DNA from: Clostridia bacterium
Lineage (GTDB): Bacteria > Bacillota > Clostridia > UMGS1883
DNA: 64,000 nt
Reading direction: 5' to 3'
Assembly (NCBI GenBank): GCA_045660765.1
Contig: JAZREK010000026.1
Coordinates: 360 to 64,359, forward strand
Shown here: piece after piece, positions 1 through 64,000 of the stretch
How positions within the stretch are numbered: the first letter of the stretch is position 1
Layout of the letters: each line of letters begins with the position of its first letter
Position numbers and translations under genes: made by a program
Notes under the pieces: generated by a model
What the model was told of the DNA's origin: nothing
Database searches by the model: none
The model's input: the letters and a program-made list of their open reading frames with translations, nothing else

Positions 1-1212
1 AGCGTGTGCAAGGACAGAATCAGCATTAACCTCTGTCATCTTACCTGTAATATCAAAGAGAGTTATTCCGTCGCTTGCGTACATTTTTGCGCCAGAGGGG
101 TCAGCTGCAGACGGAAGCACGATAAGCACGTCGCCGGGGAAAACATCCTTAAATGAAATCTTCTCAGTAGCGTCGCCTTTAAAACGAGCCTTGTGCGAGT
201 CGTCAATCTTCTTTCCGCCGTAAAGACCGGGTATTACGATACTTGTATAGCTTTCAGTATTGGCAAGAGTTGTATCAACGAAAAGTGCATTTGCTACTGC
301 AGGTGCATGTTCGGCAATAGAATTGTTAAGGCTGAATGCAACTCTGAAATAGTATGCAAGAAGGTCTTTACCGGTAAACTCTGAATTGCGAAGAGCGTGC
401 ATTGCCTGAACGACTTTTTCCATATCGTAGTCGTTAAAGGTTACTCCAATATAAACATCTTCGCAGGGAATCTTGTTTCCAAGATACTCTGCGCCATCGG
501 ATACGATGGGAGTGCCGCGCTTTGCAAGATCGTCAGTTACTGTAACTGCGTAAGAAAGTGTTTTTGTTTCGCCTGCAGCTACATCTACGCTGAATGTAAG
601 GTTGTCACCGTCTACAACAGCGTCGCCACTTTTATATGTAGTAAGTGCGGGAACCTTGTCAGTAATATCAAACTGTTTTGCTTCTTCTGTACCGTTCTTT
701 ACTGTGAAAGTATAGGTAACGGTGTCGCCGGGATGAACAGTTCTTAAGTATTTATGAGAAGATTCCTTTGCAACTGTAAGGGTATTGGTTAAAATAACAA
801 CTGTGCGTGTGCTATCAATCCAGTCAACCTTTAAGCCGAATGATTCGGAAATCGCTCTTACCGGAACGAGAGTTCGGTCAGAAACAATAGTTGCAGGAGA
901 GTCAAGTGTAACTTCCTCACCATTCACATACATTATGGGAGAGTCAATGGTAAGCGTGATTGTCTTATCCCCTTTTGTTGATGTTACTGTGCGTGTAGCA
1001 TCGTCCCAGGAAACTTCTGCACCGAGTGCCTCGAAAATAGCACGAAGCGGAACCATAGTTCTGTCGTTAATTATCTGAGGCTGAACGTCAAATTCGATTT
1101 TTTCTCCGTCAAGTGTTACTGTTACATCGCTGTTTGCCATAGTAGCGGGCACAGCAGAGATAAGAAGTAACATTGCCAAGAAAACAGATAAAATTTTTCT
1201 GATATTTTTCAT
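1..1212 (-). CDS. Secreted protein with two copper-amine-oxidase N-terminal-like 'stalk' repeats. The 3' end is truncated by the window edge.
   Basis: Reverse-strand ORF starts at ATG 1212 with an AAAGGGTGA SD; MKNIRKILSVFLAMLLLISAVPATMA reads as a signal peptide. It has repeated DRT[ML]VP[LV]RAI..G..V.W motifs. No stop occurs before position 1, which is probably why it is absent from the ORF track; the listed plus-strand ORFs at 193-1078 are its shadow frames. Confidence 0.6.
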   Translation of the reverse strand, partial: MKNIRKILSVFLAMLLLISAVPATMANSDVTVTLDGEKIEFDVQPQIINDRTMVPLRAIFEALGAEVSWDDATRTVTSTKGDKTITLTIDSPIMYVNGEEVTLDSPATIVSDRTLVPVRAISESFGLKVDWIDSTRTVVILTNTLTVAKESSHKYLRTVHPGDTVTYTFTVKNGTEEAKQFDITDKVPALTTYKSGDAVVDGDNLTFSVDVAAGETKTLSYAVTVTDDLAKRGTPIVSDGAEYLGNKIPCEDVYIGVTFNDYDMEKVVQAMHALRNSEFTGKDLLAYYFRVAFSLNNSIAEHAPAVANALFVDTTLANTESYTSIVIPGLYGGKKIDDSHKARFKGDATEKISFKDVFPGDVLIVLPSAADPSGAKMYASDGITLFDITGKMTEVNADSVLAHA

Positions 1213-1263
1213 ATCATTTCACCCTTTCTTTGTGGTCGCCCATAATTTAAACCACTCTATAAT

Positions 1264-1292
1264 ATTATACCTTACCTTACAACTATTGTCAA
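1264..1292 (-). promoter_or_regulatory. Sigma-A promoter (TTGACA-17-TATAAT) for the 1..1212 gene
   Basis: Reverse complement reads TTGACAatagttgtaaggtaaggTATAAT ~50 nt upstream of the ATG. Confidence 0.6.
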
Positions 1293-1326
1293 TAAAATCT
1301 TCCATTCTCATCTCGGCAATTCGCAA

Positions 1327-1369
1327 TAAAAAAGCCGTTTGCAATTCATACTACAAACGGCTTTTTTTA
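1327..1369. terminator. Rho-independent terminator hairpin (AAAGCCGTTTG / CAAACGGCTTT) flanked by A and T runs
   Basis: Perfect 11-bp stem directly after the stop of the 1367..1984 gene; U-tract on the minus-strand reading. Confidence 0.7.
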
Positions 1370-1984
1370 ACCTTGAAAATCAAGGTTTTCTTCATTTTTA
1401 TACGCTATTACCTTTGCCGGCACACCGCCCACAATAGCGTTTTCCGGGACATCTTTTATAACAACAGCTCCTGCTGCGGCAAGGCTGTTTTTATGCATAG
1501 TCACATCGCCAAGAACTTTTGCTCCGCATGTTACGGAAACATTGTCCTCGAGCACGGGAGAAAGCTCTCCCTTGAATCCGATAGTTACCTGCTGATATAT
1601 TCGGCAGTTCTTACCAATTTTCTTTGCACTTATAATAGTGGAAAACCCATGCTGTATATACAATCCACCACCTATTTCAACAGTGTTTATGTAAAGGCTG
1701 TCCAATGGTTTCCAAAATACTCTTCCAAGCGCGTAATGTATCATCGTTACAATCGAGCGAGTCGGATTTTTCAAACGATGCAGTATAAGATTACGAAACT
1801 CTTTCTTATATGTCATATACCAGTTAAGAGATTTGAAAAGTCCCATATTTTCACCATTTATCTCGTTCCATCTTGTAATGTCTTCACAAATCAGTTTTTT
1901 ATGCGGAGAACAAAGCGCACACAAATAAACCACAAGCGTTCTCGGATAGTTTATAACCGCAAATACTCTTTTTAACTTTTTCAT
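1367..1984 (-). CDS. Hexapeptide-repeat (LbH) acetyltransferase, CysE/WbbJ-like; polysaccharide O-acetyltransferase
   Basis: C-terminal hexapeptide repeats (GENVSVTCGAKVLGDVTMHKNSLAAAGAVVIKDVPENAIVGGVPAKVI); first gene of a polysaccharide locus. Confidence 0.7.
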   Translation of the reverse strand: MKKLKRVFAVINYPRTLVVYLCALCSPHKKLICEDITRWNEINGENMGLFKSLNWYMTYKKEFRNLILHRLKNPTRSIVTMIHYALGRVFWKPLDSLYINTVEIGGGLYIQHGFSTIISAKKIGKNCRIYQQVTIGFKGELSPVLEDNVSVTCGAKVLGDVTMHKNSLAAAGAVVIKDVPENAIVGGVPAKVIAYKNEENLDFQG

Positions 1985-1985
1985 T

Positions 1986-2984
1986 TTACTTTTTCCCTTT
2001 CAACGCTTTATATGTTTTGGCAGGAAAAAAGAAGAAATCCAAAAACTTGATTTTCTTTGCAATCTGTGATGCCAAAACTGAAAATACGATTCCACACACA
2101 GTTCCCAGGGCAACATGTATCCACCACTGCGTCACGTTCACACGAAGAAGAAGGATTCTTACACCTGCAGTAAATATTGTGTGGAGCAGGTACGTTTGGA
2201 AAGAATACTTGTTCATAAATCCAAGGAAAGTGGATACTAATTTACAATTCTGCAACAAGGAAATAAACATTATACTTGAATAAATTCCAAGCAGTATCAT
2301 AAATTCTTTAACAAACGTAGTTTCTATTTTGTCTAACGATACAAAAATAACTCCGGCCACTATATGCGTGAACACGAATATCCATTTTGCCCAGGTGGGA
2401 GGATTTGATATTTTTTTAAAGCCAACAGATGTTCCTACACCAAAAGCAAGTGCAGAAGAAAAAACAGTTCCTAAAAAGCCGAGAGAACCTCCGCAAAGAG
2501 GAACTATATATCCTGTCAGTACAACGATAAGTGTAATTTGCCAATTTTTAATTAGACCAGAAAAAACAGTCCATATTACAAACAAAAAGAAAAGTGCATA
2601 TAAAAACCAATATTGAGCAACGGGAGCTTTCCATATATAGAGTATATCAGAAACCTTGAACTCTGTGTTCACGCCTCCTACAAAGCTGTTTATCAAAATA
2701 TACACAACCGAAAAAGTTAAGTAAGGAACTCCGAGATTCAAAAGTTTATGCAGTATGAATCCCGATTTTGTTTTTTTGCCTTTCCACTCCCCTGTTTCTC
2801 TATATACAACACCACTCAAAAACAAGAAAAGTGCAACATGAAAAGACCATATGAATTTTTCCATACCTTCAAAAAATTGTGGAATGTTTATTTCGGCAAG
2901 TCTTATTCCCATAATAACATGACCGAAAAGCACCAGAAAACACGCGTAGCCTTTCAACTTGTCAACAAGAACATTTCTTTCCAT
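1986..2984 (-). CDS. Acyltransferase family 3 (OafA/OatA-like) integral membrane O-acyltransferase
   Basis: ~10 TM helices and an N-terminal motif typical of acyl_transf_3. Confidence 0.7.
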   Translation of the reverse strand: MERNVLVDKLKGYACFLVLFGHVIMGIRLAEINIPQFFEGMEKFIWSFHVALFLFLSGVVYRETGEWKGKKTKSGFILHKLLNLGVPYLTFSVVYILINSFVGGVNTEFKVSDILYIWKAPVAQYWFLYALFFLFVIWTVFSGLIKNWQITLIVVLTGYIVPLCGGSLGFLGTVFSSALAFGVGTSVGFKKISNPPTWAKWIFVFTHIVAGVIFVSLDKIETTFVKEFMILLGIYSSIMFISLLQNCKLVSTFLGFMNKYSFQTYLLHTIFTAGVRILLLRVNVTQWWIHVALGTVCGIVFSVLASQIAKKIKFLDFFFFPAKTYKALKGKK

Positions 2985-3006
2985 ATTACACCTCCTAAGC
3001 TAAATT

Positions 3007-3930
3007 TCAGTCTTTTTTGCTTTTACAGGATGTCGATACAATGTACTTAGGTCTTCCCTTTATTTCCTCATAAATACGAGCAACGTAATACCCGATTATG
3101 CCAAGACTTATCATCATTATACTACCGATAAAAATAAGGATAATGATAACCGTTGTCATACCTTCAAGCGCACGTCCACTGATTTTATCAATAAGCGCCC
3201 AAACGCCAAAAATCACAGTTAGTATAAGCATTATCAGTCCCAGCACTGTTACGATTTGCATTGGAGCAGTTGAATAGGCGGAAATATTTGAGATGGCGTA
3301 TTTCAATAGACCTTTGGTAGACCATTTTGAAACACCTTCCTGCCTTTCATTCACCTCAAACTCAACTGTTGCCTTGTTGTAACCTACCCAAAACGAAATT
3401 GCTCTGAAAAAGCCTTTTTTCTCGGGGATACGATTAAGTATATCTACTACTTTGCGGTCAAGGAGTTTAAAATCCGAAGCGTTTGACATATCAAAACCAA
3501 CAACTTTGCTTATAATGGAGTAGAAGCTCTTTGCAGCCCAGCCACGGAATTTACCTTCGTCGCCTCGAGAAATCTTTATTCCTTCAACTATTTCGTATCC
3601 TTCCTGCCACAGACGATACATTTCAACAATTTTCTCCGGGGGATGCTGAAGGTCACAATCAATTACGACAACACAGTCGCCTACTGCACCTGCCAGACCT
3701 GCAGAAATGGCTGCTTCCTTTCCGAAATTTCTAGAAAAATGAAGTCCTGCTATGTTATTTTCTGTATCTGTGAGAGATTTGATTTTTTTATATGTATTGT
3801 CAGTTGAACCGTCGTCAATAAAAATAATTTCATTTTCAATATCAGCATTTTTTAAAATTTCAGATATTGTATGATAAGCTCGTTCAACAGACTCTTCCTC
3901 GTTATATGCGGGAATGATTACGGACAGCAT
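3007..3930 (-). CDS. gtrB: GT2 polyprenyl-phosphate glycosyltransferase, GtrB/DPM1-like (N-terminal GT-A domain plus two C-terminal TM helices)
   Basis: MLSVIIPAYNEEESV...IFIDDGSTDNT...DCDLQHPPE motifs; C-terminal TM helices typical of GtrB/ArnC. Confidence 0.7.
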   Translation of the reverse strand: MLSVIIPAYNEEESVERAYHTISEILKNADIENEIIFIDDGSTDNTYKKIKSLTDTENNIAGLHFSRNFGKEAAISAGLAGAVGDCVVVIDCDLQHPPEKIVEMYRLWQEGYEIVEGIKISRGDEGKFRGWAAKSFYSIISKVVGFDMSNASDFKLLDRKVVDILNRIPEKKGFFRAISFWVGYNKATVEFEVNERQEGVSKWSTKGLLKYAISNISAYSTAPMQIVTVLGLIMLILTVIFGVWALIDKISGRALEGMTTVIIILIFIGSIMMISLGIIGYYVARIYEEIKGRPKYIVSTSCKSKKD

Positions 3931-5307
3931 TTAAACACCTCCTGTGTTTTCGTCGAACAATTTTTCAAGCTTTGTCACCGGCATTGGTTTGTAGTAATAA
4001 TAACCCTGAAGCATATCACAACCAGCTCTTATTACCGCTTTTTCTTGTTCTTTTGTTTCAATTCCTTCACACAATGTCTTGAATCCAATATCCTTAGATG
4101 TACGAATAATGTTTTTCAAAATGATGAATCCAGTATCAGTTGTGGCATTTTGCGTTATTTTTTTATCAATTTTCACGGTTGTGATATCAAGATTCTGCAA
4201 ATCGCCAAAAGTTGTATAACCACTTCCAAAGTCATCGAGTAAAATTGATATTCCCTTTTCTTTAAGGATTGACAGATTTTTTATCATCTGTTTTCTGGCT
4301 TCACCCACTATATTTTTATCCTCAAGAATTTCTATTGCTACACAAGAAAAAGCAACTTCGTATTTTTGTGCAATTGCAATTATTTTTTCGGCAAACTCCG
4401 GTTCACACAATGTTGTTCTGGAGAAGTTTATGGTATATTTGTACTTTTCGCGTTGGAGTTTGTCGTTAGCAATCCATTTGCAATTTTTCTCAAAAATATA
4501 ATAATCAAACTTATCGTTAAGTCCTACTGAATTCAGTGCGGATAAAAAACTTCTGGGAGTAAGAACGCCGTCGCTTTCCGAATTAAGACGAGACAGAACC
4601 TCGGCACCTATTATTTTTTTGGTTCGCGCATCCAGGACTGGCTGATACTCGAGGAAAAAGCGGTTATTGTCAATTTCACGCTCTATATTGTTCTCGATTT
4701 TAATTTTTTTCTCAAGCTCTTTGCCGCTGCTGACATCCCACTGCTCATAGGATATTTTTTTATTTTTCGCAAGCATACATGCCTGTTTCGCACGTCCTAT
4801 TGCCTCGTCAAACGACACTTGTGTACCAAGTGCAAAATAAGAACCCGTTTTCAATCCAACAACACTCAGCGCATTATATTTCAAAAATATTTTATTAAGT
4901 TCTGATATACTTTCTTCAACGGTTTTGCGCGCAGTTTCAGGCTCCCATTTTGCGAGCACTACGAAATTTTTGTCTCCGTAAGAAGAAATCCAGCTTTCTT
5001 CCTCGGAAAAAGAATTAAGCAAAGTGCGTTTTATTTCGAAAAAAACTTCTGAAGTTTCTTCCTCGCTATACAAATGGCGGAAATTGTCCAAAGATACATT
5101 AATATACAAAACACATCTGTTTTCGCGCAATTTGCCTGACTTTTCAAACTGATTTTCCATTTTGCTTATGCTTGTAAATTCTTTCTCGTCATTGCCTGTT
5201 GCTGTTTTTACTCCACGCATAGCAAAATATATACCGATTGCAGTAATTAAAACAAAGCACAGTATGAAAATCGTTATAATTATGTACGGATATTCAAAAA
5301 GTTGCAT
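3931..5307 (-). CDS. Membrane-anchored c-di-GMP phosphodiesterase: TM, degenerate GGDEF-like domain, EAL domain
   Basis: N-terminal TM helix. The middle region has the GGDEF fold signature but a degenerate motif (SYGDKNF). The EAL domain has the EYQPV...EVLSR...DDFGSGYT...EGIET motifs. Confidence 0.75.
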   Translation of the reverse strand: MQLFEYPYIIITIFILCFVLITAIGIYFAMRGVKTATGNDEKEFTSISKMENQFEKSGKLRENRCVLYINVSLDNFRHLYSEEETSEVFFEIKRTLLNSFSEEESWISSYGDKNFVVLAKWEPETARKTVEESISELNKIFLKYNALSVVGLKTGSYFALGTQVSFDEAIGRAKQACMLAKNKKISYEQWDVSSGKELEKKIKIENNIEREIDNNRFFLEYQPVLDARTKKIIGAEVLSRLNSESDGVLTPRSFLSALNSVGLNDKFDYYIFEKNCKWIANDKLQREKYKYTINFSRTTLCEPEFAEKIIAIAQKYEVAFSCVAIEILEDKNIVGEARKQMIKNLSILKEKGISILLDDFGSGYTTFGDLQNLDITTVKIDKKITQNATTDTGFIILKNIIRTSKDIGFKTLCEGIETKEQEKAVIRAGCDMLQGYYYYKPMPVTKLEKLFDENTGGV

Positions 5308-5324
5308 ACATTAAGCTCCTAAAT

Positions 5325-6404
5325 TTATCTTTTTGAAAACGTTGGAAATTCCAATGTTCCACCTGATTGCATAAGGCCGATTTTATTCGCGGCATCTATG
5401 CACTTATTGCCGTCACGGCGAGCTCTTTTCTTGCGGTCAGGAATTTCCTTCATAAGAAAAGGTATCCCAAACGAAAGCATAGCTTTTACAAGGTCGCTCT
5501 TTTTAAGGCCTCTTCTCTTGTATTCTGCTAAAATTTCAAACATTGCGTAGTTAAGTGCCTCGTCAGTAAAAGCTTTGGTTTTTTTATTAACTGATTTCAG
5601 CCACTTGTAAAATTCGCAGAATTTATTTACATCTTTATTATCTCGGAAATAAACCCCTTTTATATAAAACGCTTCCTGCTCGCTATCCATTGGAGCAAGC
5701 AGTTCTGCCATATATTTCTTCTGAATTGCAACAACCTCTCTATACTGCTTTCCAAGTGTTGTTTCGGTAATTTGTTTGTCGTGCAGGCGGTATATCATAA
5801 GGTATTCAGACATAATTTCAATCTTTTGTCCAGAAAGAACAAACCTTGTCCAAAGCTCCATATCCTCGGTACAGGTGAAGGTTTTATCGTACCCAAGATT
5901 TCTTATTACGTCCGCCTTTGCAATAATCCCCGGATGAAGAATCGGGTTGGTAACTAAAAGCAACGCTTTGAGTGATTCATTATCACTTTTACCCCCGCAT
6001 CCACCCGAAGAGATAACTCCATTTTTAAGAGTCATAAATCTGCACGAAGACAATGCAACATCAGAATTTTCTTCCATAAAGGCGTATTGTTTTTCAAGCC
6101 TGTCAGGAAGGCAGATGTCATCGGCATCCATTCGTGCGATATACTTACCCTGTGCAAATGTCATCGCTCTGTTAAGTGATGAAGGAAGCCTTAAATTAAC
6201 CTCGTTGGGATATACTTTTACACGTGCATCTTTTAATGCGAATTTTTCAAGAATTTCTCCTGTTGAATCGGTGGAGCAATCGTTAATAACTATAAGTTCC
6301 CAATCGGTAAATCTTTGCTTTAAAACACTTTCAATTGCTTCTTCAAGATACTCTTCACCGTTATATACACTCATAATCAATGATATTTCAGGTGCTTTAT
6401 TCAT
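5325..6404 (-). CDS. Glycosyltransferase family 2
   Basis: ISLIMSVYNGEEYL...VINDCSTD...DADD motifs. Confidence 0.75.
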   Translation of the reverse strand: MNKAPEISLIMSVYNGEEYLEEAIESVLKQRFTDWELIVINDCSTDSTGEILEKFALKDARVKVYPNEVNLRLPSSLNRAMTFAQGKYIARMDADDICLPDRLEKQYAFMEENSDVALSSCRFMTLKNGVISSGGCGGKSDNESLKALLLVTNPILHPGIIAKADVIRNLGYDKTFTCTEDMELWTRFVLSGQKIEIMSEYLMIYRLHDKQITETTLGKQYREVVAIQKKYMAELLAPMDSEQEAFYIKGVYFRDNKDVNKFCEFYKWLKSVNKKTKAFTDEALNYAMFEILAEYKRRGLKKSDLVKAMLSFGIPFLMKEIPDRKKRARRDGNKCIDAANKIGLMQSGGTLEFPTFSKR

Positions 6405-7426
6405 CTTTTACCACCCCTTCTTATTTTTTTAATCTGCTTGCATAAAAACAAAAAATAAAATGTCAGGCGAATCATATTTCTCTTCATCAGGAAAAGACTG
6501 ATACGCGTTTTGATTGTTATATTTTCAAAATCAGCCTTCTTTATCTCTTCTTTATGCACGGATTCTGTTATAAGCTTTTTTAGTTCATTTATAGAGCCGA
6601 AATGGTTCCCTTCTGCGGCTGCCGCCAAAATAGCAAAGCACATAAAGAAGGAATATCGGGAAATCTGTTTGGAAAAATCGCCCGGCTTTTTTATGTCAAG
6701 ATTTCTCAATCCGATGATTGTATCGGCTATTTGTGTTATCTGTGCTGTTTTGAAATTCGTTGTAAGAGAATCGTTTCGTACAGTATACAGATATATAGGT
6801 TTTTTACTCATATAAACTGTATCTGAATCCAGATAGCAAGGAGTGGTACAGCTTACATCCTCGCCTTGTGAAATTTTAGTGTTTACAATAAGCTGATACT
6901 TTGTTGCAAGTTCTCTTTTTATAGCTTTTCCCCATAAAAAGTAGAAAAGGTTTTTCATATCCTTGTTAGACAGAAGATTCGGATAAATCTTTTTCTCCAT
7001 ATCTTGTTTAGTATATAATCCCTCATCAACAAGGTCTTCAACAACCTCGCCTACAACTCCGTCAATACAGCGTTTGTGCGAAAACGAAACGATATCGGGG
7101 CTGTGCTTTTTTATAATTTCGTATGCGCTTTCAAGTGCATCAGGCAAAACAGCGTCGTCTCCGTCAAGATGGAATACATAATCGCCGACAGCCTCCTTTA
7201 TTCCCGCCTGTCTTGCACTTACAAGGCCGCCATTCTCTTTATGAATGACCTTAATTCTTTTATCCTTTGCGGCGTATTCATCACAAATTGTGCCACAATT
7301 ATCCGGAGATCCGTCATCCACCAATATAAGCTCATAATCTGCAAAGGACTGTGCAAGCACACTGTCAATACATCTTGTGAGGTATTTTTCAATATTGTAT
7401 ATTGGAACGATTACTGAAAACAACAT
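6401..7426 (-). CDS. Glycosyltransferase family 2
   Basis: FSVIVPIYNIEKYL...LVDDGSPD...DGDD motifs; 4-nt overlap with the upstream gene. Confidence 0.75.
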   Translation of the reverse strand: MLFSVIVPIYNIEKYLTRCIDSVLAQSFADYELILVDDGSPDNCGTICDEYAAKDKRIKVIHKENGGLVSARQAGIKEAVGDYVFHLDGDDAVLPDALESAYEIIKKHSPDIVSFSHKRCIDGVVGEVVEDLVDEGLYTKQDMEKKIYPNLLSNKDMKNLFYFLWGKAIKRELATKYQLIVNTKISQGEDVSCTTPCYLDSDTVYMSKKPIYLYTVRNDSLTTNFKTAQITQIADTIIGLRNLDIKKPGDFSKQISRYSFFMCFAILAAAAEGNHFGSINELKKLITESVHKEEIKKADFENITIKTRISLFLMKRNMIRLTFYFLFLCKQIKKIRRGGKR

Positions 7427-7437
7427 ACTATTAACTC

Positions 7438-8502
7438 CTATTTTGCTCTGATTTCCACCATGATTTTTTGCATAAAGTAGAGCTTGTATTTCATAGCAAA
7501 TGCAAATGCAGCCTGCTTTTTAGGCAATTTATGCCACGGATATGAATTTAAAGTTTTTGTGATTTTTTCGCTTGCACAAATTTTTTCAAGTCTTTCACGA
7601 AGTGCTCTATATCCTGTCTTTTGTTCGCGCGCATACATGATTTCCTGCGAACATAAAATTCTGCCGTATCCTTGAATAAGTCTGTCCAGATATAGCGCAT
7701 ACTCTTCTTTTTTTAGCACTTCTTTGATATGTTCTTCAATCTCAGATAAAAAGATTAAGACTTTTTCAAAACGGTCACTTTTGTAGGATTTAGAAAATGA
7801 TTCATCATTTCTTCTGTAACGATAGAATGTGCCGGGAATTCCCACCGCTTTTTTTGTATACTTGATGTAGTCTACCATAAAGATGGCATCCTCGCTCATC
7901 ACTTTGCGTTCGGACAAAAATCTGACTTTTGCATCATTAAGCAAAGAGCGTCTGAAGATATTTTTGCATACACTAACTCCATAGCGACTATCATCAGGTT
8001 CGTCGGGTAATGCACCAACTACTCCTAAAAGAAGCGGTTTTATTTCTGTATTCTCGAAAATCGTTTCTTTGTCAAAATAATTTTTCTCGGTGTATTCGCC
8101 TTCTTTACTGAAGGTATTTCCACCCACAAAACTGATTCCGGACATAACAAGATCGGCATCATTCTTATTGGCTGCATCATAAAGTTTTTCATACATTTGG
8201 GGAGCAACAAAATCGTCCGAATCGACAAATCCCACATACTCTCCGCTCGAAGCATCAACACCGCAATTTCTTGCGATACCTTGTCCCTCGTTAATTTTAT
8301 GTATAACCTTTATACGCTCATCATTTTTTGCAATTTCATCACACAAAAGAGCGCACTCCTCTTTGGAGCCATCGTCAATTATAATGATTTCAATTTCCTC
8401 AAGTGTCTGTGCGGTTAAGGAATCAATACATTGTTTTAGGTATTTTTCTGTATTATATACGGGTACGACAATGCTCACTTTTGGTGATGTCATTCTTTTC
8501 AC
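7438..8502 (-). CDS. Glycosyltransferase family 2
   Basis: VSIVVPVYNTEKYL...IIDDGS...DSDD motifs. Confidence 0.75.
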   Translation of the reverse strand: MKRMTSPKVSIVVPVYNTEKYLKQCIDSLTAQTLEEIEIIIIDDGSKEECALLCDEIAKNDERIKVIHKINEGQGIARNCGVDASSGEYVGFVDSDDFVAPQMYEKLYDAANKNDADLVMSGISFVGGNTFSKEGEYTEKNYFDKETIFENTEIKPLLLGVVGALPDEPDDSRYGVSVCKNIFRRSLLNDAKVRFLSERKVMSEDAIFMVDYIKYTKKAVGIPGTFYRYRRNDESFSKSYKSDRFEKVLIFLSEIEEHIKEVLKKEEYALYLDRLIQGYGRILCSQEIMYAREQKTGYRALRERLEKICASEKITKTLNSYPWHKLPKKQAAFAFAMKYKLYFMQKIMVEIRAK

Positions 8503-9710
8503 CTCTTATTTAAAAGGTCTTGGTATTTATCCATAAGAATATCACAGTAGTCTCCAACTTCGATAATCTTATCTCTCATTTCTTCGCAGTTCTTCTTTAT
8601 TGAACTGTAGAATTCTTCGTCTTCAAAGCACTTTTTGATTGCCTGTGCTATTGCCTCGGGAGTAGGTTCTTTAATGAGCAGTCCTGTTTTACCATCCTCA
8701 ACAAGTTCCGCCATACCGCCACTGTTCATTGTTAATACAGGAACGCCAAATGAATGGGTTTCGAGTATGTTCAAGGGGCAGTTTTCATACCACACAGAAG
8801 GCAGTATCATTACTCGTGCATTTGCAATCAAGGAAATAAGTTCATCTCCGGTAAGGAAACCTTTCATCGTAACATTCGGAATGTTTTTCAGACATTCATC
8901 GTCCGGGCCTGTTCCTGCTATAACAAAAGAATAATCGGGAAGCATTTTTGCCGCTTCGGACAAAATATCAATGCCTTTTTCCTTTGAAAGTCTGCTCGCA
9001 AAAGCAATATAGGGTTTTTCTGTAGCCACCTTTTCTGGAATAGGCTTCTTCTCAATAAAATTATGTATTGTGAAAGTCTTTCCCGAATAAACGTCAGAAG
9101 CACTTAAAAGCTTGCTTTCTAAAAATCTGCTCGGGCAGACATACAAATCTACTTTTTTGTAAGTTTTAAGTGTAGTATACAACTTGGCCTCAATTGCACC
9201 TATAATGCTTTTAATCTTTGAGCCGTGAATACAATTGTACTTAGCACAATTAAATTTCGAGCCGTTTATACAGCGTTCGCAAGGCTTTGTTTCGTCAAAA
9301 CTGTATAAAAGATGATTAGGACAAATCATCTGATAGTCGTGAACAGTCTGTACAAGGGGAATATTTCTCTTCTTGACAGCATAAATCACCGATGGTGTAA
9401 GCTGAAAATTGATATTATTCATATGAACTATATCAGGCTTGAAATCATCTAAAACTTTGCTGATTTTTCTATACGCTTCCACCGAATAGATTATCTTGAA
9501 CGGATAGAGAAATCTTGCCAAACCCTTTGAGTGAAAATCCATATTACCTGTATATAAACCGAGAGAATTTCCCACTGTATTATTTTCATCATACATGCCG
9601 AAGTATTCAACTTCGTGACCTTTGGCCTTGAGTTCTTCCGCAAGGTTCAACATATATGTTTCGCAACCGCCTCTTGGATAAAGGAACTTATTCACCATTA
9701 ATATTTTCAT
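8499..9710 (-). CDS. Glycosyltransferase family 4 (GT-B)
   Basis: MKILMVNKFLYPRGG N-terminus and a C-terminal GT1/GT4 E-x7-E region. Confidence 0.7.
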   Translation of the reverse strand: MKILMVNKFLYPRGGCETYMLNLAEELKAKGHEVEYFGMYDENNTVGNSLGLYTGNMDFHSKGLARFLYPFKIIYSVEAYRKISKVLDDFKPDIVHMNNINFQLTPSVIYAVKKRNIPLVQTVHDYQMICPNHLLYSFDETKPCERCINGSKFNCAKYNCIHGSKIKSIIGAIEAKLYTTLKTYKKVDLYVCPSRFLESKLLSASDVYSGKTFTIHNFIEKKPIPEKVATEKPYIAFASRLSKEKGIDILSEAAKMLPDYSFVIAGTGPDDECLKNIPNVTMKGFLTGDELISLIANARVMILPSVWYENCPLNILETHSFGVPVLTMNSGGMAELVEDGKTGLLIKEPTPEAIAQAIKKCFEDEEFYSSIKKNCEEMRDKIIEVGDYCDILMDKYQDLLNKR

Positions 9711-11011
9711 AATACTGATTCTCCCTCCGTGTTTTTATTGACATCGGAAACATGCCCAAACAGTCTCATCTCAGTGTTTCGCACACGCTCATCAAATCCC
9801 TGACCTATCATTATAATGGCAAGTACTGTTGTGAGCAATGGGAAGTTTATGGTGTTATCGGTAGATGATACTATGACAAGATACAGACTCAGGGCAAAGG
9901 TTACAATAGCATTATCAATCTTCCCTTTTGCTCCGAAGTAGCACACTCGGAGTATTGTCATAGAAAACAGCCATAATATATATCCCCAGAAGCCCAGGTC
10001 AATAAAATACTGCAGGAAATCATTATGAACTGCCGAAACACCCACGCTCATATTCGTACTCAACTGATATGACAAAAACCCGATACCATTTCCCAAAAAT
10101 TCAGGTGTAAACTCATAAAATTTATCTACAGCGTTGTAGATTACAACGCGTCCGCTTGTATCAATGCCTATCTTTTCAAGCATTGAAAACACATCCATTT
10201 TTATAATCCCCACATAACCAATCAGAAGAATCATCAGAATAACAGTGAAAATTATAACAAGGCGCGTTGCCGTATCTTTTTTGAATTTCGCAACAAATTT
10301 CAAAAACCAACCAAATGCAAGCGAAACCGCAATAGCAATTATACCGATTCTCTTAAACGCCGCAAGAAAACAAAATGACGTTAGTCCGAGCAATATCAAA
10401 AACGCTATATTCTTTTTTGGTTTTAGAAGCATAAAAACCAGATACGCTCCCAAGCAGAATGCAAGTTCATGAATTTCTGCCTGAACGATAACATCGCCGG
10501 TTTTTGCCGCAAACGTCACGATGAGAGTAATAAATTCTGAAAAGAAGACTCCTATTCCGTTTTGGGCAATAACAGTAACAATCATTAACATATTGGAAAT
10601 AAGGATTGCAATAAGGTTGTACCATATGCCCTTTTCCCCAAAAACATATAAAAAAGCAACTGCAGCCAGTGTGAATGAGAGCATATTGTTATACACAAAC
10701 GCACCGGAGAGTCCTCGTGCAATAACACTTGCATCAACCTGCCCTGCAAACCATATAAACAAGGATGCTAAAATCGTTACGATAAGAGGCATACAATATA
10801 CCAGTGTTGATTTAAGCGATGATGCGCCTCTTGCAATATTCGGCTTATATAAAAAAGTCACAAAAGCCGAAGCAAAAAGTAGAAGGGCAAATGCGTGACG
10901 GAATGTAACGAAAATCCCAAGGTTGATTACCTCGGTAAGAAAATAGTACATAAGTACCGCGACAATCATAAAATAAATTTTTCCGATTGTTTTTACAAAG
11001 TTGCTTTCCAT
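9707..11011 (-). CDS. wzy: O-antigen ligase/polymerase family membrane protein (Wzy-like)
   Basis: ~11 TM helices; Wzy_C-like loop motif AVHNDFLQYFIDLG. Confidence 0.65.
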   Translation of the reverse strand: MESNFVKTIGKIYFMIVAVLMYYFLTEVINLGIFVTFRHAFALLLFASAFVTFLYKPNIARGASSLKSTLVYCMPLIVTILASLFIWFAGQVDASVIARGLSGAFVYNNMLSFTLAAVAFLYVFGEKGIWYNLIAILISNMLMIVTVIAQNGIGVFFSEFITLIVTFAAKTGDVIVQAEIHELAFCLGAYLVFMLLKPKKNIAFLILLGLTSFCFLAAFKRIGIIAIAVSLAFGWFLKFVAKFKKDTATRLVIIFTVILMILLIGYVGIIKMDVFSMLEKIGIDTSGRVVIYNAVDKFYEFTPEFLGNGIGFLSYQLSTNMSVGVSAVHNDFLQYFIDLGFWGYILWLFSMTILRVCYFGAKGKIDNAIVTFALSLYLVIVSSTDNTINFPLLTTVLAIIMIGQGFDERVRNTEMRLFGHVSDVNKNTEGESVL

Positions 11012-11041
11012 ACGTCTCTTGCCCTCCTTTCAGGTTTTAAA

Positions 11042-12916
11042 TTATTTATCCAATTCTGATGTGTATGCTTTCTTGTTTTTAATAGCTTCTGAAAGCAGTT
11101 TTCTTGCAGTCTTATTTTCTTTGAATGTTTCTGCTATACCTACTTTATATTCCAACTTCACATCACGGTATTCTTCGCGGTCATCTATTCTTAAACCGAA
11201 AAGTCTTATAATGTCTTCAACAGTAATATAGTCAACATCTTTCGCCAAAATTACAAAGCTACCGTTTCCGTTATAGATAAACTCTGTGTTAGTCTTTCCG
11301 AAAGCTTCTTTCAGATATGTTGTAAACATTTTAATTATATCGTCGCCAACTTTTCTTCCCTGCTCTGTATTTATTGTCACAAGGTTTGCCAGATCAACCA
11401 TACAGTATACCGTTCCGTCATCAAGGAGTTTTTTATCCATAGATTTTAAATACTTATCAAAATATGCACGGTTACTAAGTTCGGTAAGATGATCTGTGTA
11501 GAAAATATAATTTATAATATCACCAAGTCTTCCCACGAGAATTGCTCCGCCACAGCAGAGAATTACAAGGAAGAAAAATGCAATCAACGTATAAAGAGTT
11601 ACGTTTATACTCGGTTTAACAGATGCAGAAGATAAAACAGAAATATAACTTGCACCAAGATATTCATTATACTCGTCGTTCGTCTTCATTGTTGTGCTGT
11701 AAAGAACGGAAAGTTCTGAAATAAGTGCTTCTATCTCGCCTTCTATTTCTGTTTGCAATGCAGCATAGTTTTCGTTATGAATCTGTGTACAGGTTTGTCC
11801 TGATGAAAGACATTCTCCATTTTCACATGCCCCTGTGCACTTTTCAAAAGTATCAATAACGTATCTGCAATATGCAGTATCTATAATAGAATGTTCCTTC
11901 TTTTCGTTGTGGTCTCTCCAGCCGTAAATAAGTTCGTCATATGTTACAGTCTGATCTCCGGCAGTAAAATACCCCTCTTCAGATTCAACAAGATTGCGTT
12001 CGTGCACGTTGTCAAGAATATACTCATGAGTGATATTTGTATTGCCTGACTCTCTCATTTTTTCTACATAAGCATCAATAACAGAAAGTGTGTCGTCTAC
12101 TATACTTTCTTCCTTTGCGTTTAAGATATTGTTGCTGTCGATTCTTGTATTATAGTCAGAAATCAAGATTGTTTTATTCTTGGTAATCTGATACTTATAA
12201 ATTTTGGAAAAGAGAGATGAGAGCTTTACACTTCTTAAATAATTGAATTCGTCTGCCAAGTCGTTAAACGATACGCCTGTGCTTGTGGCTCTGAAATAAG
12301 GATTCTGACTTGTTCTCTGATACAATGTGTTCAGCGTTTCGTCGATTCCTGTATCAATCAGTTCCACCATTTCAATGTAATCGTAATTACTGTTATCAAT
12401 GTTTTCTATAACATTTTTTGCAGGAGCAACGTTCACATATTTCTGACTGTATTCTGCAAAATATACGTCCAATGTTTCGTCAAGAATGGTTCTGGCAAAC
12501 TCTGCGCCCTCATTATTTCTGGCAGTGAATGAGACGATATATGTACTTGGCTCATACACGTATTCTTCGCCTTCTTCAAGTTTTGCCGATTTCTGTGCCA
12601 TCTTATCTTCATCGGGAAGCGGAATTATTGTTATTCTTGATATAAGGCTATCAACAGAATAAACACCTGTAAGCCCCATTCTGTCAACAACTTTTGACAT
12701 TACTGCTGATGATTTAATTTCATTAACATCCAGCTTTGAACCTGTGGGAGTAAGTCCCTGCTCTGCCATAGGATCGTTGTAGTGTATAACTTCGGATGCA
12801 ACATAAGTATTTGATTTTTTAAGGTTCAAATTTATTGCATATGTGGCTAAAACACAAAAAACTACAATGATTGGCAGAAGCTTTTTTAAATATCTCATAA
12901 TATGAAAATTCTTCAT
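11042..12916 (-). CDS. Wzz/polysaccharide co-polymerase-like protein (TM, ~400-aa extracytoplasmic domain, TM) fused to a C-terminal degenerate GGDEF domain
   Basis: N-terminus resembles Wzz/CpsC (short cytoplasmic tail, TM, large polar domain, second TM LYTLIAFFFLVILCCGGAILVG). C-terminus has the GGDEF fold (DHLTELSNRAYF...VDLANLVTIN...GDDIIKM) but NGSF in place of GG[DE]EF. Confidence 0.55.
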   Translation of the reverse strand: MKNFHIMRYLKKLLPIIVVFCVLATYAINLNLKKSNTYVASEVIHYNDPMAEQGLTPTGSKLDVNEIKSSAVMSKVVDRMGLTGVYSVDSLISRITIIPLPDEDKMAQKSAKLEEGEEYVYEPSTYIVSFTARNNEGAEFARTILDETLDVYFAEYSQKYVNVAPAKNVIENIDNSNYDYIEMVELIDTGIDETLNTLYQRTSQNPYFRATSTGVSFNDLADEFNYLRSVKLSSLFSKIYKYQITKNKTILISDYNTRIDSNNILNAKEESIVDDTLSVIDAYVEKMRESGNTNITHEYILDNVHERNLVESEEGYFTAGDQTVTYDELIYGWRDHNEKKEHSIIDTAYCRYVIDTFEKCTGACENGECLSSGQTCTQIHNENYAALQTEIEGEIEALISELSVLYSTTMKTNDEYNEYLGASYISVLSSASVKPSINVTLYTLIAFFFLVILCCGGAILVGRLGDIINYIFYTDHLTELSNRAYFDKYLKSMDKKLLDDGTVYCMVDLANLVTINTEQGRKVGDDIIKMFTTYLKEAFGKTNTEFIYNGNGSFVILAKDVDYITVEDIIRLFGLRIDDREEYRDVKLEYKVGIAETFKENKTARKLLSEAIKNKKAYTSELDK

Positions 12917-12943
12917 TTTTTACCCTCCTGTAATATTTTGTGT

Positions 12944-14302
12944 TTATTCTTTAGGAAACTTTTTTGAAACTGCAAAGAGCAGTGCTGCAAGATAAGCAAA
13001 AACGGCAAACAGAATTATTGATTTCAGTTCGCTCAATAATGAAGTGCCCGAAATGCTTACAGCAATACACTGATTCATTATGTAATTTGAATATTCTCTG
13101 CCCGCCTTAATTGCCTCAACCGTAAAATCTTCTATACTCTTGTCAATTGATAGAATAAGTTCGTCCGCCTGCGCAGTTACAGATGCGTCTGCTGTTGCAT
13201 TCTCCATTTTGCTGATAACAAGATTGTTGTCCATTATTTCCTTCTCGCTTGTCGCAACATCGTCACTAAAAGAAGTTGCCATAACGGAAAGTTCATCAAT
13301 ACCAACCTTGGTTCGTCCCATATAATACTTTCCGCTTTCATCCCAAGTGGGAACGAGCACCACTCTTGTCATTTCTTCGGAATACATCTGTATCGCCATA
13401 TTACAAAGATTGTAAGAAGCAGCATTCTTCATTCTTTCAAAATCTGTAATCTTGTTCTGATAAGAAAGCCTGTCGATATAGTTTGCTTTGTTTTTTGCAA
13501 TACCGTGCTGCAAAACCAAAGATCTAAGGTTCTGTTCGATCTGAGTTTCTCTGAACTGATATACCTTGCCTGCTATCGAATTAAATGTAGCATTGTTTTC
13601 AGTAACAAAGCTGGGACCCTTTTCTGCCATTCCATATAAGTAATTCAAAACACAGTTGGTTTCTTTGTTAAGATAATTAACAATATCCATATATTCCATT
13701 GTGGAATAGTCTGGTTTTTCTTCGTTGTTTGTAAGAGTGAAATTGTCTGTATATTTCTCTATGTAGTACTCTTTATAGGCACTTGCAATAAGAGCAATTA
13801 CGTTTTCAGCATCCAGGTGATCGGTATGTTTTGAGGCGTGGTATTCAACAACAAATTCTGTAGAAATATGATAATTGGACTTGTCGTTTACATCACCCTG
13901 AACATAAGGATAAACACACAAACAGTTTTTAAGCTGTTTTACCGTTACATCTTCAAAAGCACCCATTTCGATTGCTTTTGCCACAACATCATCACAGATA
14001 ATTTCCGTCATATTATATCTTGTTCCGTTAGAATTCTGTGCCTGCGAAGCCTCTGAATAATTAAGAGCTATCACCGCCTGCACTGAATGTTTTGCCTTCA
14101 TATGATTAAAAATGGCAAACACACCTGAAAGAACAAAAACAAAAATTAAAATCCATGCCTTTATACAACGTGTGCTTTTAAATATCTTGAAAAATTCACT
14201 TCTGGTGACATTTTTCGAGCGAATATAGATTGTGAAGGCAGATATCAGCAACAATACACCTGCTACCACAATCGGCAATTTTTGTAAAAGTGAGGAATAC
14301 AT
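12944..14302 (-). CDS. Wzz/PCP-like membrane protein, paralog of the extracytoplasmic domain of 11042..12916; no GGDEF
   Basis: TM helices at both ends; the central domain is colinear with that of the neighbouring gene (e.g. VVDRMGL / VVAKAIEMGA; NPYFRATSTGVSFNDL / KGPSFVTENNATFNSI). Confidence 0.45.
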   Translation of the reverse strand: MYSSLLQKLPIVVAGVLLLISAFTIYIRSKNVTRSEFFKIFKSTRCIKAWILIFVFVLSGVFAIFNHMKAKHSVQAVIALNYSEASQAQNSNGTRYNMTEIICDDVVAKAIEMGAFEDVTVKQLKNCLCVYPYVQGDVNDKSNYHISTEFVVEYHASKHTDHLDAENVIALIASAYKEYYIEKYTDNFTLTNNEEKPDYSTMEYMDIVNYLNKETNCVLNYLYGMAEKGPSFVTENNATFNSIAGKVYQFRETQIEQNLRSLVLQHGIAKNKANYIDRLSYQNKITDFERMKNAASYNLCNMAIQMYSEEMTRVVLVPTWDESGKYYMGRTKVGIDELSVMATSFSDDVATSEKEIMDNNLVISKMENATADASVTAQADELILSIDKSIEDFTVEAIKAGREYSNYIMNQCIAVSISGTSLLSELKSIILFAVFAYLAALLFAVSKKFPKE

Positions 14303-14324
14303 CTATCATTCACTCCTTTCAAAT

Positions 14325-15296
14325 TTAAAACTTATTTATATCAACAACTACGATTTCCGGTTTGTTGTTAATTCTCAAAAGGTTTTTATTTTCAATACCT
14401 GAATTTACAATCAAAGGTCTACCCTGAACTTCATATCTTCCGCTGACATAATGTCCGCTTCTTTCCGGGAAAAGCCCTCCTCCGCGAGTATACAGTGGTC
14501 CGATAAGCGGAACTTTGATTATTCCGCCATGAGTGTCGCCTGCAAGCATCAGGTCGCCCCATGTATCGGGAGTGTATTCTTCAAAAACCATAGGTTCGTG
14601 GATTGCTGTGATTTTTAAATTATTTTCATTTGTAAAAATGAATTCGTCAAAGCTTTTTCCGCCGTAAGACCAGAATGATGACGGATTTGAAGTAAGAACG
14701 CCATAAACGTCTACCTTTGTAGCTCCGATCGTTAAAGTATCAAATTCGTTTTTAAGAACCTTTACCCCTGCTTTTTCAATTTTTTCATCGAAAGAATTAG
14801 TGATTTCCAAAAGCTTCTGGGGATCTCTGTTTTCGTTGTTAAAACCGAATTTTTCGTCAAGAGAATCTTGTGTCAAAGGATTGTTATAAAACTTTTTAAC
14901 CTCGTTATTTCCGTATATGTAATATGACGGAGCAACCTTTGAAAGAGTTGAGCACAAATTAATAACTCTTTCATCAGACTTCGCATTTGAATCAATCATA
15001 TCACCGGTATATATGATTAAGTCGGGTTTTAATTTTTTAACCCTGTCTATGAGTTTTTTATTTTCTTTTCCGTATGATGAATTGTGCAAATCAGAAATAT
15101 GAACAACTCGAATCTTGTTATGAACCTTAAGACTGCTTACACTGTAGAATTTTTCTTTAAAATTTCGGTTTCCGACATAGTTGAATCCGATAACTGCAAT
15201 CGTTGCGGCTATCAACACAAAAACCAGACTTATTAAAAAGAGTTTTGCAACTCTTAACTTTTTCTTGGATTTTGCACTAAGTGTGTATCCCTTCAT
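14325..15296 (-). CDS. Membrane-anchored calcineurin-like metallophosphoesterase
   Basis: N-terminal TM; MPP motifs VHISDLH, YTGDMID, GNNE, GDTHGG. Confidence 0.7.
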   Translation of the reverse strand: MKGYTLSAKSKKKLRVAKLFLISLVFVLIAATIAVIGFNYVGNRNFKEKFYSVSSLKVHNKIRVVHISDLHNSSYGKENKKLIDRVKKLKPDLIIYTGDMIDSNAKSDERVINLCSTLSKVAPSYYIYGNNEVKKFYNNPLTQDSLDEKFGFNNENRDPQKLLEITNSFDEKIEKAGVKVLKNEFDTLTIGATKVDVYGVLTSNPSSFWSYGGKSFDEFIFTNENNLKITAIHEPMVFEEYTPDTWGDLMLAGDTHGGIIKVPLIGPLYTRGGGLFPERSGHYVSGRYEVQGRPLIVNSGIENKNLLRINNKPEIVVVDINKF

Positions 15297-15315
15297 ATAA
15301 TTAACTACCTTTCGT

Positions 15316-16446
15316 TTAATTTCTTATAACCTTTTCATACAGGTTGTATGTAGCAGTCGCAACATCTTTCCAGTTGTACTTATTGAGTATGAATTCGTCT
15401 GCTCCATTCTTTAGGTCATTGACAACGCTTTCGTCATCGCACATCATCTGCAATTTGTCTGCAAGATCTTTTATATCACTCTTTTTAAAATGCATAGCCT
15501 TATCTTCGGTTACCAGGGTGTTTTCAGGAATATCCGAACACAAGACCGCATTTCCGTATGCAAGCGCCTCGAGAAGGCTCAACGACATTCCTTCGATATC
15601 CGATGGAAGTGTAACCAGGTAAGCATTGCTGTATATTTCGGTTAGGACATCGCCCGATATGAATCCCGTAAAAATAATGTTGGGATTTCCCTCTGCCTTT
15701 TCCTTAAGCATTTTCACATAATCATCTGTATCACTCGTGTCTCCTGCTATAACAAGCTTCTTATCTGTTTTTATACTGTTATATGCGTCTATAAGGTAGT
15801 GAACACCCTTTTCAGCGGTAAGGCGCGACACCATACAAATGTAGTCTCCACCCTTAATACCGTACAAATTCTTAATTTTGTCCGCTTCTTTCTTTTCGGG
15901 CTTTTCTATTCCGTTATGAATAAGCACCGTTTCACGATTATAAGTGTTTTTAAAATATTCGCGGGCACTTTCGCTTAAAACAATAATTTCATCAGCACAT
16001 TTCACCATAACACGTTCGCCGAATTTTATATATTTAGAAGCGAATCCTTTTCCCCATTTTTCTCTTTGCCAGTCAAGTCCATGAACTGTCGCTACGCAGT
16101 GCTTTCCAAACATTTTAGGAATCCACATTGCAGCGCAGGGACCTTCTGCATGAAAATGTACTACATCGTATTTTGAAAAAGCCGTGCAAATTGCCGCCGT
16201 AAACGAAGCAATCATCGCCGAAAGACCACGTGCATTGATTGTCCACGCCTTCTTCAGTGTTACATTACGATATTTTTTATTTTCAACGGTTCCGACATAT
16301 TCATTTTCCACTTTATCCGCAGAACGGTTATAACAGGTAACATTCGCTCCCATTTCTGCCAACAAAGGGCACAATGAAGTAAGCACATTTTCTATTCCGC
16401 CACGTCTTGACGGGATAACTTTATGCCCAAGCATTGCAACTTTCAT
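15316..16446 (-). CDS. Glycosyltransferase family 4
   Basis: GT-B fold; N-terminal GHKVIPSRRGGIE. Confidence 0.7.
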   Translation of the reverse strand: MKVAMLGHKVIPSRRGGIENVLTSLCPLLAEMGANVTCYNRSADKVENEYVGTVENKKYRNVTLKKAWTINARGLSAMIASFTAAICTAFSKYDVVHFHAEGPCAAMWIPKMFGKHCVATVHGLDWQREKWGKGFASKYIKFGERVMVKCADEIIVLSESAREYFKNTYNRETVLIHNGIEKPEKKEADKIKNLYGIKGGDYICMVSRLTAEKGVHYLIDAYNSIKTDKKLVIAGDTSDTDDYVKMLKEKAEGNPNIIFTGFISGDVLTEIYSNAYLVTLPSDIEGMSLSLLEALAYGNAVLCSDIPENTLVTEDKAMHFKKSDIKDLADKLQMMCDDESVVNDLKNGADEFILNKYNWKDVATATYNLYEKVIRN

Positions 16447-16472
16447 AGCTACATCTCCATTCGTAAAATCGG

Positions 16473-17153
16473 TTATCTGCCTGTTGCGCTGAGCATAACA
16501 ACAGGTGTTTTAAGCATAATAAGTAAATCTCCGGGGAAAGTTCTGTTCTGTATGTAATCAAGATCCATTTCCACCCATTCCTCGAAAGGAACATCGTTTC
16601 TGTTTTTGTGAATCTGCCATGTACAGGTAATTCCCGGGGTAACAAGAAGACGAAGTTTCTGATAATCGGTATAATACTCAACCTCTCTCGGAAGCGGAGG
16701 TCTGGGGCCGACCAAGGTCATATCCCCTTTGAAAACATTGAAGAACTGCATAAGTTCATCAAGCGATAATTTGCGAAGGATTTTTCCAACTCTTGTTATT
16801 CTGGGGTCTTCCTTGATTTTGAAAACGGGACCTTCCATTTCATTTTGTTCTTTAAGTTGATCTAAAAGCTTTTCTGCATCAGGTCGCATAGTACGGAATT
16901 TATACATATAAAACTCTTTCCCGTGACGGCCAACTCTTTTTTGTTTAAAGAACGGGCCTGCACTCGGATCGTCAATGCAGATTACAATAGCAATTATAAT
17001 CATCAGCGGAAGAAATCCCAGCAGAATCAATGTCGCAAAAAAGATGTCAAAGAGTCTTTTTTTGCGCCAATAAGACAAATAAGATTTTTCAATTAACGCT
17101 TCAAGCTTTAATCTGGTTTTCTCGTCTACTTTTTCTTTTTCAATATAAGGCAT
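16473..17153 (-). CDS. Undecaprenyl-phosphate sugar phosphotransferase (small 'Bac_transf' initiating PGT, WcaJ/PglC-like)
   Basis: KRLFDIFFATLILL...PFFKQKRVGRHGKEFYMYKFRTM...DELMQFFNVFKGDMTLVGPRP motifs. Confidence 0.8.
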   Translation of the reverse strand: MPYIEKEKVDEKTRLKLEALIEKSYLSYWRKKRLFDIFFATLILLGFLPLMIIIAIVICIDDPSAGPFFKQKRVGRHGKEFYMYKFRTMRPDAEKLLDQLKEQNEMEGPVFKIKEDPRITRVGKILRKLSLDELMQFFNVFKGDMTLVGPRPPLPREVEYYTDYQKLRLLVTPGITCTWQIHKNRNDVPFEEWVEMDLDYIQNRTFPGDLLIMLKTPVVMLSATGR

Positions 17154-17155
17154 TT

Positions 17156-18019
17156 TTATCCTTCTTTCAAGTCATTTAATAGTGTGTCAAACTCGACTTT
17201 TCTCCATGGGGAAAAATAGAATTTACTAAAACTTTTTCTACTGCCGTCAAAAAGTTTTTCTCCAATTTCCGAGTAACCCGGATGAAATCCGAGTTCAACA
17301 TCTTTACTATGTTTCTCAGCAATTTTTAAATATTTCGGGAGAATTTTGCTTATTTTCCTTTTATCCATCTTTCCCGAAAACAGTACTCCCATAAAATAGG
17401 AATACGGTATTTGCGATTTTTCAAGTTCTTTCCTGTTCACAAAAGCCAGAAATTTCAAAAGCCATTGTTTAACAAGTCCCACCGGCGCATAAGAAAGATA
17501 CAGCGAGGGGGTTTTTATATATGGCGTAATAGGTTCTGCCGGAATACGCAAAGAGTCAACTTGAAGTTTTTCCTCTTTTATTACGTCTAACAGCGTTTTG
17601 AAAACAAGTGGTATCATATGTACATGCTGATGAGAGTCTATGAAAATCCCTGTATTTTCTCCAAGCTGTTCTTTCCAGAATTTAACCTGATTTTGAATTT
17701 CCGTAAAGAGTTGCCTACGCAGTTCTTCTTTTTTTTGTAATAGCGAGAGAAAAAGAAGAAGTGTGAAAGAGTACTTGAAACATCCGTTATCGTCCACAAG
17801 CAAACTAATCTCTTTGGCATCTGAAAGAGGATGCCCCTCAACCAGATTAAGATGCAAAGAAAGCTTTACTTCTGTTTTGTTTAATCGATTTGTAAAATTT
17901 GCAATTTCACCATTTGGCAAAACACTTATCTTATTTAATGCTCCGTTTTGGAGACATTCTTCTATGCGGTCATTACTTTCTTTAGACATACCGTAGTCAT
18001 CCGCACAAAAATATATCAT
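17156..18019 (-). CDS. ChbG/YdjC-family carbohydrate deacetylase
   Basis: MIYFCADDYGMS N-terminus (YdjC D-D-x-G motif); HxH later in the sequence. Confidence 0.6.
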   Translation of the reverse strand: MIYFCADDYGMSKESNDRIEECLQNGALNKISVLPNGEIANFTNRLNKTEVKLSLHLNLVEGHPLSDAKEISLLVDDNGCFKYSFTLLLFLSLLQKKEELRRQLFTEIQNQVKFWKEQLGENTGIFIDSHQHVHMIPLVFKTLLDVIKEEKLQVDSLRIPAEPITPYIKTPSLYLSYAPVGLVKQWLLKFLAFVNRKELEKSQIPYSYFMGVLFSGKMDKRKISKILPKYLKIAEKHSKDVELGFHPGYSEIGEKLFDGSRKSFSKFYFSPWRKVEFDTLLNDLKEG

Positions 18020-18024
18020 ATTAC

Positions 18025-19557
18025 TTACCTCTTATCTCCCAACTTTATAACAATTGTATTGTCAACTACAGTGATTGAATCTTTCTCCGGCCAAACACCC
18101 ATAGAGTCAATATCTGCAATCTCAATTATTCCTTGTTTATCTTTATGGGTAAGGAATTTGTATTTTTTTCCGCAGTAGTCATTCAACGCGCTGCACAAAA
18201 CACTTTGTCCCACAATTTCATCATCAGCACGCAATATGTAACCGTCTGTCGCACCTGTGAGATCAGGCGGAAGATTCACGCTGTAATCTTCGCTGTCGTC
18301 AACCGCGCCAACAACTGCTATACTGTCACATTTATCTGCGCCATCGGTCTGTTCAATTCTGTCAGCGATTCGGATAAGCATACCGTAAGACTTTTCATAC
18401 GCCATATTAAGTTTATGATAACCTACATTGGCGATAATAACATAATTGAAAATAAGTACTGATGCAATACCGAGTATTGTCCATGATTTTGCTGCATTAG
18501 CCTTTTCATACTGCAATATAAGGAATAAATAATATACCAAATATCCCATTTTCATAAGATTATGATAATCTATACCGCTGTTTATGAAAGTAAGAACGCT
18601 TGCTCCAATCGGTAAAAAAACAACATAAGCAATAAGAAGCAGAATTTTTGAAATGTTCAATCTGTTTTTTATTATATCTGCCAGATAGAAAATGATAGTT
18701 GCGGCAAAAACAATACAGTTAATTATGGAAAACGAATTAACACCATTTGAAAAGTCAAAGAAATACGATGTGAATAATTTCTTTATCCAATAAAGCGATT
18801 CCAATATATTAAGCCCATCAAGAGATGTTGCATTTCCAAACCCCTGATAATCAAGAAGCTGTGTATTTGTAACAAGGCGGATAACTGTAAGAAGCAGATA
18901 ATAAAGTGCCATTCCGCAAGCGCCTGTCAGTAAGAACTTAAGGCTTTTGCAAATCGACTGCTTTGTATTTTCCTTGTAGATAAGCTCAAGTATAAGATGC
19001 AAAAGCAAAAGCATTATGGTAACGGTTATGTATGCCTGATAAATCCCTGTTGAAAAAGTGATAAGCATTGCAGCAATTATGTAGTTTGGCTTATCTTTTG
19101 TAATAAGCATTGCTGCGATGCAAGAAAGAAGAAAAGAAAGCGCATATCCATCCGCTACGTAGTTATACATCATAACAGATGTTACCGTTGGAAATGTCGC
19201 AACTAACGCACCTATAAGTGCCGCAGTTATATTTTTTCTAACATCAAGCATTTTACAGATACATACTGCACCAAATGCATGGAATATAATTGCAAGGAGA
19301 CCTGCAACCCAAGGCAAATCATAAAATGAACTCGGCGTGCACGCTACAGGAAGGAACCATCTTCCCATTGCAATCATATTTTGTGAATCATATCTGAAAA
19401 CAAGGCTGTCCCAATTAGGAATCCAGCTTGTAATCTTGTACATATGAGCGACAAATCCCATGATGAGTGCAGAGAAAAAACAAATTTTCCACTGTGGTAA
19501 TATATTCTTTTTGATTTTTCCAATTATTTGTTCAGGCAAAGTTACCACTCCAACCAC
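18025..19557 (-). CDS. Polytopic membrane protein (~12 TM) with C-terminal extracytoplasmic domain; putative GT-C-type glycosyltransferase (GtrC-like role)
   Basis: Hydrophobic profile and soluble C-terminal ~110 aa; lies in the same locus as gtrA and gtrB-like genes. The family assignment is an inference. Confidence 0.4.
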   Translation of the reverse strand: MVGVVTLPEQIIGKIKKNILPQWKICFFSALIMGFVAHMYKITSWIPNWDSLVFRYDSQNMIAMGRWFLPVACTPSSFYDLPWVAGLLAIIFHAFGAVCICKMLDVRKNITAALIGALVATFPTVTSVMMYNYVADGYALSFLLSCIAAMLITKDKPNYIIAAMLITFSTGIYQAYITVTIMLLLLHLILELIYKENTKQSICKSLKFLLTGACGMALYYLLLTVIRLVTNTQLLDYQGFGNATSLDGLNILESLYWIKKLFTSYFFDFSNGVNSFSIINCIVFAATIIFYLADIIKNRLNISKILLLIAYVVFLPIGASVLTFINSGIDYHNLMKMGYLVYYLFLILQYEKANAAKSWTILGIASVLIFNYVIIANVGYHKLNMAYEKSYGMLIRIADRIEQTDGADKCDSIAVVGAVDDSEDYSVNLPPDLTGATDGYILRADDEIVGQSVLCSALNDYCGKKYKFLTHKDKQGIIEIADIDSMGVWPEKDSITVVDNTIVIKLGDKR

Positions 19558-20276
19558 TTGAATTTGTGTAAAAACTTACCGTAAAGTTTGTTATATAATT
19601 TAACACCGATAATTCGTTTTATTCGCGTCGTCCTTTTCGTTACATCGGATGTCCACGAAGCCGAGTAATGATGTATTGAATACGTATTTTCTGTTATGGT
19701 CTTTTCCCCTGTATAATAATCCATTGGGCAAAGATAATCCTGCGGAAGAAAAACCACATCCATAAAAGTCTGATTAGTTACAGATACATCCATTCCAAGT
19801 CTTTTTAGTGCGTCTGTATTCCTGTCGGGACATGGAGTAAGGTCGTAGTTTCCGTCTTCTAAAACAAATGGGATGTCATCATAATCTTTCAAAAATTCTT
19901 CAACGATTTTATTCCCTTTTTCAGCACCGAACCCAAGTCCAGTTGCAACGATTCCTTTTTCATCAAACCCCATAAACCCACTATTTTCAAGTAAGGTGTC
20001 AATTGGTTTTATAATCTCTACATCAGTATCTAAATATATGCCACCGTTTTCGTAAATTATTTTAAGCCTTGCAACATCACTTACAAACGCCCACTTTCCT
20101 GCTTCATAAGCTTCACGCATATAGCGATTCTGCGCAAGGTCGAAGTTTTCTTCATTCCAACAGATTATTTCATAATCAGGACAATATTTTTTCCAGCTTT
20201 TAATACACTTTTTGGCGAGTTTGGGCATTTCGCCTTTACCGAACCAACAATAGTGAATCACTTTAGGAATACTCAT
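19542..20276 (-). CDS. GT32-family glycosyltransferase (DXD 'Gly_transf_sug' type)
   Basis: VIHYCWFGKGEMP...YLDTDVE motif. Confidence 0.65.
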   Translation of the reverse strand: MSIPKVIHYCWFGKGEMPKLAKKCIKSWKKYCPDYEIICWNEENFDLAQNRYMREAYEAGKWAFVSDVARLKIIYENGGIYLDTDVEIIKPIDTLLENSGFMGFDEKGIVATGLGFGAEKGNKIVEEFLKDYDDIPFVLEDGNYDLTPCPDRNTDALKRLGMDVSVTNQTFMDVVFLPQDYLCPMDYYTGEKTITENTYSIHHYSASWTSDVTKRTTRIKRIIGVKLYNKLYGKFLHKFKWLEW

Positions 20277-21781
20277 GCTTTATTCCTCCATAATTCAAGC
20301 AAGTTTTTGAATGTGCCCTTGAAAAATACGAAATTGACAACAATATACATCGGCACAATCCAAAGTGAATGGAGTATTCCTTTTGCCAAAAGATCAACAA
20401 AAGAAACTCCGCTGAAACTATCTACAAAAAAGATTCCCATTACAAGAGCAAAAAGTGCACCGTTAACTATCCAAAGCTTATATGTATTAAAAATACCGCG
20501 AGCAAGCACTTTTCGGTTTGAATAATAAATTATCATTGCCCCTCGGTACAACAGAGCTACGATTGTACCTAAAATAGCACCGCAGATTCCCCATTTGAGA
20601 ATTGAAACTATTGAAACGGTAATATTTATAACCATTTCCCAGATTGCATGGGAGCGTGTTTCATCAAATTTTCCTGAAAATTCAACTACATGATTTGATG
20701 GAAGCTTTCCGTTTGACAAAAGATTCATTATGACAAATAGGAAAACCAGATAAACATTAGTATAGTTAGCATCATTTATTCCTTTTGTGTAAATCTGAAT
20801 AAGCGGTAACAGAAAAACTGCCATAAGAGTATAAATAACAAAAGTAGCCATTATATAAAAAGTTTCATATGCGTTGTAAACCTTTGAAAACTTTTCTTTA
20901 TCAGTGTGAAACATCTGACCAAGCGCAAAACTGAAACCCGAAGTTATACTCGTAATAAATGTCTGAACCTGAGAAAAGAATATATTGTAAATTGCATAAA
21001 CACTTACTACTTTAAAGTCACACAAAAACGACAAAAGCAAAACATCGGTATTATTGAAAATCATTCCTGAAAACTGATGAACAAGAACCGACTTTCTTTG
21101 AGAAATTGCCTCAAAATCAGGTTCTGCCTTACAGTTAAGCCACTTATACCTTCGTTTTGCACTGATATATACATACCCAAGTTGTAAAAGTGACAATATA
21201 CAATATACAAGCTGAATCAACAAAAGGCTGTCCGTAAGCACTAGTACAAGTATTTTAGCAACGTTAGACAAAAGCTGAAGAACTATTTCCGAATTTGTGA
21301 TAACGTATTTTCTGCCATCAACTTCCAACAGGATTCTGTATTTAGTTTGTACGAAATAACTGAAAAGTGCAGGCAGTGCAGTAAGAATAATAATCCAGAA
21401 AACAACGCCTGAATCCACTCCGGTAGGAATTATATACGCATACACTACTGCAATTAAAAGAACTATCGCTGTATAGAGAATACCTATTTTTAAATAGTAA
21501 CTGTGGGTTGCTGATATGATGGCACTTACCTTGTCGTGATCCTTTTCAGCAACAGGTTTATAAAGAGCCTGCGTAGTAGCAAGCCCCACGCCTGCTTCAA
21601 GCAGGAACATATAAACAAAAATCTGTTTTATGGTAGATAAAACACCATTAACCTCTGAACCAAAATTTTCAAGATAGAGTCTGGGAATAAGGAAACTCAG
21701 AACAATTAAAATAACCTGATACAAAAAACCCGATAACAAATTATATTTTATTCTGTTATCTTTTGTCTGCATCCTGAGCAC
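20273..21781 (-). CDS. wzx: Wzx-like oligosaccharide flippase (MOP superfamily)
   Basis: ~14 TM helices; polysaccharide_synt-type N-terminus. Confidence 0.7.
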   Translation of the reverse strand: MLRMQTKDNRIKYNLLSGFLYQVILIVLSFLIPRLYLENFGSEVNGVLSTIKQIFVYMFLLEAGVGLATTQALYKPVAEKDHDKVSAIISATHSYYLKIGILYTAIVLLIAVVYAYIIPTGVDSGVVFWIIILTALPALFSYFVQTKYRILLEVDGRKYVITNSEIVLQLLSNVAKILVLVLTDSLLLIQLVYCILSLLQLGYVYISAKRRYKWLNCKAEPDFEAISQRKSVLVHQFSGMIFNNTDVLLLSFLCDFKVVSVYAIYNIFFSQVQTFITSITSGFSFALGQMFHTDKEKFSKVYNAYETFYIMATFVIYTLMAVFLLPLIQIYTKGINDANYTNVYLVFLFVIMNLLSNGKLPSNHVVEFSGKFDETRSHAIWEMVINITVSIVSILKWGICGAILGTIVALLYRGAMIIYYSNRKVLARGIFNTYKLWIVNGALFALVMGIFFVDSFSGVSFVDLLAKGILHSLWIVPMYIVVNFVFFKGTFKNLLELWRNKA

Positions 21782-21808
21782 CTTCCTTTCACAGATTTTT
21801 TAGTGTAA

Positions 21809-22213
21809 TTAGTTTTTGTCTTCTTTTTTCTCCAGAAATATTTTTCGTGTAACGAAATTATACATCGGTACAAATAACATTGCAAATGCCTTGACCCAAA
21901 GATAGTAAACGGTAAAAAATTCTGTACCGACCCACATTATAAGCTGATTTAATCCTAATCCACCAAGGCTTAAAACGACGAATAAAATAAACTCTTTTGT
22001 TTTACTTTCGCCATCGCTTTTAAAAACAAAAAGCATGCTTAATATGTAATTCACAATAACCGATGCTGTAAAAGCGAGCGCTGATGCAACCAGAACATCT
22101 ATATTTATGACTTCTTTAAGAAACATCAAAACGCCCAGATCAATCAGTGTTGCAATTACACCGACAACACCGAATTTAATCAGTTGTATTACGAGTTTTT
22201 TCACACTTTTCAC
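21809..22213 (-). CDS. gtrA: GtrA-family small membrane protein (polyprenyl-P-sugar flippase component)
   Basis: 134 aa, 4 TM, FGVVGVIATLIDLGVL...VVNYILSMLFVF...FVTRKIF signature. Confidence 0.75.
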   Translation of the reverse strand: MKSVKKLVIQLIKFGVVGVIATLIDLGVLMFLKEVINIDVLVASALAFTASVIVNYILSMLFVFKSDGESKTKEFILFVVLSLGGLGLNQLIMWVGTEFFTVYYLWVKAFAMLFVPMYNFVTRKIFLEKKEDKN

Positions 22214-22216
22214 CTT

Positions 22217-23059
22217 TTAAAAATTCAACATATACTCTTTTGCAAAGCTTTCCGCGTGCGCTTCGGGAAGCGGTTTGGAATAATACCAGCCCTGGATATA
22301 GTCACATTCACTTTTGGAAATCAAATCGTTTTGCGTTTCTGTTTCAACACCTTCGCAAACTGCCTTCAGATTGAGATTATGCGCAAGAGAGATAATTCCC
22401 ATTAAAAGTTTCTTCCCTTTGCATTCGTTAGCAAGAAGAAGAATGTCACGATCAATCTTTACAACGTCGATAGGATATTCGCACAAGCTTATAAACGAGG
22501 TGTATCCACTTCCGATATCATCAAGTGCAATAGGAAATCCAAGCTCTTTCACCTGCAGCATATTGCTCATAGCAAGTTTTAAGTTCTTTTCAATTGAATC
22601 TTCAGTGATTTCTATCAGAAGCTTACTTCTGTCAAACTCGTATTTGTCTGAAATACTCTTTATTGTTTCTACAAAATTCTTTTCGGATATAGTAAGTCTT
22701 GTAAAATTGCAAGAGATTGAAATTTCATTAAATTCAGTGTCCTTCCACTCTACGAGCTTCTTGCAGGCAAGCTCGAACATATGATAGTCGAGTCGTGCAA
22801 TAATCGAGTGCTTCTCCATTACGCCGATATATTTTACCGGCGGAATAATCTCTCCCGCTGAATTTTCCCATCTTGACAACGCTTCTGCAGAAGCAATTTT
22901 CTTAGTCTTGTTGTCAACAATAAACTGGAGATACATTTTAAACTCTCCATTTTCAAAACCTTCTTCTATTTTTCGAAGCAGGTTTTTTTCGTATGATGAC
23001 TCTTTCATACCTGATAAAAGTGCAGTTATTTTCCCAGCGAATTTATTACTCATTTTCAT
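22217..23059 (-). CDS. Stand-alone EAL-domain c-di-GMP phosphodiesterase
   Basis: EALSRW, DDIGSGYTS, EGVET, QGWYYSKP motifs. The ORF track starts at a GTG (23068); the ATG at 23059 or 23053 follows GAGGAAA. Confidence 0.75.
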   Translation of the reverse strand: MKMSNKFAGKITALLSGMKESSYEKNLLRKIEEGFENGEFKMYLQFIVDNKTKKIASAEALSRWENSAGEIIPPVKYIGVMEKHSIIARLDYHMFELACKKLVEWKDTEFNEISISCNFTRLTISEKNFVETIKSISDKYEFDRSKLLIEITEDSIEKNLKLAMSNMLQVKELGFPIALDDIGSGYTSFISLCEYPIDVVKIDRDILLLANECKGKKLLMGIISLAHNLNLKAVCEGVETETQNDLISKSECDYIQGWYYSKPLPEAHAESFAKEYMLNF

Positions 23060-23117
23060 TTTCCTCACTATCTTAATCTTTTTTGATTACATAATATGTG
23101 GGGTACTCTTTTTGTGC

Positions 23118-23174
23118 TAAAACAAAAGCTGCAATAACAAAAAGCCTTACCAAAGACTTTTAATCATTGCAGCT
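23118..23174 (-). terminator. Terminator/attenuator hairpin in the EAL leader (AGCUGCAAU...AUUGCAGCU followed by UUUUGUUUU)
   Basis: 9-bp stem with an internal AAAAG/CUUUU extension and a U-tract, ~60 nt upstream of the EAL start; likely the expression platform of the upstream aptamer. Confidence 0.5.
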
Positions 23175-23245
23175 GGACTGGCATAGTACTAAACCTTAGC
23201 CTCTTTGCTTTGCGTCGCCGACTTTCATCGGTTTTGCTAAATATT
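23165..23245 (-). ncRNA. Candidate c-di-GMP-I (GEMM) riboswitch aptamer in the 5' leader of the EAL gene
   Basis: Minus-strand leader reads UUUAGCAAAACCGAUGAAAGUCGGCGACGCAAAGC. Compared with the Vc2 GEMM-I core GGGCAAACCAUUCGAAAGAGUGGGACGCAAAGCC, it has the junction GCAAA, a GNRA-type hairpin (CCGA-UGAAAG-UCGG) and the ACGCAAAGC junction. I could not fold the second (receptor) helix convincingly by eye. Confidence 0.5.
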
Positions 23246-23257
23246 TGACTATTTGTC

Positions 23258-23286
23258 ATTATATTACAATGATGAGCTTTTGTCAA
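23258..23286 (-). promoter_or_regulatory. Sigma-A promoter TTGACA-17-TATAAT driving the riboswitch/EAL transcript
   Basis: Reverse complement reads TTGACAaaagctcatcattgtaaTATAAT, immediately after the stop of the DGC gene. Confidence 0.65.
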
Positions 23287-23292
23287 CAAAGT

Positions 23293-25584
23293 TTACTCTT
23301 TTGAGAAAACCCAAAGAGTGTCTGTTATTGATGAACCAATTTTATAAACACTCAAAGCAACAACTTCGTTGTTATTCTTTTTATACCTGATTTTCGGGAG
23401 CTTATTTTCAGTTAACTGTTTCTTTATAGCATCATAATTCAAAAAGCTTAACACCGATCTGTGGTAATCGGGGTTAACGGATTCTTCCACATACTTTGTA
23501 AAAAGTTTTGAATAGTGCTCCTCATCTTCGTTATATCCCAAATATGCAGGCATCAAAATGCGTTTTGCTTTATCGCTGTCAAGAGATACACGGTATATGC
23601 CGTTGTAATTTTCTTTAAGCATTGAAAGAAGTGTATCAATTTCAACTATTCCTGTTTTCAGCTGTACGTACTCTTCTCCAGAATTTATTGAATTTGTTTT
23701 CAATTCTTTATTCTGATAATACTGTGCTTTTGCTTCGTACATTCTCTTTTCAGCTTCACTTACCATTTCTTTAGTATTTGTGTTTTGGCTTCTGTAAGAT
23801 ATACCTGACGCAATGTGATATTCGCGCAGTTTAAGTTGTTCCTTTACAAGGTTTATACCTTTTTCAACTTCTCCCTGGTTAGAATTCTTGCAAAATACTA
23901 AAAATTCATCTCCACCCATTCGGTAGACCTTCTGTCCGTAAAACACTTCGCTTAAAGTATTTGCAATGTAGATTAACATTTCATCGCCTGCAGCATGTCC
24001 GTATTTATTGTTGCAAAGATGAAGTTCATTTACATCAATATAAATGCAAGAAAAGTTCAAAGGTTTCTCTTCATCAAAGTCTAAAATATCTTTATTGTAC
24101 AAGACGCGATTTCCAACTCCCGTAAGAGAATCAGTTGTTGCGACAAGTTCTGTATTGTCAAGATGCGTTTTGTTGTAAAGAGCCATTGAAAAACATGCAG
24201 AAATTTTTTCTGCAAGCATTCTTGCTCTGTCGCCGTGTTTTGAATTTATGGCAGCAAGAATTATCACATGGTTTCTATTGTTTATTGTGGCTGAAAAAGA
24301 AACCTCCTCCATGGTTTTCTCCTTCATAAACTTATAAAAAGAGGGATTTGTTCTGAGCATATGTTTGTTTGGCTTTACACACAGAACATTAACTGTTTTT
24401 CCATTAAGTTTATGATAGTCAAGCGCATAACGAATAAGTTCAGCTCTGAAATAATTTCTTTCTTTTTCCTCAAGTTCAATTTCATCAAACGTTGGCGTAA
24501 TATAGTGATAGGATCCGCCACTCGTGTCGAAGAATATGGTAGTTCTCGCACAGGCGAATTCGCAAAATATCTGTAAGGCATCAGCTATATTTTCTTTTCC
24601 GTCAATAGTTTCCAACAGTTCCTTTCTGATTTCAGATGCGCTCGCCGTTACAGCATTAAGACTTTTTTCGTTTTTCATTATAAGCAACAAATACAGCGCC
24701 ATAATTGCAACCAAAACAAAAAACGAAACAAGAAGCAACTGCGATGTTTTATGTGTTCCCACAAAAACCTGAGAATCATATCTTCCCAGGGCAATCATCC
24801 ACCCAAATTCCTCAATTGCGGAGTAGTGCAAAAGAAGGTTCTCGTTTTTATACTTTGACTCAAACTCGGTAAATCCCTTGTCGGTTTTTATAAAGGTTTC
24901 ATACGAATATCCTTTTTTGTACTTTCTATCTTCCAGGGCTGATATGTTTTCCAATTCATCTTGAATTGTATCTATAAGAATATCACCTGAATCTTTTTCA
25001 TAAATAAAAAGCTGGGCGTCAAGTTCCTGTACTAAATCAATATATCTTTTAGCGAGTTTTTCCGGTTTTATAGCACCGTACAATACAGCAACGATTTTTC
25101 CATCCACTATAATGGGAACAGCACTTCTTATAAGTACATAATCCTTATTGGTGATGTCTCCTATTTTCCCACTTATATATGCACGCTTATTTTTCTCTTC
25201 TTCAAACGAAAGAGCTCCATTGGTGTCAGAGGTCCCGGCCTTGGTTGAAAAAGTGTTGTCTGAATTCAATATTCCGATGTTTTCAATCATTCCTATCGGT
25301 TTGAAAGATTCAAACAAAAGGTCGTAATCTTCGCCGTCTTTATAGAGCTTCGCAGCAAAGTTTGCCATGGTCTCAAGATTTTCCCTGTCCGACGTTAATT
25401 GCAAAATAATATCGTCTTTAATCTGCTTGGTCTGGACGTGAAGATTTTCATATTCCTTTTCCTTTGCATCTGTATATAAATACGACAAAGCACCAAAAAA
25501 TACCGTACATAATAATATTACGGCTATTATTGTATAAAAGACGTTATGTTGCTTATGTTTTTTCATTCCGAACTTAGTTGCCAT
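23293..25584 (-). CDS. Sensor diguanylate cyclase: TM, ~250-aa extracytoplasmic sensor, TM, linker, GGDEF (intact motif), ~120-aa C-terminal uncharacterised domain
   Basis: Two TM helices flank a periplasmic-type domain. GGDEF domain has TDSLTGVGNRVLY...YIDVNELHLCNNKYGHAAGDEML...YRMGGDEFLVF, with the catalytic GGDEF intact. Extra C-terminal region has no recognisable motif. Confidence 0.8.
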   Translation of the reverse strand: MATKFGMKKHKQHNVFYTIIAVILLCTVFFGALSYLYTDAKEKEYENLHVQTKQIKDDIILQLTSDRENLETMANFAAKLYKDGEDYDLLFESFKPIGMIENIGILNSDNTFSTKAGTSDTNGALSFEEEKNKRAYISGKIGDITNKDYVLIRSAVPIIVDGKIVAVLYGAIKPEKLAKRYIDLVQELDAQLFIYEKDSGDILIDTIQDELENISALEDRKYKKGYSYETFIKTDKGFTEFESKYKNENLLLHYSAIEEFGWMIALGRYDSQVFVGTHKTSQLLLVSFFVLVAIMALYLLLIMKNEKSLNAVTASASEIRKELLETIDGKENIADALQIFCEFACARTTIFFDTSGGSYHYITPTFDEIELEEKERNYFRAELIRYALDYHKLNGKTVNVLCVKPNKHMLRTNPSFYKFMKEKTMEEVSFSATINNRNHVIILAAINSKHGDRARMLAEKISACFSMALYNKTHLDNTELVATTDSLTGVGNRVLYNKDILDFDEEKPLNFSCIYIDVNELHLCNNKYGHAAGDEMLIYIANTLSEVFYGQKVYRMGGDEFLVFCKNSNQGEVEKGINLVKEQLKLREYHIASGISYRSQNTNTKEMVSEAEKRMYEAKAQYYQNKELKTNSINSGEEYVQLKTGIVEIDTLLSMLKENYNGIYRVSLDSDKAKRILMPAYLGYNEDEEHYSKLFTKYVEESVNPDYHRSVLSFLNYDAIKKQLTENKLPKIRYKKNNNEVVALSVYKIGSSITDTLWVFSKE

Positions 25585-25630
25585 AATTAATACCTTCTCA
25601 ATTAAATAATAGTTTTAAAAGACATAATTA

Positions 25631-25659
25631 TCCATCAAAAATTATATCATATTTTTTCC
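25631..25659 (-). promoter_or_regulatory. Sigma-A promoter (TTGAAA-17-TATAAT) for the DGC gene
   Basis: Reverse complement reads TTGAAAcagaggaaaaaatatgaTATAAT, ~45 nt upstream of the ATG. Confidence 0.55.
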
Positions 25660-25700
25660 TCTGTTTCAATAATTTTTCTGTAAAAACCACTATTATTTCG

Positions 25701-25750
25701 ACAAAAAACAAACAAAGCGATTAAACAAAATGTTTAATCGCTTTGTTTTA
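25701..25750 (-). terminator. Rho-independent terminator of dtd (CAAAGCGATTAAAC/GTTTAATCGCTTTG, 14-bp perfect stem)
   Basis: Hairpin followed by a U-tract on the minus strand. Confidence 0.75.
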
Positions 25751-25757
25751 AAAAACA

Positions 25758-26207
25758 TTAAAAAAGCTCATTACTATCCAGGACTAAAGTGAATGGTCCG
25801 TCGTTCACAAGTGCCACTTCCATATCTGCGCCAAATTGACCACATTCCACTTTCCCAAAAATGGTTCTGCACTTTTCTTTTACATATTCATAAAGCTCTT
25901 CTGCAAGTGCGGGAGATCCTGCATTTATAAACGAAGGTCTGTTTCCTTTTTTGCAGTCAGCGTAAAGTGTAAACTGTGAAACCACCAAAACTTCGCCTGA
26001 TACTGCTTCTATATTGAGGTTTGTCTTACCCTCGCTATCCTGAAATATGCGAAGGCGGGAAATCTTTTCAATCATTTTATCGGCGATTTCGCGCGTGTCA
26101 TCGTTTGACACACCAAGGAGGAGTAAATATCCCAGCCCTATCTCGCCTACTTTGTTACCTTCTATGGTAACAGATGCTTCTTTTACACGCTGTAAAACGA
26201 TTTTCAT
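25758..26207 (-). CDS. dtd: D-aminoacyl-tRNA deacylase
   Basis: MKIVLQRV...[17 protein letters not shown]...NDGPFTL motifs. Confidence 0.85.
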
Positions 26208-26638
26208 ACTGTGTCTACCTTTTCACTTTCTTCCACTTCTATAAGTCCGTCAGGAGTTTCAAGCAAATCGTGTTTCTGCAGGAAGAACTTTCTCACCGCA
26301 AAGAGCACTGCAATCGCGCAAACTGTAATAAGGTTCTGAATGGGAGTTGTATGTTCAACAATAAGTTGACGAGCAAGTGCGAAAGCAAGTACCTCAATAA
26401 TCGTTTCGGGAGTATGCTTACAAAGCATCTTTATAAGCTCGGCACCGATTGCAAGAGTGATTGCGCTGTCAAGAATATTTATGAGTGAAACCGATTCATC
26501 CTTAAGTGTAGAAATATCAAATGTGTCTACAACAAGTTTTACCGCAAAAGCTAAAATCGTAATTCCTACAATTACTGATATAAAAAGCTCAAAAAGGTAA
26601 CTAACCTCAAACATTTTATCCTGTAGTTTTTTTCTCAT
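26204..26638 (-). CDS. Small 4-TM membrane protein, PsiE-like (phosphate-starvation-inducible family); tentative
   Basis: Size and TM topology; weak motif similarity only. Confidence 0.35.
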
Positions 26639-26654
26639 ATGTTTTCTCCTTTAA

Positions 26655-28124
26655 TTAAATAAGATATGACGGACGTAAAACAACAAAGGAATACTGTCCT
26701 AAAAGACTGTCGATAAAGATATCGACTTCTTCGCCAATAAGAGTTTTTACCTCGCCGTCGTATTCAAAACGACCGACAAGCTCTTCCCCGTTATAATAAG
26801 AGCTGTAAGTAGTAAGTCCGAAATTATCATCGCATAAAAGAATTATATCGCCCTCAATAAGGTCGCGTCTTAAAAGCTTATTGCATCTTACATACGGATA
26901 GGCGATTTTTTCGGGTGTAATAACTGCCATTCCTCCAAAAAGAGAATATACCCCCATCGTTTCAGCAGGAATCTGTGCGCGCCTTGAAAGAACATCACCA
27001 CTTAATGTATCGTGAATGTAGAATATCTTATAAAAAAGCTCTTTTTCGAGAGGCGAGAAATTAATTCCAATTTCCTTATAAGCCTCCGACGCGGCTTCTA
27101 CTGCAATTTTACCTGCTTTTATATTCTTAACTGTGTTTTCACTTACTTTAGCAAGCTCTTCCTTTGAAATTGACTTTCCTGTAAGCACCTTCGGAGCAAC
27201 CACTAAAAGTCCGTTCACAAAAACCTTGGGTCCGTTCACAAAAACTTCTTCGTCGTCATCAAGAATTACTTCAAAGTCGAGTTTTGTTTCATTCCCTGTA
27301 GAAAGCTTTTCTTTTTTCTCGCTTTCTGTAACAATCGTAGTTCCTTTCGGAGCTTCAAAAGTAGCGGTTATATCTTTATCTTCGTTGCCATTATTACGGA
27401 CAAGTACGCTGTATGTGACTTTCTCACCTTTTGATGCATGGTGCCCGCCAGGATGTGAAACTTCAACACCGCAGATAAGATCTTTAGCAGAAGTTAATCT
27501 TGCCATTGTTTTAGCAGTTGGCTCGCCTACAACTTCAAGCGGTCTTTCAATAGCAATTCTTTTTATAGCCTTACTTTCAAAAACTTTCTCATCAATAACT
27601 TCATCACTATCAATCACAAAAAGCCCGCCATCTTCATACTCGCGACTTTTCTTTTCGCCGTAATCGTAACTGTTAGGTCTTCCGTTCGTTGCGCAATGCA
27701 CAAATTTTCCCTCTCCCAGATAAATAAGAGTGTGTCCGCTGCCACTGAAACGGTCGTACGTCATTACATCGCCCGGTTTTAATGTATCCTTGATTTTCTG
27801 CTTGATAGCTTCGATTTCCTCTGGTGTTTCTTCATACGTTCTTGCATAAAGAAACACTCTGGGTTCAAGGTAATCCACCATATGCCAAGTCAGTTCAAAG
27901 GGTATTTCATATCCGAATGCTTCCCAGAAAACGATATTTACAAAGGACGAGCAATCAAGAAAGACTGTCCTTTGCCCCGTCGCTGTTTCGGGAGAAACAT
28001 ACTTATCACGTCTTGGTGTTGTGATAAGCTTTCTGTCCATACAACGCTGGTCATACTGTATTCTATTTCCTCGATTAAGATACGCATTGGCAACTTCTAA
28101 AAGTGCCTGTTCTTTAATACCCAT
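26655..28124 (-). CDS. Multidomain protein with N-terminal NlpC/P60-/CHAP-like papain-fold Cys-His domain; no signal peptide
   Basis: Candidate catalytic Cys in DCSSFVNIVFW and His in SGSGHTLIYLG; central Ig-like region; C-terminal unknown domain. Confidence 0.45.
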   Translation of the reverse strand: MGIKEQALLEVANAYLNRGNRIQYDQRCMDRKLITTPRRDKYVSPETATGQRTVFLDCSSFVNIVFWEAFGYEIPFELTWHMVDYLEPRVFLYARTYEETPEEIEAIKQKIKDTLKPGDVMTYDRFSGSGHTLIYLGEGKFVHCATNGRPNSYDYGEKKSREYEDGGLFVIDSDEVIDEKVFESKAIKRIAIERPLEVVGEPTAKTMARLTSAKDLICGVEVSHPGGHHASKGEKVTYSVLVRNNGNEDKDITATFEAPKGTTIVTESEKKEKLSTGNETKLDFEVILDDDEEVFVNGPKVFVNGLLVVAPKVLTGKSISKEELAKVSENTVKNIKAGKIAVEAASEAYKEIGINFSPLEKELFYKIFYIHDTLSGDVLSRRAQIPAETMGVYSLFGGMAVITPEKIAYPYVRCNKLLRRDLIEGDIILLCDDNFGLTTYSSYYNGEELVGRFEYDGEVKTLIGEEVDIFIDSLLGQYSFVVLRPSYLI

Positions 28125-28148
28125 AACTTTTCACCTGATATATAGAAA

Positions 28149-29555
28149 TTAAAGTTCTATGCCAAAATAGCTTACTGCATTATCACAGCTGATACCTTCA
28201 ACGATTTTTCCAAGAAGGTCGTAGTCTTCGGGGAATTCTCCGTTTTCCACCCATATACCAATAATGTTACAAAGGATTCTTCTGAAATACTCGTGTCTGG
28301 GATATGAAAGGAAACTTCTTGAATCTGTAAGCATTCCTACAAATGCAGAAAGTGCACCAAGGTTTGCAAGAGCCTTCATCTGTTCTTCCATACCATCTCT
28401 GTGGTCATTGAACCACCAAGCGGAGCCGAACTGAATCTTACCCTTTACGCCACCTGTCTGGAAGTTACCGAGCATAGTGCCGAGAACAAAGTTGTCCTTG
28501 GGATTAAGAGTGTAAAGTATCGTCTTGGGAAGAAGATCCTCTTTATCAAGTTCATTAAGGAACGCTGAAAGTGTTTTTGCCTGAATCGGGTCGTCGATTG
28601 AGTCAAAGCCGACATCAGCTCCAAGTTTTCCAAACATTCTTGTGTTATTGTTTCTGAGGGGGCTGAGATGAAGCTGCATTGCCCAATTACGCTTTGCATA
28701 CTCTTTTCCGAGGAAGAGCATAATTGCAGTTTTGTAGATTTCGGCTTCCTCGTCTGTAACTGCTTTTCCCTGGAGTGCCTTCTTATAGATAGCGTTAACT
28801 TCTTTTTCATCAGCCAATATGAAAGGCATTGCAGATGCTGAATGGTCTGAAATCTTACAGCCAACGCTCTCAAACTTGTCAAGTGTTATAACAAGAGCTT
28901 TCTTGAGTGATTCTATATCTTTCACTTCTACGCCTGTTGACTCTTCAAGTTTTGCAATGTACTGAGCAAATGTATCCTTTTCGATACCAAGTACATTATC
29001 AGGTCTGTATGTAGGAACTACGCGAGTTTTGAACGACTTATCTTCGCGAAGCATTTTGTGGTATTCAAGGGTATCGCAGGGGTCATCTGTTGTAGCGATA
29101 AGAGCTACATTTGACTTTTCAATAAGTTTACGTGCTGAAAATCCGCCTGCTGATATCTGTGCGTTTGCTTCATTCCAGATTTTTTCTGCATTTTTCTCGG
29201 TGAGATATTCATCAATTCCAAAATATCTCTGAAGTTCAAGGTGTGTCCAGTGATAAAGAGGATTTCCGATAGCGTACTGAACAGCTTTTGCGTATGCCAT
29301 GAATTTTTCGAAATCTGTTGCATCTCCTGTACAGCATCTCTCTTCAGTACCCATACTGCGCATAAATCTCCACTTGTAATGGTCACCTGCAAGCCAGATT
29401 TCAGCAATATTTGAGTAATTTTTATCTTCGTAAATCTCTTTGGGAGAAAGATGACAATGGTAGTCATAAATCATCTTGTTCTTTGCATAGTCGTGATAAA
29501 GTTTCTGCGCTGTTTTTGTTTCAAGCAAGAAATTTTCATCCATAAATTTTTTCAT
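28149..29555 (-). CDS. uxaC: Glucuronate isomerase
   Basis: YDYHCHLSPKEIYED...GDHYKWRFMRSMG signature. Confidence 0.85.
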   Translation of the reverse strand: MKKFMDENFLLETKTAQKLYHDYAKNKMIYDYHCHLSPKEIYEDKNYSNIAEIWLAGDHYKWRFMRSMGTEERCCTGDATDFEKFMAYAKAVQYAIGNPLYHWTHLELQRYFGIDEYLTEKNAEKIWNEANAQISAGGFSARKLIEKSNVALIATTDDPCDTLEYHKMLREDKSFKTRVVPTYRPDNVLGIEKDTFAQYIAKLEESTGVEVKDIESLKKALVITLDKFESVGCKISDHSASAMPFILADEKEVNAIYKKALQGKAVTDEEAEIYKTAIMLFLGKEYAKRNWAMQLHLSPLRNNNTRMFGKLGADVGFDSIDDPIQAKTLSAFLNELDKEDLLPKTILYTLNPKDNFVLGTMLGNFQTGGVKGKIQFGSAWWFNDHRDGMEEQMKALANLGALSAFVGMLTDSRSFLSYPRHEYFRRILCNIIGIWVENGEFPEDYDLLGKIVEGISCDNAVSYFGIEL

Positions 29556-29675
29556 AATTTTACCCTTCCTTTCAAAGCTTATCTGTCTTTTTATGAAATA
29601 GCCATTATATATAGCAATATTGTATCATAACAGAATTTATCAGTCAATTAAATAATGCCTGATTCATTTAATTTT

Positions 29676-29707
29676 TAAAGGGTGTAACGGTATCGTTACA
29701 CCCTTTG
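29676..29707 (-). terminator. GC-rich hairpin AAGGGTGTAACG/CGTTACACCCTT downstream of the ald-like gene
   Basis: 12-bp perfect stem with a modest U-tract. Confidence 0.6.
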
Positions 29708-29716
29708 ATTCAACTA

Positions 29717-30883
29717 TTATTTCTTATAGAAATTTGTAGAGCGTGTTACAGTTGCAGGAGGAGCAAAGTCAAGCTTCTGATCTGCAATACCAAGAACGTC
29801 CTCGGGACGAATCCAGGGCTTGTTCTGGATAGCACTTGTTTCTTCGTGTGTAAGGTAACCCTTGTATGTTGTCATACTTCTTCTGTAGAAACCGTCCTTT
29901 ACGCAGCACTTTTCAACGCCGTCGTTAAGAAGGCTCATGATCATGGGAAGCATTTCTGCAGCGTAAGCAACAGAAGTTGTGTTAGCAACAGCACCGGGGA
30001 TGTTAGATACACAGTAGTGAACTACGCCGTTAACAACGTAACGGGGATCGTCGTGATGTGTTTCGTGGCTTGATTCAATAGCACCGGGTTCGTCGTTTGA
30101 AATATCAACGAGAACGCTACCGGGTTCCATAAGCTTAAGCATTTCCTTGTCGATGAGGAAATCCTTTCTTTCTTTGGGCCACTTAACACAGTTGATAACC
30201 ATATCTGTCTGAGGAAGAACAGATGCGATTGTTTCCTTGTTACAGAACATTGTGTTGATTGAGCTCTTGTACTCAGAAAGAACAGAGCGAAGGATACCTA
30301 CGTTGATATCCATTACTGTACAGTTAGCACCGAGTGCGTGGAGAACTTCAAGAGCACCGCGACCAACAACGCCGCAACCGAGAATAAGTACGTTCATTCT
30401 GGGAGCGCCTGCGAAACCGCCTACGAACTTACCCTTACCACCATTGATTGTAAGCATTGATTCAAGACCGAAAAGAGCACCCTGCTTACCTGCTGCTTCA
30501 CAGTTGGGAGAACCAAATCTGTGAGCATCTTCAGCTGTGAAAGAGATACACTTGCTTTCAAGAAGAGCATCTACTTCTTCAGGATGACCTGCGGGATGGA
30601 TACAACCAAGGATAATCTGGTTTTCTCTCATAAGAGGATATTCAACAGGTGTGAATTCCTTAACTTTTGCAACCATGTCGCAGTTTGCCCAGATTTCTTC
30701 CTTTGTAGCAGCAATCTTTGCACCTGCTTCAATATACTTTTCGTCGGGGAAACCTGCTGCCTTACCGCAGTCATGTTCAGCCCATACTTCGTGACCTGCA
30801 GCAACGATGCTCATTACTTCTGCAGGAGTAGAAATTACACGAAATTCGCCTTCTTTAATGTCCTTTAAAATACCGTATTTCAT
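29717..30883 (-). CDS. Alanine dehydrogenase/PNT-family NAD(H)-dependent oxidoreductase
   Basis: N-terminal AlaDh_PNT_N-like region and NAD-binding GCGVVGRGALEVL. Confidence 0.55.
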   Translation of the reverse strand: MKYGILKDIKEGEFRVISTPAEVMSIVAAGHEVWAEHDCGKAAGFPDEKYIEAGAKIAATKEEIWANCDMVAKVKEFTPVEYPLMRENQIILGCIHPAGHPEEVDALLESKCISFTAEDAHRFGSPNCEAAGKQGALFGLESMLTINGGKGKFVGGFAGAPRMNVLILGCGVVGRGALEVLHALGANCTVMDINVGILRSVLSEYKSSINTMFCNKETIASVLPQTDMVINCVKWPKERKDFLIDKEMLKLMEPGSVLVDISNDEPGAIESSHETHHDDPRYVVNGVVHYCVSNIPGAVANTTSVAYAAEMLPMIMSLLNDGVEKCCVKDGFYRRSMTTYKGYLTHEETSAIQNKPWIRPEDVLGIADQKLDFAPPATVTRSTNFYKK

Positions 30884-30926
30884 AATACGACCTCCTAAAA
30901 AAATTTTAAAGATTTTATATTATAAA

Positions 30927-31793
30927 TTAATTATTTAACTCTTTAAAGCCTTCGCCCTGTACTTCCTTTACATCGGAAATAATGGTGAACGAATCCTTAT
31001 CAATTTCTTTTATTTTCTGTAAAAGTTTGGGAAGTTCTTTATTTCTTACAACGCACATAATCATTGTATTATCTTCCTCGGTATAACAGCCTTTACTGTA
31101 TATTCCTGTAACGCCGCGCACCATATCACTCATAATTTCTTTTGCGATTTCATCGTGCTTTTTAGAAATTATAAACACTGATTTTGCATGGTCACCACTC
31201 ACAAGCACCCAGTCTGTAACCTTACTGCTAATGTAGAGAGACAGAACTGAATAAAACATAATTGTATAGTCACGGAAAACTACACCGGATGCGATAATTA
31301 CCGCTGAATCAATCAAGAGTATGAAAGTAGCAACAGAGATATGAGGCATTAACTTATGAAAAATAAGTGCCGCAAAGTCGCTGCCGCCTGTTGAACCGTC
31401 TTTATAAACAACAAGTCCGACACCAAGTCCAACCAATATACCGCCGAAAATCGAGCAGATAAGGATGTCTTTATCATATTCTCCGAAAATAGGTGTAATT
31501 GCAAGAGCCGCTGAAAGGAAAAGTATTCCTGCAACAGTTTTCATAACCGCACCGCTTCTGAGTGTCTTGTAACCAAAGATAAAGAGAACGGCATTTATCG
31601 CTAAGGTTGTAACTGAAAGCGGGACTTTTGCCACATAGTACAAAACAGTACCTACACCCGCTACACCACCGGTTGAAATTTTAATGGGATTTAAGAAATA
31701 GGTTATTGCAAACGCGAGTATAAAAGAACCTATGAGTATGTAAAGATATTCGATAAGAACTTTCTTAACATCAACTTTTTTTAGTTTCTGCAT
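30927..31793 (-). CDS. YitT-family membrane protein (DUF161 plus DUF2179)
   Basis: ILAFAITYFLNPIKISTGGVAGVGTVLYY and C-terminal DUF2179-like domain. Start set to the ATG at 31793 with a GAGAGGAGA SD rather than the longer ORF in the track. Confidence 0.65.
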   Translation of the reverse strand: MQKLKKVDVKKVLIEYLYILIGSFILAFAITYFLNPIKISTGGVAGVGTVLYYVAKVPLSVTTLAINAVLFIFGYKTLRSGAVMKTVAGILFLSAALAITPIFGEYDKDILICSIFGGILVGLGVGLVVYKDGSTGGSDFAALIFHKLMPHISVATFILLIDSAVIIASGVVFRDYTIMFYSVLSLYISSKVTDWVLVSGDHAKSVFIISKKHDEIAKEIMSDMVRGVTGIYSKGCYTEEDNTMIMCVVRNKELPKLLQKIKEIDKDSFTIISDVKEVQGEGFKELNN

Positions 31794-31928
31794 AGGGTAT
31801 CTCCTCTCACGAATATAATATTTGTTGACATTTTTTGCACTATGCGGTACAATTATATCGTGATTTTTTGGCAAAGTCACGCCATTTCCTATTTACTTTA
31901 TGCCAATTTTTGTTGTTGAGGTGATAAT

Positions 31929-32711
31929 TTGAAAGCAGAATTTGGTATCATACGCGAAAAGAATAATAAGCTCTTTTATAAGGAATATCAGAATGATAAA
32001 GGTGTCTTCCACTTTCATTCCCAGATAGAACTTTATTTCGTCGAAGAAGGCGAAATGGAGATTTACGTAAACAATCAGGGACGAATTGTAGAAGCGGGAG
32101 AAATGTCAGTAGCTTTAAGCTACGATGCTCACTCTTACAAAACACCGACAAGTTCTAAATCAAGTGTTTTTATAATCCCTCTTCATATGTGCGAAGAATT
32201 TATAAAATCAATTGAGCACAAGAGGGTGACGAATCCCTTCATTACAGATAAAGAAGTTGTTCTCAAAATCAAATCACTTATACAAGAAGTAGATATAAAA
32301 TCAACCAACGAAATAAAAACAATGGGTTATATCTACCTTATTCTTGGGCTTATTATGGAAAATATCGGTTTTGAAACAACGCAGGATCTTCACCAACCCG
32401 ATTTATCTTCCAAAATTCTTTTATATATTAACGAAAATTTCACCAAGGACATATCTCTCGCGACACTTGCTTCCGAATTCGGATACAGCGAAAGCCATTT
32501 GTCAAGATACTTTAAGTCATATTTCAACATTTCGCTTAATCAGTACATTACAGTTATACGACTGAAAAATGCACTTATGCTTATGCATGAAAAGAAAAAT
32601 ACTCTCACCTACTGCGCATTTGAAAGCGGTTTCGGTTCGATGAGAACATTTTACAGGGTGTTTTTCAATGAGTTTGGATGTTCACCAAAAGAATACCTGA
32701 AAAAAATGTAA
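31929..32711 (+). CDS. AraC-family transcriptional regulator (cupin plus HTH_18)
   Basis: C-terminal HTH with the AraC signature (SHLSRYFKSYF...FGSMRTFYRVF). Confidence 0.75.
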   Translation: MKAEFGIIREKNNKLFYKEYQNDKGVFHFHSQIELYFVEEGEMEIYVNNQGRIVEAGEMSVALSYDAHSYKTPTSSKSSVFIIPLHMCEEFIKSIEHKRVTNPFITDKEVVLKIKSLIQEVDIKSTNEIKTMGYIYLILGLIMENIGFETTQDLHQPDLSSKILLYINENFTKDISLATLASEFGYSESHLSRYFKSYFNISLNQYITVIRLKNALMLMHEKKNTLTYCAFESGFGSMRTFYRVFFNEFGCSPKEYLKKM

Positions 32712-32720
32712 TATAGGTTT

Positions 32721-32756
32721 ATGGATGGGTTGTAATACAACCCATCCATTTTTTAT
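32721..32756. terminator. Bidirectional terminator ATGGATGGGTTG/CAACCCATCCAT plus T-run
   Basis: 12-bp perfect stem between convergent genes. Confidence 0.75.
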
Positions 32757-34087
32757 TTCCAGTACTTTCTGTCATTAACAGTGTCTACAAACTCTCTGAT
32801 AGAAAGATTTTCGTCGCCAGTAATAAGCTCAAGCACCTTGTCCTGCCCTTCCTTTGTGATAAGAGGTGCTGTAATTCTGTAGAACTTTTCACCAAGCCAG
32901 TCAAGACCGATATTCTCATGCGCCTCACCACTGGGTTCAAACTCTTTTGAAATATAAAGGTTTCCGTTCTTATCAGTAATTTCCGCGCGACAAATTCTCT
33001 TTGCCGGGAACTGTGCGTCAAGCTTTTCATCTGTTTCAAAAGAAAGCTTGCTCATCATTTCAAGCACTTTAGGATCAGCAAGATTTTCTTTCCATACGTG
33101 CTCAATACCGAATGTTCCGTAAACAATCGCTGTTGCTACGGGGTAAGCGATATTATACTGCGCCTCGTCAGGTGTCTGGGGATGAATCTTTGAAAGGCGA
33201 GTTGCACGGTTGAAAGTCTTCATTACAACCTTTTCAACATCTTCTACCTTAATGCCATTCTCTTTCATTGTTGAAACACAAGCATCAATGGCAGGATGTC
33301 CCCATCTGCAACAGGGATAAGGCTTGAAATAAAGGTTCATAACCTCATAATTTTCGCCTAAATCATCAAGATAGTGCTTATAGTCTTCGCCTTCAAGAAG
33401 GTTCTTGTTACCCTCGAATCCTGAAAGTGATTCCATAATTGCAAGAGTACCGATCATAACACCGAAAGGCACACCGTCTTTGTTCATTGAGGGATACTCG
33501 ACGCTTCTGATACCGGGAACGAGAGGTGCATTGAAGTCTGCAATAGAAAGAACATTATTAAGTTCCTCCTTTGTAAATCCGAGGATTCTAGCAACACCTG
33601 CGGCAACGCCAACTGCACCGAATGTACCGCTTGAATGAGCATAGTCATAGTATTCCATCATTGCTGCACCGCTTCTTATGGATGTTTCATAAGCAACGAG
33701 CATCGCCATAAGGAATTCTTTTACTGTGATATTGTTTTCATACGCAGATGCAAGAATTGCACCTACAAATGATGTACCCGGATGTGTACGGGTAAGGTTA
33801 TGACCATCGTCTATATCATAAGCGTTAGAAGAATGACCCATAGCTGCAGATGCACCCATAAAGTTAAACTTCTTTTCGCTACCAATTACGGGAATGTCAC
33901 CCTCGCCATAAAGTCTTTCTGCAAGACGAAGTCCTGTTTCGAACTGACTGCTTCTGCTACCTGAAATGAGAGCGCCCATAAGGTCGAGGAAACAACCTCT
34001 CATACGGGTTTTAACTTCTTCGGGAAGATCTTCCCACTTGATGTTTAATATGAAATTTTCAAGTTTGTAATCTGTAATATATTTCAT
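32753..34087 (-). CDS. MmgE/PrpD-family protein (2-methylcitrate dehydratase superfamily)
   Basis: N-terminal and central PrpD motifs; 444 aa. Confidence 0.7.
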   Translation of the reverse strand: MKYITDYKLENFILNIKWEDLPEEVKTRMRGCFLDLMGALISGSRSSQFETGLRLAERLYGEGDIPVIGSEKKFNFMGASAAMGHSSNAYDIDDGHNLTRTHPGTSFVGAILASAYENNITVKEFLMAMLVAYETSIRSGAAMMEYYDYAHSSGTFGAVGVAAGVARILGFTKEELNNVLSIADFNAPLVPGIRSVEYPSMNKDGVPFGVMIGTLAIMESLSGFEGNKNLLEGEDYKHYLDDLGENYEVMNLYFKPYPCCRWGHPAIDACVSTMKENGIKVEDVEKVVMKTFNRATRLSKIHPQTPDEAQYNIAYPVATAIVYGTFGIEHVWKENLADPKVLEMMSKLSFETDEKLDAQFPAKRICRAEITDKNGNLYISKEFEPSGEAHENIGLDWLGEKFYRITAPLITKEGQDKVLELITGDENLSIREFVDTVNDRKYWK

Positions 34088-34098
34088 TCTATCACCTA

Positions 34099-35469
34099 TT
34101 ATTTGATTTTTGGAAGGCTTGCAGCTGCAACTGACTGTCCTACTCTTCTTGCCTTTTCATCAGGAATGTGAAGCTGAACCTTTTTGGAAAGTTCAGGGTA
34201 TTCATTCTTAAGTACTTCGTTTGCCTTTTCAAGAAGAATTGTGCCACCTTTACCGCTTGTTACTCTACCCATAATAAGAACGTGCTTAATATCATAGAAA
34301 ACGCTGTAATAAGCAATTGCATAACCGAAATATGTACCGATTGTTTCATATATGTCTGCAGCACGAGGATCGTCCTGTTCCATAAGGCCCTGAACAACCT
34401 TGAGCTTTTCAGCAGGTGAAAGAGTTTCATCAAGTTCGATACCTGCACGGGGTGCAAGTTTGATTACGCCATCCTGAGAGAAGTACTTAACACCACAGCC
34501 GTAGTCTCCACTCCACTCATCAACCATCGCACCCTTGTTGAAATCAACGGGAGCGAAAGCGAGTTCGTTAAGCCAGCCTGTGATATTACCCTTCTTGTCA
34601 ATATAGCCTGCAGCTTCGCTTGTACCCATAGCAACACCGAGAACGTTGTTGTCTTCAAGGCTCATAGCACCTGCAAGCGCTGTTACATCACCATCGTTGG
34701 CAACTTCAAGCGGAACATCGCCAATTTCTTTTGCAACGTTGATGTACATATTCTTAACGTGTTTTTCGTAATCTTCGGGAGCAACCTTGAGGAAGAGAGA
34801 TGCTGTCTTAATCTTGTTTTCTACATAGATACCTGCAGAAGATACGCCGATAGCATCAACACGAGGCATATGAGATGCCGCTGTTTTCATAGCTGCAAGG
34901 ATACCTTCATAGTGGTACATAGGATCGCTGTTGATTTTGGGGAACCATACAACTTCTTCAGAATATACTGTTTCTCCGTCGATAACAGCAGAAACCTTAC
35001 GGTCACTTCCGCCTGCGTCGAAACCGATTCTGCAGCCATCAAGATGACGACCGACAGGTGCAGATGTATCGTTTTCCTTGGGAGCATCTTTCACGTCTTC
35101 AACATATGCTACTTCGAATTCTTTTTCGTAAACGCTTTCCATAGTAACGCGGTCAAAGTCTCTTGCTCCGCCTACAGAGTAATCTGCAGCGATACGGTCA
35201 TAGATGTACTTTGAGCCGGAGATAGTTACTTTCCAGCCACCCTTTGCCCAAAGAAGTGTCTTGATAATTCTTTCAACGATTGCATAGTTTTCTTCGTCGT
35301 GACCTGTGTTTTCCTTGTAAACATCAATGTCAAATACAGCAGTAAGAGAGCTGTTTCTTTCTACCGCGATAGAAACGCTCTGTGATTCTGCCTTTGCCAC
35401 GGCTGCCTTAAAATCATCAAGGGCTTTAATCATAGGGATAAATTCGGGTTCGAGTTTTGCAATTATCAT
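34099..35469 (-). CDS. ASKHA-superfamily (ROK/BadF-like) sugar kinase with ~140-aa N-terminal extension
   Basis: IGFDAGGSDRKVSAV and ANDGDVTALAGAM actin-fold ATPase motifs; lies in an operon with nagA. Confidence 0.5.
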   Translation of the reverse strand: MIIAKLEPEFIPMIKALDDFKAAVAKAESQSVSIAVERNSSLTAVFDIDVYKENTGHDEENYAIVERIIKTLLWAKGGWKVTISGSKYIYDRIAADYSVGGARDFDRVTMESVYEKEFEVAYVEDVKDAPKENDTSAPVGRHLDGCRIGFDAGGSDRKVSAVIDGETVYSEEVVWFPKINSDPMYHYEGILAAMKTAASHMPRVDAIGVSSAGIYVENKIKTASLFLKVAPEDYEKHVKNMYINVAKEIGDVPLEVANDGDVTALAGAMSLEDNNVLGVAMGTSEAAGYIDKKGNITGWLNELAFAPVDFNKGAMVDEWSGDYGCGVKYFSQDGVIKLAPRAGIELDETLSPAEKLKVVQGLMEQDDPRAADIYETIGTYFGYAIAYYSVFYDIKHVLIMGRVTSGKGGTILLEKANEVLKNEYPELSKKVQLHIPDEKARRVGQSVAAASLPKIK

Positions 35470-35471
35470 AA

Positions 35472-36617
35472 TTATTCTCCTTTATATCTTATTTCTCCGC
35501 CGAGAATTGTTGTTTTAATATCAAATTCTTCATCAGCAATTATTATATCGGCACGCTTACCAACTTCAATAGAGCCGATTTCATCATCTACACCAAGAGC
35601 CTTCGCAACATTGAGTGATGCGCAATTAACAGCTTCATTGATTTCAAGATGTGAATATGTGAAGAAATTATATACCGCTTTATTAAGTGTAAGTACACTT
35701 CCTGCTATTGTACCATCAGGAAGAAGACACTTTATTCCTGTTTTATTAAGGAACTGTCCGCCGAGAGTGTAATCGCCGTCAGGCATACCGCCTGCGCGCA
35801 TACAGTCTGTAATAAGGCAAAGCTTATCCTTCTTTACCTTGGCAATAAGCGAATAAAGACCCTTATCTATGTGGAACGTATCTGCTATAAATTCGGTTGT
35901 TACATCATCTCTCGAAAGTGCAGCACCTACCACACCGGGGCCACGATGAGTAAGGGCGGTCATTGCGTTAAAGAGATGAGTAACATGTCCGATACCATTA
36001 TCAAATGCATCCATCGCCTGTTCAAATGTTGCATCTGTGTGACCAATCGAAATAAGAATGCCAGTGTTCTTTTTAACATCTTCAATACATTCTTTTGCGC
36101 CATCAACTTCGGGAGCAATTGTAAAAAGCTTTAATATATCAGCGTGCTTTTTGATGAAGTTTGCGTCTGGTTTCTTAATATGTTCGCCGGGCTGTGCACC
36201 CTTCTTCGACATATTAAGGAAAGGTCCTTCTGCATTTACACCGAGAATTCTTGAGCCATAATATTGACCGCTATCCTTTACTGCACGGATAGAATCAAAA
36301 GACTTCTCGAGTTCTTCTATTGAAACAGTCATTGTAGTGGGACACCACGCGGTAACACCATTTTTAATGATACCTTCTGCCATGGTTATAATTCCCTCTT
36401 CACTGCCGTCCGATGAATCTGCACCAAGATATCCGTGAATATGCATATCAATAAGACCGGGAGAAATATATTTCCCTTCCGCATCGATTATTTCATACTT
36501 GCTTCTATCAATATTCTTTTCATCTGTTATTTCGACAATTTTTTCGTCAAAAACAACGGCCATTCCAAGAGCAATCTTATCCTTTAAAATAAGCTTGCCG
36601 TTTATGATACATTTCAT
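35472..36617 (-). CDS. nagA: N-acetylglucosamine-6-phosphate deacetylase
   Basis: GLIDMHIHGYLGAD...HLFNAM...; metal-dependent amidohydrolase fold. Confidence 0.8.
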   Translation of the reverse strand: MKCIINGKLILKDKIALGMAVVFDEKIVEITDEKNIDRSKYEIIDAEGKYISPGLIDMHIHGYLGADSSDGSEEGIITMAEGIIKNGVTAWCPTTMTVSIEELEKSFDSIRAVKDSGQYYGSRILGVNAEGPFLNMSKKGAQPGEHIKKPDANFIKKHADILKLFTIAPEVDGAKECIEDVKKNTGILISIGHTDATFEQAMDAFDNGIGHVTHLFNAMTALTHRGPGVVGAALSRDDVTTEFIADTFHIDKGLYSLIAKVKKDKLCLITDCMRAGGMPDGDYTLGGQFLNKTGIKCLLPDGTIAGSVLTLNKAVYNFFTYSHLEINEAVNCASLNVAKALGVDDEIGSIEVGKRADIIIADEEFDIKTTILGGEIRYKGE

Positions 36618-36705
36618 AGCTACTCTCCTCTCAAATTATTCCATTAAAATAGTATCATACTATTTTATCAAACGCAACTGATTTTGTTAATTTTTTGTTC
36701 TTTTT

Positions 36706-36752
36706 TTACAAAAAAATAAAACAGGTGGTTTTTTAATCAAAACCACCTGTTT
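36706..36752 (-). terminator. Terminator ACAGGTGGTTTT/AAAACCACCTGT with a U-tract, downstream of ytfJ
   Basis: 12-bp perfect stem. Confidence 0.75.
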
Positions 36753-36757
36753 TTCAC

Positions 36758-37141
36758 TTATTCAGCGTCTTCTTTTTTCTTTGTGATAATGTCATTGACC
36801 TTATTTATTGCAACAGGGATATAATCAATAAGTTTGTCAACAGGTGTGCTTCCTGAAGACACGGGAACCATCTTTATCTGGTCGGGAGTAACAACAAGAA
36901 ATCCTACAGGAGAAATTGATACACCTGCACCACTACCGCCTCCAAAAGACTTGTCCCCTGCAGCAGATGAAGGTATGTCGCTTCCGCCTGCAGCAAAACC
37001 GAAACCAACTCTTGATATCGGAATAATCATTGTTCCGTTAGATGTTTCAACAGGTTCACCGATAACAGTGTCAACATCAATCATACCCTTGATGTTTTCC
37101 ATTACAGTGCTCATTAAATTGTTGATAGGATGTTCGCCCAT
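36758..37141 (-). CDS. ytfJ: Sporulation protein YtfJ (GerW family)
   Basis: GEPVETSNGTMIIPISRVGFGFAAGG motif. Confidence 0.8.
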   Translation of the reverse strand: MGEHPINNLMSTVMENIKGMIDVDTVIGEPVETSNGTMIIPISRVGFGFAAGGSDIPSSAAGDKSFGGGSGAGVSISPVGFLVVTPDQIKMVPVSSGSTPVDKLIDYIPVAINKVNDIITKKKEDAE

Positions 37142-37211
37142 AATTTACTCCTCCTTAAGCACACGGGAGGCAAACCCCATATGCCTTAAATTTATAAAAT
37201 TTGCACACTTT

Positions 37212-37814
37212 TCATTTGTCGTCCTCAAAAGGCGTCTGCCTTAAAACCATATTGGGTTTGACTCCCGTGTGCTTACCCTTGCGGGATTTTATTTTCATCA
37301 AAATTGTTATCGCAATAATTATAATATAAGCAATACTGCTTTTTATTATACATTTTCCTTCAAAGGAAAAAACTGTGTTATTAAATTCCGGATTGATTAC
37401 AACATTATGTTTTTTTATTTTACAAATGCTTCCTATTCTGCCTATCAAGCCATACACGATACCCCAAAGAGCACCGATTAAAACAGCAGTAGACGGAGCG
37501 TCTCCCGTTCCGAAATCAATTTTAATTGTTATTTCATCGAGTTTTGTATATTTGCCAAGAAGCTTTGTTGTAAATTTATAAAAGTTCTTGAAGTCTTCTA
37601 TCTTTTCTCCAAGCTTTTTAGCTTCCTTATCCGCTTTCTCAACTTTTTCATTCGGAGTTTCGCTCGTTTTTCTATCAATTGTTTTTCTGTAAACCGTAAT
37701 ACCTGCCAGAGAAACCTTTAGCCTACCCTCTTTTTTATAGAGAAGTTCAGCCCTGACGGGTAAAAACAATATACAAATCAGAATAACAATCGCTATACAT
37801 ATACCGTATATCAA
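37212..37814 (-). CDS. DUF2953-family sporulation-associated membrane protein
   Basis: N-terminal TM and typical synteny upstream of ytfJ. Confidence 0.5.
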   Translation of the reverse strand: MIYGICIAIVILICILFLPVRAELLYKKEGRLKVSLAGITVYRKTIDRKTSETPNEKVEKADKEAKKLGEKIEDFKNFYKFTTKLLGKYTKLDEITIKIDFGTGDAPSTAVLIGALWGIVYGLIGRIGSICKIKKHNVVINPEFNNTVFSFEGKCIIKSSIAYIIIIAITILMKIKSRKGKHTGVKPNMVLRQTPFEDDK

Positions 37815-38429
37815 TTATTCATCATTCTCCGTTTCAGCATTTTGTTCCTCTGCCACTTCCTCTATAAGGTCTTTTTCCTGTTGTTCCACAGGAACTTCTT
37901 TTTCCGGAAGCGGAGGAAGTTCTTCAAGATTTTTAAGACCAAAACATCTTAAAAACTCTGTCGTTGTTCCGTAAAGAATAGGTCTGCCGGGAGTTTCTGC
38001 TCTACCAAGCTCATCGATAAGACCTCTCTCTAAAAGTCTTGTTACGGAATATGTAGAATCAACGCCACGTATAAATTCAATTGTTCCTTTTGTAACCGGC
38101 TGATTATAAGCGATTATAGAAAGTGTTTCAAGCGCTGCAGAAGAAAGACCTGCTTGTTTTTTAATCTGCGTTACTCTCTTAATACACTCAAAATATTCAG
38201 GATTAGAGCACATCTGAATTGAGTTTTCAATTTCTATTATTTTAATCCCGCGATTTTCCTCATCATATTTTTTCTGAAGAGCTATACTCGCTTCTTTTAC
38301 TTCTTCTTCCTTGACCTCAAGCGCTTCTGCAAGCTTTTCTATTTCAACAGCTTCGCCTAAAGAAAAGAGTACCGCTTCAAGCGCACACTCAATATTCTTC
38401 CCAATTGTCAAGTTCCACATCGTTTTCAC
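37815..38429 (-). CDS. scpB: Segregation and condensation protein B
   Basis: ALEAVLFSLGE...IAYNQPVTKGTIEFIRGVDS...GRAETPGRPILYGTT motifs. Confidence 0.85.
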   Translation of the reverse strand: MKTMWNLTIGKNIECALEAVLFSLGEAVEIEKLAEALEVKEEEVKEASIALQKKYDEENRGIKIIEIENSIQMCSNPEYFECIKRVTQIKKQAGLSSAALETLSIIAYNQPVTKGTIEFIRGVDSTYSVTRLLERGLIDELGRAETPGRPILYGTTTEFLRCFGLKNLEELPPLPEKEVPVEQQEKDLIEEVAEEQNAETENDE

Positions 38430-39135
38430 CTCTCTCGCAATAGAGTCGGTCTCCCTCTTCTATTACAGTAACTACATTCTCTTTGATAAGTTCCAAAAGA
38501 GCAAGGAAAGTTGCTACATATTCCCCACGAACGCTAAGCCCCTCAAAAAGAGAAACAAACTCGGTTTTATTTCCTTTTTTTAGTTTACCCAAGACTCCTT
38601 TTGAAGCTGCTCTTACCGAATAGTTTGTCCTTCCCAAAACACGTTTGAAAGTTTTCGGGTCAAGCGGTTTACGCGTTGCACTTCTGTCAATCACGGAGAA
38701 AAACGCTTCAAAAAGTCTTTCTATCGGAATTTCTTTATTTTCAGTCTTTACTTTTGGCAGATTAAGCGGTTCTGCACCTTTGAAAACAACCTCGTCACGA
38801 CTGTGGCTTAAAACGTTCATCTGCTCGGAAATTTCTTTATATCTCTTATACTCTTCAAGACGGTCAATAAGCTCTGCACGGGGATCTTCCTCATCCTCTT
38901 CCGGAGTTGGAAGAAGCATTTTTGATTTTATATACAAAAGCTGTGACGCCATTACAAGAAAGTCTCCGCCCACTTCCATATCAAGCTGTTGCATAAGTTC
39001 GATATATGCAAAGTACTGATCGGTTATTACCGAGATCGGAATATCGCATATGCTTACTTTATTCTTACTGATAAGATGTAGTAAAAGGTCAAGCGGGCCT
39101 TCAAAAACATCTATTTTGAAAGAAAGTTCGCTCAT
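38389..39135 (-). CDS. scpA: Segregation and condensation protein A
   Basis: FEGPLDLLLHLI...QLLYIKSKMLLP motifs. Confidence 0.85.
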   Translation of the reverse strand: MSELSFKIDVFEGPLDLLLHLISKNKVSICDIPISVITDQYFAYIELMQQLDMEVGGDFLVMASQLLYIKSKMLLPTPEEDEEDPRAELIDRLEEYKRYKEISEQMNVLSHSRDEVVFKGAEPLNLPKVKTENKEIPIERLFEAFFSVIDRSATRKPLDPKTFKRVLGRTNYSVRAASKGVLGKLKKGNKTEFVSLFEGLSVRGEYVATFLALLELIKENVVTVIEEGDRLYCERGENDVELDNWEEY

Positions 39136-39147
39136 AACATTTTATCC

Positions 39148-39807
39148 TTAGCTAAATAATTTTAATAGGGCTTCAAGAAGCCACCACCAACTGCTAATCA
39201 AGGGAGATATGAAAATATTCAAAATTCTGCCGAGAACCCCTGTGAATGAAAGCAACATCAAAATCGGGAAACCGAGGCGTTCATACATCAAAAGTTTATT
39301 GTAATTCTGATATGATAAAAACGCACCTAAAATTTTACTGCCGTCAAGCGGAGGAAACGGGATAAGATTAAATACCGCAAATCCTATATTAACAACTGCA
39401 AGCTGTACTAAAACCAAAGAAATAAAATCGGTTATAAAATTATTGAAATTCACATGTATAAAACACTCAAAAAGTGCGGTAAGAACTGTTGAGGCAAATG
39501 CAAGGATTATATTTGAAACAGGTCCTGCAAGAGCAACGAGTGCGTTATCCCTCTTTCTATCTGTAAAATACATAGGATTAACAGGCACGGGTTTTGCCCA
39601 GCCAAATCCAAAAAGCACCATACAAAGAGCACCAATCGGGTCAAAGTGCGCTATTGGGTTGAGAGTAAGCCTGCCTGCATATTTTGCAGTAGGGTCACCA
39701 AGTTTATATGCAACAAATCCGTGCGAAAGTTCATGAACGGATATTGCTGTAAACACAACAATAAGTCGTGCCAGAATTTCAGTTAAAGATGATACAAAAT
39801 AGTCCAC
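39148..39807 (-). CDS. Site-2 protease family (peptidase M50) membrane metalloprotease
   Basis: HELSHG zinc motif plus TM helices. Confidence 0.75.
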   Translation of the reverse strand: MDYFVSSLTEILARLIVVFTAISVHELSHGFVAYKLGDPTAKYAGRLTLNPIAHFDPIGALCMVLFGFGWAKPVPVNPMYFTDRKRDNALVALAGPVSNIILAFASTVLTALFECFIHVNFNNFITDFISLVLVQLAVVNIGFAVFNLIPFPPLDGSKILGAFLSYQNYNKLLMYERLGFPILMLLSFTGVLGRILNIFISPLISSWWWLLEALLKLFS

Positions 39808-39934
39808 TATTCCACTTCCAATTTAACACATTTTTACATAAATATCATACCATAATACCACCACGATTGTCAACAAAACAGCACTACCTTAATATATTTT
39901 TTACAATTTTTTCATTTACTAAACCGAAAACAAA

Positions 39935-39966
39935 AAGATATGCAGAACATTTTGTTCTGCATATCT
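39935..39966. terminator. Hairpin AAGATATGCAGAAC/GTTCTGCATATCTT immediately 3' of the small feo-associated ORF
   Basis: 14-bp perfect stem with flanking A and T tracts; terminates the feo operon. Confidence 0.7.
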
Positions 39967-39967
39967 T

Positions 39968-40129
39968 TTATTTTTGTGGATTATTATCACTGCAATTTCC
40001 GTTACACTGCTTACTGTGAGGGCATCCGATACATTTGTGCCCGCTTCTTTTTGCTCGTACTATGTAAAGTATTGCAAGAAGAATTATAGCACCTATCAGC
40101 AAAGCAAGAAGTATATCTTTATTAACCAT
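39968..40129 (-). CDS. FeoB-associated Cys-rich membrane peptide (53 aa)
   Basis: Below the 60-aa ORF-track cutoff. It overlaps the feoB stop by 8 nt and encodes MVNKDILLALLIGAIILLAILYIVRAKRSGHKCIGCPHSKQCNGNCSDNNPQK (one TM plus a CxxC..C..C tail). Confidence 0.6.
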   Translation of the reverse strand: MVNKDILLALLIGAIILLAILYIVRAKRSGHKCIGCPHSKQCNGNCSDNNPQK

Positions 40130-42083
40130 TAATCTTGCGCCCCTTTGCTATAAGATAAGAAATATATAAAACTATACCAACAACTACCATAAGCCCGGGG
40201 AAAAACGCATTTCCAAGAGAACCCGTAGTAATAAGAGTTCCTATCTGATATACCAGGAAAGAAACTGTATAACCTGTTGCAAACTGAAGACCAATTCCGC
40301 CCCAAAGCCATTTTTTGCTCTTGATTTCAGAGTTCATCGCACCAATCGCCGCAAAGCACGGAGGTGTGAAAAGGTTAAACATCAAAAACGCAAGAGCTGC
40401 CACATTTGAGAGGTCGAGAACCGCCATAATTTCGGAATTTCCGCCTATTACTTCAAGGTCTTCATTTATAAATCCAGCTATCGCAGGGTAAGCAACAGCA
40501 ATTGTTCCTACCACGTTTTCTTTTGCAATAAATCCGGTAACTGCCGCCGCCGTAAGTTGCCATGCCGGTATTCCGATTATGGGAATAAGGATATATGAAA
40601 GCGGATTTGCGATACTTGCAAGAATTGAATTGTCCGCTTTATCAGCCACGTCGAGAGACAAAGTAAACGTCTGCATAATATGTACAACCGTATTACAAAG
40701 AAGAATTACCGTACCTGCCTTTACTATGTAAGACCAACCACGAGAAATCATTGAATGAATCGCCCTTGTCACGCTCGGGAATTTATATTCGGGAAGTTCC
40801 ATAATAAAGAAGGACTTTTTCTTGTTTCCTGTTATAGCATTTATTATGAGAGCACCGAAGAAAATTATAATTATGCCTGCAAAATACATCAGAGTTCCAA
40901 CCCATGTTGCATTTTTGAAAAACGCACCTGCAAAAAGCGCTATTACGGGAAGCTTTGCACCACACGGCATAAACGGAGCGAGCATAGCTGTCGCTCTTCT
41001 CTCGCGTTCATCCCTGATTGTGCGGCATGCCATAACACCGGGAATTGCACAACCGGTTCCGATTACGAACGGGATTACAGATTTTCCTGAAAGTCCGACC
41101 TTCTTGAAAATCGGGTCAAGCACCACGCTTACGCGAGCCATATAACCGCAATCTTCGAGAAGAGCAATTAAAAAATACATAACCATAACAAGTGGCAAGA
41201 ATCCAAGCACAGCTCCTACACCACCTATGATTCCGTCAAGAAGTATCGCCTTCAAAAGTTCGTTGCTTCCATCCAGCCAGGTTTCTGCAGCTGAATAAAA
41301 CGCATCAATCCATCCTGTCAGGACATCACCCAGACGCGGACCTACGGTCGACTGTGAAATATTAAAAACAAAAAACATCACAACAGCGAAAATAGGGATA
41401 CCGAGCCATCTGTTTGTTATCAATTTGTCTATTTTATCCTGAAAATTCATTCTGTTCGTATATGCTTTGCGGTGTTCTACACTCTTCACAATAGCATTTA
41501 CAAAATCAAAACGTTTTCTGTCGGCTGATCTTGCTGAAGATTTGCTGACAAGCTCTGTTTTTTCCTCAACAAAAGGAGGTGTCTGGTCTTTTCCTATACA
41601 CGAAACTGCTGCAAGAATAAGTTCTGAAAGACCACTTCCTTCTGTTGAAACTGTTTCTTTAACAGGACAACCGAGCTTTTCTGAAAGAAGTTTTGTATCT
41701 ATTACTGTTTTTTTCTTTTCGTTAATATCGCTTTTATTAAGGGCAACCACAACAGGAATTCCAAGTTCAAGTAGCTGTGTTGTAAAAAACAGACTACGGC
41801 TTAAATTTGTAGCGTCAACGATGTTAATTATAACATCGGGTTTCTCGTTTTTTATGAAAGAACTTGTAACACCTTCCTCCGCTGTAAAAGGCGACATAGA
41901 ATATGTCCCCGGAAGGTCAATAAGAATAATTTCTTCTTTATCATAAAAATTCTTTTTGATATGAGCTTCCTTTTTTTCTACGGTTACACCTGCCCAATTT
42001 CCCACATGTTCACTTTTACCTGTAAGAATATTGTACATTGAGGTTTTACCGCTATTCGGATTTCCTGCCAATGCGATTTTCAT
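40122..42083 (-). CDS. feoB: Ferrous iron transporter FeoB
   Basis: GNPNSGKTS G-domain and a C-terminal Gate/nucleoside-recognition membrane domain. Confidence 0.9.
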   Translation of the reverse strand: MKIALAGNPNSGKTSMYNILTGKSEHVGNWAGVTVEKKEAHIKKNFYDKEEIILIDLPGTYSMSPFTAEEGVTSSFIKNEKPDVIINIVDATNLSRSLFFTTQLLELGIPVVVALNKSDINEKKKTVIDTKLLSEKLGCPVKETVSTEGSGLSELILAAVSCIGKDQTPPFVEEKTELVSKSSARSADRKRFDFVNAIVKSVEHRKAYTNRMNFQDKIDKLITNRWLGIPIFAVVMFFVFNISQSTVGPRLGDVLTGWIDAFYSAAETWLDGSNELLKAILLDGIIGGVGAVLGFLPLVMVMYFLIALLEDCGYMARVSVVLDPIFKKVGLSGKSVIPFVIGTGCAIPGVMACRTIRDERERRATAMLAPFMPCGAKLPVIALFAGAFFKNATWVGTLMYFAGIIIIFFGALIINAITGNKKKSFFIMELPEYKFPSVTRAIHSMISRGWSYIVKAGTVILLCNTVVHIMQTFTLSLDVADKADNSILASIANPLSYILIPIIGIPAWQLTAAAVTGFIAKENVVGTIAVAYPAIAGFINEDLEVIGGNSEIMAVLDLSNVAALAFLMFNLFTPPCFAAIGAMNSEIKSKKWLWGGIGLQFATGYTVSFLVYQIGTLITTGSLGNAFFPGLMVVVGIVLYISYLIAKGRKING

Positions 42084-42101
42084 AAAGTTTCTCCTATCTC
42101 G

Positions 42102-42121
42102 AAGTTAGTTTAAACTAACCT
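42102..42121. promoter_or_regulatory. Palindromic operator candidate AAGTTAGTTTAAACTAACCT between feoA and feoB
   Basis: Perfect 16-bp palindrome GTTAGTTTAAACTAAC. It resembles the DtxR/IdeR box half-site TTAGGTTAG/CTAACCTAA. Confidence 0.45.
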
Positions 42122-42135
42122 GTATCCGAAAAAAA

Positions 42136-42348
42136 TTAAATGATTATGGCTTGTGCCAACTGTCTGTCTATATTGTATCGTCCATCCTTGATAGCGACGA
42201 TACAGCTACTTCTAAGACGTGATATCACAGTTATTGCCTCTCCGGCGTAACAACCGAGAGAAAACAAAAAAGCATCAAGCTCGTCATCATTTGTCAAAAT
42301 CTCTTTTATAATATATTCTTTTCCTTCTTCTGCATTGAAAAGATTCAT
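42136..42348 (-). CDS. feoA: FeoA
   Basis: 70-aa SH3-like FeoA domain. Confidence 0.8.
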   Translation of the reverse strand: MNLFNAEEGKEYIIKEILTNDDELDAFLFSLGCYAGEAITVISRLRSSCIVAIKDGRYNIDRQLAQAIII

Positions 42349-42370
42349 AGTAACACCTACTTCTGTTTTT

Positions 42371-42392
42371 GGTTAGTTAGTCTTAACTAACC
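42371..42392. promoter_or_regulatory. Palindromic operator candidate GGTTAGTTAGTCTTAACTAACC at the feoA transcription start
   Basis: 9-bp perfect inverted repeat with a 4-nt spacer, immediately downstream of the -10 element. It contains TTAGTTAG-TC-TTAACTAA, resembling TWAGGTWAGSCTWACCTWA. Confidence 0.5.
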
Positions 42393-42398
42393 ATTGGT

Positions 42399-42427
42399 AT
42401 TTTAGCAATATTTTTAAAGGTTGTCAA
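42399..42427 (-). promoter_or_regulatory. Sigma-A promoter TTGACA-17-TAAAAT for feoAB
   Basis: Reverse complement reads TTGACAacctttaaaaatattgcTAAAAT. Confidence 0.55.
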
Positions 42428-42556
42428 TAGGTTTTTTAAATTTTTTCCCAGAATTTACATAGAAGATTTTCACCTTTTTTGCAGAATATTTTAGTGTGAG
42501 CCTGCAGGTCTGCGGCAGGTGTGAAATATTTTTGCGGACAGAAAGGTTTGAAAACT

Positions 42557-43774
42557 ATGAACAACAAAAAAATGATAGCTACGCTTACTGCCATGGCACT
42601 TATCCCCTCGAGCGCTTTTGCAAATGTGAGTTACAGTGTACAGAAAGGTGATTCTTATTGGAATATCGCTCAAAAATTCAATACTACGCTTAATTCCGTT
42701 CTGAAAGCGAACGATGCAGATTCTTCCTCGGCACTGATGATTGGTCAGATAATCACTATACCTTCTAACACATACACAGTGCAAAAGGGCGATACTTTTT
42801 ACCTTATAGCAAAAAAATGCGGTGTTACACTCTCATCATTACTTGAAGCCAACAACGCCGATAGTAATACTATGCTGTATGCAGGAGATAAAATTACCAT
42901 TCCTTCGAGCAAAAGCGGATATACGTCTTACACCATACAAAAGGGCGATACATACTGGACTATTTCACAAAAGTACGGAATAAGTCTCAACGATTTGCTC
43001 GTAGCAAATAATGCTATAAATAATTCGGCGTTATTTATTGGGGACGTAATTCAGATTCCTTCTTCATCGGGAGGAGAAAGTTCGGGAGGTTCTTCAGACA
43101 ACACATCAACAAACACTCCATCCGTCACACATAAAACACATACAGTAACAAGCGGAGACACTCTATGGAACATTGCTATTAAATATGGGATTCCGTTTCA
43201 GGAACTCCTCGATTCCAACTCGCTTACAGAGTCTAGTTACATATATAATGGTATGAAGCTGTCAATTCCCGTACATCACATTCCCGTGAAAGATGCGCCG
43301 AGTGGATATGGCGAACTTCTGGAATGGTTCAGCGAAGCACAGTATGTGGTTCCGATAAATGCTGATTTTACCGTAGTAGATCTGGCAACAGGGAAAAGTT
43401 TCAATGCAAGAAGAACTGTTGGCAGTGGTCATGCAGACTGCGAACCGCTTACCGCAAGTGATACAGCAAAAATGAAAGAAATCTGGGGCGGTAGTTTTAA
43501 TTGGAACAAGCGTAGCGTACTTATCAAAATCAACGGAAGAACAATTGCTGCAAGTGCCGCAGGTATGCTCCACGCAGGCAACGACGGCGCTCCCGGCGGC
43601 GAATGGACAAGCTGGCGTAGCGACAATTACGGCGCAGGAACTAATTACGATTATATAAAAGGTAACAACGCACACGGACATTTTGATTTGCACTTTTACA
43701 AATCAATAGGACATAGCAGCGGGGTGGAAAACTCAACTCATCAGAAAAACGTATTAAAAAGTGCAGGCAAATAA
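42557..43774 (+). CDS. Secreted protein with four LysM repeats and a C-terminal uncharacterised ~180-aa domain
   Basis: Signal peptide; four YxVxxGDxxxxIAxKY...L...N LysM units. Start set to the ATG at 42557 (MNNKKM) with an AAAGG SD. Confidence 0.7.
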   Translation: MNNKKMIATLTAMALIPSSAFANVSYSVQKGDSYWNIAQKFNTTLNSVLKANDADSSSALMIGQIITIPSNTYTVQKGDTFYLIAKKCGVTLSSLLEANNADSNTMLYAGDKITIPSSKSGYTSYTIQKGDTYWTISQKYGISLNDLLVANNAINNSALFIGDVIQIPSSSGGESSGGSSDNTSTNTPSVTHKTHTVTSGDTLWNIAIKYGIPFQELLDSNSLTESSYIYNGMKLSIPVHHIPVKDAPSGYGELLEWFSEAQYVVPINADFTVVDLATGKSFNARRTVGSGHADCEPLTASDTAKMKEIWGGSFNWNKRSVLIKINGRTIAASAAGMLHAGNDGAPGGEWTSWRSDNYGAGTNYDYIKGNNAHGHFDLHFYKSIGHSSGVENSTHQKNVLKSAGK

Positions 43775-43813
43775 AAAAATCCCTGGATCCTTGCAGATTC
43801 AGGCATTTTTTTA
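43771..43813. terminator. Bidirectional terminator (CCTGGATC/GATTCAGG, one G-U wobble) with T-runs on both sides
   Basis: Lies between the convergent LysM and CvpA genes. Confidence 0.55.
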
Positions 43814-44377
43814 TTTCATAATCTTTGCTAGTATATCAGCAACAAAGTTACCTTCATAAAACTTAATAGCAAGAGATGAACTTTCAATGCTTTCATTTAT
43901 TTGAGAAATTATTTCGTTTGAAGAAAGATTTTTAATTACACCTACCGCTATATAGCACACTATAAGGCCACTGAAAATTCCGACTATTACTCCCAATACT
44001 TTGTTAGCTTGTTTTATAACAGGGAATCTTGCAGCAATATTAAGCACTTTAGAAAGTATTGTTATAAAAATCTTCGCCAGAATAATGACCATTATAAAAC
44101 TGATTGTGTTCACAACAATTGAGCTTGCTGTTTTTACTGCAATATCAGTTTTGAGCAGTTCCTCTCCACTTTTTAAAAGGAATTCATACACGTTTTCTTC
44201 CACAAAGTCGCCCAGGGAAGATTCTCTGAGCAATTTTGATATAGGATTATAAAGAATTATACCAAAAACCAATGAAATCACTGTGGACGACAAGTTTAAA
44301 AGAGTCCTTATAAAGCCTTTTTTCCATCCGTCCAAAGCGAACAACACCAAAACAAGTATTAAAATAAAGTCTGCCAT
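43811..44377 (-). CDS. CvpA-family membrane protein
   Basis: 4 TM, colicin V production protein-like. Confidence 0.6.
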   Translation of the reverse strand: MADFILILVLVLFALDGWKKGFIRTLLNLSSTVISLVFGIILYNPISKLLRESSLGDFVEENVYEFLLKSGEELLKTDIAVKTASSIVVNTISFIMVIILAKIFITILSKVLNIAARFPVIKQANKVLGVIVGIFSGLIVCYIAVGVIKNLSSNEIISQINESIESSSLAIKFYEGNFVADILAKIMK

Positions 44378-44387
44378 AATTCATCCC

Positions 44388-45506
44388 CTACTCTATAACG
44401 TTACCACCCGTATTTCCAAGCACAAACACGTGTTTACCATCTTTATACAATACCATTTTCTTTATATTGTATTCCGCCTCTGTTTTTTTCTTTTCTTTAA
44501 GTCTTCCGTTTGTTATATAGACTTTTTTACCGAATGCCAATGCGATTGAGTCCTCATTCTGACTTATAGCATCAATTGTGCCACTGTAATTTTTTTCTGC
44601 TGCAACTTCACCAAGGCTGTTAATTACTTTTACATCCGTAGACTTTCCTTTTGATATCTTCGCAGATGAAAAAGCAAGTATCAATTTGTCTTTTTTCGAT
44701 ACATCGGCTTTTATAAGTGCATTTTCTCCGAAGTTATACGACCATCTTTCAGTTCCGTCAGAATTAAAGTACTTAAGCGAACTGCTTCCCAGAAGTGTAT
44801 ATGTATCATCGTTATTAAATGTTACAGAATAGAAAATTTCTGAATCAAAGCTTGTTTTCTTGATAACTTCTGCAGTTGTAATATCAATCAGACAAACTTC
44901 GCCGACAAGCTTATCTTTACCGGCAGATGCAAGCGACAATGCCATAGTATTATTTGCTACATTTATGTCACCGTCTAAAAATTCGCTCTTGCTTACATCC
45001 CATTTAAAAATGGCTTCACCTTTGCGGTTATAGACCATACATTCGCAGTTATATCCTTCTTTTTCCGTTACAGACAAAAGATAACCGTTTTTGTTCATTT
45101 TTGCACTGATTATTTTATTATTGGTTTTTACGGTATACTCCTGCGAATCTTCTTTAAATACGAGAATTTCTTTAGAGTCTGCATCATAACATGCTGCCCA
45201 CTCTCCCTCTGCATGCAAAGTGGGTTCTGAAATTGCTATCGGGAAACTTTCCGTCGCTCCCTTTTTATCAACAACAGTAAAGTTAGTTGTTGTCAGGAAA
45301 GCAACTTTATCTTCGACTCTCGCTATATCTCCGCCGTAAAAAGCTGCATCATTCTGGGTGCTTGAAAGAAGTTCACTACCATCATTTTCCCCTATTTTAA
45401 AAATATCTCTGTCTCTGTTCTGATAATAAATAATTATAAACATTGCAATAACTACAGCTATTGCCACGATGTTTTTAATTATATTCAGCATCTTCTGTTT
45501 ATTCAT
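44388..45506 (-). CDS. Membrane-anchored hypothetical protein (N-terminal TM plus beta-rich extracytoplasmic domain)
   Basis: Start chosen at the ATG at 45506 (MNKQKMLNIIKNIVAIAVVIAMFIIIYY) with a GGAGG SD; it overlaps the truA stop by 8 nt. Confidence 0.45.
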   Translation of the reverse strand: MNKQKMLNIIKNIVAIAVVIAMFIIIYYQNRDRDIFKIGENDGSELLSSTQNDAAFYGGDIARVEDKVAFLTTTNFTVVDKKGATESFPIAISEPTLHAEGEWAACYDADSKEILVFKEDSQEYTVKTNNKIISAKMNKNGYLLSVTEKEGYNCECMVYNRKGEAIFKWDVSKSEFLDGDINVANNTMALSLASAGKDKLVGEVCLIDITTAEVIKKTSFDSEIFYSVTFNNDDTYTLLGSSSLKYFNSDGTERWSYNFGENALIKADVSKKDKLILAFSSAKISKGKSTDVKVINSLGEVAAEKNYSGTIDAISQNEDSIALAFGKKVYITNGRLKEKKKTEAEYNIKKMVLYKDGKHVFVLGNTGGNVIE

Positions 45507-46233
45507 AGTTAACCTCCACAAGCGAAAGTCCTTGCGGTGGGGCGGTAATCCCCATTTCTCGCCTGTCTTTTTTTTCAATAAGCTCTTTTATGTCATTTTC
45601 AGAAAGTTTTCCATTACCGACATAAACCAAAGTTCCCACGATTATGCGAACCATATTGTATAAGAAGCCATCTGCCGCGGCACGTACAGTTATTATATCC
45701 CCAACTTTTTCTACTGTCAGCTCGGTAACGTTTCTGACAGTGGATTTGACGACACTTCCTGCCGCGCAAAATGATGCAAAGTCATGCTTGCCTTTTATTA
45801 TTTCCGCAGCCTTTTTCATTTTTTCTACATCAAGTTCTACGGGGTAATGCCATGCAAAGTTACGCAAAAGCGGATCCTGAAAAGCACGATTTACAATTTT
45901 ATACTCATACGCTTTTGTTACGGTATGAAATCTGGCATTGAAATCTTCAGGGACCTCTTCGCACTTGTACACTCTGATGTCGTCAGGTAATTTTGTATTT
46001 AGCACAAACGGTATTTTATCTGTGGGGATTGTTGTTTCCCCACAGAAATTACATACATACACCTTCGCATGAACGCCTGCATCAGTTCTTGAACATCCCG
46101 TAACAACAGTTTCTTTCGAAAAAACTTCTGTAAGGATATTTTCCAAAACTTCCTGCACCGTTATTCCATTTTTCTGGCGTTGCCATCCATGATAATTTGT
46201 ACCGTCGTACGCCATTGTCATTTTATAATTCAT
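45499..46233 (-). CDS. truA: tRNA pseudouridine(38-40) synthase
   Basis: YDGTNYHGWQRQ...RTDAGVHA motifs. Confidence 0.9.
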   Translation of the reverse strand: MNYKMTMAYDGTNYHGWQRQKNGITVQEVLENILTEVFSKETVVTGCSRTDAGVHAKVYVCNFCGETTIPTDKIPFVLNTKLPDDIRVYKCEEVPEDFNARFHTVTKAYEYKIVNRAFQDPLLRNFAWHYPVELDVEKMKKAAEIIKGKHDFASFCAAGSVVKSTVRNVTELTVEKVGDIITVRAAADGFLYNMVRIIVGTLVYVGNGKLSENDIKELIEKKDRREMGITAPPQGLSLVEVNYE

Positions 46234-47037
46234 TTAAAGCACTACCTTTATAGCAACAAGTATAATTGTAAGCAAAACAGCAGATACAAGAGCATGCAAA
46301 TCACATTTCCCGAAGACAAACTTGCGATAACTGCTACGGTTTGCATCTGCATTATAACATCGGCACTCCATTGCAACAGCAAGTTCGTCAGCTCTTCTGA
46401 AAGCACTTACAAAAAGCGGTATTAAAATCGGAATCATTGATTTAATACGCTTTATCGGGTTTTTATTTTCAAAATCTGCTCCGCGTGATGTCTGCGCCTT
46501 AATAATTTTATCCGTTTCATCAAGAAGAGTAGGTATGAAACGAAGAGCTATACCGATCATTGTCACAAAGACGGATATCGGTACGCCTATTTTTTTAAGC
46601 GGTGATAAAAGAACTTCAAGACCACCTGTAAGCACAGTAGGCGTTGTTGTAAGAGTAAGAATAGATGTTCCTATAATAAGAAGTATTATTCTTGCAGCCA
46701 TTTTTGATGCCATATATATGCCTTCAAGAGTTATTGTGAATATCCCGCTACCGAACACTTCTGTCTCGCCCTGTGTCATAAACAGATTAAGCGCCGCTGT
46801 AATAATTACAAGCAAAATTATCGGTTTAAGACCACGCAACATGAATTTTACGGGGATTTTCGATAGTGCAATAATGATGCAAGTTACTGCAGTAATTACA
46901 ACATATGACCAGAATCCACTAACTGCAAAAAGTGCAATCATATAAAACAGAGTCCACAAAATTTTTGTTCTGGGGTCCAATTTATGAATCGGAGAGGTTG
47001 TGTCGTAATACTGTCCGATGGTGATGTCTCTGATCAT
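46234..47037 (-). CDS. ecfT: Energy-coupling factor transporter transmembrane component
   Basis: CbiQ-family membrane protein immediately downstream of the two EcfA genes. Confidence 0.85.
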   Translation of the reverse strand: MIRDITIGQYYDTTSPIHKLDPRTKILWTLFYMIALFAVSGFWSYVVITAVTCIIIALSKIPVKFMLRGLKPIILLVIITAALNLFMTQGETEVFGSGIFTITLEGIYMASKMAARIILLIIGTSILTLTTTPTVLTGGLEVLLSPLKKIGVPISVFVTMIGIALRFIPTLLDETDKIIKAQTSRGADFENKNPIKRIKSMIPILIPLFVSAFRRADELAVAMECRCYNADANRSSYRKFVFGKCDLHALVSAVLLTIILVAIKVVL

Positions 47038-47885
47038 ATCTCCACCTCCAGTGCTGCAACTATTGCATTTACCGCATCTTTCACAGTAAATATGTTTTCA
47101 GGCAAATCCATACCGCCCTCGTTAAGAAGCTTGATTATCTTCGTGATTTCAGGGATTTCAAGCGAGCAGTTTTCAAGCGTTGACACATCTTCAAACACTT
47201 CACTTGTTGAGGCATCCTTGATTTTTTCGCCGTCATTCAAGAGAATTATTCTGTCTACGTTTTCTGCCAAATCTTCCATACTGTGAGAAATGAGAACAAT
47301 TGTTGTTCCCTCTTCCTCCCTGATTCTGTGAAGTTCCTCCAAAAGACGAGTTCTACCCGACGGGTCAAGTCCTGCAGCAGGTTCATCAAGAATCAAAACT
47401 TCAGGATTAGTAGCAAGAACACCCGCTATTGCGACACGTCTTTTCTGACCTCCTGAAAGTTCAAAAGGAGACTTTTCAAAAAGTTCTTCTTTAAGGTTTG
47501 CAAGACGCGCGCTTTTTCTTACACATTCGTCGATTTCTTTTTGACTTAACCCTTTATTTTTCGGGCCGAATGCGATGTCCAGATAGACAGTTTCTTCAAA
47601 AAGCTGATGCTCCGGATACTGAAAGACTATTCCGACCTTATTGCGAAGAGCACGAGCCGCGCTCTTGTAATCGGAAAATCCTTCTCCGCTTACAAAAATT
47701 TCACCTTCAGAAGGGTTTATAAGTCCTGCGAGAATTTGCGCAACGGTAGTCTTTCCGCTACCTGTATGCCCTGCAACACCTATAAATTCGCCTTTATTTA
47801 TTTTCAGATTGATATTCTTCAGTGCAACAGTGTTTTCACTGCTGTTAGCACTGTAAGAATAACTTACGTTTCTGAGTTCAATCAT
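47034..47885 (-). CDS. ecfA2: ECF transporter ATPase A2
   Basis: Walker A GHTGSGKTT, ABC signature LSGGQKRR. Confidence 0.85.
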   Translation of the reverse strand: MIELRNVSYSYSANSSENTVALKNINLKINKGEFIGVAGHTGSGKTTVAQILAGLINPSEGEIFVSGEGFSDYKSAARALRNKVGIVFQYPEHQLFEETVYLDIAFGPKNKGLSQKEIDECVRKSARLANLKEELFEKSPFELSGGQKRRVAIAGVLATNPEVLILDEPAAGLDPSGRTRLLEELHRIREEEGTTIVLISHSMEDLAENVDRIILLNDGEKIKDASTSEVFEDVSTLENCSLEIPEITKIIKLLNEGGMDLPENIFTVKDAVNAIVAALEVEI

Positions 47886-47887
47886 AG

Positions 47888-48724
47888 TTATTTCCTTTGT
47901 TTGAGTATTTCATCGGCACATTCCTCTACCGAAAGAACATTGCCATTGATGTTTATACCTTTTTCTCTTAATCTATGTGCCAGAGCTGTCGGATGAGGCA
48001 CATCAAGCCCCAATTTTAAAAGTATATCCTCGTATTCAAACACCTTTTGAGGGGTATCATCCAACAAAATTTTTCCGCGGTCAAGCACCACTACACGATC
48101 GGCCTTTGCTGCCTCGTCCATATAATGCGTTATCATTACAATCGTGATATTTTTCTCTTTATTAAGAGAGAGTATCGTATCCATAACCTCTCTCCTACCT
48201 TTTGGGTCGAGCATTGCCGTAGGTTCATCAAGAATAATACACTCAGGCTGCATAGCAAGTATTCCTGCTATTGCAACACGTTGCTTCTGCCCTCCGGATA
48301 AAAGGTGTGGAGCACGCTTGCGATACTTATACATATTTACGGCTTTGAGTGCGGATTCTACCCTTTCGTGCATTTCTTCCCACTCTATGCCAAGATTTTC
48401 AAGGCCGAAAGCAACATCTTCCTCAACGATTGTAGCTACTATCTGATTATCCGGATTCTGGAAAACCATACCTGCAGATTTGCGGAGCTCGTAGAGTTTT
48501 TCTTCGTCCTTAGAGTCAATTCCGCAAACACTTATGCTGCCGCCACTTGGCAGAAGTATTGCATTCACATGCTTTGCAAATGTACTTTTTCCGCTACCGT
48601 TATGTCCTATAATTGCAGTAAAACAGCCTTTTTCAATATTAAGATTAAGAGAATCTAAAACTACTTTTTCTTTTTCATTCTTTTTATAAGAAAAAGTCAG
48701 TTCTTTTGCCTCAATAATATTCAT
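47888..48724 (-). CDS. ecfA1: ECF transporter ATPase A1
   Basis: Walker A GHNGSGKST, LSGGQKQR. Confidence 0.85.
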   Translation of the reverse strand: MNIIEAKELTFSYKKNEKEKVVLDSLNLNIEKGCFTAIIGHNGSGKSTFAKHVNAILLPSGGSISVCGIDSKDEEKLYELRKSAGMVFQNPDNQIVATIVEEDVAFGLENLGIEWEEMHERVESALKAVNMYKYRKRAPHLLSGGQKQRVAIAGILAMQPECIILDEPTAMLDPKGRREVMDTILSLNKEKNITIVMITHYMDEAAKADRVVVLDRGKILLDDTPQKVFEYEDILLKLGLDVPHPTALAHRLREKGININGNVLSVEECADEILKQRK

Positions 48725-48739
48725 ATAATCAATCCAATA

Positions 48740-49591
48740 CTATTTTTCCCATCTTCCCGTTGCTCCACACGGAAGAACCATTGAAGAAGATGTAATGTTA
48801 AGTCCTATTTCACTTGATTCAATCTTACCTTCAGGAAGACACATCTTCATAAGATTGGTAAGCACTGTAGGAGCAAGTCCGGTTGTATAAGAGTTTATGA
48901 TAAAGAACAACGGATCATCACTCAGGAGCAGAGCGCATCTACGCACAAACTGGCAGATGGAATCTTCTATTTTCCAGACTTCACCGCCAGGCCCTCTGCC
49001 ATAGGACGGAGGATCCATCAGGATTGCATCGTACTTGTTTCCGCGTCGTATCTCACGCTCAACAAATTTCATACAATCATCAACAAGGTATCTTATCGGC
49101 GCATTTTCAAGTCCGCTGGAACGCGCATTCTCTTTCGCCCACTGAACCATACCTTTTGAAGCATCAACGTGAGTTACGCTTGCCCCTGCTTTTGCACAGG
49201 CAACTGTTGCCCCACCGGTATATGCAAAAAGGTTAAGTACCTTTGCGCCCTTGCGGTTCTTAATCTTTTCAGCCATATAATCCCAGTTAACAGCCTGTTC
49301 AGGGAAAAGGCCGGTATGCTTGAATCCCATAGGTTTTATGTTGAAAGTCAAATCTCGATAACTTACCGTCCACTGCTCGGGTAAATCCTTGCGAAACTCC
49401 CACTTTCCACCACCTGTTGAAGAGCGGTGATAGCGTGCGTTTACCTCTTTCCAGCGTGAAGGATCCGCCTTTTCATCCCATATAACCTGCGGATCCGGTC
49501 TGCAAAGGATTATATCCCCCCAACGTTCAAGCTTTTCGCCGTCTGCTGTATCTATACATTCATAATCTTTCCATTTATCTGCAACCCACAT
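48740..49591 (-). CDS. Class I SAM-dependent methyltransferase (RlmI/YccW-like catalytic domain, no PUA)
   Basis: Rossmann-fold motif NLFAYTGG...DPPSYGRG. Confidence 0.6.
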   Translation of the reverse strand: MWVADKWKDYECIDTADGEKLERWGDIILCRPDPQVIWDEKADPSRWKEVNARYHRSSTGGGKWEFRKDLPEQWTVSYRDLTFNIKPMGFKHTGLFPEQAVNWDYMAEKIKNRKGAKVLNLFAYTGGATVACAKAGASVTHVDASKGMVQWAKENARSSGLENAPIRYLVDDCMKFVEREIRRGNKYDAILMDPPSYGRGPGGEVWKIEDSICQFVRRCALLLSDDPLFFIINSYTTGLAPTVLTNLMKMCLPEGKIESSEIGLNITSSSMVLPCGATGRWEK

Positions 49592-49593
49592 AA

Positions 49594-50481
49594 TTAACCC
49601 TCGTAATCATCAAAATCATATTTTTCAGACATCATGAACCCTACAAGTCGTGGTCCACCGTGACAACCTATTACAGAGCCTATCTGAATTTCCTTTAATT
49701 TTATTCCGGGGAACTTTTCAGAAAGCTCAACTTTAAGGTCTTCTGCATTTTCAGGACAACCTGAATACGCAATTATTACAGTTCTGCCTGACAGATCGTT
49801 TCCGTCTGACACAACCTTATTAACAAGTTTTTTCATAAGCTTCTTACTTCCGCGAAGCGAACCATCCTGAACAACAAGACCATCCTTCACATCAAGAATA
49901 GGCTTTATTTCGAGCATATTTGCAAGAACAAGTGTTGCCGCATTGATTCTTCCGCCTTTTTTAAGATGCAGTAGATCGTCAACAACAAAATAAGTCTTAC
50001 TGCAAGAAAGAGCGTCCTTAAGGAAAGAAACGATTTCCTCTTTACCCTTACCTTCATTAAGCATATGCGCTGCGTGGATAACGGGAGCACCATATATACA
50101 AGAAAATCCATAGCTGTCAACTACGATGATTTCACCGTCGCGCTCATCCATTACTTCCTGAGAAGCCATTACTGCATTTTGGTACATTCCGCTGCCTTTA
50201 GAAGAAATTGTAACAACGATGAGAGTGTCATAACCGTTATCTAATTCTTCGTTATATGCATCTATGAACTGAATGGGTGTTACCTGTGCTGTTTTAGGTA
50301 TAGGAGCATTTTTATCTGCGAGCTTTTCATAAAACTCTGTCTTGCTCATATCTATGCCTTCTCTGTAATATGTTTCGCCATCAAAAGTATAAGAAATAGG
50401 AAGCACACGTATACCGAGTTTCTGAGCGGTTTCAACTGAAATATCACTTCCGCTGTCGGTAATTATCTTAATCTTGCTCAT
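49594..50481 (-). CDS. DegV-family fatty-acid-binding protein
   Basis: IKIITDSGSDIS... motif. Start set at the ATG at 50481 with a GAAGGGAA SD; the longer track ORF (to 50499) is probably over-extended. Confidence 0.8.
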   Translation of the reverse strand: MSKIKIITDSGSDISVETAQKLGIRVLPISYTFDGETYYREGIDMSKTEFYEKLADKNAPIPKTAQVTPIQFIDAYNEELDNGYDTLIVVTISSKGSGMYQNAVMASQEVMDERDGEIIVVDSYGFSCIYGAPVIHAAHMLNEGKGKEEIVSFLKDALSCSKTYFVVDDLLHLKKGGRINAATLVLANMLEIKPILDVKDGLVVQDGSLRGSKKLMKKLVNKVVSDGNDLSGRTVIIAYSGCPENAEDLKVELSEKFPGIKLKEIQIGSVIGCHGGPRLVGFMMSEKYDFDDYEG

Positions 50482-52735
50482 CAACATCATTCCCTTCAAT
50501 ATTTTCTTCCATGTTTTCGTTCTTAATATGAGTATTATCTATTGTGTTATTTCTCGCAGCCATTTCCTGTTGCGCACGAAGAAGAGATGCGTATATACCA
50601 TCTTTTTCGATAAGTTCTTTGTGCGTTCCGGTTTCTACAATTCTGCCTTCTTCAAGAACAAACAACCTATCTGCGTTTTTAAGGGTTGAAAGTCTGTGCG
50701 CAATTGCAAATACCGTTTTACCTTGTGTAACATTCTTCAGCGCATTTTGAATTTTCTGCTCCGTCTCGGTATCTACCGAAGCCGTTGCCTCGTCAAGCAC
50801 CAGAAGTTTAGGATCGGATAAAATTGCACGAGCTATGCTTATACGCTGTCTTTCACCGCCTGAAAGCCTGTGCCCCTTTTCACCTACATATGTATCATAT
50901 GCGTCCGGGAGCGACATTATAAATCCATGTGCATTAGCCTTTTTAGCGGCACGCACACATTCTTCAAGTGTTGCAGTCGGATTAGAATAACGAATGTTTT
51001 CCAGAATAGTTCCGCTAAACAGATAGCTTTCCTGCAAAACCACACCAAGCATATCCTTGTAGGACTCTTTCTTATAATCATTTATATCAATGCCATCAAG
51101 AAGTATTTTTCCGCTGTCGGCATTGTATAGGCGCATAATAAGATTTATCAAAGTGCTCTTTCCTGCACCGCTATGCCCCACAAGGCCAATCATCTCGCCT
51201 TTTTTTACAGATTCATCAATATTTTTGAGAACCTTTCGGTAACTCTTATACCCAAATGACACATTACAAAATTCGATATTTTCTCTTACATCTTCTACCA
51301 GAGATTCCTTTTCTACAAACTGGTCATCAGTTTCATCAAGAACCTCAAATACGCGCTGAGAGCTTACCATCGCCATTGTGAAGTGTCTTGGAAGCATTGT
51401 AAACCATTCAAGCTTGCTGTAAAGAAAGCTTCCGTACGATGAGAACTGCACAAGTTCGCCCACGCTCATATTTCCGCCGAGGACTTTGCTTCCACCGTAA
51501 AGAAGAACAAAGTATCCGCCAAGTCCGGTAAGAAATCTTATAAGCGGGAAAACAGTGTACACATATTTTTCATTTTTACAGGTAATATCTCTTACCACGC
51601 CTGCAGTTTCTTTGAATCGATCTATCTCGTCGTCTTCTCTGCCGAACACCTTTACAAGCTTTATTCCGTTAAGAACTTCTGTAAGTCTGTTTGTAAGACG
51701 ATCCATCTTGCGCCACTGCTTCATATAGCGTCGTCTTATGCTTCGACGTATTTTGTTTACCAGATATGCAGAAAAAGGCATTGGAACAAAAATAAGAAGT
51801 GCCATCTTTGCATCCAGCATAAAAGTGATAATTGCAACAGCGATAAATAAACAAACTTCATTAACTGCCATAATGGCAATATCCTGAATAAAGGTTTGTA
51901 TGCGCTGGGTATCGTTATTTATTCTTTGCATTAAGTCGCCGGTTTTCTTTTCTTCGATATAAGAAAGCGGCATTTTCTGAAGTTTTTCGTATATATGATT
52001 ACGAAGCTCCATAACAAGTGTATTGCTTGCTTTGGATGAAATTATATCTCTGAATGCCGAAACAACCCATGTAACGACACCGCAAAGAAGCATCAAAAGA
52101 ACAATTACAACAAGTGTTACAGTTGAAGCATTTTCGTTATTGAGAACATCATTTATAAGTCTTTTTGAAAGTTCAGGCGTTGTAACTGTCGCTATACTTG
52201 TTATCCAGAAAAGAACAAGCAGAATCGCGTAAAGCGGTCTGCAGCTTTTTGAAAGCGACCACAATCTCTTAATTATTCCAAACTTGCTTGTACAAAATCT
52301 GCAGATAGTCGTATTCCTGAGAAATGGTCTGCCACATTTTGGACAAACACGTTCTTTAGGAAATGTTTTTTCGTTTATCTGCGGAATGTTTCCCGATGCA
52401 ATTTCATTTATAATTTCTGCAATAGCGTTGAACTGTTCCATGTATTGCATTGTGAAACGCACTAATTGTTTTCTGCCATCTTTGAAATATGCCTCTAAAA
52501 TTCCGCCACCCGTATATTCTCCGCAACAAACCTTGTCAATGCTTGATATATTTTCAATCAAAACTACCTTTTCTGTTGTTGCAACACAGATTTTATCTGC
52601 GCTGACGGCAAATATTCCATTTTGATATGCGCCATCAAAATCAAGGTCAAATTCCGATGCAATAAGGATTTCCTTTTCATCAAGCGCATTTGAAACGAGT
52701 TTACTGTATTTAGTTATTTCCGCTTGATTACTCAC
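50468..52735 (-). CDS. ABC exporter (fused TMD-NBD) with ~170-aa N-terminal cytoplasmic extension containing a CPKC...CRFC zinc-ribbon
   Basis: GTG start with an AAGGAGG SD. Six-TM ABC_membrane domain, then Walker A GHSGAGKST, LSGGERQR and Walker B. Confidence 0.8.
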   Translation of the reverse strand: MSNQAEITKYSKLVSNALDEKEILIASEFDLDFDGAYQNGIFAVSADKICVATTEKVVLIENISSIDKVCCGEYTGGGILEAYFKDGRKQLVRFTMQYMEQFNAIAEIINEIASGNIPQINEKTFPKERVCPKCGRPFLRNTTICRFCTSKFGIIKRLWSLSKSCRPLYAILLVLFWITSIATVTTPELSKRLINDVLNNENASTVTLVVIVLLMLLCGVVTWVVSAFRDIISSKASNTLVMELRNHIYEKLQKMPLSYIEEKKTGDLMQRINNDTQRIQTFIQDIAIMAVNEVCLFIAVAIITFMLDAKMALLIFVPMPFSAYLVNKIRRSIRRRYMKQWRKMDRLTNRLTEVLNGIKLVKVFGREDDEIDRFKETAGVVRDITCKNEKYVYTVFPLIRFLTGLGGYFVLLYGGSKVLGGNMSVGELVQFSSYGSFLYSKLEWFTMLPRHFTMAMVSSQRVFEVLDETDDQFVEKESLVEDVRENIEFCNVSFGYKSYRKVLKNIDESVKKGEMIGLVGHSGAGKSTLINLIMRLYNADSGKILLDGIDINDYKKESYKDMLGVVLQESYLFSGTILENIRYSNPTATLEECVRAAKKANAHGFIMSLPDAYDTYVGEKGHRLSGGERQRISIARAILSDPKLLVLDEATASVDTETEQKIQNALKNVTQGKTVFAIAHRLSTLKNADRLFVLEEGRIVETGTHKELIEKDGIYASLLRAQQEMAARNNTIDNTHIKNENMEENIEGNDVDEQD

Positions 52736-52767
52736 AGCTAATCCTCCTTAATCAAAATGTTTTGGTT

Positions 52768-53277
52768 TTATATCCAGATTTCAAGCACCTTTTGCGTCTT
52801 GTCATCCATTTTTGTTATGTCGGGAATATAGTAGCGATTTCCGTAAACATCCGTAAGCATAACACGGTTTCCACCGAGACTTCTTACATTAGTTCCGAGA
52901 TCGTTCATAGTGAAGTTTCTTTCACCTGAAGTTGTAAGGGTTTTCCACGTAGCACTGCCAAATTCCTCTTTCACTTCGCTTACAGAAATGATATCAGGAA
53001 TAAAGTACCTTTTTTCAAGTTCCTTGCGAATAATATTCCCCTGATTCTCATCAAGTTCGCTGACTTTTCTTAATATCCCTATTTCATTTTCCTTGTCATG
53101 TCTTGAATAATTTTCTTGTCTTATTACGATATACTCTTCCTCGTACCTGAAGGGAAACATTCTTATAATCGAAACTCTCCCCATATCTTCTCCTTTATAG
53201 CGAAGATACAAAAGTGAAGTATCTGAAGTGTAAAATTCCATTTCTTTTGCATTTAAGTAATTAAGTCTTTCTTCCAC
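52768..53277 (-). CDS. DUF1854-family protein
   Basis: GTG start with an AAGGAGGG SD; 169 aa. Confidence 0.45.
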   Translation of the reverse strand: MEERLNYLNAKEMEFYTSDTSLLYLRYKGEDMGRVSIIRMFPFRYEEEYIVIRQENYSRHDKENEIGILRKVSELDENQGNIIRKELEKRYFIPDIISVSEVKEEFGSATWKTLTTSGERNFTMNDLGTNVRSLGGNRVMLTDVYGNRYYIPDITKMDDKTQKVLEIWI

Positions 53278-53291
53278 GAAAAGCCCTCCTT

Positions 53292-55466
53292 TCAGGAAAA
53301 ATTTTTAGTACTGATGGCATCAAGTTGCAAATGCGCCATCTTTGCATATACACCATCTTTTTTGTTAAAGAGTTCCTCGTGCGTACCATCTTCAACAATT
53401 TCGCCGTTTTCAACCACGACAAGTCTATGCGCATTTTTAAGAGTTGAAAAGCGGTGTGCTATCGCAATGGTTGTTCTGTCTTTCATCAAAAAGTCCATTG
53501 CCCTTTGTATCTGCTGTTCCGTCTTTGTATCAAGCGATGATGTCGCCTCGTCAAAAATAAGAATCGGAGGATTCATAAGAATAGCGCGAGCTATACTTAC
53601 ACGCTGTTTTTCGCCACCTGACAGATTCGACCCGCCTTTTTCGATCAAAGTATCATAACCGTCGGGAAGTGATACGATAAAGTCGTGTGCATACGCTTTT
53701 TTCGCCGCTTCAACGATTTCAACCTCTGTAGCATCGGGTTTTCCGTATGCAATATTTTCCGCAATAGTACCCTCAAAAAGATAAGTTTCCTGAAGCACCA
53801 TACCGATACTACCGCGAAGGCACTTAAAACTTATATCCTTAACATTTATCCCGTCTATCAAAACCTCGCCATCATTCACATCGTAAAGACGCGTAATGAG
53901 ATTGGTTATCGTGCTTTTACCTGCACCACTGTGGCCGACAAGACCTATCATCTCTCCTTTTTTAACAGAGAATGAAACATTTTTAAGCACGGTTCTGTTT
54001 GGTTCGTACGAGAATGTTACTTTTCTGAATTCTATATTTCCCTGAACATCAATATCAACTGCATTTTCTTTTTCAGGAACATCGGTTTTTCTATCAATCA
54101 CTTCAAAAATACGCTGCGCACTGTTCATACAGTTTGTCCACCAGTCAAATGTTTTGACCATAAAATTAACAGGAGCATACAAAAGAGAAAGATAGCCGAC
54201 AAAAGTCATAAGTTCACCAAAAGAAAGTTTTCCGTAAACTACCTGTCCGCCACCTATTCCCCAAACAATAAATCCACCGAGTGACATGATGAAACTAAGC
54301 ATCGGGAAAACTTTTGCTGCAGCAACCCCTTCGCGTATTTTGTTTTCGGCGAGAAGTCTGCTCGATTCGTTAAATCGTTGTATTTCAGATGTTTCTTTTC
54401 CGAAAGCCTTTACCACACGCACACCTAAAAGAGTGTCATTGATAACGGAATTCATTGTTGATGAGCGACGCCAGGAATGCCACTTTATTTTCTTAAACTT
54501 TCGTGTGGATTTTTTAATTATGACAGCAATTATCGGAACAGGAATCAAAACTGCAACCGAAAGAATCGGATTTACAATAAAGAGGAATAGTCCTATTGCG
54601 CATATTGTAGCCGCGTTAATTATAAAGTTGGGCAATCCGTCGTTTAAGAAATACTGAATGTCAAGTGCATCACTATTTATGCGGTTAAGAAGATTTCCCG
54701 TACGTTTTGATGAGAAAAAGCTCATCCCGAGTTTCTGCATAGCGGAAAAAACATCCGTTTTAATGTCGTATATAATTCTTCCTGACATTTCTGCGCCGAT
54801 TCGTCCAAGTAATATTCCAAGCACCACTGTTATTGCTGCTATAAGAACAAGAATTGCAACAAGTGGCCATATTGCTCCTGCAAATTTCCCGTTGGGATTC
54901 AAAACCTCGTCATACAGAACTGTTCCCGATAAATATGGAGGCAAAAGATTTACCAGTGTGGAAAAGATTATTATTGCCATCATTGCAGTAAGATGTTTTT
55001 TATATCTCGGCACATAAGAAAGAACTCTCATAAAAAGTTTCTTTCTGCCGCTGTTAATGTATTCAAAATCTGCATTTTTCTTTATTGCGCTTTCTTCGGT
55101 ATTCGGTTCTTCTCCCGCGATAAGTTTACGCAATATATTCACAAACCACTCTACACGTGCAGAAACCGAAAGAGTAAAATCAGCAACTGCAGAAAGATTT
55201 TCCCCTTCCACTAAAATAAGCGAGCCGGAAGAAACGTATGTATCGGTGTAAATGTCAGTAATATCTTTATAAAGTTTCAGAGCGAAGCTTCCGTCTTCTC
55301 TGCATATACAAAGAGAGTCAGCAAGCGCAAAAAGGTATGTCTTTCCATAACTTGTCGGGCGGGCAAGATCGGTTTCGAGCGTAGCAATAACGGATTCTTT
55401 ATCTATGCCAAGTTTTTCAAGTCTTTCAAGCATTTCATCACTGCGATTATTAGTTTCATTTCCCAT
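53292..55466 (-). CDS. ABC exporter (fused TMD-NBD) partner with ~150-aa N-terminal extension
   Basis: Start at the ATG at 55466 (MGNETN) with an AAAGGAGG SD. Walker A GHSGAGKST, LSGGEKQR. Confidence 0.8.
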   Translation of the reverse strand: MGNETNNRSDEMLERLEKLGIDKESVIATLETDLARPTSYGKTYLFALADSLCICREDGSFALKLYKDITDIYTDTYVSSGSLILVEGENLSAVADFTLSVSARVEWFVNILRKLIAGEEPNTEESAIKKNADFEYINSGRKKLFMRVLSYVPRYKKHLTAMMAIIIFSTLVNLLPPYLSGTVLYDEVLNPNGKFAGAIWPLVAILVLIAAITVVLGILLGRIGAEMSGRIIYDIKTDVFSAMQKLGMSFFSSKRTGNLLNRINSDALDIQYFLNDGLPNFIINAATICAIGLFLFIVNPILSVAVLIPVPIIAVIIKKSTRKFKKIKWHSWRRSSTMNSVINDTLLGVRVVKAFGKETSEIQRFNESSRLLAENKIREGVAAAKVFPMLSFIMSLGGFIVWGIGGGQVVYGKLSFGELMTFVGYLSLLYAPVNFMVKTFDWWTNCMNSAQRIFEVIDRKTDVPEKENAVDIDVQGNIEFRKVTFSYEPNRTVLKNVSFSVKKGEMIGLVGHSGAGKSTITNLITRLYDVNDGEVLIDGINVKDISFKCLRGSIGMVLQETYLFEGTIAENIAYGKPDATEVEIVEAAKKAYAHDFIVSLPDGYDTLIEKGGSNLSGGEKQRVSIARAILMNPPILIFDEATSSLDTKTEQQIQRAMDFLMKDRTTIAIAHRFSTLKNAHRLVVVENGEIVEDGTHEELFNKKDGVYAKMAHLQLDAISTKNFS

Positions 55467-55592
55467 ATCTTTTCCGCCTCCTTTCAAGCAATTATACATA
55501 CCTTATTTTATTATATACTTTTTAATATAAAAAAGCAATAATTTTATATATTAAAATCAAGTTTTTGACAAATTTTAATTACCGCAATTCAA

Positions 55593-55621
55593 TTGACAAT
55601 TTGTACACTATGCAGTATAAT
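55593..55621 (+). promoter_or_regulatory. Consensus sigma-A promoter TTGACA-17-TATAAT for the GH26-like gene
   Basis: ttgacaATTTGTACACTATGCAGtataat; a small CCGAGC/GCTCGG hairpin lies in the 5' UTR at 55656-55670. Confidence 0.65.
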
Positions 55622-55704
55622 ATTGTTGTATTATTCTATATAATGTGCATTGTTCCCGAGCTTGGCTCGGTCATTAAAGCATTTTCAGAGAAGGAAATTT
55701 ACCA

Positions 55705-57378
55705 ATGAATCATTTAACAAAAAAACTATTGTCAATTGCAGTTCTTATATCAACACTCTCTTCTGTTTATGTAAGCGCCGCAACTGATGACAAAACCAGG
55801 ATTCTTTCAGCACCAATCTGGATGCCTGAAAATGTCCTTTTAGACAACGAAAACACACCCGTTTCAACCAGCAGTGCAATGAAGTCAGAGAAAGAAATGT
55901 TCCTTACAGAAAACATTTCAGCACAGAAGGTAAGGTTCACAAATCTCGTTGACGGATATTCAATCGATATACCTGCAACATTTGGAATTGATATGTCAAT
56001 TTCTGATGTTTGCGCTGTTTTTTCAGACGACAATATAACGCTTAAAGTATTCAAAGAAAAATTTGATACTACAGGCGAAAGGCTTTCGTATCTTAATTAC
56101 TCCAACCGTTTTTTAGACAACACTGACGATCATAAGCTTTTGAAAAAGGAAACCTTCGTTCAGGGAGAAGCTGAATATCAGATAACGGAGTGGTCGAGAA
56201 AAAGACTTTCAAAAATAGAAGATGACAGAAACTATTACGCTTGTATTGATGTTTGCATCGGCGCAAGAGTTTATACATTCTTCTTTAGTTCCAATATCCC
56301 CTTCAATTTATACGGTGGATATACGGATATTGTGAATTCTCTTTTGACATTTGACCCTTCTGTTCCTGCCGCAAACGCGTATAACAAAGGGTTTAAAGGA
56401 AGTAACATTTCCCGTCTTAACCCAACTACAAAAAAGACTTATCATGACCTTTTCGGCGATGACACCTCTTTTAAACTGGGACTGTTTTCACCTGACAAGT
56501 TCGGTGGATTTTCAAAGATGGAAGCGTTCGAAAAAAGACTTGGGTATAAATTTTCAACTTTCCTTGTCTACACCGAAATTTCAGACAAGAATATCGGGGA
56601 CGAAAATTACTACAAAACCCACGTAAAGCAGTATCTCGAAAAAGTAGAGCGCAGTTTCACTTATGCACAGAATACCGACAGGTCTATCGAGTTAACTCTT
56701 CAGACACCTTTGGGCAGAGAAATGGGTACTGCCAATATGATGTATGAAATTTTAAACGGCGACTATGATTACTTTATCGAAGAATATGCAAAGCTTATAT
56801 CAAAATACCCCGAAGTAACCGTTCTTTTCAGACCCTTTAACGAAATGAACGGCGACTGGTGTAATTACAGTTCGTTCCATACTTCAAGAGATCCTGAAAT
56901 TTATGTTAAAGTTTACAGATATCTTCATGATAAGTTCGACCAAATCGGTTGCGACAACACTCTTTGGGTGTGGAATCCCAACGAAATCAGTTTCCCGAAT
57001 TATAAGTGGAACAACCAGTCACTTTACTACCCCGGAAACAAGTATGTAGATATATACGGAATCACAGGTTATAACACAGGCACTTACTATGAGGGCGAAA
57101 GTTGGCGTAGTTTCGACGAAATTTATGAACCGATTTACGACCACTTGCTTCGTCTGAATGAAAAGCCTGTTATGATAACTGAGTTTTCATGTTCCGCTGT
57201 TGGTGGCGACAAGGTCGCATGGATTGAAGATATGTTCCAATCCATTTCCAAATATGACAAAATCAAGCTTGGTATCTGGTGGCACGCAACGGATTATGAC
57301 GGAGAAAACTTGTCACGACCATATTTCATGGACACACCCGAAGGAACGATGGATGTGTTTGATAAATATCTCAATTAG
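55705..57378 (+). CDS. Secreted glycoside hydrolase, GH26-like (mannanase-type) catalytic domain with N-terminal unknown domain
   Basis: Signal peptide. C-terminal half carries FRPFNEMNGDW and MITEFSCS, fitting the GH26 acid/base and nucleophile Glu motifs. Confidence 0.5.
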   Translation: MNHLTKKLLSIAVLISTLSSVYVSAATDDKTRILSAPIWMPENVLLDNENTPVSTSSAMKSEKEMFLTENISAQKVRFTNLVDGYSIDIPATFGIDMSISDVCAVFSDDNITLKVFKEKFDTTGERLSYLNYSNRFLDNTDDHKLLKKETFVQGEAEYQITEWSRKRLSKIEDDRNYYACIDVCIGARVYTFFFSSNIPFNLYGGYTDIVNSLLTFDPSVPAANAYNKGFKGSNISRLNPTTKKTYHDLFGDDTSFKLGLFSPDKFGGFSKMEAFEKRLGYKFSTFLVYTEISDKNIGDENYYKTHVKQYLEKVERSFTYAQNTDRSIELTLQTPLGREMGTANMMYEILNGDYDYFIEEYAKLISKYPEVTVLFRPFNEMNGDWCNYSSFHTSRDPEIYVKVYRYLHDKFDQIGCDNTLWVWNPNEISFPNYKWNNQSLYYPGNKYVDIYGITGYNTGTYYEGESWRSFDEIYEPIYDHLLRLNEKPVMITEFSCSAVGGDKVAWIEDMFQSISKYDKIKLGIWWHATDYDGENLSRPYFMDTPEGTMDVFDKYLN

Positions 57379-57391
57379 GATGGTGATTTAA

Positions 57392-57820
57392 GTGGAAATT
57401 TTATGGATTGTTTTATTAGTTGCCTTTTTAGTGCTTGAAGCAGCTACAACACAATTTATCTGCATATGGTTTGCAGGCGGTTCTCTTGTGTCGCTGATAG
57501 GAGCACTTTTGGGATTCAACACAACTGTACAGATATGTATTTTTATAGTTTCCAGTGCTGTTCTTTTATTATTCACAAGAAAAATCGTAAATAAGCTCAA
57601 GTCACAAGACAACGTAAAGACTAACGCCGAAGCTCTTATCGGCCAATCTGCAGTTGTAACTGATGACATATCAAACATCGACGCAAAAGGAAGTGTAAAG
57701 CTCCGCGGCATGCAGTGGAGTGCCAGAAGCGCAAATGGCGAACCGATTGAGAAAGATTCACACGTAACGGTTAAAGAAATTGATGGAGTTAAATTAATTG
57801 TTGATAAAATTTTAAATTAA
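57392..57820 (+). CDS. NfeD-family membrane protein
   Basis: Two N-terminal TM helices plus a C-terminal OB-fold; paired with the downstream SPFH gene. Confidence 0.7.
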   Translation: MEILWIVLLVAFLVLEAATTQFICIWFAGGSLVSLIGALLGFNTTVQICIFIVSSAVLLLFTRKIVNKLKSQDNVKTNAEALIGQSAVVTDDISNIDAKGSVKLRGMQWSARSANGEPIEKDSHVTVKEIDGVKLIVDKILN

Positions 57821-57833
57821 AAGGAGAATTTTT

Positions 57834-58727
57834 ATGCCAGAAGGATTAGGAGTAATTTTAACTATTTTAGCGATTTTTGTTATTCTTATAATTTCAAACA
57901 TCAAGATTGTTCCCCAGGCATATGCTTACGTAATCGAACGTCTTGGCGGATACCATTCAACATGGAGTGTAGGTCTTCATGTTAAGATTCCTTACATTGA
58001 CCGCATTTCAAAGCGTGTAAATCTTAAGGAACAGGTTGTTGACTTCCCTCCACAGCCGGTTATCACAAAAGATAACGTTTCAATGCAGATTGACACAGTT
58101 GTTTATTTCCAGATAACAGACCCCAAGCTTTACACATATGGTGTTGAAAGACCTATGATGGCGATTGAAAACCTCACCGCTACTACTCTTCGTAACATTA
58201 TCGGTGACCTTGACCTCGACGGAACTCTTACTTCACGTGATACCGTAAACACAAAGATGCGCGCTATTCTTGACGAAGCAACAGACCCCTGGGGTATTAA
58301 GATCAATCGTGTTGAGCTTAAAAACATTATTCCTCCCAGAGAAATACAAAACGCAATGGAAAAGCAGATGAAAGCAGAACGTGAACGCCGTGAAGCGATT
58401 CTTCGTGCAGAAGGTGAAAAGAAATCTTCAATCCTTATGGCAGAAGGTGAAAAAGAATCTGCTATCCTTCGCGCAGAAGCTAAAAAGCAGGCTGCAATCC
58501 GCGAAGCTGAAGGTGAAGCTGAAGCAATCATCGCAGTACAGACAGCTATTGCAGAGGGTATCAGAAAGATTAACGAAGCAGATCCCACACAGTCATATAT
58601 CGCAATCAAGTCACTTGAAACAATGGAAAAAGTCGCAGATGGTCAGGCAACAAAGATTATCATTCCTTCGGAAATGCAGTCACTTGCCGGACTTGCCGCA
58701 AGTTGCAAGGAACTTTTCAAAGGCTAA
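57834..58727 (+). CDS. SPFH/band-7 (stomatin-like) protein
   Basis: N-terminal TM, PHB domain, C-terminal coiled-coil Glu/Ala-rich repeats. Confidence 0.8.
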   Translation: MPEGLGVILTILAIFVILIISNIKIVPQAYAYVIERLGGYHSTWSVGLHVKIPYIDRISKRVNLKEQVVDFPPQPVITKDNVSMQIDTVVYFQITDPKLYTYGVERPMMAIENLTATTLRNIIGDLDLDGTLTSRDTVNTKMRAILDEATDPWGIKINRVELKNIIPPREIQNAMEKQMKAERERREAILRAEGEKKSSILMAEGEKESAILRAEAKKQAAIREAEGEAEAIIAVQTAIAEGIRKINEADPTQSYIAIKSLETMEKVADGQATKIIIPSEMQSLAGLAASCKELFKG

Positions 58728-58730
58728 AAC

Positions 58731-58766
58731 AAAAAAACCATTGGGATTATTCCCAATGGTTTTTTA
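58731..58766. terminator. Bidirectional terminator ACCATTGGGA/TCCCAATGGT flanked by A7 and T6
   Basis: 10-bp perfect stem between convergent genes. Confidence 0.8.
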
Positions 58767-59354
58767 TTATTTTATTACGCCTTCAATAAATATTTTCAAT
58801 CCGATAAGAATGAGTATAGCTCCACCGAAAAACGATGCTTTCTGTGCAAATTTCATACCAAACTTTTTACCTATAATTACACCTGCATAACAGATAAAAA
58901 ATGTAAGTCCTGCGATAATAGTCGCTGCTCCGAGTGCTTTTAATACGCCGTATTCAGCGATTGTGAAACCTACTGAAAGTGCATCTATTGATGTTGCAAC
59001 GCCCTGTACCATAAGTGCACCAAAGCCGAGAGCTTCGTTGCAAGAACACGCATCCTCTTCCTCGCAAAATCCTTCGCGAATCATACCGATACCTATGTAG
59101 AGAAGAAGTGCAAGCGCAATCCATGGAATGAAAGGCTCAAAAGCCTTAAACTTTTCCGCAATTGAATGCACACAGAACCAACCGATAAGTGGCATGAGTC
59201 CCTGATAAATCGCAAACACAAGAGCGATAAAGAATATCTTTTTTCTTTTCATACAAGGCTCACGAAGGCCATCGGCAAGCGATACAGAAAACGCATCCAT
59301 CGCAAGGCCAATTCCGAGAGCTGCATTTGTGAATATAAATCCGAAATCCATCAA
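58767..59354 (-). CDS. mntP: Manganese efflux pump MntP
   Basis: Duplicated DUF204 halves (GLAMDAFSVSLADG and ATSIDALSVGF). Confidence 0.8.
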   Translation of the reverse strand: MMDFGFIFTNAALGIGLAMDAFSVSLADGLREPCMKRKKIFFIALVFAIYQGLMPLIGWFCVHSIAEKFKAFEPFIPWIALALLLYIGIGMIREGFCEEEDACSCNEALGFGALMVQGVATSIDALSVGFTIAEYGVLKALGAATIIAGLTFFICYAGVIIGKKFGMKFAQKASFFGGAILILIGLKIFIEGVIK

Positions 59355-59407
59355 ATATTCTCCTTTGTCAAAATACTAAAATATATTAACACCCTTAATA
59401 AAAAATG

Positions 59408-59440
59408 TCAATAAAAAAGTCGGGATCTACCCGACTTTTT
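59408..59440 (-). terminator. Terminator AAGTCGGG/CCCGACTT plus a U-tract, after the Gfo/Idh/MocA gene
   Basis: 8-bp stem followed by TTTTTTATTG on the minus strand. A TTGACA-17-TAATAT promoter for mntP follows at 59360-59400. Confidence 0.65.
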
Positions 59441-59444
59441 TATA

Positions 59445-60299
59445 TTAAAATCTGTTTATCTTTTCTTCTTTTTTGCTTGTAAGTGAACGATCAATTGCAT
59501 TCATAATGAATACGGATGCTATAAAGTCATCATAGGTTTCTGTCATCTCTCCACCTGTAAGGAGTTTGTAGTATTCGTCAAACTCGGTTTCAAAGCATCC
59601 TTCAAGTCCGTATTCGGAGAAAACACCATATTTCTCACAGCTGATACCAGCATAGAATGCATCGTTGTTTTCAACCATCTGCAAGTTAACATCATAATCA
59701 TCATATCGTACTACGGTGTTTATAACATCGCCATTCTCAAAAGACTGAACGCTGTTGGGATAATAGCCGAATATTTCAGCCATAACCTGAACAATATGCT
59801 GTGCATAGAAATAAATCCCACCATATTCGTTATTCATTTTGATTGTTGCTCTTAAAAGACCGCCGTAAATTTTACCGTAGGGCTTTTCTGCCGCAACTTT
59901 CTTAAGCTCCTTTACAAGCGGAGCAAACTTACATACTGTTCCGCCACAAACCTTGACATTATTTGAAACAAGCTCTTCGCGGAGTTTAAGAGCTTCCTCC
60001 TCACTATTTACAATAGGTTTATCAATAAACATCGGAATACCTGATTTCAAGTAAGGCTTTGCAAATTCGTAATGCTTTCCGCCGTGACGTGCAACGATTA
60101 CAACACCGTCAATCTTCCCTACAAATTCGTCGTAGTTTTCAGCAACATAAACGCCGTATTTTTCATTAAGTTTCTGCGCAGCTTCTTTTTCTTCACTGTA
60201 TACGCCAACAACTTCCACATCGGGATAATCTTTATTGATAAACTCAATAAACATATTTGCATGAGAGTTTTCACAACCGAGTATTGCTATCTTATACAT
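59445..60299 (-). CDS. Gfo/Idh/MocA-family oxidoreductase
   Basis: N-terminal Rossmann motif IAILGCENSHA. Confidence 0.65.
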   Translation of the reverse strand: MYKIAILGCENSHANMFIEFINKDYPDVEVVGVYSEEKEAAQKLNEKYGVYVAENYDEFVGKIDGVVIVARHGGKHYEFAKPYLKSGIPMFIDKPIVNSEEEALKLREELVSNNVKVCGGTVCKFAPLVKELKKVAAEKPYGKIYGGLLRATIKMNNEYGGIYFYAQHIVQVMAEIFGYYPNSVQSFENGDVINTVVRYDDYDVNLQMVENNDAFYAGISCEKYGVFSEYGLEGCFETEFDEYYKLLTGGEMTETYDDFIASVFIMNAIDRSLTSKKEEKINRF

Positions 60300-60312
60300 T
60301 TTTTATCCTCCA

Positions 60313-61383
60313 TCAAAACTTAACTTCAAGCGGATTTTCTGCATGTGCGGTTTCTATTACGCTGATAATAGCTGCCGCGTGCTGAGGTGTTACGCGAAGT
60401 TCTTTACCGCTTGTTATATAGTCATACATATCCTGATAATAAGAGCTTGTAGCAATCATGACAAAGTCGCCTTCAAATTCGCCACTTTCTTCATGAGTAA
60501 TAAGATTTTCAGAACAATATATAGGATATCCCTCTTCATTTTCAAGCGGAGCAAGAACTAAAGGACGTTCAGGATTTTCACCATCAACTATGTACTTCAT
60601 CTCGTACTTTGCTACTGTTGAAGCATATGTTCCCTTTGAACCGAGAATCTTGATAGTGCTTGCAGGATAAGCGTCATTATTGTTAATTTCAAGGTCGATG
60701 ACAGGTTTGCCGGGTGCTGCAAGAATAATTTTCGCATAATCGTCGGAGTCACCACTTGACATAACGTGAGCAAGACTTGAAAATGCAACGCGGAAGTTCT
60801 CATCAAAATCAAGATAACCAAGCGCAAAGCCAATAGGATGCGGACCTGTATTGTAGATATTGCCACCCATTGTTACCTGAGCACACTGCCAGTCCCATCT
60901 TCTTGAAAAGCCGCTGAAAGTAATATCAATCTGCTTGATTTCGCCAAGTTTTCCGCTTGCGATTACTTCCTGTGATTTCAAGTAGTAAGGAGTAAGGAAT
61001 GTCTGCTGGAACACGCCAAGCTTAACACCTTTTTCCTTGGCAAGTCTGATGAGCGCATCACATTCATATCTTGTGCGCGCAAACGGTTTTTCCACAAGAA
61101 CATTGAAGCCATTTTCAATAAGGTCTTTCGCAACCTGAAAATGTTCATCCGAAATTGTGGAGTTTACTACAAGATCTATATCTTCTCTTCCATAAAGTTC
61201 CTGATAAGAAGCAAAAACTTCACATCCGGGATATTCAAAGAGAGCTCTTTCTCTTCTTCTTGCATCGCGGTCAACAACTGCAACAACATTGTAAAGTTCA
61301 GTTCCGAGCTCCTTAAAATACTTTCCATGGATGTCACGTCCGCTTCTACCCTGACCGATTATTGCAACGTTTAATTTTTTCAT
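60313..61383 (-). CDS. Gfo/Idh/MocA-family oxidoreductase
   Basis: Start at the ATG at 61383 (MKKLNVAIIGQGRSG) with a GGAGG SD. Confidence 0.7.
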   Translation of the reverse strand: MKKLNVAIIGQGRSGRDIHGKYFKELGTELYNVVAVVDRDARRRERALFEYPGCEVFASYQELYGREDIDLVVNSTISDEHFQVAKDLIENGFNVLVEKPFARTRYECDALIRLAKEKGVKLGVFQQTFLTPYYLKSQEVIASGKLGEIKQIDITFSGFSRRWDWQCAQVTMGGNIYNTGPHPIGFALGYLDFDENFRVAFSSLAHVMSSGDSDDYAKIILAAPGKPVIDLEINNNDAYPASTIKILGSKGTYASTVAKYEMKYIVDGENPERPLVLAPLENEEGYPIYCSENLITHEESGEFEGDFVMIATSSYYQDMYDYITSGKELRVTPQHAAAIISVIETAHAENPLEVKF

Positions 61384-61512
61384 CCTGTCAAACCTCCGTA
61401 AGAATAGTCTATAGAATAAGAATAAACTATATTTTTTAGAAAGCAAATACAAAAAAATATGTTTTTACATTGCAAAAAGTGTGATATTGATATATAATCC
61501 TATTGAAAGGAT

Positions 61513-62349
61513 GTGAACACCTTGCAAACTGTGATTTCTTCATTTGAAAACGATAAAATTTTATACAACCATGCTTTCACTACGTCTCCTGCCGACAATA
61601 GCCTTGGTTTCCATATGCACGATATTTGCGAACTGATTTTTCTGAAAAAAGGTAAAGTTTCAGGTATGATTGGCGATAAGATTTATAAGATCAGAAAAAA
61701 CTCTATAATGATTTTCAGAGCAAATACGCCACATAAAATCATATTTGAAGATAACTCGACTTACGAGCGCTATGACATTCTTTTTGACGAAAACATTCTC
61801 GGTAACAAGGTCTTTGACAGAATTTCAAAAAAGCTTTGCTGTATTGATTGCAACGGCAACAGCCGTATTATTGACCTATTCAGCAAAATGGATTTTTACA
61901 GTCAGAATTTCGTCGGTGAAGATTTAGGACTTTTGCTTACAAATGTAATTGAAGAGCTTTTGTTCAACCTTTCTATATCCCCTTCCGATGATTTTGAAAA
62001 CGAACTGGCGAGTTTACACCCGACAATAGCAAGTGCCATCAAGTACATTAACGAACATTATTGCGAGCAGATTTCGATTGACGAAATGGCAACATATTTA
62101 TATACAAATAAGAGTCATCTGCACCACTTATTTTCGAAGAATTTACAAATTACACCTAAAAAGTACATAAATATCAGGCGACTTGCAAAAGCGCAAAAGC
62201 TTATAAGAATGGGAGAAAAACCGAGTGTGATTTTTTCATCGTGCGGATTTAGTGATTATGCGACATTTTTCAGAAATTACACAACATATTTTGGTTATAC
62301 GCCATCGCAAGAAAATGAAATTATAGCAAACAGAAAAATTGAACTTTAA
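61513..62349 (+). CDS. AraC-family transcriptional regulator
   Basis: Cupin-like N-terminus plus C-terminal AraC HTH. Confidence 0.75.
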   Translation: MNTLQTVISSFENDKILYNHAFTTSPADNSLGFHMHDICELIFLKKGKVSGMIGDKIYKIRKNSIMIFRANTPHKIIFEDNSTYERYDILFDENILGNKVFDRISKKLCCIDCNGNSRIIDLFSKMDFYSQNFVGEDLGLLLTNVIEELLFNLSISPSDDFENELASLHPTIASAIKYINEHYCEQISIDEMATYLYTNKSHLHHLFSKNLQITPKKYINIRRLAKAQKLIRMGEKPSVIFSSCGFSDYATFFRNYTTYFGYTPSQENEIIANRKIEL

Positions 62350-62363
62350 AGAGGATCACACAA

Positions 62364-62703
62364 ATGCAGAACATAAAAATTACAGACGTAAGGCATCAAA
62401 AAGGCGATTCGGGATTTTTAATTGATGATGGCAAAACCAGTATTTTGTACGATTCCGGATTCGGGTTTACGGGGTTTGATTTTTCTCGACAACATGTTGT
62501 CTGTGGCAGAAAATACAGCGCAGGATTTTATAAAAAACATTAAAGACGGAAAATCATCCGATGAAATTATACAAAGCGTAAAAGACAGATATTGGCACGG
62601 ATACATAAAAGAGATTTACCCTGAAGATGCAATAAATCTTAATACAAGAATTATGATTGAACTTATTAAAAAAGAATTGATACAACAGGAGGAGTCAAAA
62701 TGA
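62364..62703 (+). pseudogene. Possible frameshifted or degenerate small gene
   Basis: The ATG at 62364 opens a 59-codon frame (MQNIKITDVRHQKGDSGFLIDDGKTSILYDSGFGFTG...) that stops at 62541. A different frame (62422..62703) continues to the isochorismatase start. The two frames read as a plausible single protein only if a frameshift occurs near 62480-62540. Confidence 0.25.
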
Positions 62704-63206
62704 AATATTTAATCGTAGTTGATATGCAGAACGACTTTATTACAGGAGCGCTCGGGAGCAAGCTTGCCGAAGCAATTGTTCCCAACGTCGTTAAGAAAGT
62801 AGAAAATTTTAACGGTAGGGTTATTTTTACAAGAGATACTCATTTTGAAGATTATCTTGACACACAGGAGGGAAAAAAGCTTCCCGTAAAGCACTGTATA
62901 AAAGATACTGACGGTTGGCAGATTTGTGATGAACTTAAAGGTTTTGCAAACGACGTTGTTGACAAAATCACGTTCGGAAGCATAAACTTACCACATATTC
63001 TGAAAAATTCCGATAGCGAAATTGAGGAAATTGAGCTTTGTGGATTGTGTACGGATATCTGCGTAATTTCTAACGCAATGATTTTGAAAGCAACTTTCCC
63101 CGAGGTTAAAATTACTGTTGACGGCACTTGTTGTGCAGGTGTAAGCGTAGAAAGTCACAACACCGCGCTTGACGCAATGCGCGCAGTACAGATAGAGGTT
63201 ATTTAA
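62700..63206 (+). CDS. Isochorismatase-family cysteine hydrolase (nicotinamidase-like)
   Basis: LIVVDMQNDF...CGLCTDICV catalytic Cys motif. Confidence 0.75.
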   Translation: MKYLIVVDMQNDFITGALGSKLAEAIVPNVVKKVENFNGRVIFTRDTHFEDYLDTQEGKKLPVKHCIKDTDGWQICDELKGFANDVVDKITFGSINLPHILKNSDSEIEEIELCGLCTDICVISNAMILKATFPEVKITVDGTCCAGVSVESHNTALDAMRAVQIEVI

Positions 63207-63218
63207 GGAGCATTACCG

Positions 63219-63902
63219 ATGAGAACAAGAGTGTTTTACACGGAAATTTCATATATCTTGGGGCTTATAATTATGGCATTTGGTGCGGCGTTTACCGAGC
63301 TGGCTAATTTCGGAATGTCCATGGTAGTTGCTCCTACATACGCCCTGCACTTAAAATTGGTAGAAATTCTTCCTTGGTTTTCCTTTGGTGTGGCAGAATA
63401 CTTTGTTCAGGGTATAATTATCGTTATTATTGCAGTTGTAATGCGCAAATTCAAGGTGTCGTATTTATTATCATTCGTTACAGCAATTCTTTACGGAACA
63501 GTTCTTGACGGTGCGATATATCTTCTTTCCTACCTTCCACAGGAGCTTTTTGCGATACGTATACTGTGGTTTATAGTTGGTACTTTGTGTTGTGCTACGG
63601 CAGTTTCGCTTTTCTTTCATACATATTTGTCACCCGAAGCGTACGAATTGATTGTGAAAGAATTTTCCAAGAAGTTTTCTTGTAATATCAATAAAGTTAA
63701 AACAATTTATGATTGTATAAGTACACTTATCGCGCTTATATTTTCGTTTTCATTCTTCGGATGGTTTGTCTTCCGCGGAGTCGGATTCGGCACAATAATC
63801 TGCGCGCTGATAAACGGTAGTTTAATCGGGAAAATTTCCGCGTACCTCGATAGCAGATTTGAATTCAAAAACAAATTTAACATTCAAAAATGGTTTGAGT
63901 AA
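63219..63902 (+). CDS. YczE/YitT-like polytopic membrane protein
   Basis: 6-7 TM; the family call is tentative. Confidence 0.4.
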   Translation: MRTRVFYTEISYILGLIIMAFGAAFTELANFGMSMVVAPTYALHLKLVEILPWFSFGVAEYFVQGIIIVIIAVVMRKFKVSYLLSFVTAILYGTVLDGAIYLLSYLPQELFAIRILWFIVGTLCCATAVSLFFHTYLSPEAYELIVKEFSKKFSCNINKVKTIYDCISTLIALIFSFSFFGWFVFRGVGFGTIICALINGSLIGKISAYLDSRFEFKNKFNIQKWFE

Positions 63903-63907
63903 ACTAA

Positions 63908-63944
63908 AAAGAGAGATACAAAACGTATCTCTCTTTTTTATTTG
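63908..63944 (+). terminator. Terminator AGAGAGATAC/GTATCTCTCT plus T-run
   Basis: 10-bp perfect stem followed by TTTTTTATTT. Confidence 0.8.
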
Positions 63945-64000
63945 GCAGGGGTAGAACGACCAAGCCGCTTCGCGTCTTTCCTGCTTGCTCACCCAAATGC

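Follow-up and report, generated by a model that had tools for sequence, protein, structure and literature searches.

A riboswitch-headed polysaccharide operon of predicted Wzx/Wzy type with interleaved c-di-GMP genes in an uncultured gut or rumen Clostridium

The window analyzed here, a 64-kb stretch of DNA (64,000 nucleotides) from an uncultured gut or rumen Clostridium of an Oscillospirales-like MAG lineage, carries 21 contiguous open reading frames that all lie on the minus strand and follow one another head to tail between 25584 and 1367, the uninterrupted locus that a preliminary description had reported. That description also spoke of many overlaps of 4 to 30 nt; overlaps occur at five junctions only (4, 16, 4, 4, and 4 nt), and the remaining junctions are 14 gaps of 0 to 30 nt and a riboswitch gap of 224 nt. 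Upstream, dtd has its own terminator (25748-25710), and just past it the GGDEF (cyclase) gene has a promoter-like site (25641..25669, minus strand as are all features below; 11/12 match, extended −10 TG). Between the cyclase and EAL genes, 7 nt past the cyclase stop and 10 nt before the aptamer, the operon promoter (23258..23286; TTGACA-17-TATAAT) matches sigma-70 at 12/12 positions. The operon ends at an intrinsic terminator (1326..1363; 16-bp hairpin plus U6, −23.4 kcal/mol, z −5.9). Elsewhere inside the locus, promoter- and terminator-like sites did not exceed their frequency in shuffled sequence, in agreement with the earlier statement that strong internal signals lie at the cyclase/EAL junction only. 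The operon comprises 20 genes and ~22 kb (about 23250 to 1326), with the sensor GGDEF gene immediately upstream.

All gene classes listed previously were returned by Pfam/NCBIfam, those of polysaccharide type being Bac_transf, two GT4, four GT2, GT32, Wzy_C, GtrA, GtrII-like, YdjC, Metallophos, Acyl_transf_3, and hexapeptide transferase; the exceptions are Wzx and PCP, which neither database recognized in the locus and whose assignment therefore needed other evidence. Synthesis would begin with a polyprenyl-phosphate sugar-1-phosphate transferase (16473..17153; Bac_transf, 216 bits; TIGR03025, 261 bits). Cytoplasmic glycosyltransferases were assigned by Pfam to GT32 (19542..20276; Gly_transf_sug, 67 bits), GT4 (15316..16446, with DUF1972, and 8499..9710), and GT2 (7438..8502, 6401..7426, and 5325..6404). 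A complete Gtr set consists of a GtrA-family flippase for polyprenyl-P-sugar (21809..22213; GtrA_DPMS_TM, 89 bits), a GtrB-type polyprenyl-phosphate glycosyltransferase with two C-terminal TM helices (3007..3930; 36% full-length identity, E 3e-69, to Escherichia coli YfdH, a bactoprenol glucosyl transferase), and a GtrC-like membrane glycosyltransferase with about 9 TM helices (18025..19557; Glucos_trans_II [PF14264], 162 bits). A YdjC-family carbohydrate deacetylase-like protein (17156..18019; 131 bits) is missing jointly with GtrA, GtrB, and GtrC in two related loci (L017 and L052). At the end of the operon lie an Acyl_transf_3 membrane O-acyltransferase (1986..2984; 92 bits) and a probable hexapeptide-repeat acetyltransferase (1367..1984; Hexapep, 22 bits, below cutoff), the latter with 69 to 74% identity in relatives.

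The identities of Wzx and Wzy are weakly indicated by sequence. The candidate for a divergent Wzx/PST-type flippase (20273..21781; 502 aa, about 11 TM helices) gave no match in Pfam, NCBIfam, or PDB sequence searches, and its N terminus resembles E. coli RfbX weakly; of its orthologs, one (80% identical) carries PF01943, and two are called polysaccharide biosynthesis C-terminal domain proteins. The Wzy-type repeat-unit polymerase (9707..11011; about 10 to 11 TM helices) scored 31.9 bits against a Wzy_C cutoff of 31.7 and matched TIGR04370 below cutoff. Among the 21 products, Pfam showed neither a BY-kinase nor an LCP ligase nor a processive synthase. With one phosphoglycosyl transferase, six glycosyltransferases, a divergent Wzx, a Wzy, complete GtrA/GtrB/GtrC, and two acyltransferases, the predicted product is a decorated heteropolysaccharide made by a Wzx/Wzy-type rather than a synthase-dependent route, as first proposed.

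Interspersed among these genes are four that encode c-di-GMP proteins, and Pfam and NCBIfam recovered each of the classes reported earlier (sensor GGDEF, stand-alone EAL, TM-degenerate GGDEF-EAL, and TM-ectodomain-TM-degenerate GGDEF). The membrane sensor GGDEF protein (23293..25584; 763 aa; GGDEF, 71 bits), with an outer domain of ~250 aa between two TM helices, is a probable diguanylate cyclase. It keeps RMGGDEF and the GD guanine contact and has no RxxD, but its activity is not certain because histidine replaces the FK lysine and tyrosine the GRN arginine, both substitutions being kept in orthologs. The first gene past the riboswitch encodes a stand-alone EAL phosphodiesterase (22217..23068; 194 bits) in which the EAL-R, N, ExxE, DD, K, EGVE, and QG motifs are complete by inspection; its true start is most likely the ATG at 23053, 8 nt past GAGG, and not the GTG at 23068. 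The TM-degenerate GGDEF-EAL phosphodiesterase (3931..5307; one TM helix; EAL, 197 bits; GGDEF, 20 bits, below cutoff) has intact EVL-R, N, ExxE, DDFG, K, EGIE, and QG motifs and YGDKNF in place of the GGDEF motif.

The fourth protein (11042..12916; 624 aa) has a PCP fold, as a TM-ectodomain-TM unit, fused to a catalytically dead GGDEF domain, and appears to be an undescribed protein type with a dead c-di-GMP-cyclase domain in place of the usual tyrosine kinase. Next to it are an unfused PCP-like paralog (12944..14302; 452 aa, TM-ectodomain-TM with a TM helix at each end, no Pfam match), which shares 23% identity (E 2e-8) with its N-terminal 335 aa, and a membrane-anchored metallophosphoesterase (14325..15296; Pfam Metallophos; NCBIfam YaeI, LpxG), predicted to face outward, with a K/R-rich stretch before its single N-terminal TM helix. 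The dead GGDEF domain would occupy the cytoplasmic place of the BY-kinase in Wzc and would most likely link polymerization to the c-di-GMP network, either by guanine-nucleotide binding or by contact with the cyclase or phosphodiesterases; this coupling is the least certain step of the mechanism given below. The domain has GKTN at the I-site position and lacks RxxD as well as the phosphate- and metal-binding residues, so that nucleotide binding is only putative. The protein had been put forward as a c-di-GMP receptor; it cannot be called one, because it has no I-site of the PssE/PelD type and because its family also occurs in polysaccharide loci away from c-di-GMP genes.

We regard it as possible, although doubtful, that c-di-GMP acts only through the riboswitch and its own turnover, and that the dead GGDEF is a nucleotide-blind structural or oligomerization module replacing the BY-kinase as a cytoplasmic ring. 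Besides the lost catalytic and phosphate-binding residues, this is favored by four distant polysaccharide loci in which PCP paralog, PCP-dGGDEF, and ecto-metallophosphoesterase sit as a trio beside Wzy, with no c-di-GMP genes within 10 kb and no cyclase, EAL, or riboswitch neighbors; the metallophosphoesterase adjoins the PCP pair in every one of these distant loci and in L134 is fused to PCP-dGGDEF. The variant motif GYNGxGQF is moreover conserved down to 28% identity, which points to selection for some role outside canonical GGDEF chemistry. Against such a module, orthologs keep the guanine-contacting N516 and D525 without exception, some family members (P0255 and P0267) carry an EAL domain instead of dGGDEF, and the operon that encodes PCP-dGGDEF also includes a riboswitch and the genes of three c-di-GMP enzymes. 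Since receptors often sense a cell-wide pool, the missing c-di-GMP neighbors are weak evidence.

In 80 species-level genome loci and 47 metagenome loci (>100 in all, from uncultured ruminant and gut Clostridia), the core genes follow one another in the same order, at 47 to 95% amino acid identity; the locus is therefore one conserved cluster and not a set of unrelated transcription units. PCP-dGGDEF and dGGDEF-EAL, where seen, always lie within the cluster. The latter, a core member, is present in 65 of the 80 genome loci and is mostly missing where the contig ends first. In 23 loci whose sequence continues past the cluster on the cyclase side, the cyclase is its neighbor. Cyclase, stand-alone EAL gene, and riboswitch are shifted in position or missing depending on the species, and in several orthologous loci without a riboswitch the cyclase lies directly before the operon. 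The notion of a self-contained, c-di-GMP-gated system holds for the interleaved genes and the riboswitch gating layout, but "self-contained" is too strong, given the cyclase's deviations at two phosphate-binding positions and the movable or absent riboswitch, cyclase, and stand-alone EAL gene in relatives.

All glycosyltransferases are likewise kept in order at 47 to 90% identity across many species, unlike in hypervariable capsule loci. This would suit a constitutive cell-envelope glycopolymer (a secondary cell wall polysaccharide or teichoic-like polymer) that the c-di-GMP genes only tune, as would the Gtr-type decoration, typical of wall polymers and O-antigens, and the Glyphos_transf (a teichoic-type enzyme) encoded in distant loci with the same PCP trio. 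We consider it unlikely: this locus has neither Glyphos_transf nor an LCP ligase for peptidoglycan attachment, and the terminator-based riboswitch that opens the operon implies conditional, not constitutive, expression.

That riboswitch, a candidate in the preliminary description, is a bona fide member of the c-di-GMP-I class and the only Rfam match in the whole 64 kb (GEMM-I aptamer, 23165..23248; RF01051, 57 bits versus a gathering threshold of 35, E 1.7e-8). Over seven orthologs, 91% of cells in its 20 pairs were paired, with compensatory changes in 10/20, whereas slid controls were 13 to 49% paired. One C stands where the Rfam consensus has two. The position of Vc2 G20 (23238) is A, both here and in 5/7 of the closest riboswitch relatives, which raises the question of whether the ligand is 3′3′-cGAMP, or both dinucleotides, rather than c-di-GMP specifically. 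Hypr GGDEF enzymes, which make cGAMP, have Ser or Thr at the position of the GD aspartate; the adjacent cyclase retains that aspartate, and neither a CD-NTase nor a Hypr GGDEF gene was seen within the 64-kb window. G20A and natural A20 GEMM-I RNAs do bind cGAMP, several of them bispecifically (including a Clostridium beijerinckii example), yet A20 RNAs still bind c-di-GMP (PMC6140456). Of the riboswitches that precede the orthologous operon in other species, 11/17 have G at this position, and a switch for cGAMP or for both dinucleotides seems quite improbable.

The expression platform is an intrinsic terminator (23118..23174; 21-bp hairpin, 23174-23127, plus U tract UUUUGUUUU; −27.5 kcal/mol, z −5.15) whose 5′ arm starts within the P3 3′ strand of the aptamer. 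Constrained folding with the aptamer enforced (−43.5 versus −33.5 kcal/mol) cost the four stem-base pairs proximal to the U tract and left 17/21 terminator pairs able to form, so that ON behavior rests on kinetics and on how stem base and U tract are placed. The overlap of aptamer and terminator recurs, together with covarying terminator arms, in 17/17 riboswitches preceding orthologous operons in different species; in compact type-B platforms the shared pairs amount to about half of the outer stem. A terminator 5′ arm inside the aptamer is an ON-switch architecture, found in all 17, and the operon is probably switched on by c-di-GMP binding to the leader RNA. An OFF switch, with c-di-GMP repressing and the EAL and polysaccharide genes on at low c-di-GMP, is hardly likely: a 17-bp hairpin can still form beside the folded aptamer and class I riboswitches of both polarities are described in the portions available of PMC9262584 and PMC4933901, but the platform has no third, anti-terminator element, the U-tract-adjacent pairs are those shared with the aptamer, and a cyclase upstream with matrix genes downstream argues against repression.

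The reading we prefer, at a probability of roughly 0.7, is a c-di-GMP riboswitch-gated Wzx/Wzy operon. The membrane sensor GGDEF protein would make c-di-GMP on an outside cue, and c-di-GMP bound to the nascent aptamer would hold back the strand needed for the U-tract side of the terminator stem base; with that strand withheld, RNA polymerase would read through, hence an ON switch. The stand-alone EAL (the first product) and the membrane-anchored dGGDEF-EAL encoded mid-operon may provide built-in negative feedback and local signal clearance. The Bac_transf enzyme would start repeat units and the six cytoplasmic glycosyltransferases extend them, after which the divergent Wzx would flip them and Wzy polymerize them, partnered by the two paralogous PCP-fold proteins and the outward-facing metallophosphoesterase. 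The GtrA/GtrB/GtrC set (probably with YdjC) and the two acyltransferases would decorate the polymer.

Among known systems, the earlier comparison with Listeria pss, alike in logic but not in pathway, is a fair one. Listeria monocytogenes pssA-E/PssE is likewise a Firmicute EPS operon encoding its own membrane-associated degenerate GGDEF protein, and its polymer is induced by high c-di-GMP (PMC4125290). It is, however, a short, synthase-type cluster, whereas this locus is of Wzx/Wzy type with 20 genes, and its cluster further contains a riboswitch, a cyclase, and two phosphodiesterases; PssE binds c-di-GMP via an RxxD I-site, whereas here the GGDEF has GKTN and forms one protein with a PCP-fold co-polymerase. 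PelD is a GAF-GGDEF I-site receptor and not a PCP. As far as the available part of PMC7112168 goes, the Bacillus cereus pel operon likewise places a Gram-positive matrix polysaccharide under c-di-GMP with an operon-encoded degenerate GGDEF membrane protein (PelD); Pel is synthase-dependent, in contrast to the Wzx/Wzy-type locus here, and that part mentions no riboswitch for the operon. In Wzy-dependent capsules, Wzc (PCP-2a) and CpsC/CpsD (PCP-2b) have a P-loop BY-kinase where PCP-dGGDEF has a dead GGDEF fold as its cytoplasmic domain; this locus has no kinase or phosphotyrosine phosphatase and no Pfam Wzz match, and PCP-dGGDEF is partnered by an unfused second PCP paralog and a metallophosphoesterase predicted to face outward. 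Bc2, before a Bacillus thuringiensis collagen-adhesin gene, likewise consists of a GEMM-I aptamer with an intrinsic terminator after it, in the 5′ leader of a surface/adhesion function, according to the portion available of PMC4933901; compared with Bc2-type ON riboswitches of Firmicutes as described there, the one here heads a 22-kb polysaccharide operon with a phosphodiesterase first, carries A in place of G20, and occurs in only part of the orthologous loci. Finally, all three components of the GtrABC/YfdGHI O-antigen glucosylation modules occur here too (GtrA by Pfam, GtrB at 36% to YfdH, and GtrC-like PF14264); those modules are a prophage cassette, whereas here the three genes are dispersed in an EPS operon and share their presence or absence with the YdjC gene.

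The locus comprises 21 open reading frames, all on the minus strand, between 25584 and 1367. Their junctions are five overlaps (4, 16, 4, 4, and 4 nt), 14 gaps of 0 to 30 nt, and one gap of 224 nt; the uninterrupted minus-strand run of the preliminary description therefore stood, and only its wording of "many 4-30-nt overlaps" proved loose. The 224-nt gap separates gene 1 from gene 2 and contains a promoter, an aptamer, and a terminator. Upstream, the locus is bounded by the dtd terminator (25748-25710), followed by an 11/12 promoter (25669-25641), and downstream by a strong terminator (1363-1326; z, -5.9), beyond which lies a gene for a signal-peptide protein with its own 12/12 promoter. Elsewhere in the coding run, promoter-like and terminator-like matches occurred no more often than in shuffled sequence, in agreement with the earlier statement that the only strong internal signals lie at the junction of the cyclase and EAL genes. 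The gene classes named there likewise found Pfam and NCBIfam support across the 21 products.

The first gene (23293-25584) encodes a 763-aa membrane GGDEF protein with two transmembrane (TM) helices around an outer domain of ~250 aa. Aligned to DgcZ, it keeps an intact RMGGDEF motif, the N of NN, and the D of GHAAGD, and it has H at the FK lysine (LH for FK) and Y at the GRN arginine. RxxD is absent from this protein, and AQYY stands in place of xxGR, without the phosphate-binding Lys/Arg, positions for which we assume PleD residue numbering. Eight orthologs keep the exact variant (YIDVNELHxxNNKYGHAAGDEML...YRMGGDEF...MYEAKAxYYQNKE). From its sequence, the protein appears to represent a selected subfamily and is probably an active cyclase. 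In this subfamily, DVNELH..NN replaces DxDxFK..ND and AKAxYYQNKE replaces AKxxGRN; these features lie in residues ~520 to 620 and 622 to 763, which include a C-terminal extension of ~140 aa that has no Pfam match. Both EAL proteins, one stand-alone (22217-23068) and one a TM-degenerate GGDEF-EAL protein (3931-5307), are complete on inspection for E(A/V)L-R, N, ExxE, DD, K, EG(V/I)E, and QG, the established catalytic residues of EAL enzymes, and their Pfam EAL scores are 194 and 197 bits. In the start region of the stand-alone EAL gene (23051-23068, minus strand), the mechanical call begins at GTG 23068, inside a likely Shine-Dalgarno GAGG; ATG 23053 is better spaced and gives a product of 278 aa.

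Among the polysaccharide genes, the initiating transferase (16473-17153) is secure (Bac_transf, 216 bits; TIGR03025, 261 bits, just under the full-length cutoff because the protein is a short form). Wzy (9707-11011) is polytopic and marginal by Pfam (Wzy_C, 31.9 bits against a cutoff of 31.7); its position is conserved, with Wzy_C likewise found at the orthologous position of distant loci. The divergent Wzx candidate, orf502, is a 502-aa polytopic protein with ~11 TM helices (20273-21781) that matched nothing in Pfam, NCBIfam, or PDB sequence and profile searches. Alignment with hhalign gave a weak match to Escherichia coli RfbX, limited to the N-terminal motif (E, 0.029), and no signal against E. 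coli WzxC; PF01943 occurs in one ortholog, which is 80% identical, and two orthologs take their names from Polysacc_synt_C. A synthase-dependent system was rejected, as the locus lacks a processive, multi-TM synthase of the GT2 type: TM helices are absent from the three central GT2 proteins (7438-8502, 6401-7426, and 5325-6404), and the fourth (3007-3930), with two C-terminal TM helices, is GtrB-like (36% identity over its full length to the E. coli GtrB enzyme YfdH; E, 3e-69). Given the secure initiator, Wzy, the lack of a synthase, and the clues from orf502, Wzx/Wzy-type is the best reading of the pathway, with the Wzx assignment its weakest link.

Together with GtrA (21809-22213; PF04138, 89 bits) and a GtrII-like membrane transferase (18025-19557; PF14264, 162 bits), the GtrB-like protein forms a full Gtr decoration set. 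Two orthologous loci (L017 and L052) lack all four of the genes for GtrA, the GtrC-like protein, YdjC (17156-18019), and the GtrB-like GT2, which suggests a sub-module. The same joint absence in two species suggests, by analogy with Arn, that YdjC may deacetylate a polyprenyl-phosphate-linked sugar before transfer, adding an amino sugar to the polymer. Further products are a GT32 (19542-20276), two GT4 proteins (15316-16446 and 8499-9710), an Acyl_transf_3 protein (1986-2984), and a probable hexapeptide acetyltransferase (1367-1984). In many related loci (L084, L085, L087, L088, L089, and others), EAL or GtrA is separated from orf502 by an additional small gene, ~500 nt upstream of orf502; this gene is absent from the window, and its product is ~30 to 40% identical to the hexapeptide acetyltransferase.

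The 624-aa protein (11042-12916), here called PCP-dGGDEF for its polysaccharide co-polymerase (PCP) and degenerate GGDEF parts, has more than 1,200 homologs, of which the best 120 are full-length, at least 77% identical, and all from metagenomes or metagenome-assembled genomes. With each species represented by one genome, a scan found relatives in 166 genomes, and the best 80 were used as loci; these 80 are from uncultured Clostridia with labels such as Acutalibacteraceae, Oscillospiraceae, and Eubacteriales, with goat, sheep, cattle, yak, water deer, and human gut as sources. They share a collinear core (orf502 - GT32 - GtrC-like - YdjC - Bac_transf - GT4 - Metallophos - orf452 - PCP-dGGDEF - Wzy - GT4 - GT2 - GT2 - GT2 - dGGDEF-EAL - [GtrB-like]), in which orf452 is an unfused PCP-like paralog, at 47 to 95% amino acid identity. 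As core-gene absences were mostly contigs ending before the gene, the Gtr/YdjC genes being the exceptions, PCP-dGGDEF and dGGDEF-EAL are members of the core cluster. A second scan, of metagenome contigs and centred on orf502, recovered all of the arrangement patterns and 10 further riboswitches. A core that stays collinear across species argues that these genes are functionally linked, and the idea of one linked system, first drawn from the single sequence, extends to both genome and metagenome loci. Unrelated transcription units were rejected on the grounds of this synteny and of the lack of internal signals, and a horizontally acquired, variable capsule island on those of the conservation of the whole glycosyltransferase set across species. 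The G+C content of window 1001-26000 is 0.34 to 0.39 (one 1-kb bin, 0.41) versus 0.39 to 0.44 for flanking housekeeping genes; the locus is slightly poorer in G+C than its flanks, yet conserved across species rather than variable.

Around the core, the signalling genes vary in position. The order is cyclase - riboswitch - EAL - core in the window and L017 and riboswitch - EAL - core in L016; the riboswitch lies immediately 5' of orf502 in three loci (L040, L043, and L050), cyclase and riboswitch follow the core in L077, and L049-type loci read cyclase - GtrA - core - EAL without a riboswitch. The riboswitch is therefore a frequent, not an obligatory, part of the system. An Rfam scan at gathering thresholds of six loci without a class I element returned no riboswitch, class II or other. 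In some orthologous loci the cyclase gene lies directly 5' of the EAL gene or operon (L098, 870-1101; L093, 5570-6001; L099, 3716-4332); the gap after the cyclase there contains no riboswitch of any Rfam class, and the regulation of these loci must differ.

The candidate riboswitch of the preliminary description was confirmed as a c-di-GMP-I aptamer (RF01051; 23248-23165, minus strand), scoring 57 bits against a gathering score of 35 over model positions 1 to 87 of 87, with support from covariation, and it was the sole Rfam match in the whole window. The orthologous riboswitch of L077 scored 63.9 bits. A perfect promoter (TTGACA-17-TATAAT, 23286-23258) precedes the aptamer within the 224-nt gap. 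In seven aligned orthologous leaders, covariation is seen in P2, P3, and the distal P3 stem: the 20 aptamer pairs are 91% paired, 10 of them with changes on both sides, and the covariation score was reached by none of 500 shuffles, with slid registers pairing only 13 to 49%. The two-hairpin fold has the GAAA loop and the CUAAGG...CUAUG receptor motif. An nhmmer search with the riboswitch region, which found six loci, was superseded by a covariance model built from the seven leaders, which added 10 riboswitches from metagenome loci (total, 17). These 17 comprise two subtypes by sequence, AGCAAA...GACGC and GGUAAA...GGCAC. The position aligned with Vc2 G20 is A in six of the 17, namely the window (23238) and five close relatives, and G in 11. 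GEMM-I (c-di-GMP-I) RNAs with A20 bind c-di-GMP via a protonated adenine and also accept 3'3'-cGAMP, and a Clostridium beijerinckii A20 example is bispecific (PMC6140456). P3 is followed by GCAA or GCGA in 17/17, against gCC in the Rfam consensus; the window aptamer has a single C after P3 where the consensus has two, and this C may be the equivalent of Vc2 C92. Our own model also gave a weak partial match (21 bits; E, 0.008) at 42440-42492 (minus strand), between feoB and a LysM gene; as it matches the first hairpin only and is not reported by Rfam, it is probably due to chance.

A 21-bp hairpin with a U tract (23174-23118, minus strand; z, -5.15) overlaps the end of the aptamer, and in all 17 riboswitches the aptamer is followed at once by such a hairpin. 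The 3' strand of aptamer P3 forms the start of the terminator 5' arm (AGCUGCAAUGAU... or GGCCGCAA...), and the arms covary between loci (GCUGCAAU/AUUGCAGC, GCCGCAAC/GUUGCGGC, and GCUGCGAU/GUUGCGGC). When the aptamer was forced in the window RNA, the four stem-base pairs abutting the U tract were lost, at a cost of 10 kcal/mol relative to the terminator fold. The leader contains no third, anti-terminator element. This two-element overlap of aptamer and terminator is the architecture of an ON switch, from which we infer ON behaviour: the ligand would hold the shared P3 strand, the stem base beside the U tract would stay unformed, and polymerase would read through. With the aptamer folded, 17 of the 21 terminator pairs are still possible, so kinetics will matter. 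There is no terminator between the cyclase promoter and the riboswitch; thus, transcription from that promoter also feeds into the riboswitch.

For the 624-aa protein, no sequence model (Pfam, NCBIfam, or PDB profile) matched the first 470 residues, and Pfam at E 10 plus NCBIfam gave nothing useful for its ectodomain, orf452, or orf502. The Wzz sequence family (PF02706) did not match the protein even at E 10, and a PCP profile searched against PDB returned GGDEF domains only and no solved PCP. TM helices at residues ~6 to 34 and ~439 to 473 flank a large extracytoplasmic domain. Distant homologs were used in building AlphaFold models, which are confident (pLDDT of 83 over the full length and of 81 across residues 1 to 472) and place a small alpha/beta base and long antiparallel helices between TM1 and TM2; this is the fold of a polysaccharide co-polymerase. 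A proline-rich motif before TM2 is expected of the PCP family; the sequence there, SSASVKPSINV, contains a single Pro, which the family consensus does not conserve. The 452-aa bitopic protein orf452 (12944-14302) has no family match and is a paralog of the ectodomain (23% identity; E, 2e-8); its alignment to the ~450-aa representatives, at 14 to 19% identity, was for that reason left out of modelling.

The C-terminal domain of the 624-aa protein, a weak match in Pfam/NCBIfam, is a GGDEF fold whose best PDB matches are diguanylate cyclases. In an alignment to two cyclases, the GGDEF motif is NGN(G)SF, the RxxD I-site is GKTN (aligned with RRSD of 4urs and RKSD of 6zxm), the FK lysine is lost, and the guanine-contact N and D are kept (N516 and D525). 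In the I-site region FGK is invariant in orthologs, and the active site is degenerate throughout the family (NGNGSF in the window protein; family consensus, GYNGxGQF), a motif conserved in relatives down to 28% identity. With the GGDEF motif, RxxD, and FK lysine lost, the domain cannot make c-di-GMP and lacks the hallmark of PelD-, PssE-, and YdaK-type receptors, which RxxD defines. Of the "different receptor architecture" proposed earlier, the fusion of a GGDEF domain to a co-polymerase is borne out; a receptor role, if any, would have to work without an I-site. No PCP-GGDEF or Wzz-GGDEF fusion is described in the limited collection of literature searched.

Outside this locus, an exhaustive representative search with the 624-aa protein gave 1,203 matches, with at least 139 clusters (50% identity) at E < 1e-30. 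Besides fused forms of ~600 aa and unfused forms of ~450 aa, the family includes two members that have an EAL domain and one of 917 aa with an extra Metallophos domain; it is common in gut and rumen metagenomes, one of its 90%-identity clusters has 8,740 members, and its ectodomain has no Pfam model and no description in the literature searched. Four distant loci (28 to 35% identity) were inspected, and in all four an unfused PCP-like protein (416 to 443 aa, no Pfam match), PCP-dGGDEF, and Metallophos occur in this order (L129, 8683-12685; L132, 8764-12635; L133, 8709-12605; L134, 8704-12754), the last two fused in L134 as the 917-aa protein. The trio lies directly after Wzy_C or one glycosyltransferase gene downstream of it in three of the four; in L133, Wzy_C is nearby on the opposite strand. 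As these are otherwise different polysaccharide loci (Polysacc_synt, Bac_transf, and Glyphos_transf), the trio appears to be a module of general use in Clostridial Wzy pathways, serving polymerisation and chain control. Neither GGDEF nor EAL neighbours were found in the four loci, and no riboswitch in L129, the one scanned; a trio in such surroundings is equally compatible with second-messenger input and with a nucleotide-blind structural domain.

CpsB, CpsC, and CpsD form a phosphatase-adaptor-tyrosine-kinase module. No BY-kinase or P-loop kinase and no PHP phosphotyrosine phosphatase occurs among the 21 products, and the trio looks to take the place of CpsB/C/D in this locus. We tentatively propose, at a probability of roughly 0.3, that the trio is an undescribed, widespread control module of Clostridial Wzy pathways in which a guanine nucleotide second messenger, or direct contact with GGDEF/EAL enzymes, replaces tyrosine phosphorylation. 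Such an input would act on a pocket of the GYNGxGQF domain other than the I-site and so determine how the co-polymerase assembles and how long the chains become, and the phosphoesterase would release or process lipid-linked polymer. The Metallophos protein (14325-15296) is YaeI/LpxG-like by NCBIfam, and its K/R-rich N-terminus followed by one TM helix implies that the catalytic domain should face outward, where, speculatively, it might cleave or process the pyrophosphate link of the lipid-bound polymer.

Control by c-di-GMP is well established for synthase-dependent matrix polysaccharides (cellulose, Pel, alginate, PNAG, and Listeria Pss); to our knowledge, few cases tie it directly to the Wzx/Wzy route, and examples from Gram-positive bacteria are rare. 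The operon-level account is well supported. Two layers make the locus a compact case open to testing: an RNA switch would gate a 22-kb operon in which the product of the first gene breaks down the signal, and the co-polymerase carries a GGDEF-fold domain in the place of a tyrosine kinase. If that domain senses a nucleotide, it would be a new type of receptor without RxxD and a new means of chain-length regulation in abundant, uncultured, fibre-degrading Clostridia. Structurally, the 624-aa protein is closest to Wzc, with the kinase replaced by the dGGDEF domain, and the BY-kinase and phosphatase partners of CpsBCD-type (PCP-2b) regulation are absent from the locus. The likeness to Listeria pss (PMC4125290), and to Gram-positive Pel (PMC7112168), is an exopolysaccharide operon with its own degenerate GGDEF protein, so the analogy to pss drawn earlier holds in logic and not in pathway. 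Both of those systems use a synthase, whereas the locus described here combines a Wzx/Wzy-type pathway with a transcription-level RNA sensor, operon-encoded turnover enzymes, and a GGDEF domain without an I-site that is fused to the co-polymerase.

Follow-up and report, generated by a model that had tools for sequence, protein, structure and literature searches.

Polysaccharide co-polymerases (PCPs) carry N- and C-terminal transmembrane (TM) segments that flank a large extracytoplasmic domain and leave both termini in the cytoplasm; a Pro-rich segment lies proximal to TM2 and a Gly-rich segment inside it (PMC7809406). Literature on Wzx/Wzy pathways describes control of the PCP via tyrosine phosphorylation or pseudokinase scaffolds. 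Post-translational control of polysaccharides by c-di-GMP is covered in reviews for synthase-type systems only (cellulose, alginate, Pel and Listeria Pss). Here we describe a Wzx/Wzy-type exopolysaccharide (EPS) operon from an uncultured gut Clostridia lineage, found in a 64,000-nucleotide stretch of DNA (the window), in which a 624-aa protein is very likely to be a PCP with a catalytically dead GGDEF domain. A description of such a PCP/Wzz-GGDEF fusion was not found in the open-access papers searched.

In the PCP-2a protein Wzc (E. coli K30 Wzc; PDB 7nhr and 9r62), the cytoplasmic module is a P-loop BY-kinase with a Tyr cluster, whereas that of the 624-aa protein is a degenerate GGDEF domain with a palm-like cyclase fold. 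The two proteins share about 10-13% sequence identity. Furthermore, the host here is of Gram-positive type, so there is no Wza/OPX partner, and the Pro-rich motif preceding TM2 is absent. The PCP-2b systems (CpsC/CpsD/CpsB and CapA/CapB) resemble the present locus in combining a Firmicute PCP of a Wzy-dependent locus with a gene for a metal-dependent phosphoesterase. However, the BY-kinase represented by CpsD or CapB was found neither in the scanned window ORFs nor in related loci, and a PCP-2b/CpsCD assignment was rejected for this reason. In addition, the CpsB-type phosphatase is a cytoplasmic PHP enzyme, whereas the phosphoesterase here is calcineurin-like, TM-anchored and apparently extracytoplasmic, and CpsC systems have one PCP in contrast to two PCP paralogs here. 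A further likeness is to EpsV-EcpK of Myxococcus xanthus, where a phosphorylation-independent PCP has a cytoplasmic partner of enzyme fold that lacks catalytic residues and is a proposed scaffold (PMC12004946). EcpK, by contrast, has a P-loop kinase fold and is a separate protein in another phylum, whereas the GGDEF domain here is fused to the PCP.

A membrane-associated, catalytically dead GGDEF domain inside an EPS operon is shared with PelD, PssE, BcsE and, reportedly, YdaK. The last is also said to bind c-di-GMP via an RxxD I-site motif. As with these degenerate-GGDEF receptor systems, the EPS operon lies among c-di-GMP signalling genes, though only in the clade of the window. PelD, PssE and BcsE bind c-di-GMP via an RxxD I-site (PMC8461298, PMC4125290), which in PssE precedes the signature motif by five residues (PMC4125290); this site is missing in the 624-aa protein. 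PelD and PssE have also been described with synthase-type glycosyltransferase complexes rather than a PCP/Wzy module. Domain placement analogous to that found here occurs in Alg44, the alginate 'co-polymerase' (PMC8461298), a membrane protein and extracytoplasmic polymerisation helper with a c-di-GMP-binding cytoplasmic PilZ domain. Unlike the 624-aa protein, Alg44 is MFP-like and synthase-dependent, and it has neither a PCP fold nor a GGDEF domain.

Results

Topology and predicted PCP fold of the 624-aa protein

The gene and the parts of its product are as follows.
11042..12916, (-) strand: long PCP-like protein with a degenerate GGDEF domain, 624 aa (ORF with ATG start; Pfam GGDEF 48 bits; predicted PCP fold)
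12824..12880, (-) strand: TM1, residues 13-31, preceded by a K/R-rich cytoplasmic N-tail (hydropathy, translation)
11600..12823, (-) strand: extracytoplasmic domain of predicted PCP fold, residues 32-439, with an alpha/beta base and a long helical hairpin
11531..11599, (-) strand: TM2, residues 440-462, Gly-rich (hydropathy)
11519..11533, (-) strand: juxtamembrane GRLGD, residues 462-466
11084..11500, (-) strand: cytoplasmic degenerate GGDEF domain, residues 473-611 (Pfam; PDB sequence matches; Foldseek matches)
11255..11275, (-) strand: YNGNGSF, replacing the xGG[DE]EF signature (alignment)

An exact database look-up found no record identical to this protein. Its hydrophobic segments at residues ~13-31 and ~440-462 are separated by a loop of ~405 aa, in agreement with the Wzz/CpsC topology proposed in the initial annotation, in which two TMs surround the extracytoplasmic domain and a C-terminal domain follows TM2. 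The latter, having a nucleotide fold, must be cytoplasmic. In this clade, the extracytoplasmic domain contains a four-Cys cluster (C360, C364, C369 and C376).

Profile and fold searches differ in what they return for the N-terminal part. It has no match to Pfam Wzz (PF02706, E <= 1) or to NCBIfam models, and PDB sequence searches with either the single sequence or the family profile retrieved GGDEF domains only and no PCP. The initial annotation had made its PCP assignment dependent on a Wzz profile score; this protein itself has none, and that result is outweighed by structure and by weak, in-register Wzz matches in 30 of 114 relatives. These PF02706 matches, at residues ~5-67 of 20/76 long and 10/38 short proteins, are sub-threshold (14-19 bits in individually listed members against a cut-off of 25.5; best E 1e-6). 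A full-length AF2 model (pLDDT 67.8) yielded mainly GGDEF matches and also aligned to Wzc. When residues 1-470 were modelled from a more diverse alignment (pLDDT 79, pTM 0.62), all eight Foldseek matches at E <= 1e-3 were to Wzc. The TM-scores were low (0.17-0.28), which is to be expected when long helical hairpins differ in pose. The modelled domain has a membrane-proximal alpha/beta base and an elongated helical domain, as in solved PCP structures. TM2 is Gly-rich, with a mean of 3.2 Gly in the family and CCGGAILVG in this protein, and the Pro-rich segment before TM2 is absent (mean of 0.29 Pro in 29 residues among 56 family members, 40 of which have none). Fold searches and family-level evidence thus point to a PCP, and an unrelated extracytoplasmic domain (helical sensor or coiled coil) whose likeness to PCPs is confined to fold searches is improbable.

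A GGDEF fold without catalytic motif or canonical I-site

The initial assignment of the C-terminus to the GGDEF fold was borne out by Pfam GGDEF (PF00990), which matches residues 473-611 with 48.2 bits (E 1.4e-12; cut-off 23.8), and by Foldseek, where this domain of the AF2 model gave target-normalised TM-scores of 0.6-0.7 and 3-4 A rmsd to solved GGDEF domains. The family profile also reaches PDB GGDEF domains with E down to 1e-13. In an alignment to the T. maritima diguanylate cyclase (DGC) 4urs, with coordinates checked, YNGNGSF lines up with YGGDEF, and GKTN with the I-site RRSD. The protein has therefore lost the two acidic catalytic residues as well as the canonical RxxD, as had been noted from the sequence. 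RxxD positions are likewise not conserved in an alignment of 73 family representatives, and the analogy to PssE drawn in the initial annotation is not supported in that form, the PssE RxxD site being absent from both protein and family.

This loss bears on the name under which the family is filed. Sources call homologs 'diguanylate cyclase', the only label given to the family in databases, and the Pfam GGDEF score exceeds its cut-off; on such grounds the protein would be a membrane DGC that produces c-di-GMP under a large extracellular sensor. However, the acidic residues of GG[DE]EF are replaced by NGNGSF here and by the family consensus Y-N-G-x-G-Q/S-F, and D508, the equivalent of the metal-binding Asp, is a feature of this clade alone, its place being taken by R, Q or N in most other family members. 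Moreover, all NCBIfam DGC equivalog models score far below their cut-offs. With its motifs lost, an active DGC was rejected, and we regard this identity as extremely improbable.

Other positions of the domain are retained. Equivalents of the guanine-contacting Asn and Asp are conserved in 55/73 (N516) and 58/73 (D525) family representatives, and Arg residues R521 and R605 are conserved in the family alignment. A juxtamembrane GRxxD motif, present in 57/73 representatives, resembles RxxD/RxGD motifs and is a candidate non-canonical nucleotide site. The domain is also kept in orthologs at 78.7% identity, compared with about 80% for the whole protein.

The operon and its c-di-GMP context

The other features considered here are the following.
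9707..11011, (-) strand: Wzy-type polymerase (Wzy_C/O-antigen ligase family), multi-TM (Pfam 31.9 bits, cut-off 31.7)
12944..14302, (-) strand: short PCP-like paralog, 452 aa, without a cytoplasmic domain, in all cases directly upstream of the long gene (sequence and profile comparison; synteny)
14325..15296, (-) strand: membrane-anchored calcineurin-like metallophosphoesterase (YaeI/LpxG-like) (Pfam, NCBIfam; conserved neighbour)
16473..17153, (-) strand: initiating phosphoglycosyl transferase (Bac_transf) (Pfam 216 bits)
20273..21781, (-) strand: multi-TM protein, 502 aa, no Pfam match, candidate flippase by inference
3931..5307, (-) strand: TM-anchored degenerate-GGDEF/EAL protein inside the operon (Pfam EAL 197 bits; GGDEF 20 bits, below cut-off)
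22217..23068, (-) strand: stand-alone EAL phosphodiesterase (PDE), first gene after the riboswitch (Pfam 194 bits)
23118..23174, (-) strand: hairpin and U-tract, expression platform (fold -27.5 kcal/mol, z -3.9)
23165..23248, (-) strand: c-di-GMP-I riboswitch aptamer (Rfam RF01051, 57 bits, cut-off 35)
23258..23286, (-) strand: sigma-70-like promoter TTGACA-17-TATAAT, 12/12
23293..25584, (-) strand: membrane DGC, 763 aa, intact GGDEF (RMGGDEF), upstream of the riboswitch (Pfam 71 bits)

The EAL, DDIGSG, EGVE and QG motifs are all found in the product of 22217..23068. The 5' arm of the expression-platform hairpin overlaps the 3' end of the aptamer, as judged by the fold and the aptamer alignment, and an orthologous riboswitch (locus L085) matches RF01051 with 62 bits. 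An ortholog of the 763-aa DGC shows a weak dCache_1 match.

A BY-kinase-type (CpsD/Wzc-like) P-loop kinase was not found by Pfam among operon ORFs of >=150 aa (1367..25584) or in 15 further window ORFs, a set that leaves aside some 18 ORFs at 32-64 kb and any of <150 aa. Precomputed Pfam annotations of related loci contain none either. The proposal that a cytoplasmic GGDEF module sits where a BY-kinase is usual agrees with these results.

The short and long proteins share 23% identity over 335 aa (BLASTP, E 2e-8), and profile-profile comparison by hhalign aligns them from TM1 to TM2 over 393 columns with 99.4% probability (E 9e-22), confirming the neighbouring gene as a paralog that lacks the GGDEF domain. 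A profile search intended to widen the sequence diversity matched mostly orthologs of the short paralog, a sign of co-conservation. We infer that the catalytic domain of the metallophosphoesterase is extracytoplasmic. This enzyme is linked to the PCP in a fusion protein, P0196, in which a PCP and degenerate GGDEF domain are followed by a TM and the metallophosphoesterase; the extra TM would be needed for the metallophosphoesterase to lie outside.

Distribution and variants of the family

The family comprises 654 clusters at 50% identity, and a relative is encoded in 241 GTDB species genomes. Among the 80 loci listed by a search for related loci with a 12-sequence alignment, all were orthologs of 70-84% identity. 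The whole operon keeps its synteny in 45/45 species-representative MAGs whose flanks are complete, with Wzy_C adjacent in each. Distant genomic contexts were taken from contigs encoding ~30%-identical relatives. In all seven loci of such GGDEF-bearing relatives, the Wzy, the short paralog and the long PCP with degenerate GGDEF are kept, and the metallophosphoesterase follows in six, namely all in which the contig continues beyond the long gene. As the pair of short and long PCPs co-occurs with Wzy and metallophosphoesterase even at ~30% identity, it is ancient.

Variation is seen at the cytoplasmic module. Some family members are PCP-EAL fusions, in which an intact-looking EAL domain takes the position of the degenerate GGDEF. 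One GGDEF-less member has a T2SSE-like ATPase as its adjacent cytoplasmic partner, suggesting that the module is interchangeable; Wzy adjoins in this locus as in all other distant ones. The distant members examined lie in compact loci without c-di-GMP genes or riboswitch, the latter being found neither in locus L081 nor in L041 and L053, whose flanks are truncated. A c-di-GMP context is therefore a trait of the window's clade in particular.

Discussion

We ask what a catalytically dead cyclase domain might do on a PCP. Our best explanation, given an even chance, is a composite one: in a Wzx/Wzy-type EPS operon, the gene at 11042..12916 would supply the 'long' member of a PCP module made of two paralogs, and its pseudo-cyclase domain would fill the place of the BY-kinase (or pseudokinase) of PCP-2 systems. 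There, it may serve as the cytoplasmic module through which the PCP/Wzy complex is controlled, either in its oligomeric state or in its activity. The most likely mode would be a response to a guanine nucleotide, either c-di-GMP at a non-canonical site or GTP/c-di-GMP at a remnant substrate pocket; alternatively, the domain may dock the DGC and PDEs encoded in the locus. In this clade, a c-di-GMP-I riboswitch, probably an ON switch, would add a second layer by gating transcription of the operon, with feedback from two operon-encoded PDEs.

That the domain responds to a nucleotide at all is a matter on which we are evenly divided, and c-di-GMP as that nucleotide is rather less probable. A c-di-GMP receptor function is nevertheless a plausible hypothesis, with indirect support from its context: the riboswitch, two EAL proteins and the DGC here, and PCP-EAL fusions elsewhere. 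Receptors of this kind are known in a canonical form, and activation of EPS machines by degenerate GGDEF receptors is documented (PMC4125290, PMC8461298). A PssE/PelD-like receptor, in which binding switches on polymerisation or export, would suit an operon containing a c-di-GMP-I riboswitch and two EAL proteins with a DGC upstream. Against it stands the lack, here and across the family, of the RxxD I-site on which all characterised degenerate-GGDEF c-di-GMP receptors are reported to rely, and for this lack a canonical I-site receptor was rejected; the known examples also serve synthase-type rather than Wzy/PCP systems. We consider it unlikely.

The domain might instead be a pure scaffold, a pseudoenzyme that binds no nucleotide and provides protein-protein contacts only, for instance contacts through which the PCP dimerises or oligomerises, or to which the priming transferase or glycosyltransferases dock. 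EcpK with its PCP EpsV (PMC12004946) is a pseudokinase precedent, and the loss of catalytic motif and I-site, together with that of the metal-binding Asp in most of the family, agrees with such a role. So do the absence of c-di-GMP genes from the loci of most distant relatives and the seeming interchangeability of the module with a T2SSE-like ATPase. By contrast, equivalents of the guanine-contacting Asn and Asp remain conserved along with R521 and R605, the occurrence in its place, in other family members, of an EAL domain that looks intact favours cyclic-di-GMP chemistry over generic scaffolding, and the window's clade places the gene in a c-di-GMP regulon. On balance, a pure scaffold is possible yet doubtful.

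A broader reading, which joins the nucleotide-responsive pseudo-cyclase to its conserved neighbours, is put forward tentatively. These operons may encode a large and unrecognised class of Gram-positive Wzy machines with a PCP pair, guanine-nucleotide gating and an ecto-phosphoesterase. A heteromeric PCP pair (with degenerate GGDEF or EAL) and the extracellular metallophosphoesterase would replace the triad of PCP, BY-kinase and phosphatase. A guanine nucleotide, of greatest interest c-di-GMP at a site other than the I-site, for example GRxxD or the remnant pocket, would directly gate repeat-unit polymerisation or chain length, and processing or release of the undecaprenyl-diphosphate-linked polymer would fall to the ecto-phosphoesterase. 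If true, Wzx/Wzy pathways would have their first point of post-translational control by c-di-GMP.

The finding re-annotates a sizeable family. Its 'diguanylate cyclase' labels inflate DGC counts in Clostridia and hide a role in EPS biosynthesis. A cultured relative, Lachnospiraceae bacterium MD329, carries the family and makes these hypotheses testable. A PCP with a conserved pseudo-cyclase would place a second-messenger-type module at the polymerisation/chain-length step, in hundreds of gut Clostridia lineages and alongside variants of the same family with EAL domains or an ATPase partner. The paralog and the ecto-metallophosphoesterase, which are conserved along with it, suggest that EPS assembly in Gram-positive bacteria involves additional steps, and the fusion itself suggests that polymer assembly can be controlled in a way not described before.

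Domain composition and predicted fold of the long co-polymerase

Two paralogous genes for polysaccharide co-polymerase (PCP)-like proteins lie beside a phosphoesterase gene:

11042..12916, minus strand: long PCP with a degenerate GGDEF domain (ATG start, 624 aa)
12944..14302, minus strand: short PCP paralog (BLASTP, hhalign)
14325..15296, minus strand: calcineurin-like metallophosphoesterase (YaeI/LpxG-like), anchored by a transmembrane segment (TM); conserved neighbor of the PCP pair

We found that the initial annotation had accurately described the product of the long gene, with two TMs and a GGDEF domain whose signature motif is replaced and which has no evident RxxD. Hydropathy analysis with translated boundaries placed the TMs at about residues 13-31 and 440-462, with a loop of ~405 aa between them. 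Pfam recognized GGDEF at residues 473-611 (48.2 bits; cut-off 23.8), and every NCBIfam diguanylate-cyclase equivalog scored far under its cut-off. In the phmmer alignment with T. maritima cyclase 4urs, FIYNGNGSF faces ARYGGDEF and GKTN faces the I-site RRSD, and aligning the family profile with DgcR revealed the same replacements. These alignments thus indicate that both acidic signature residues and the canonical RxxD are gone.

On its own sequence alone, the long protein does not qualify as a PCP. Its N-terminal part gave no Pfam Wzz match at E <= 1, and PDB sequence searches with the protein or the family profile returned GGDEF domains only and no PCP. Even a full-length AF2 model of mediocre confidence (pLDDT 67.8), made from an alignment of 43 close homologs, matched Wzc along its length (Foldseek E 4e-5). 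A model of residues 1-470, based on a 66-sequence alignment including more distant relatives, reached a pLDDT of 79.2 and a pTM of 0.62, with the order TM, strand, helices, strand, helix, strand, long helices, strands, TM. All 8 of its Foldseek matches at E <= 1e-3 were Wzc, and the top 13 were Wzc or WzzE. Weak Wzz (PF02706) matches occur in distant family members (20/76 long and 10/38 short proteins), always spanning residues ~5-67 against profile positions ~7-76 in the members individually listed. Of the sequence hallmarks of PCPs, a Gly-rich TM2 and a Pro-rich pre-TM2 segment (PMC7809406), the former was found in the family and the latter was looked for there and absent. We conclude that the window protein is a divergent PCP-fold protein, its nearest structural match being the ectodomain of the PCP-2a protein Wzc.

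Proteins of the window's clade share four invariant ectodomain cysteines, CTGACxxxECxxxxxTC, at residues 360-376 (11789..11839, minus strand), a region of low pLDDT in the model. This insertion is also present in the family representatives P0121 and P0123 and absent from other members. The cluster may form a disulfide knot or bind a metal.

The paralogous pair and its conserved neighborhood

The claim that the adjoining gene is a paralog was borne out by BLASTP between the two proteins (E 2e-8) and by hhalign between the two families (99.4% probability, E 9e-22, 393 columns from TM1 to TM2). The duplication is old: in every locus examined, including those of ~30%-identical relatives, one short-type gene immediately precedes one long-type gene, and the two often overlap. 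The entire ~20-gene operon is syntenic in 45/45 species-representative MAGs with full flanks, labeled Clostridia, Acutalibacteraceae, Oscillospiraceae, Congzhengia, Ructibacterium or Faecousia; those with a source in the record title came from ruminant, deer or human (Hadza) gut. The cultured isolate Lachnospiraceae bacterium MD329 belongs to the distant clade, where the locus is compact and encodes an acyltransferase, two GT4 enzymes, (an acetyltransferase), Wzy, the short PCP, the long PCP with its degenerate GGDEF domain, a membrane-anchored calcineurin-like metallophosphoesterase and a priming transferase.

Neither the scanned window ORFs (the whole operon plus 15 ORFs elsewhere) nor the Pfam annotations of related loci contained a BY-kinase-type (CpsD/Wzc-like) protein. 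A 502-aa protein with about 12 TMs and no Pfam match, kept in all syntenic loci, is the likely candidate for the operon's flippase:

20273..21781, minus strand: candidate flippase

The distant clade's compact loci contain no obvious flippase. The phosphoesterase is joined to the PCP in P0196 (917 aa), a single chain of PCP with degenerate GGDEF domain, extra TM and metallophosphoesterase. This fusion links the phosphoesterase to the PCP in function and would place its catalytic domain outside the cell, where, speculatively, it may process or release a lipid-diphosphate-linked polymer.

The degenerate GGDEF domain and its replacements

A phmmer search with residues 1-465 against 1.84 billion representatives yielded 654 clusters at E <= 1e-3, and Pfam GGDEF was present in 67/76 long representatives. 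A column-by-column motif census of 73 long representatives revealed the family signature Y-N-G-x-G-Q/S-F and conserved arginines at positions 521 and 605; the metal-binding Asp is gone throughout except in the window's clade (D508), and RxxD at the I-site position is not conserved. The Asn and Asp that contact guanine in active cyclases (PleD N335 and D344) have retained counterparts, N516 in 55/73 and D525 in 58/73. Right after TM2, 57/73 carry a G-R-x-x-D juxtamembrane motif, GRLGD in the window protein. Ortholog conservation of the domain is 78.7%, against 72-86% for other domains. Judged from sequence, the domain is maintained by selection rather than decaying, and it cannot act as a cyclase. 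The initial annotation had likened it to the c-di-GMP receptor PssE. RxxD at the I-site defines PelD/PssE-type receptors (PMC4125290, PMC8461298), and we rejected this class for a domain that lacks the motif.

Other cytoplasmic modules occur in the family. In P0257 (764 aa) and P0242 (739 aa), the same PCP-like N-terminal part is followed right after TM2 by an intact-looking EAL domain (EAL, DDFGT, EGIED and QGY motifs) replacing the degenerate GGDEF. P0271, a long-type PCP lacking GGDEF, is followed in locus L087 by an overlapping gene (10297..11187, plus strand) for a 296-aa T2SSE/PilT-like ATPase, which looks like an alternative cytoplasmic partner; no metallophosphoesterase gene lies beside P0271 there. 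Separately, long-type proteins of the P0391-P0400 sub-clade (795-881 aa) exceed P0143 in length by about 170-260 aa; in P0394, the one member read (L083, 10001..12643, plus strand), a ~270-aa low-complexity K/S/N-rich tail follows the domain (residues ~600-880).

c-di-GMP elements of the operon

Upstream of the operon in the window's clade lie:

23286..23258, minus strand: perfect sigma-70-like promoter
23165..23248, minus strand: c-di-GMP-I riboswitch aptamer (57 bits)
23293..25584, minus strand: membrane diguanylate cyclase (763 aa, intact RMGGDEF), just upstream of the operon

The aptamer recurs in the orthologous locus L085 (229-312, 62 bits). Next comes a strong, terminator-like hairpin (-27.5 kcal/mol, z -3.9) with its U-tract; promoter, aptamer and hairpin occupy 23118..23290, minus strand. 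The aptamer's 3' strand and the hairpin's 5' arm overlap, which suggests ligand-dependent anti-termination, an ON switch. The first gene past the riboswitch encodes an EAL phosphodiesterase with intact motifs, and the operon also encodes a TM-anchored degenerate-GGDEF/EAL protein. The 763-aa cyclase has no RxxD I-site (YGQKVYRMGGDEF) and an extracytoplasmic domain between two TMs, with a weak dCache_1 match in an ortholog; its sequence suggests a sensor cyclase that would escape product inhibition. The ~1.07 kb between its gene and an NlpC/P60 gene (25585..26654) contain neither an ORF of at least 150 aa nor an Rfam match at the gathering threshold.

Apart from one response-regulator/HD-domain gene, seen where L083 ends, compact loci of the distant clade contained no c-di-GMP genes, and L081, the one such locus searched, had no riboswitch. 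A universal c-di-GMP role is therefore disfavored.

Discussion

Compared with the closest known systems, the window protein shares its architecture with Wzc but differs in cytoplasmic fold, and shares a pathway with CpsC/CpsD but misses the kinase. PelD, PssE, BcsE and YdaK have the same domain type, with a different binding site in a different kind of machine. The logic of a dead-enzyme partner is shared with EpsV-EcpK, a PCP with a pseudokinase scaffold (PMC12004946). Homologs bear only the database names "diguanylate cyclase" or "GGDEF domain-containing protein", and full-text searches of open-access literature turned up no account of a PCP-GGDEF fusion.

The degenerate domain may stand in for the BY-kinase of PCP-2 systems or the EpsV-EcpK pseudokinase scaffold, and would control how the polymerization complex oligomerizes or how active it is. 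It might do so by sensing a nucleotide, binding being possible because half of the nucleotide pocket is kept and the juxtamembrane motif resembles RxxD; we give an even chance to sensing of any guanine nucleotide and regard c-di-GMP as a somewhat doubtful ligand. The domain might also recruit the cyclase and phosphodiesterases of the locus for local signaling. A purely scaffolding role seems unlikely to us. In the window's clade, the riboswitch would add a transcriptional layer of c-di-GMP control.

There is good support for a PCP module of two paralogs acting with Wzy, in which the window protein is the long subunit and has a dead GGDEF domain as its cytoplasmic end. The structural and genomic case for this fusion is solid, and a signaling function of its GGDEF domain is an attractive, directly testable hypothesis.
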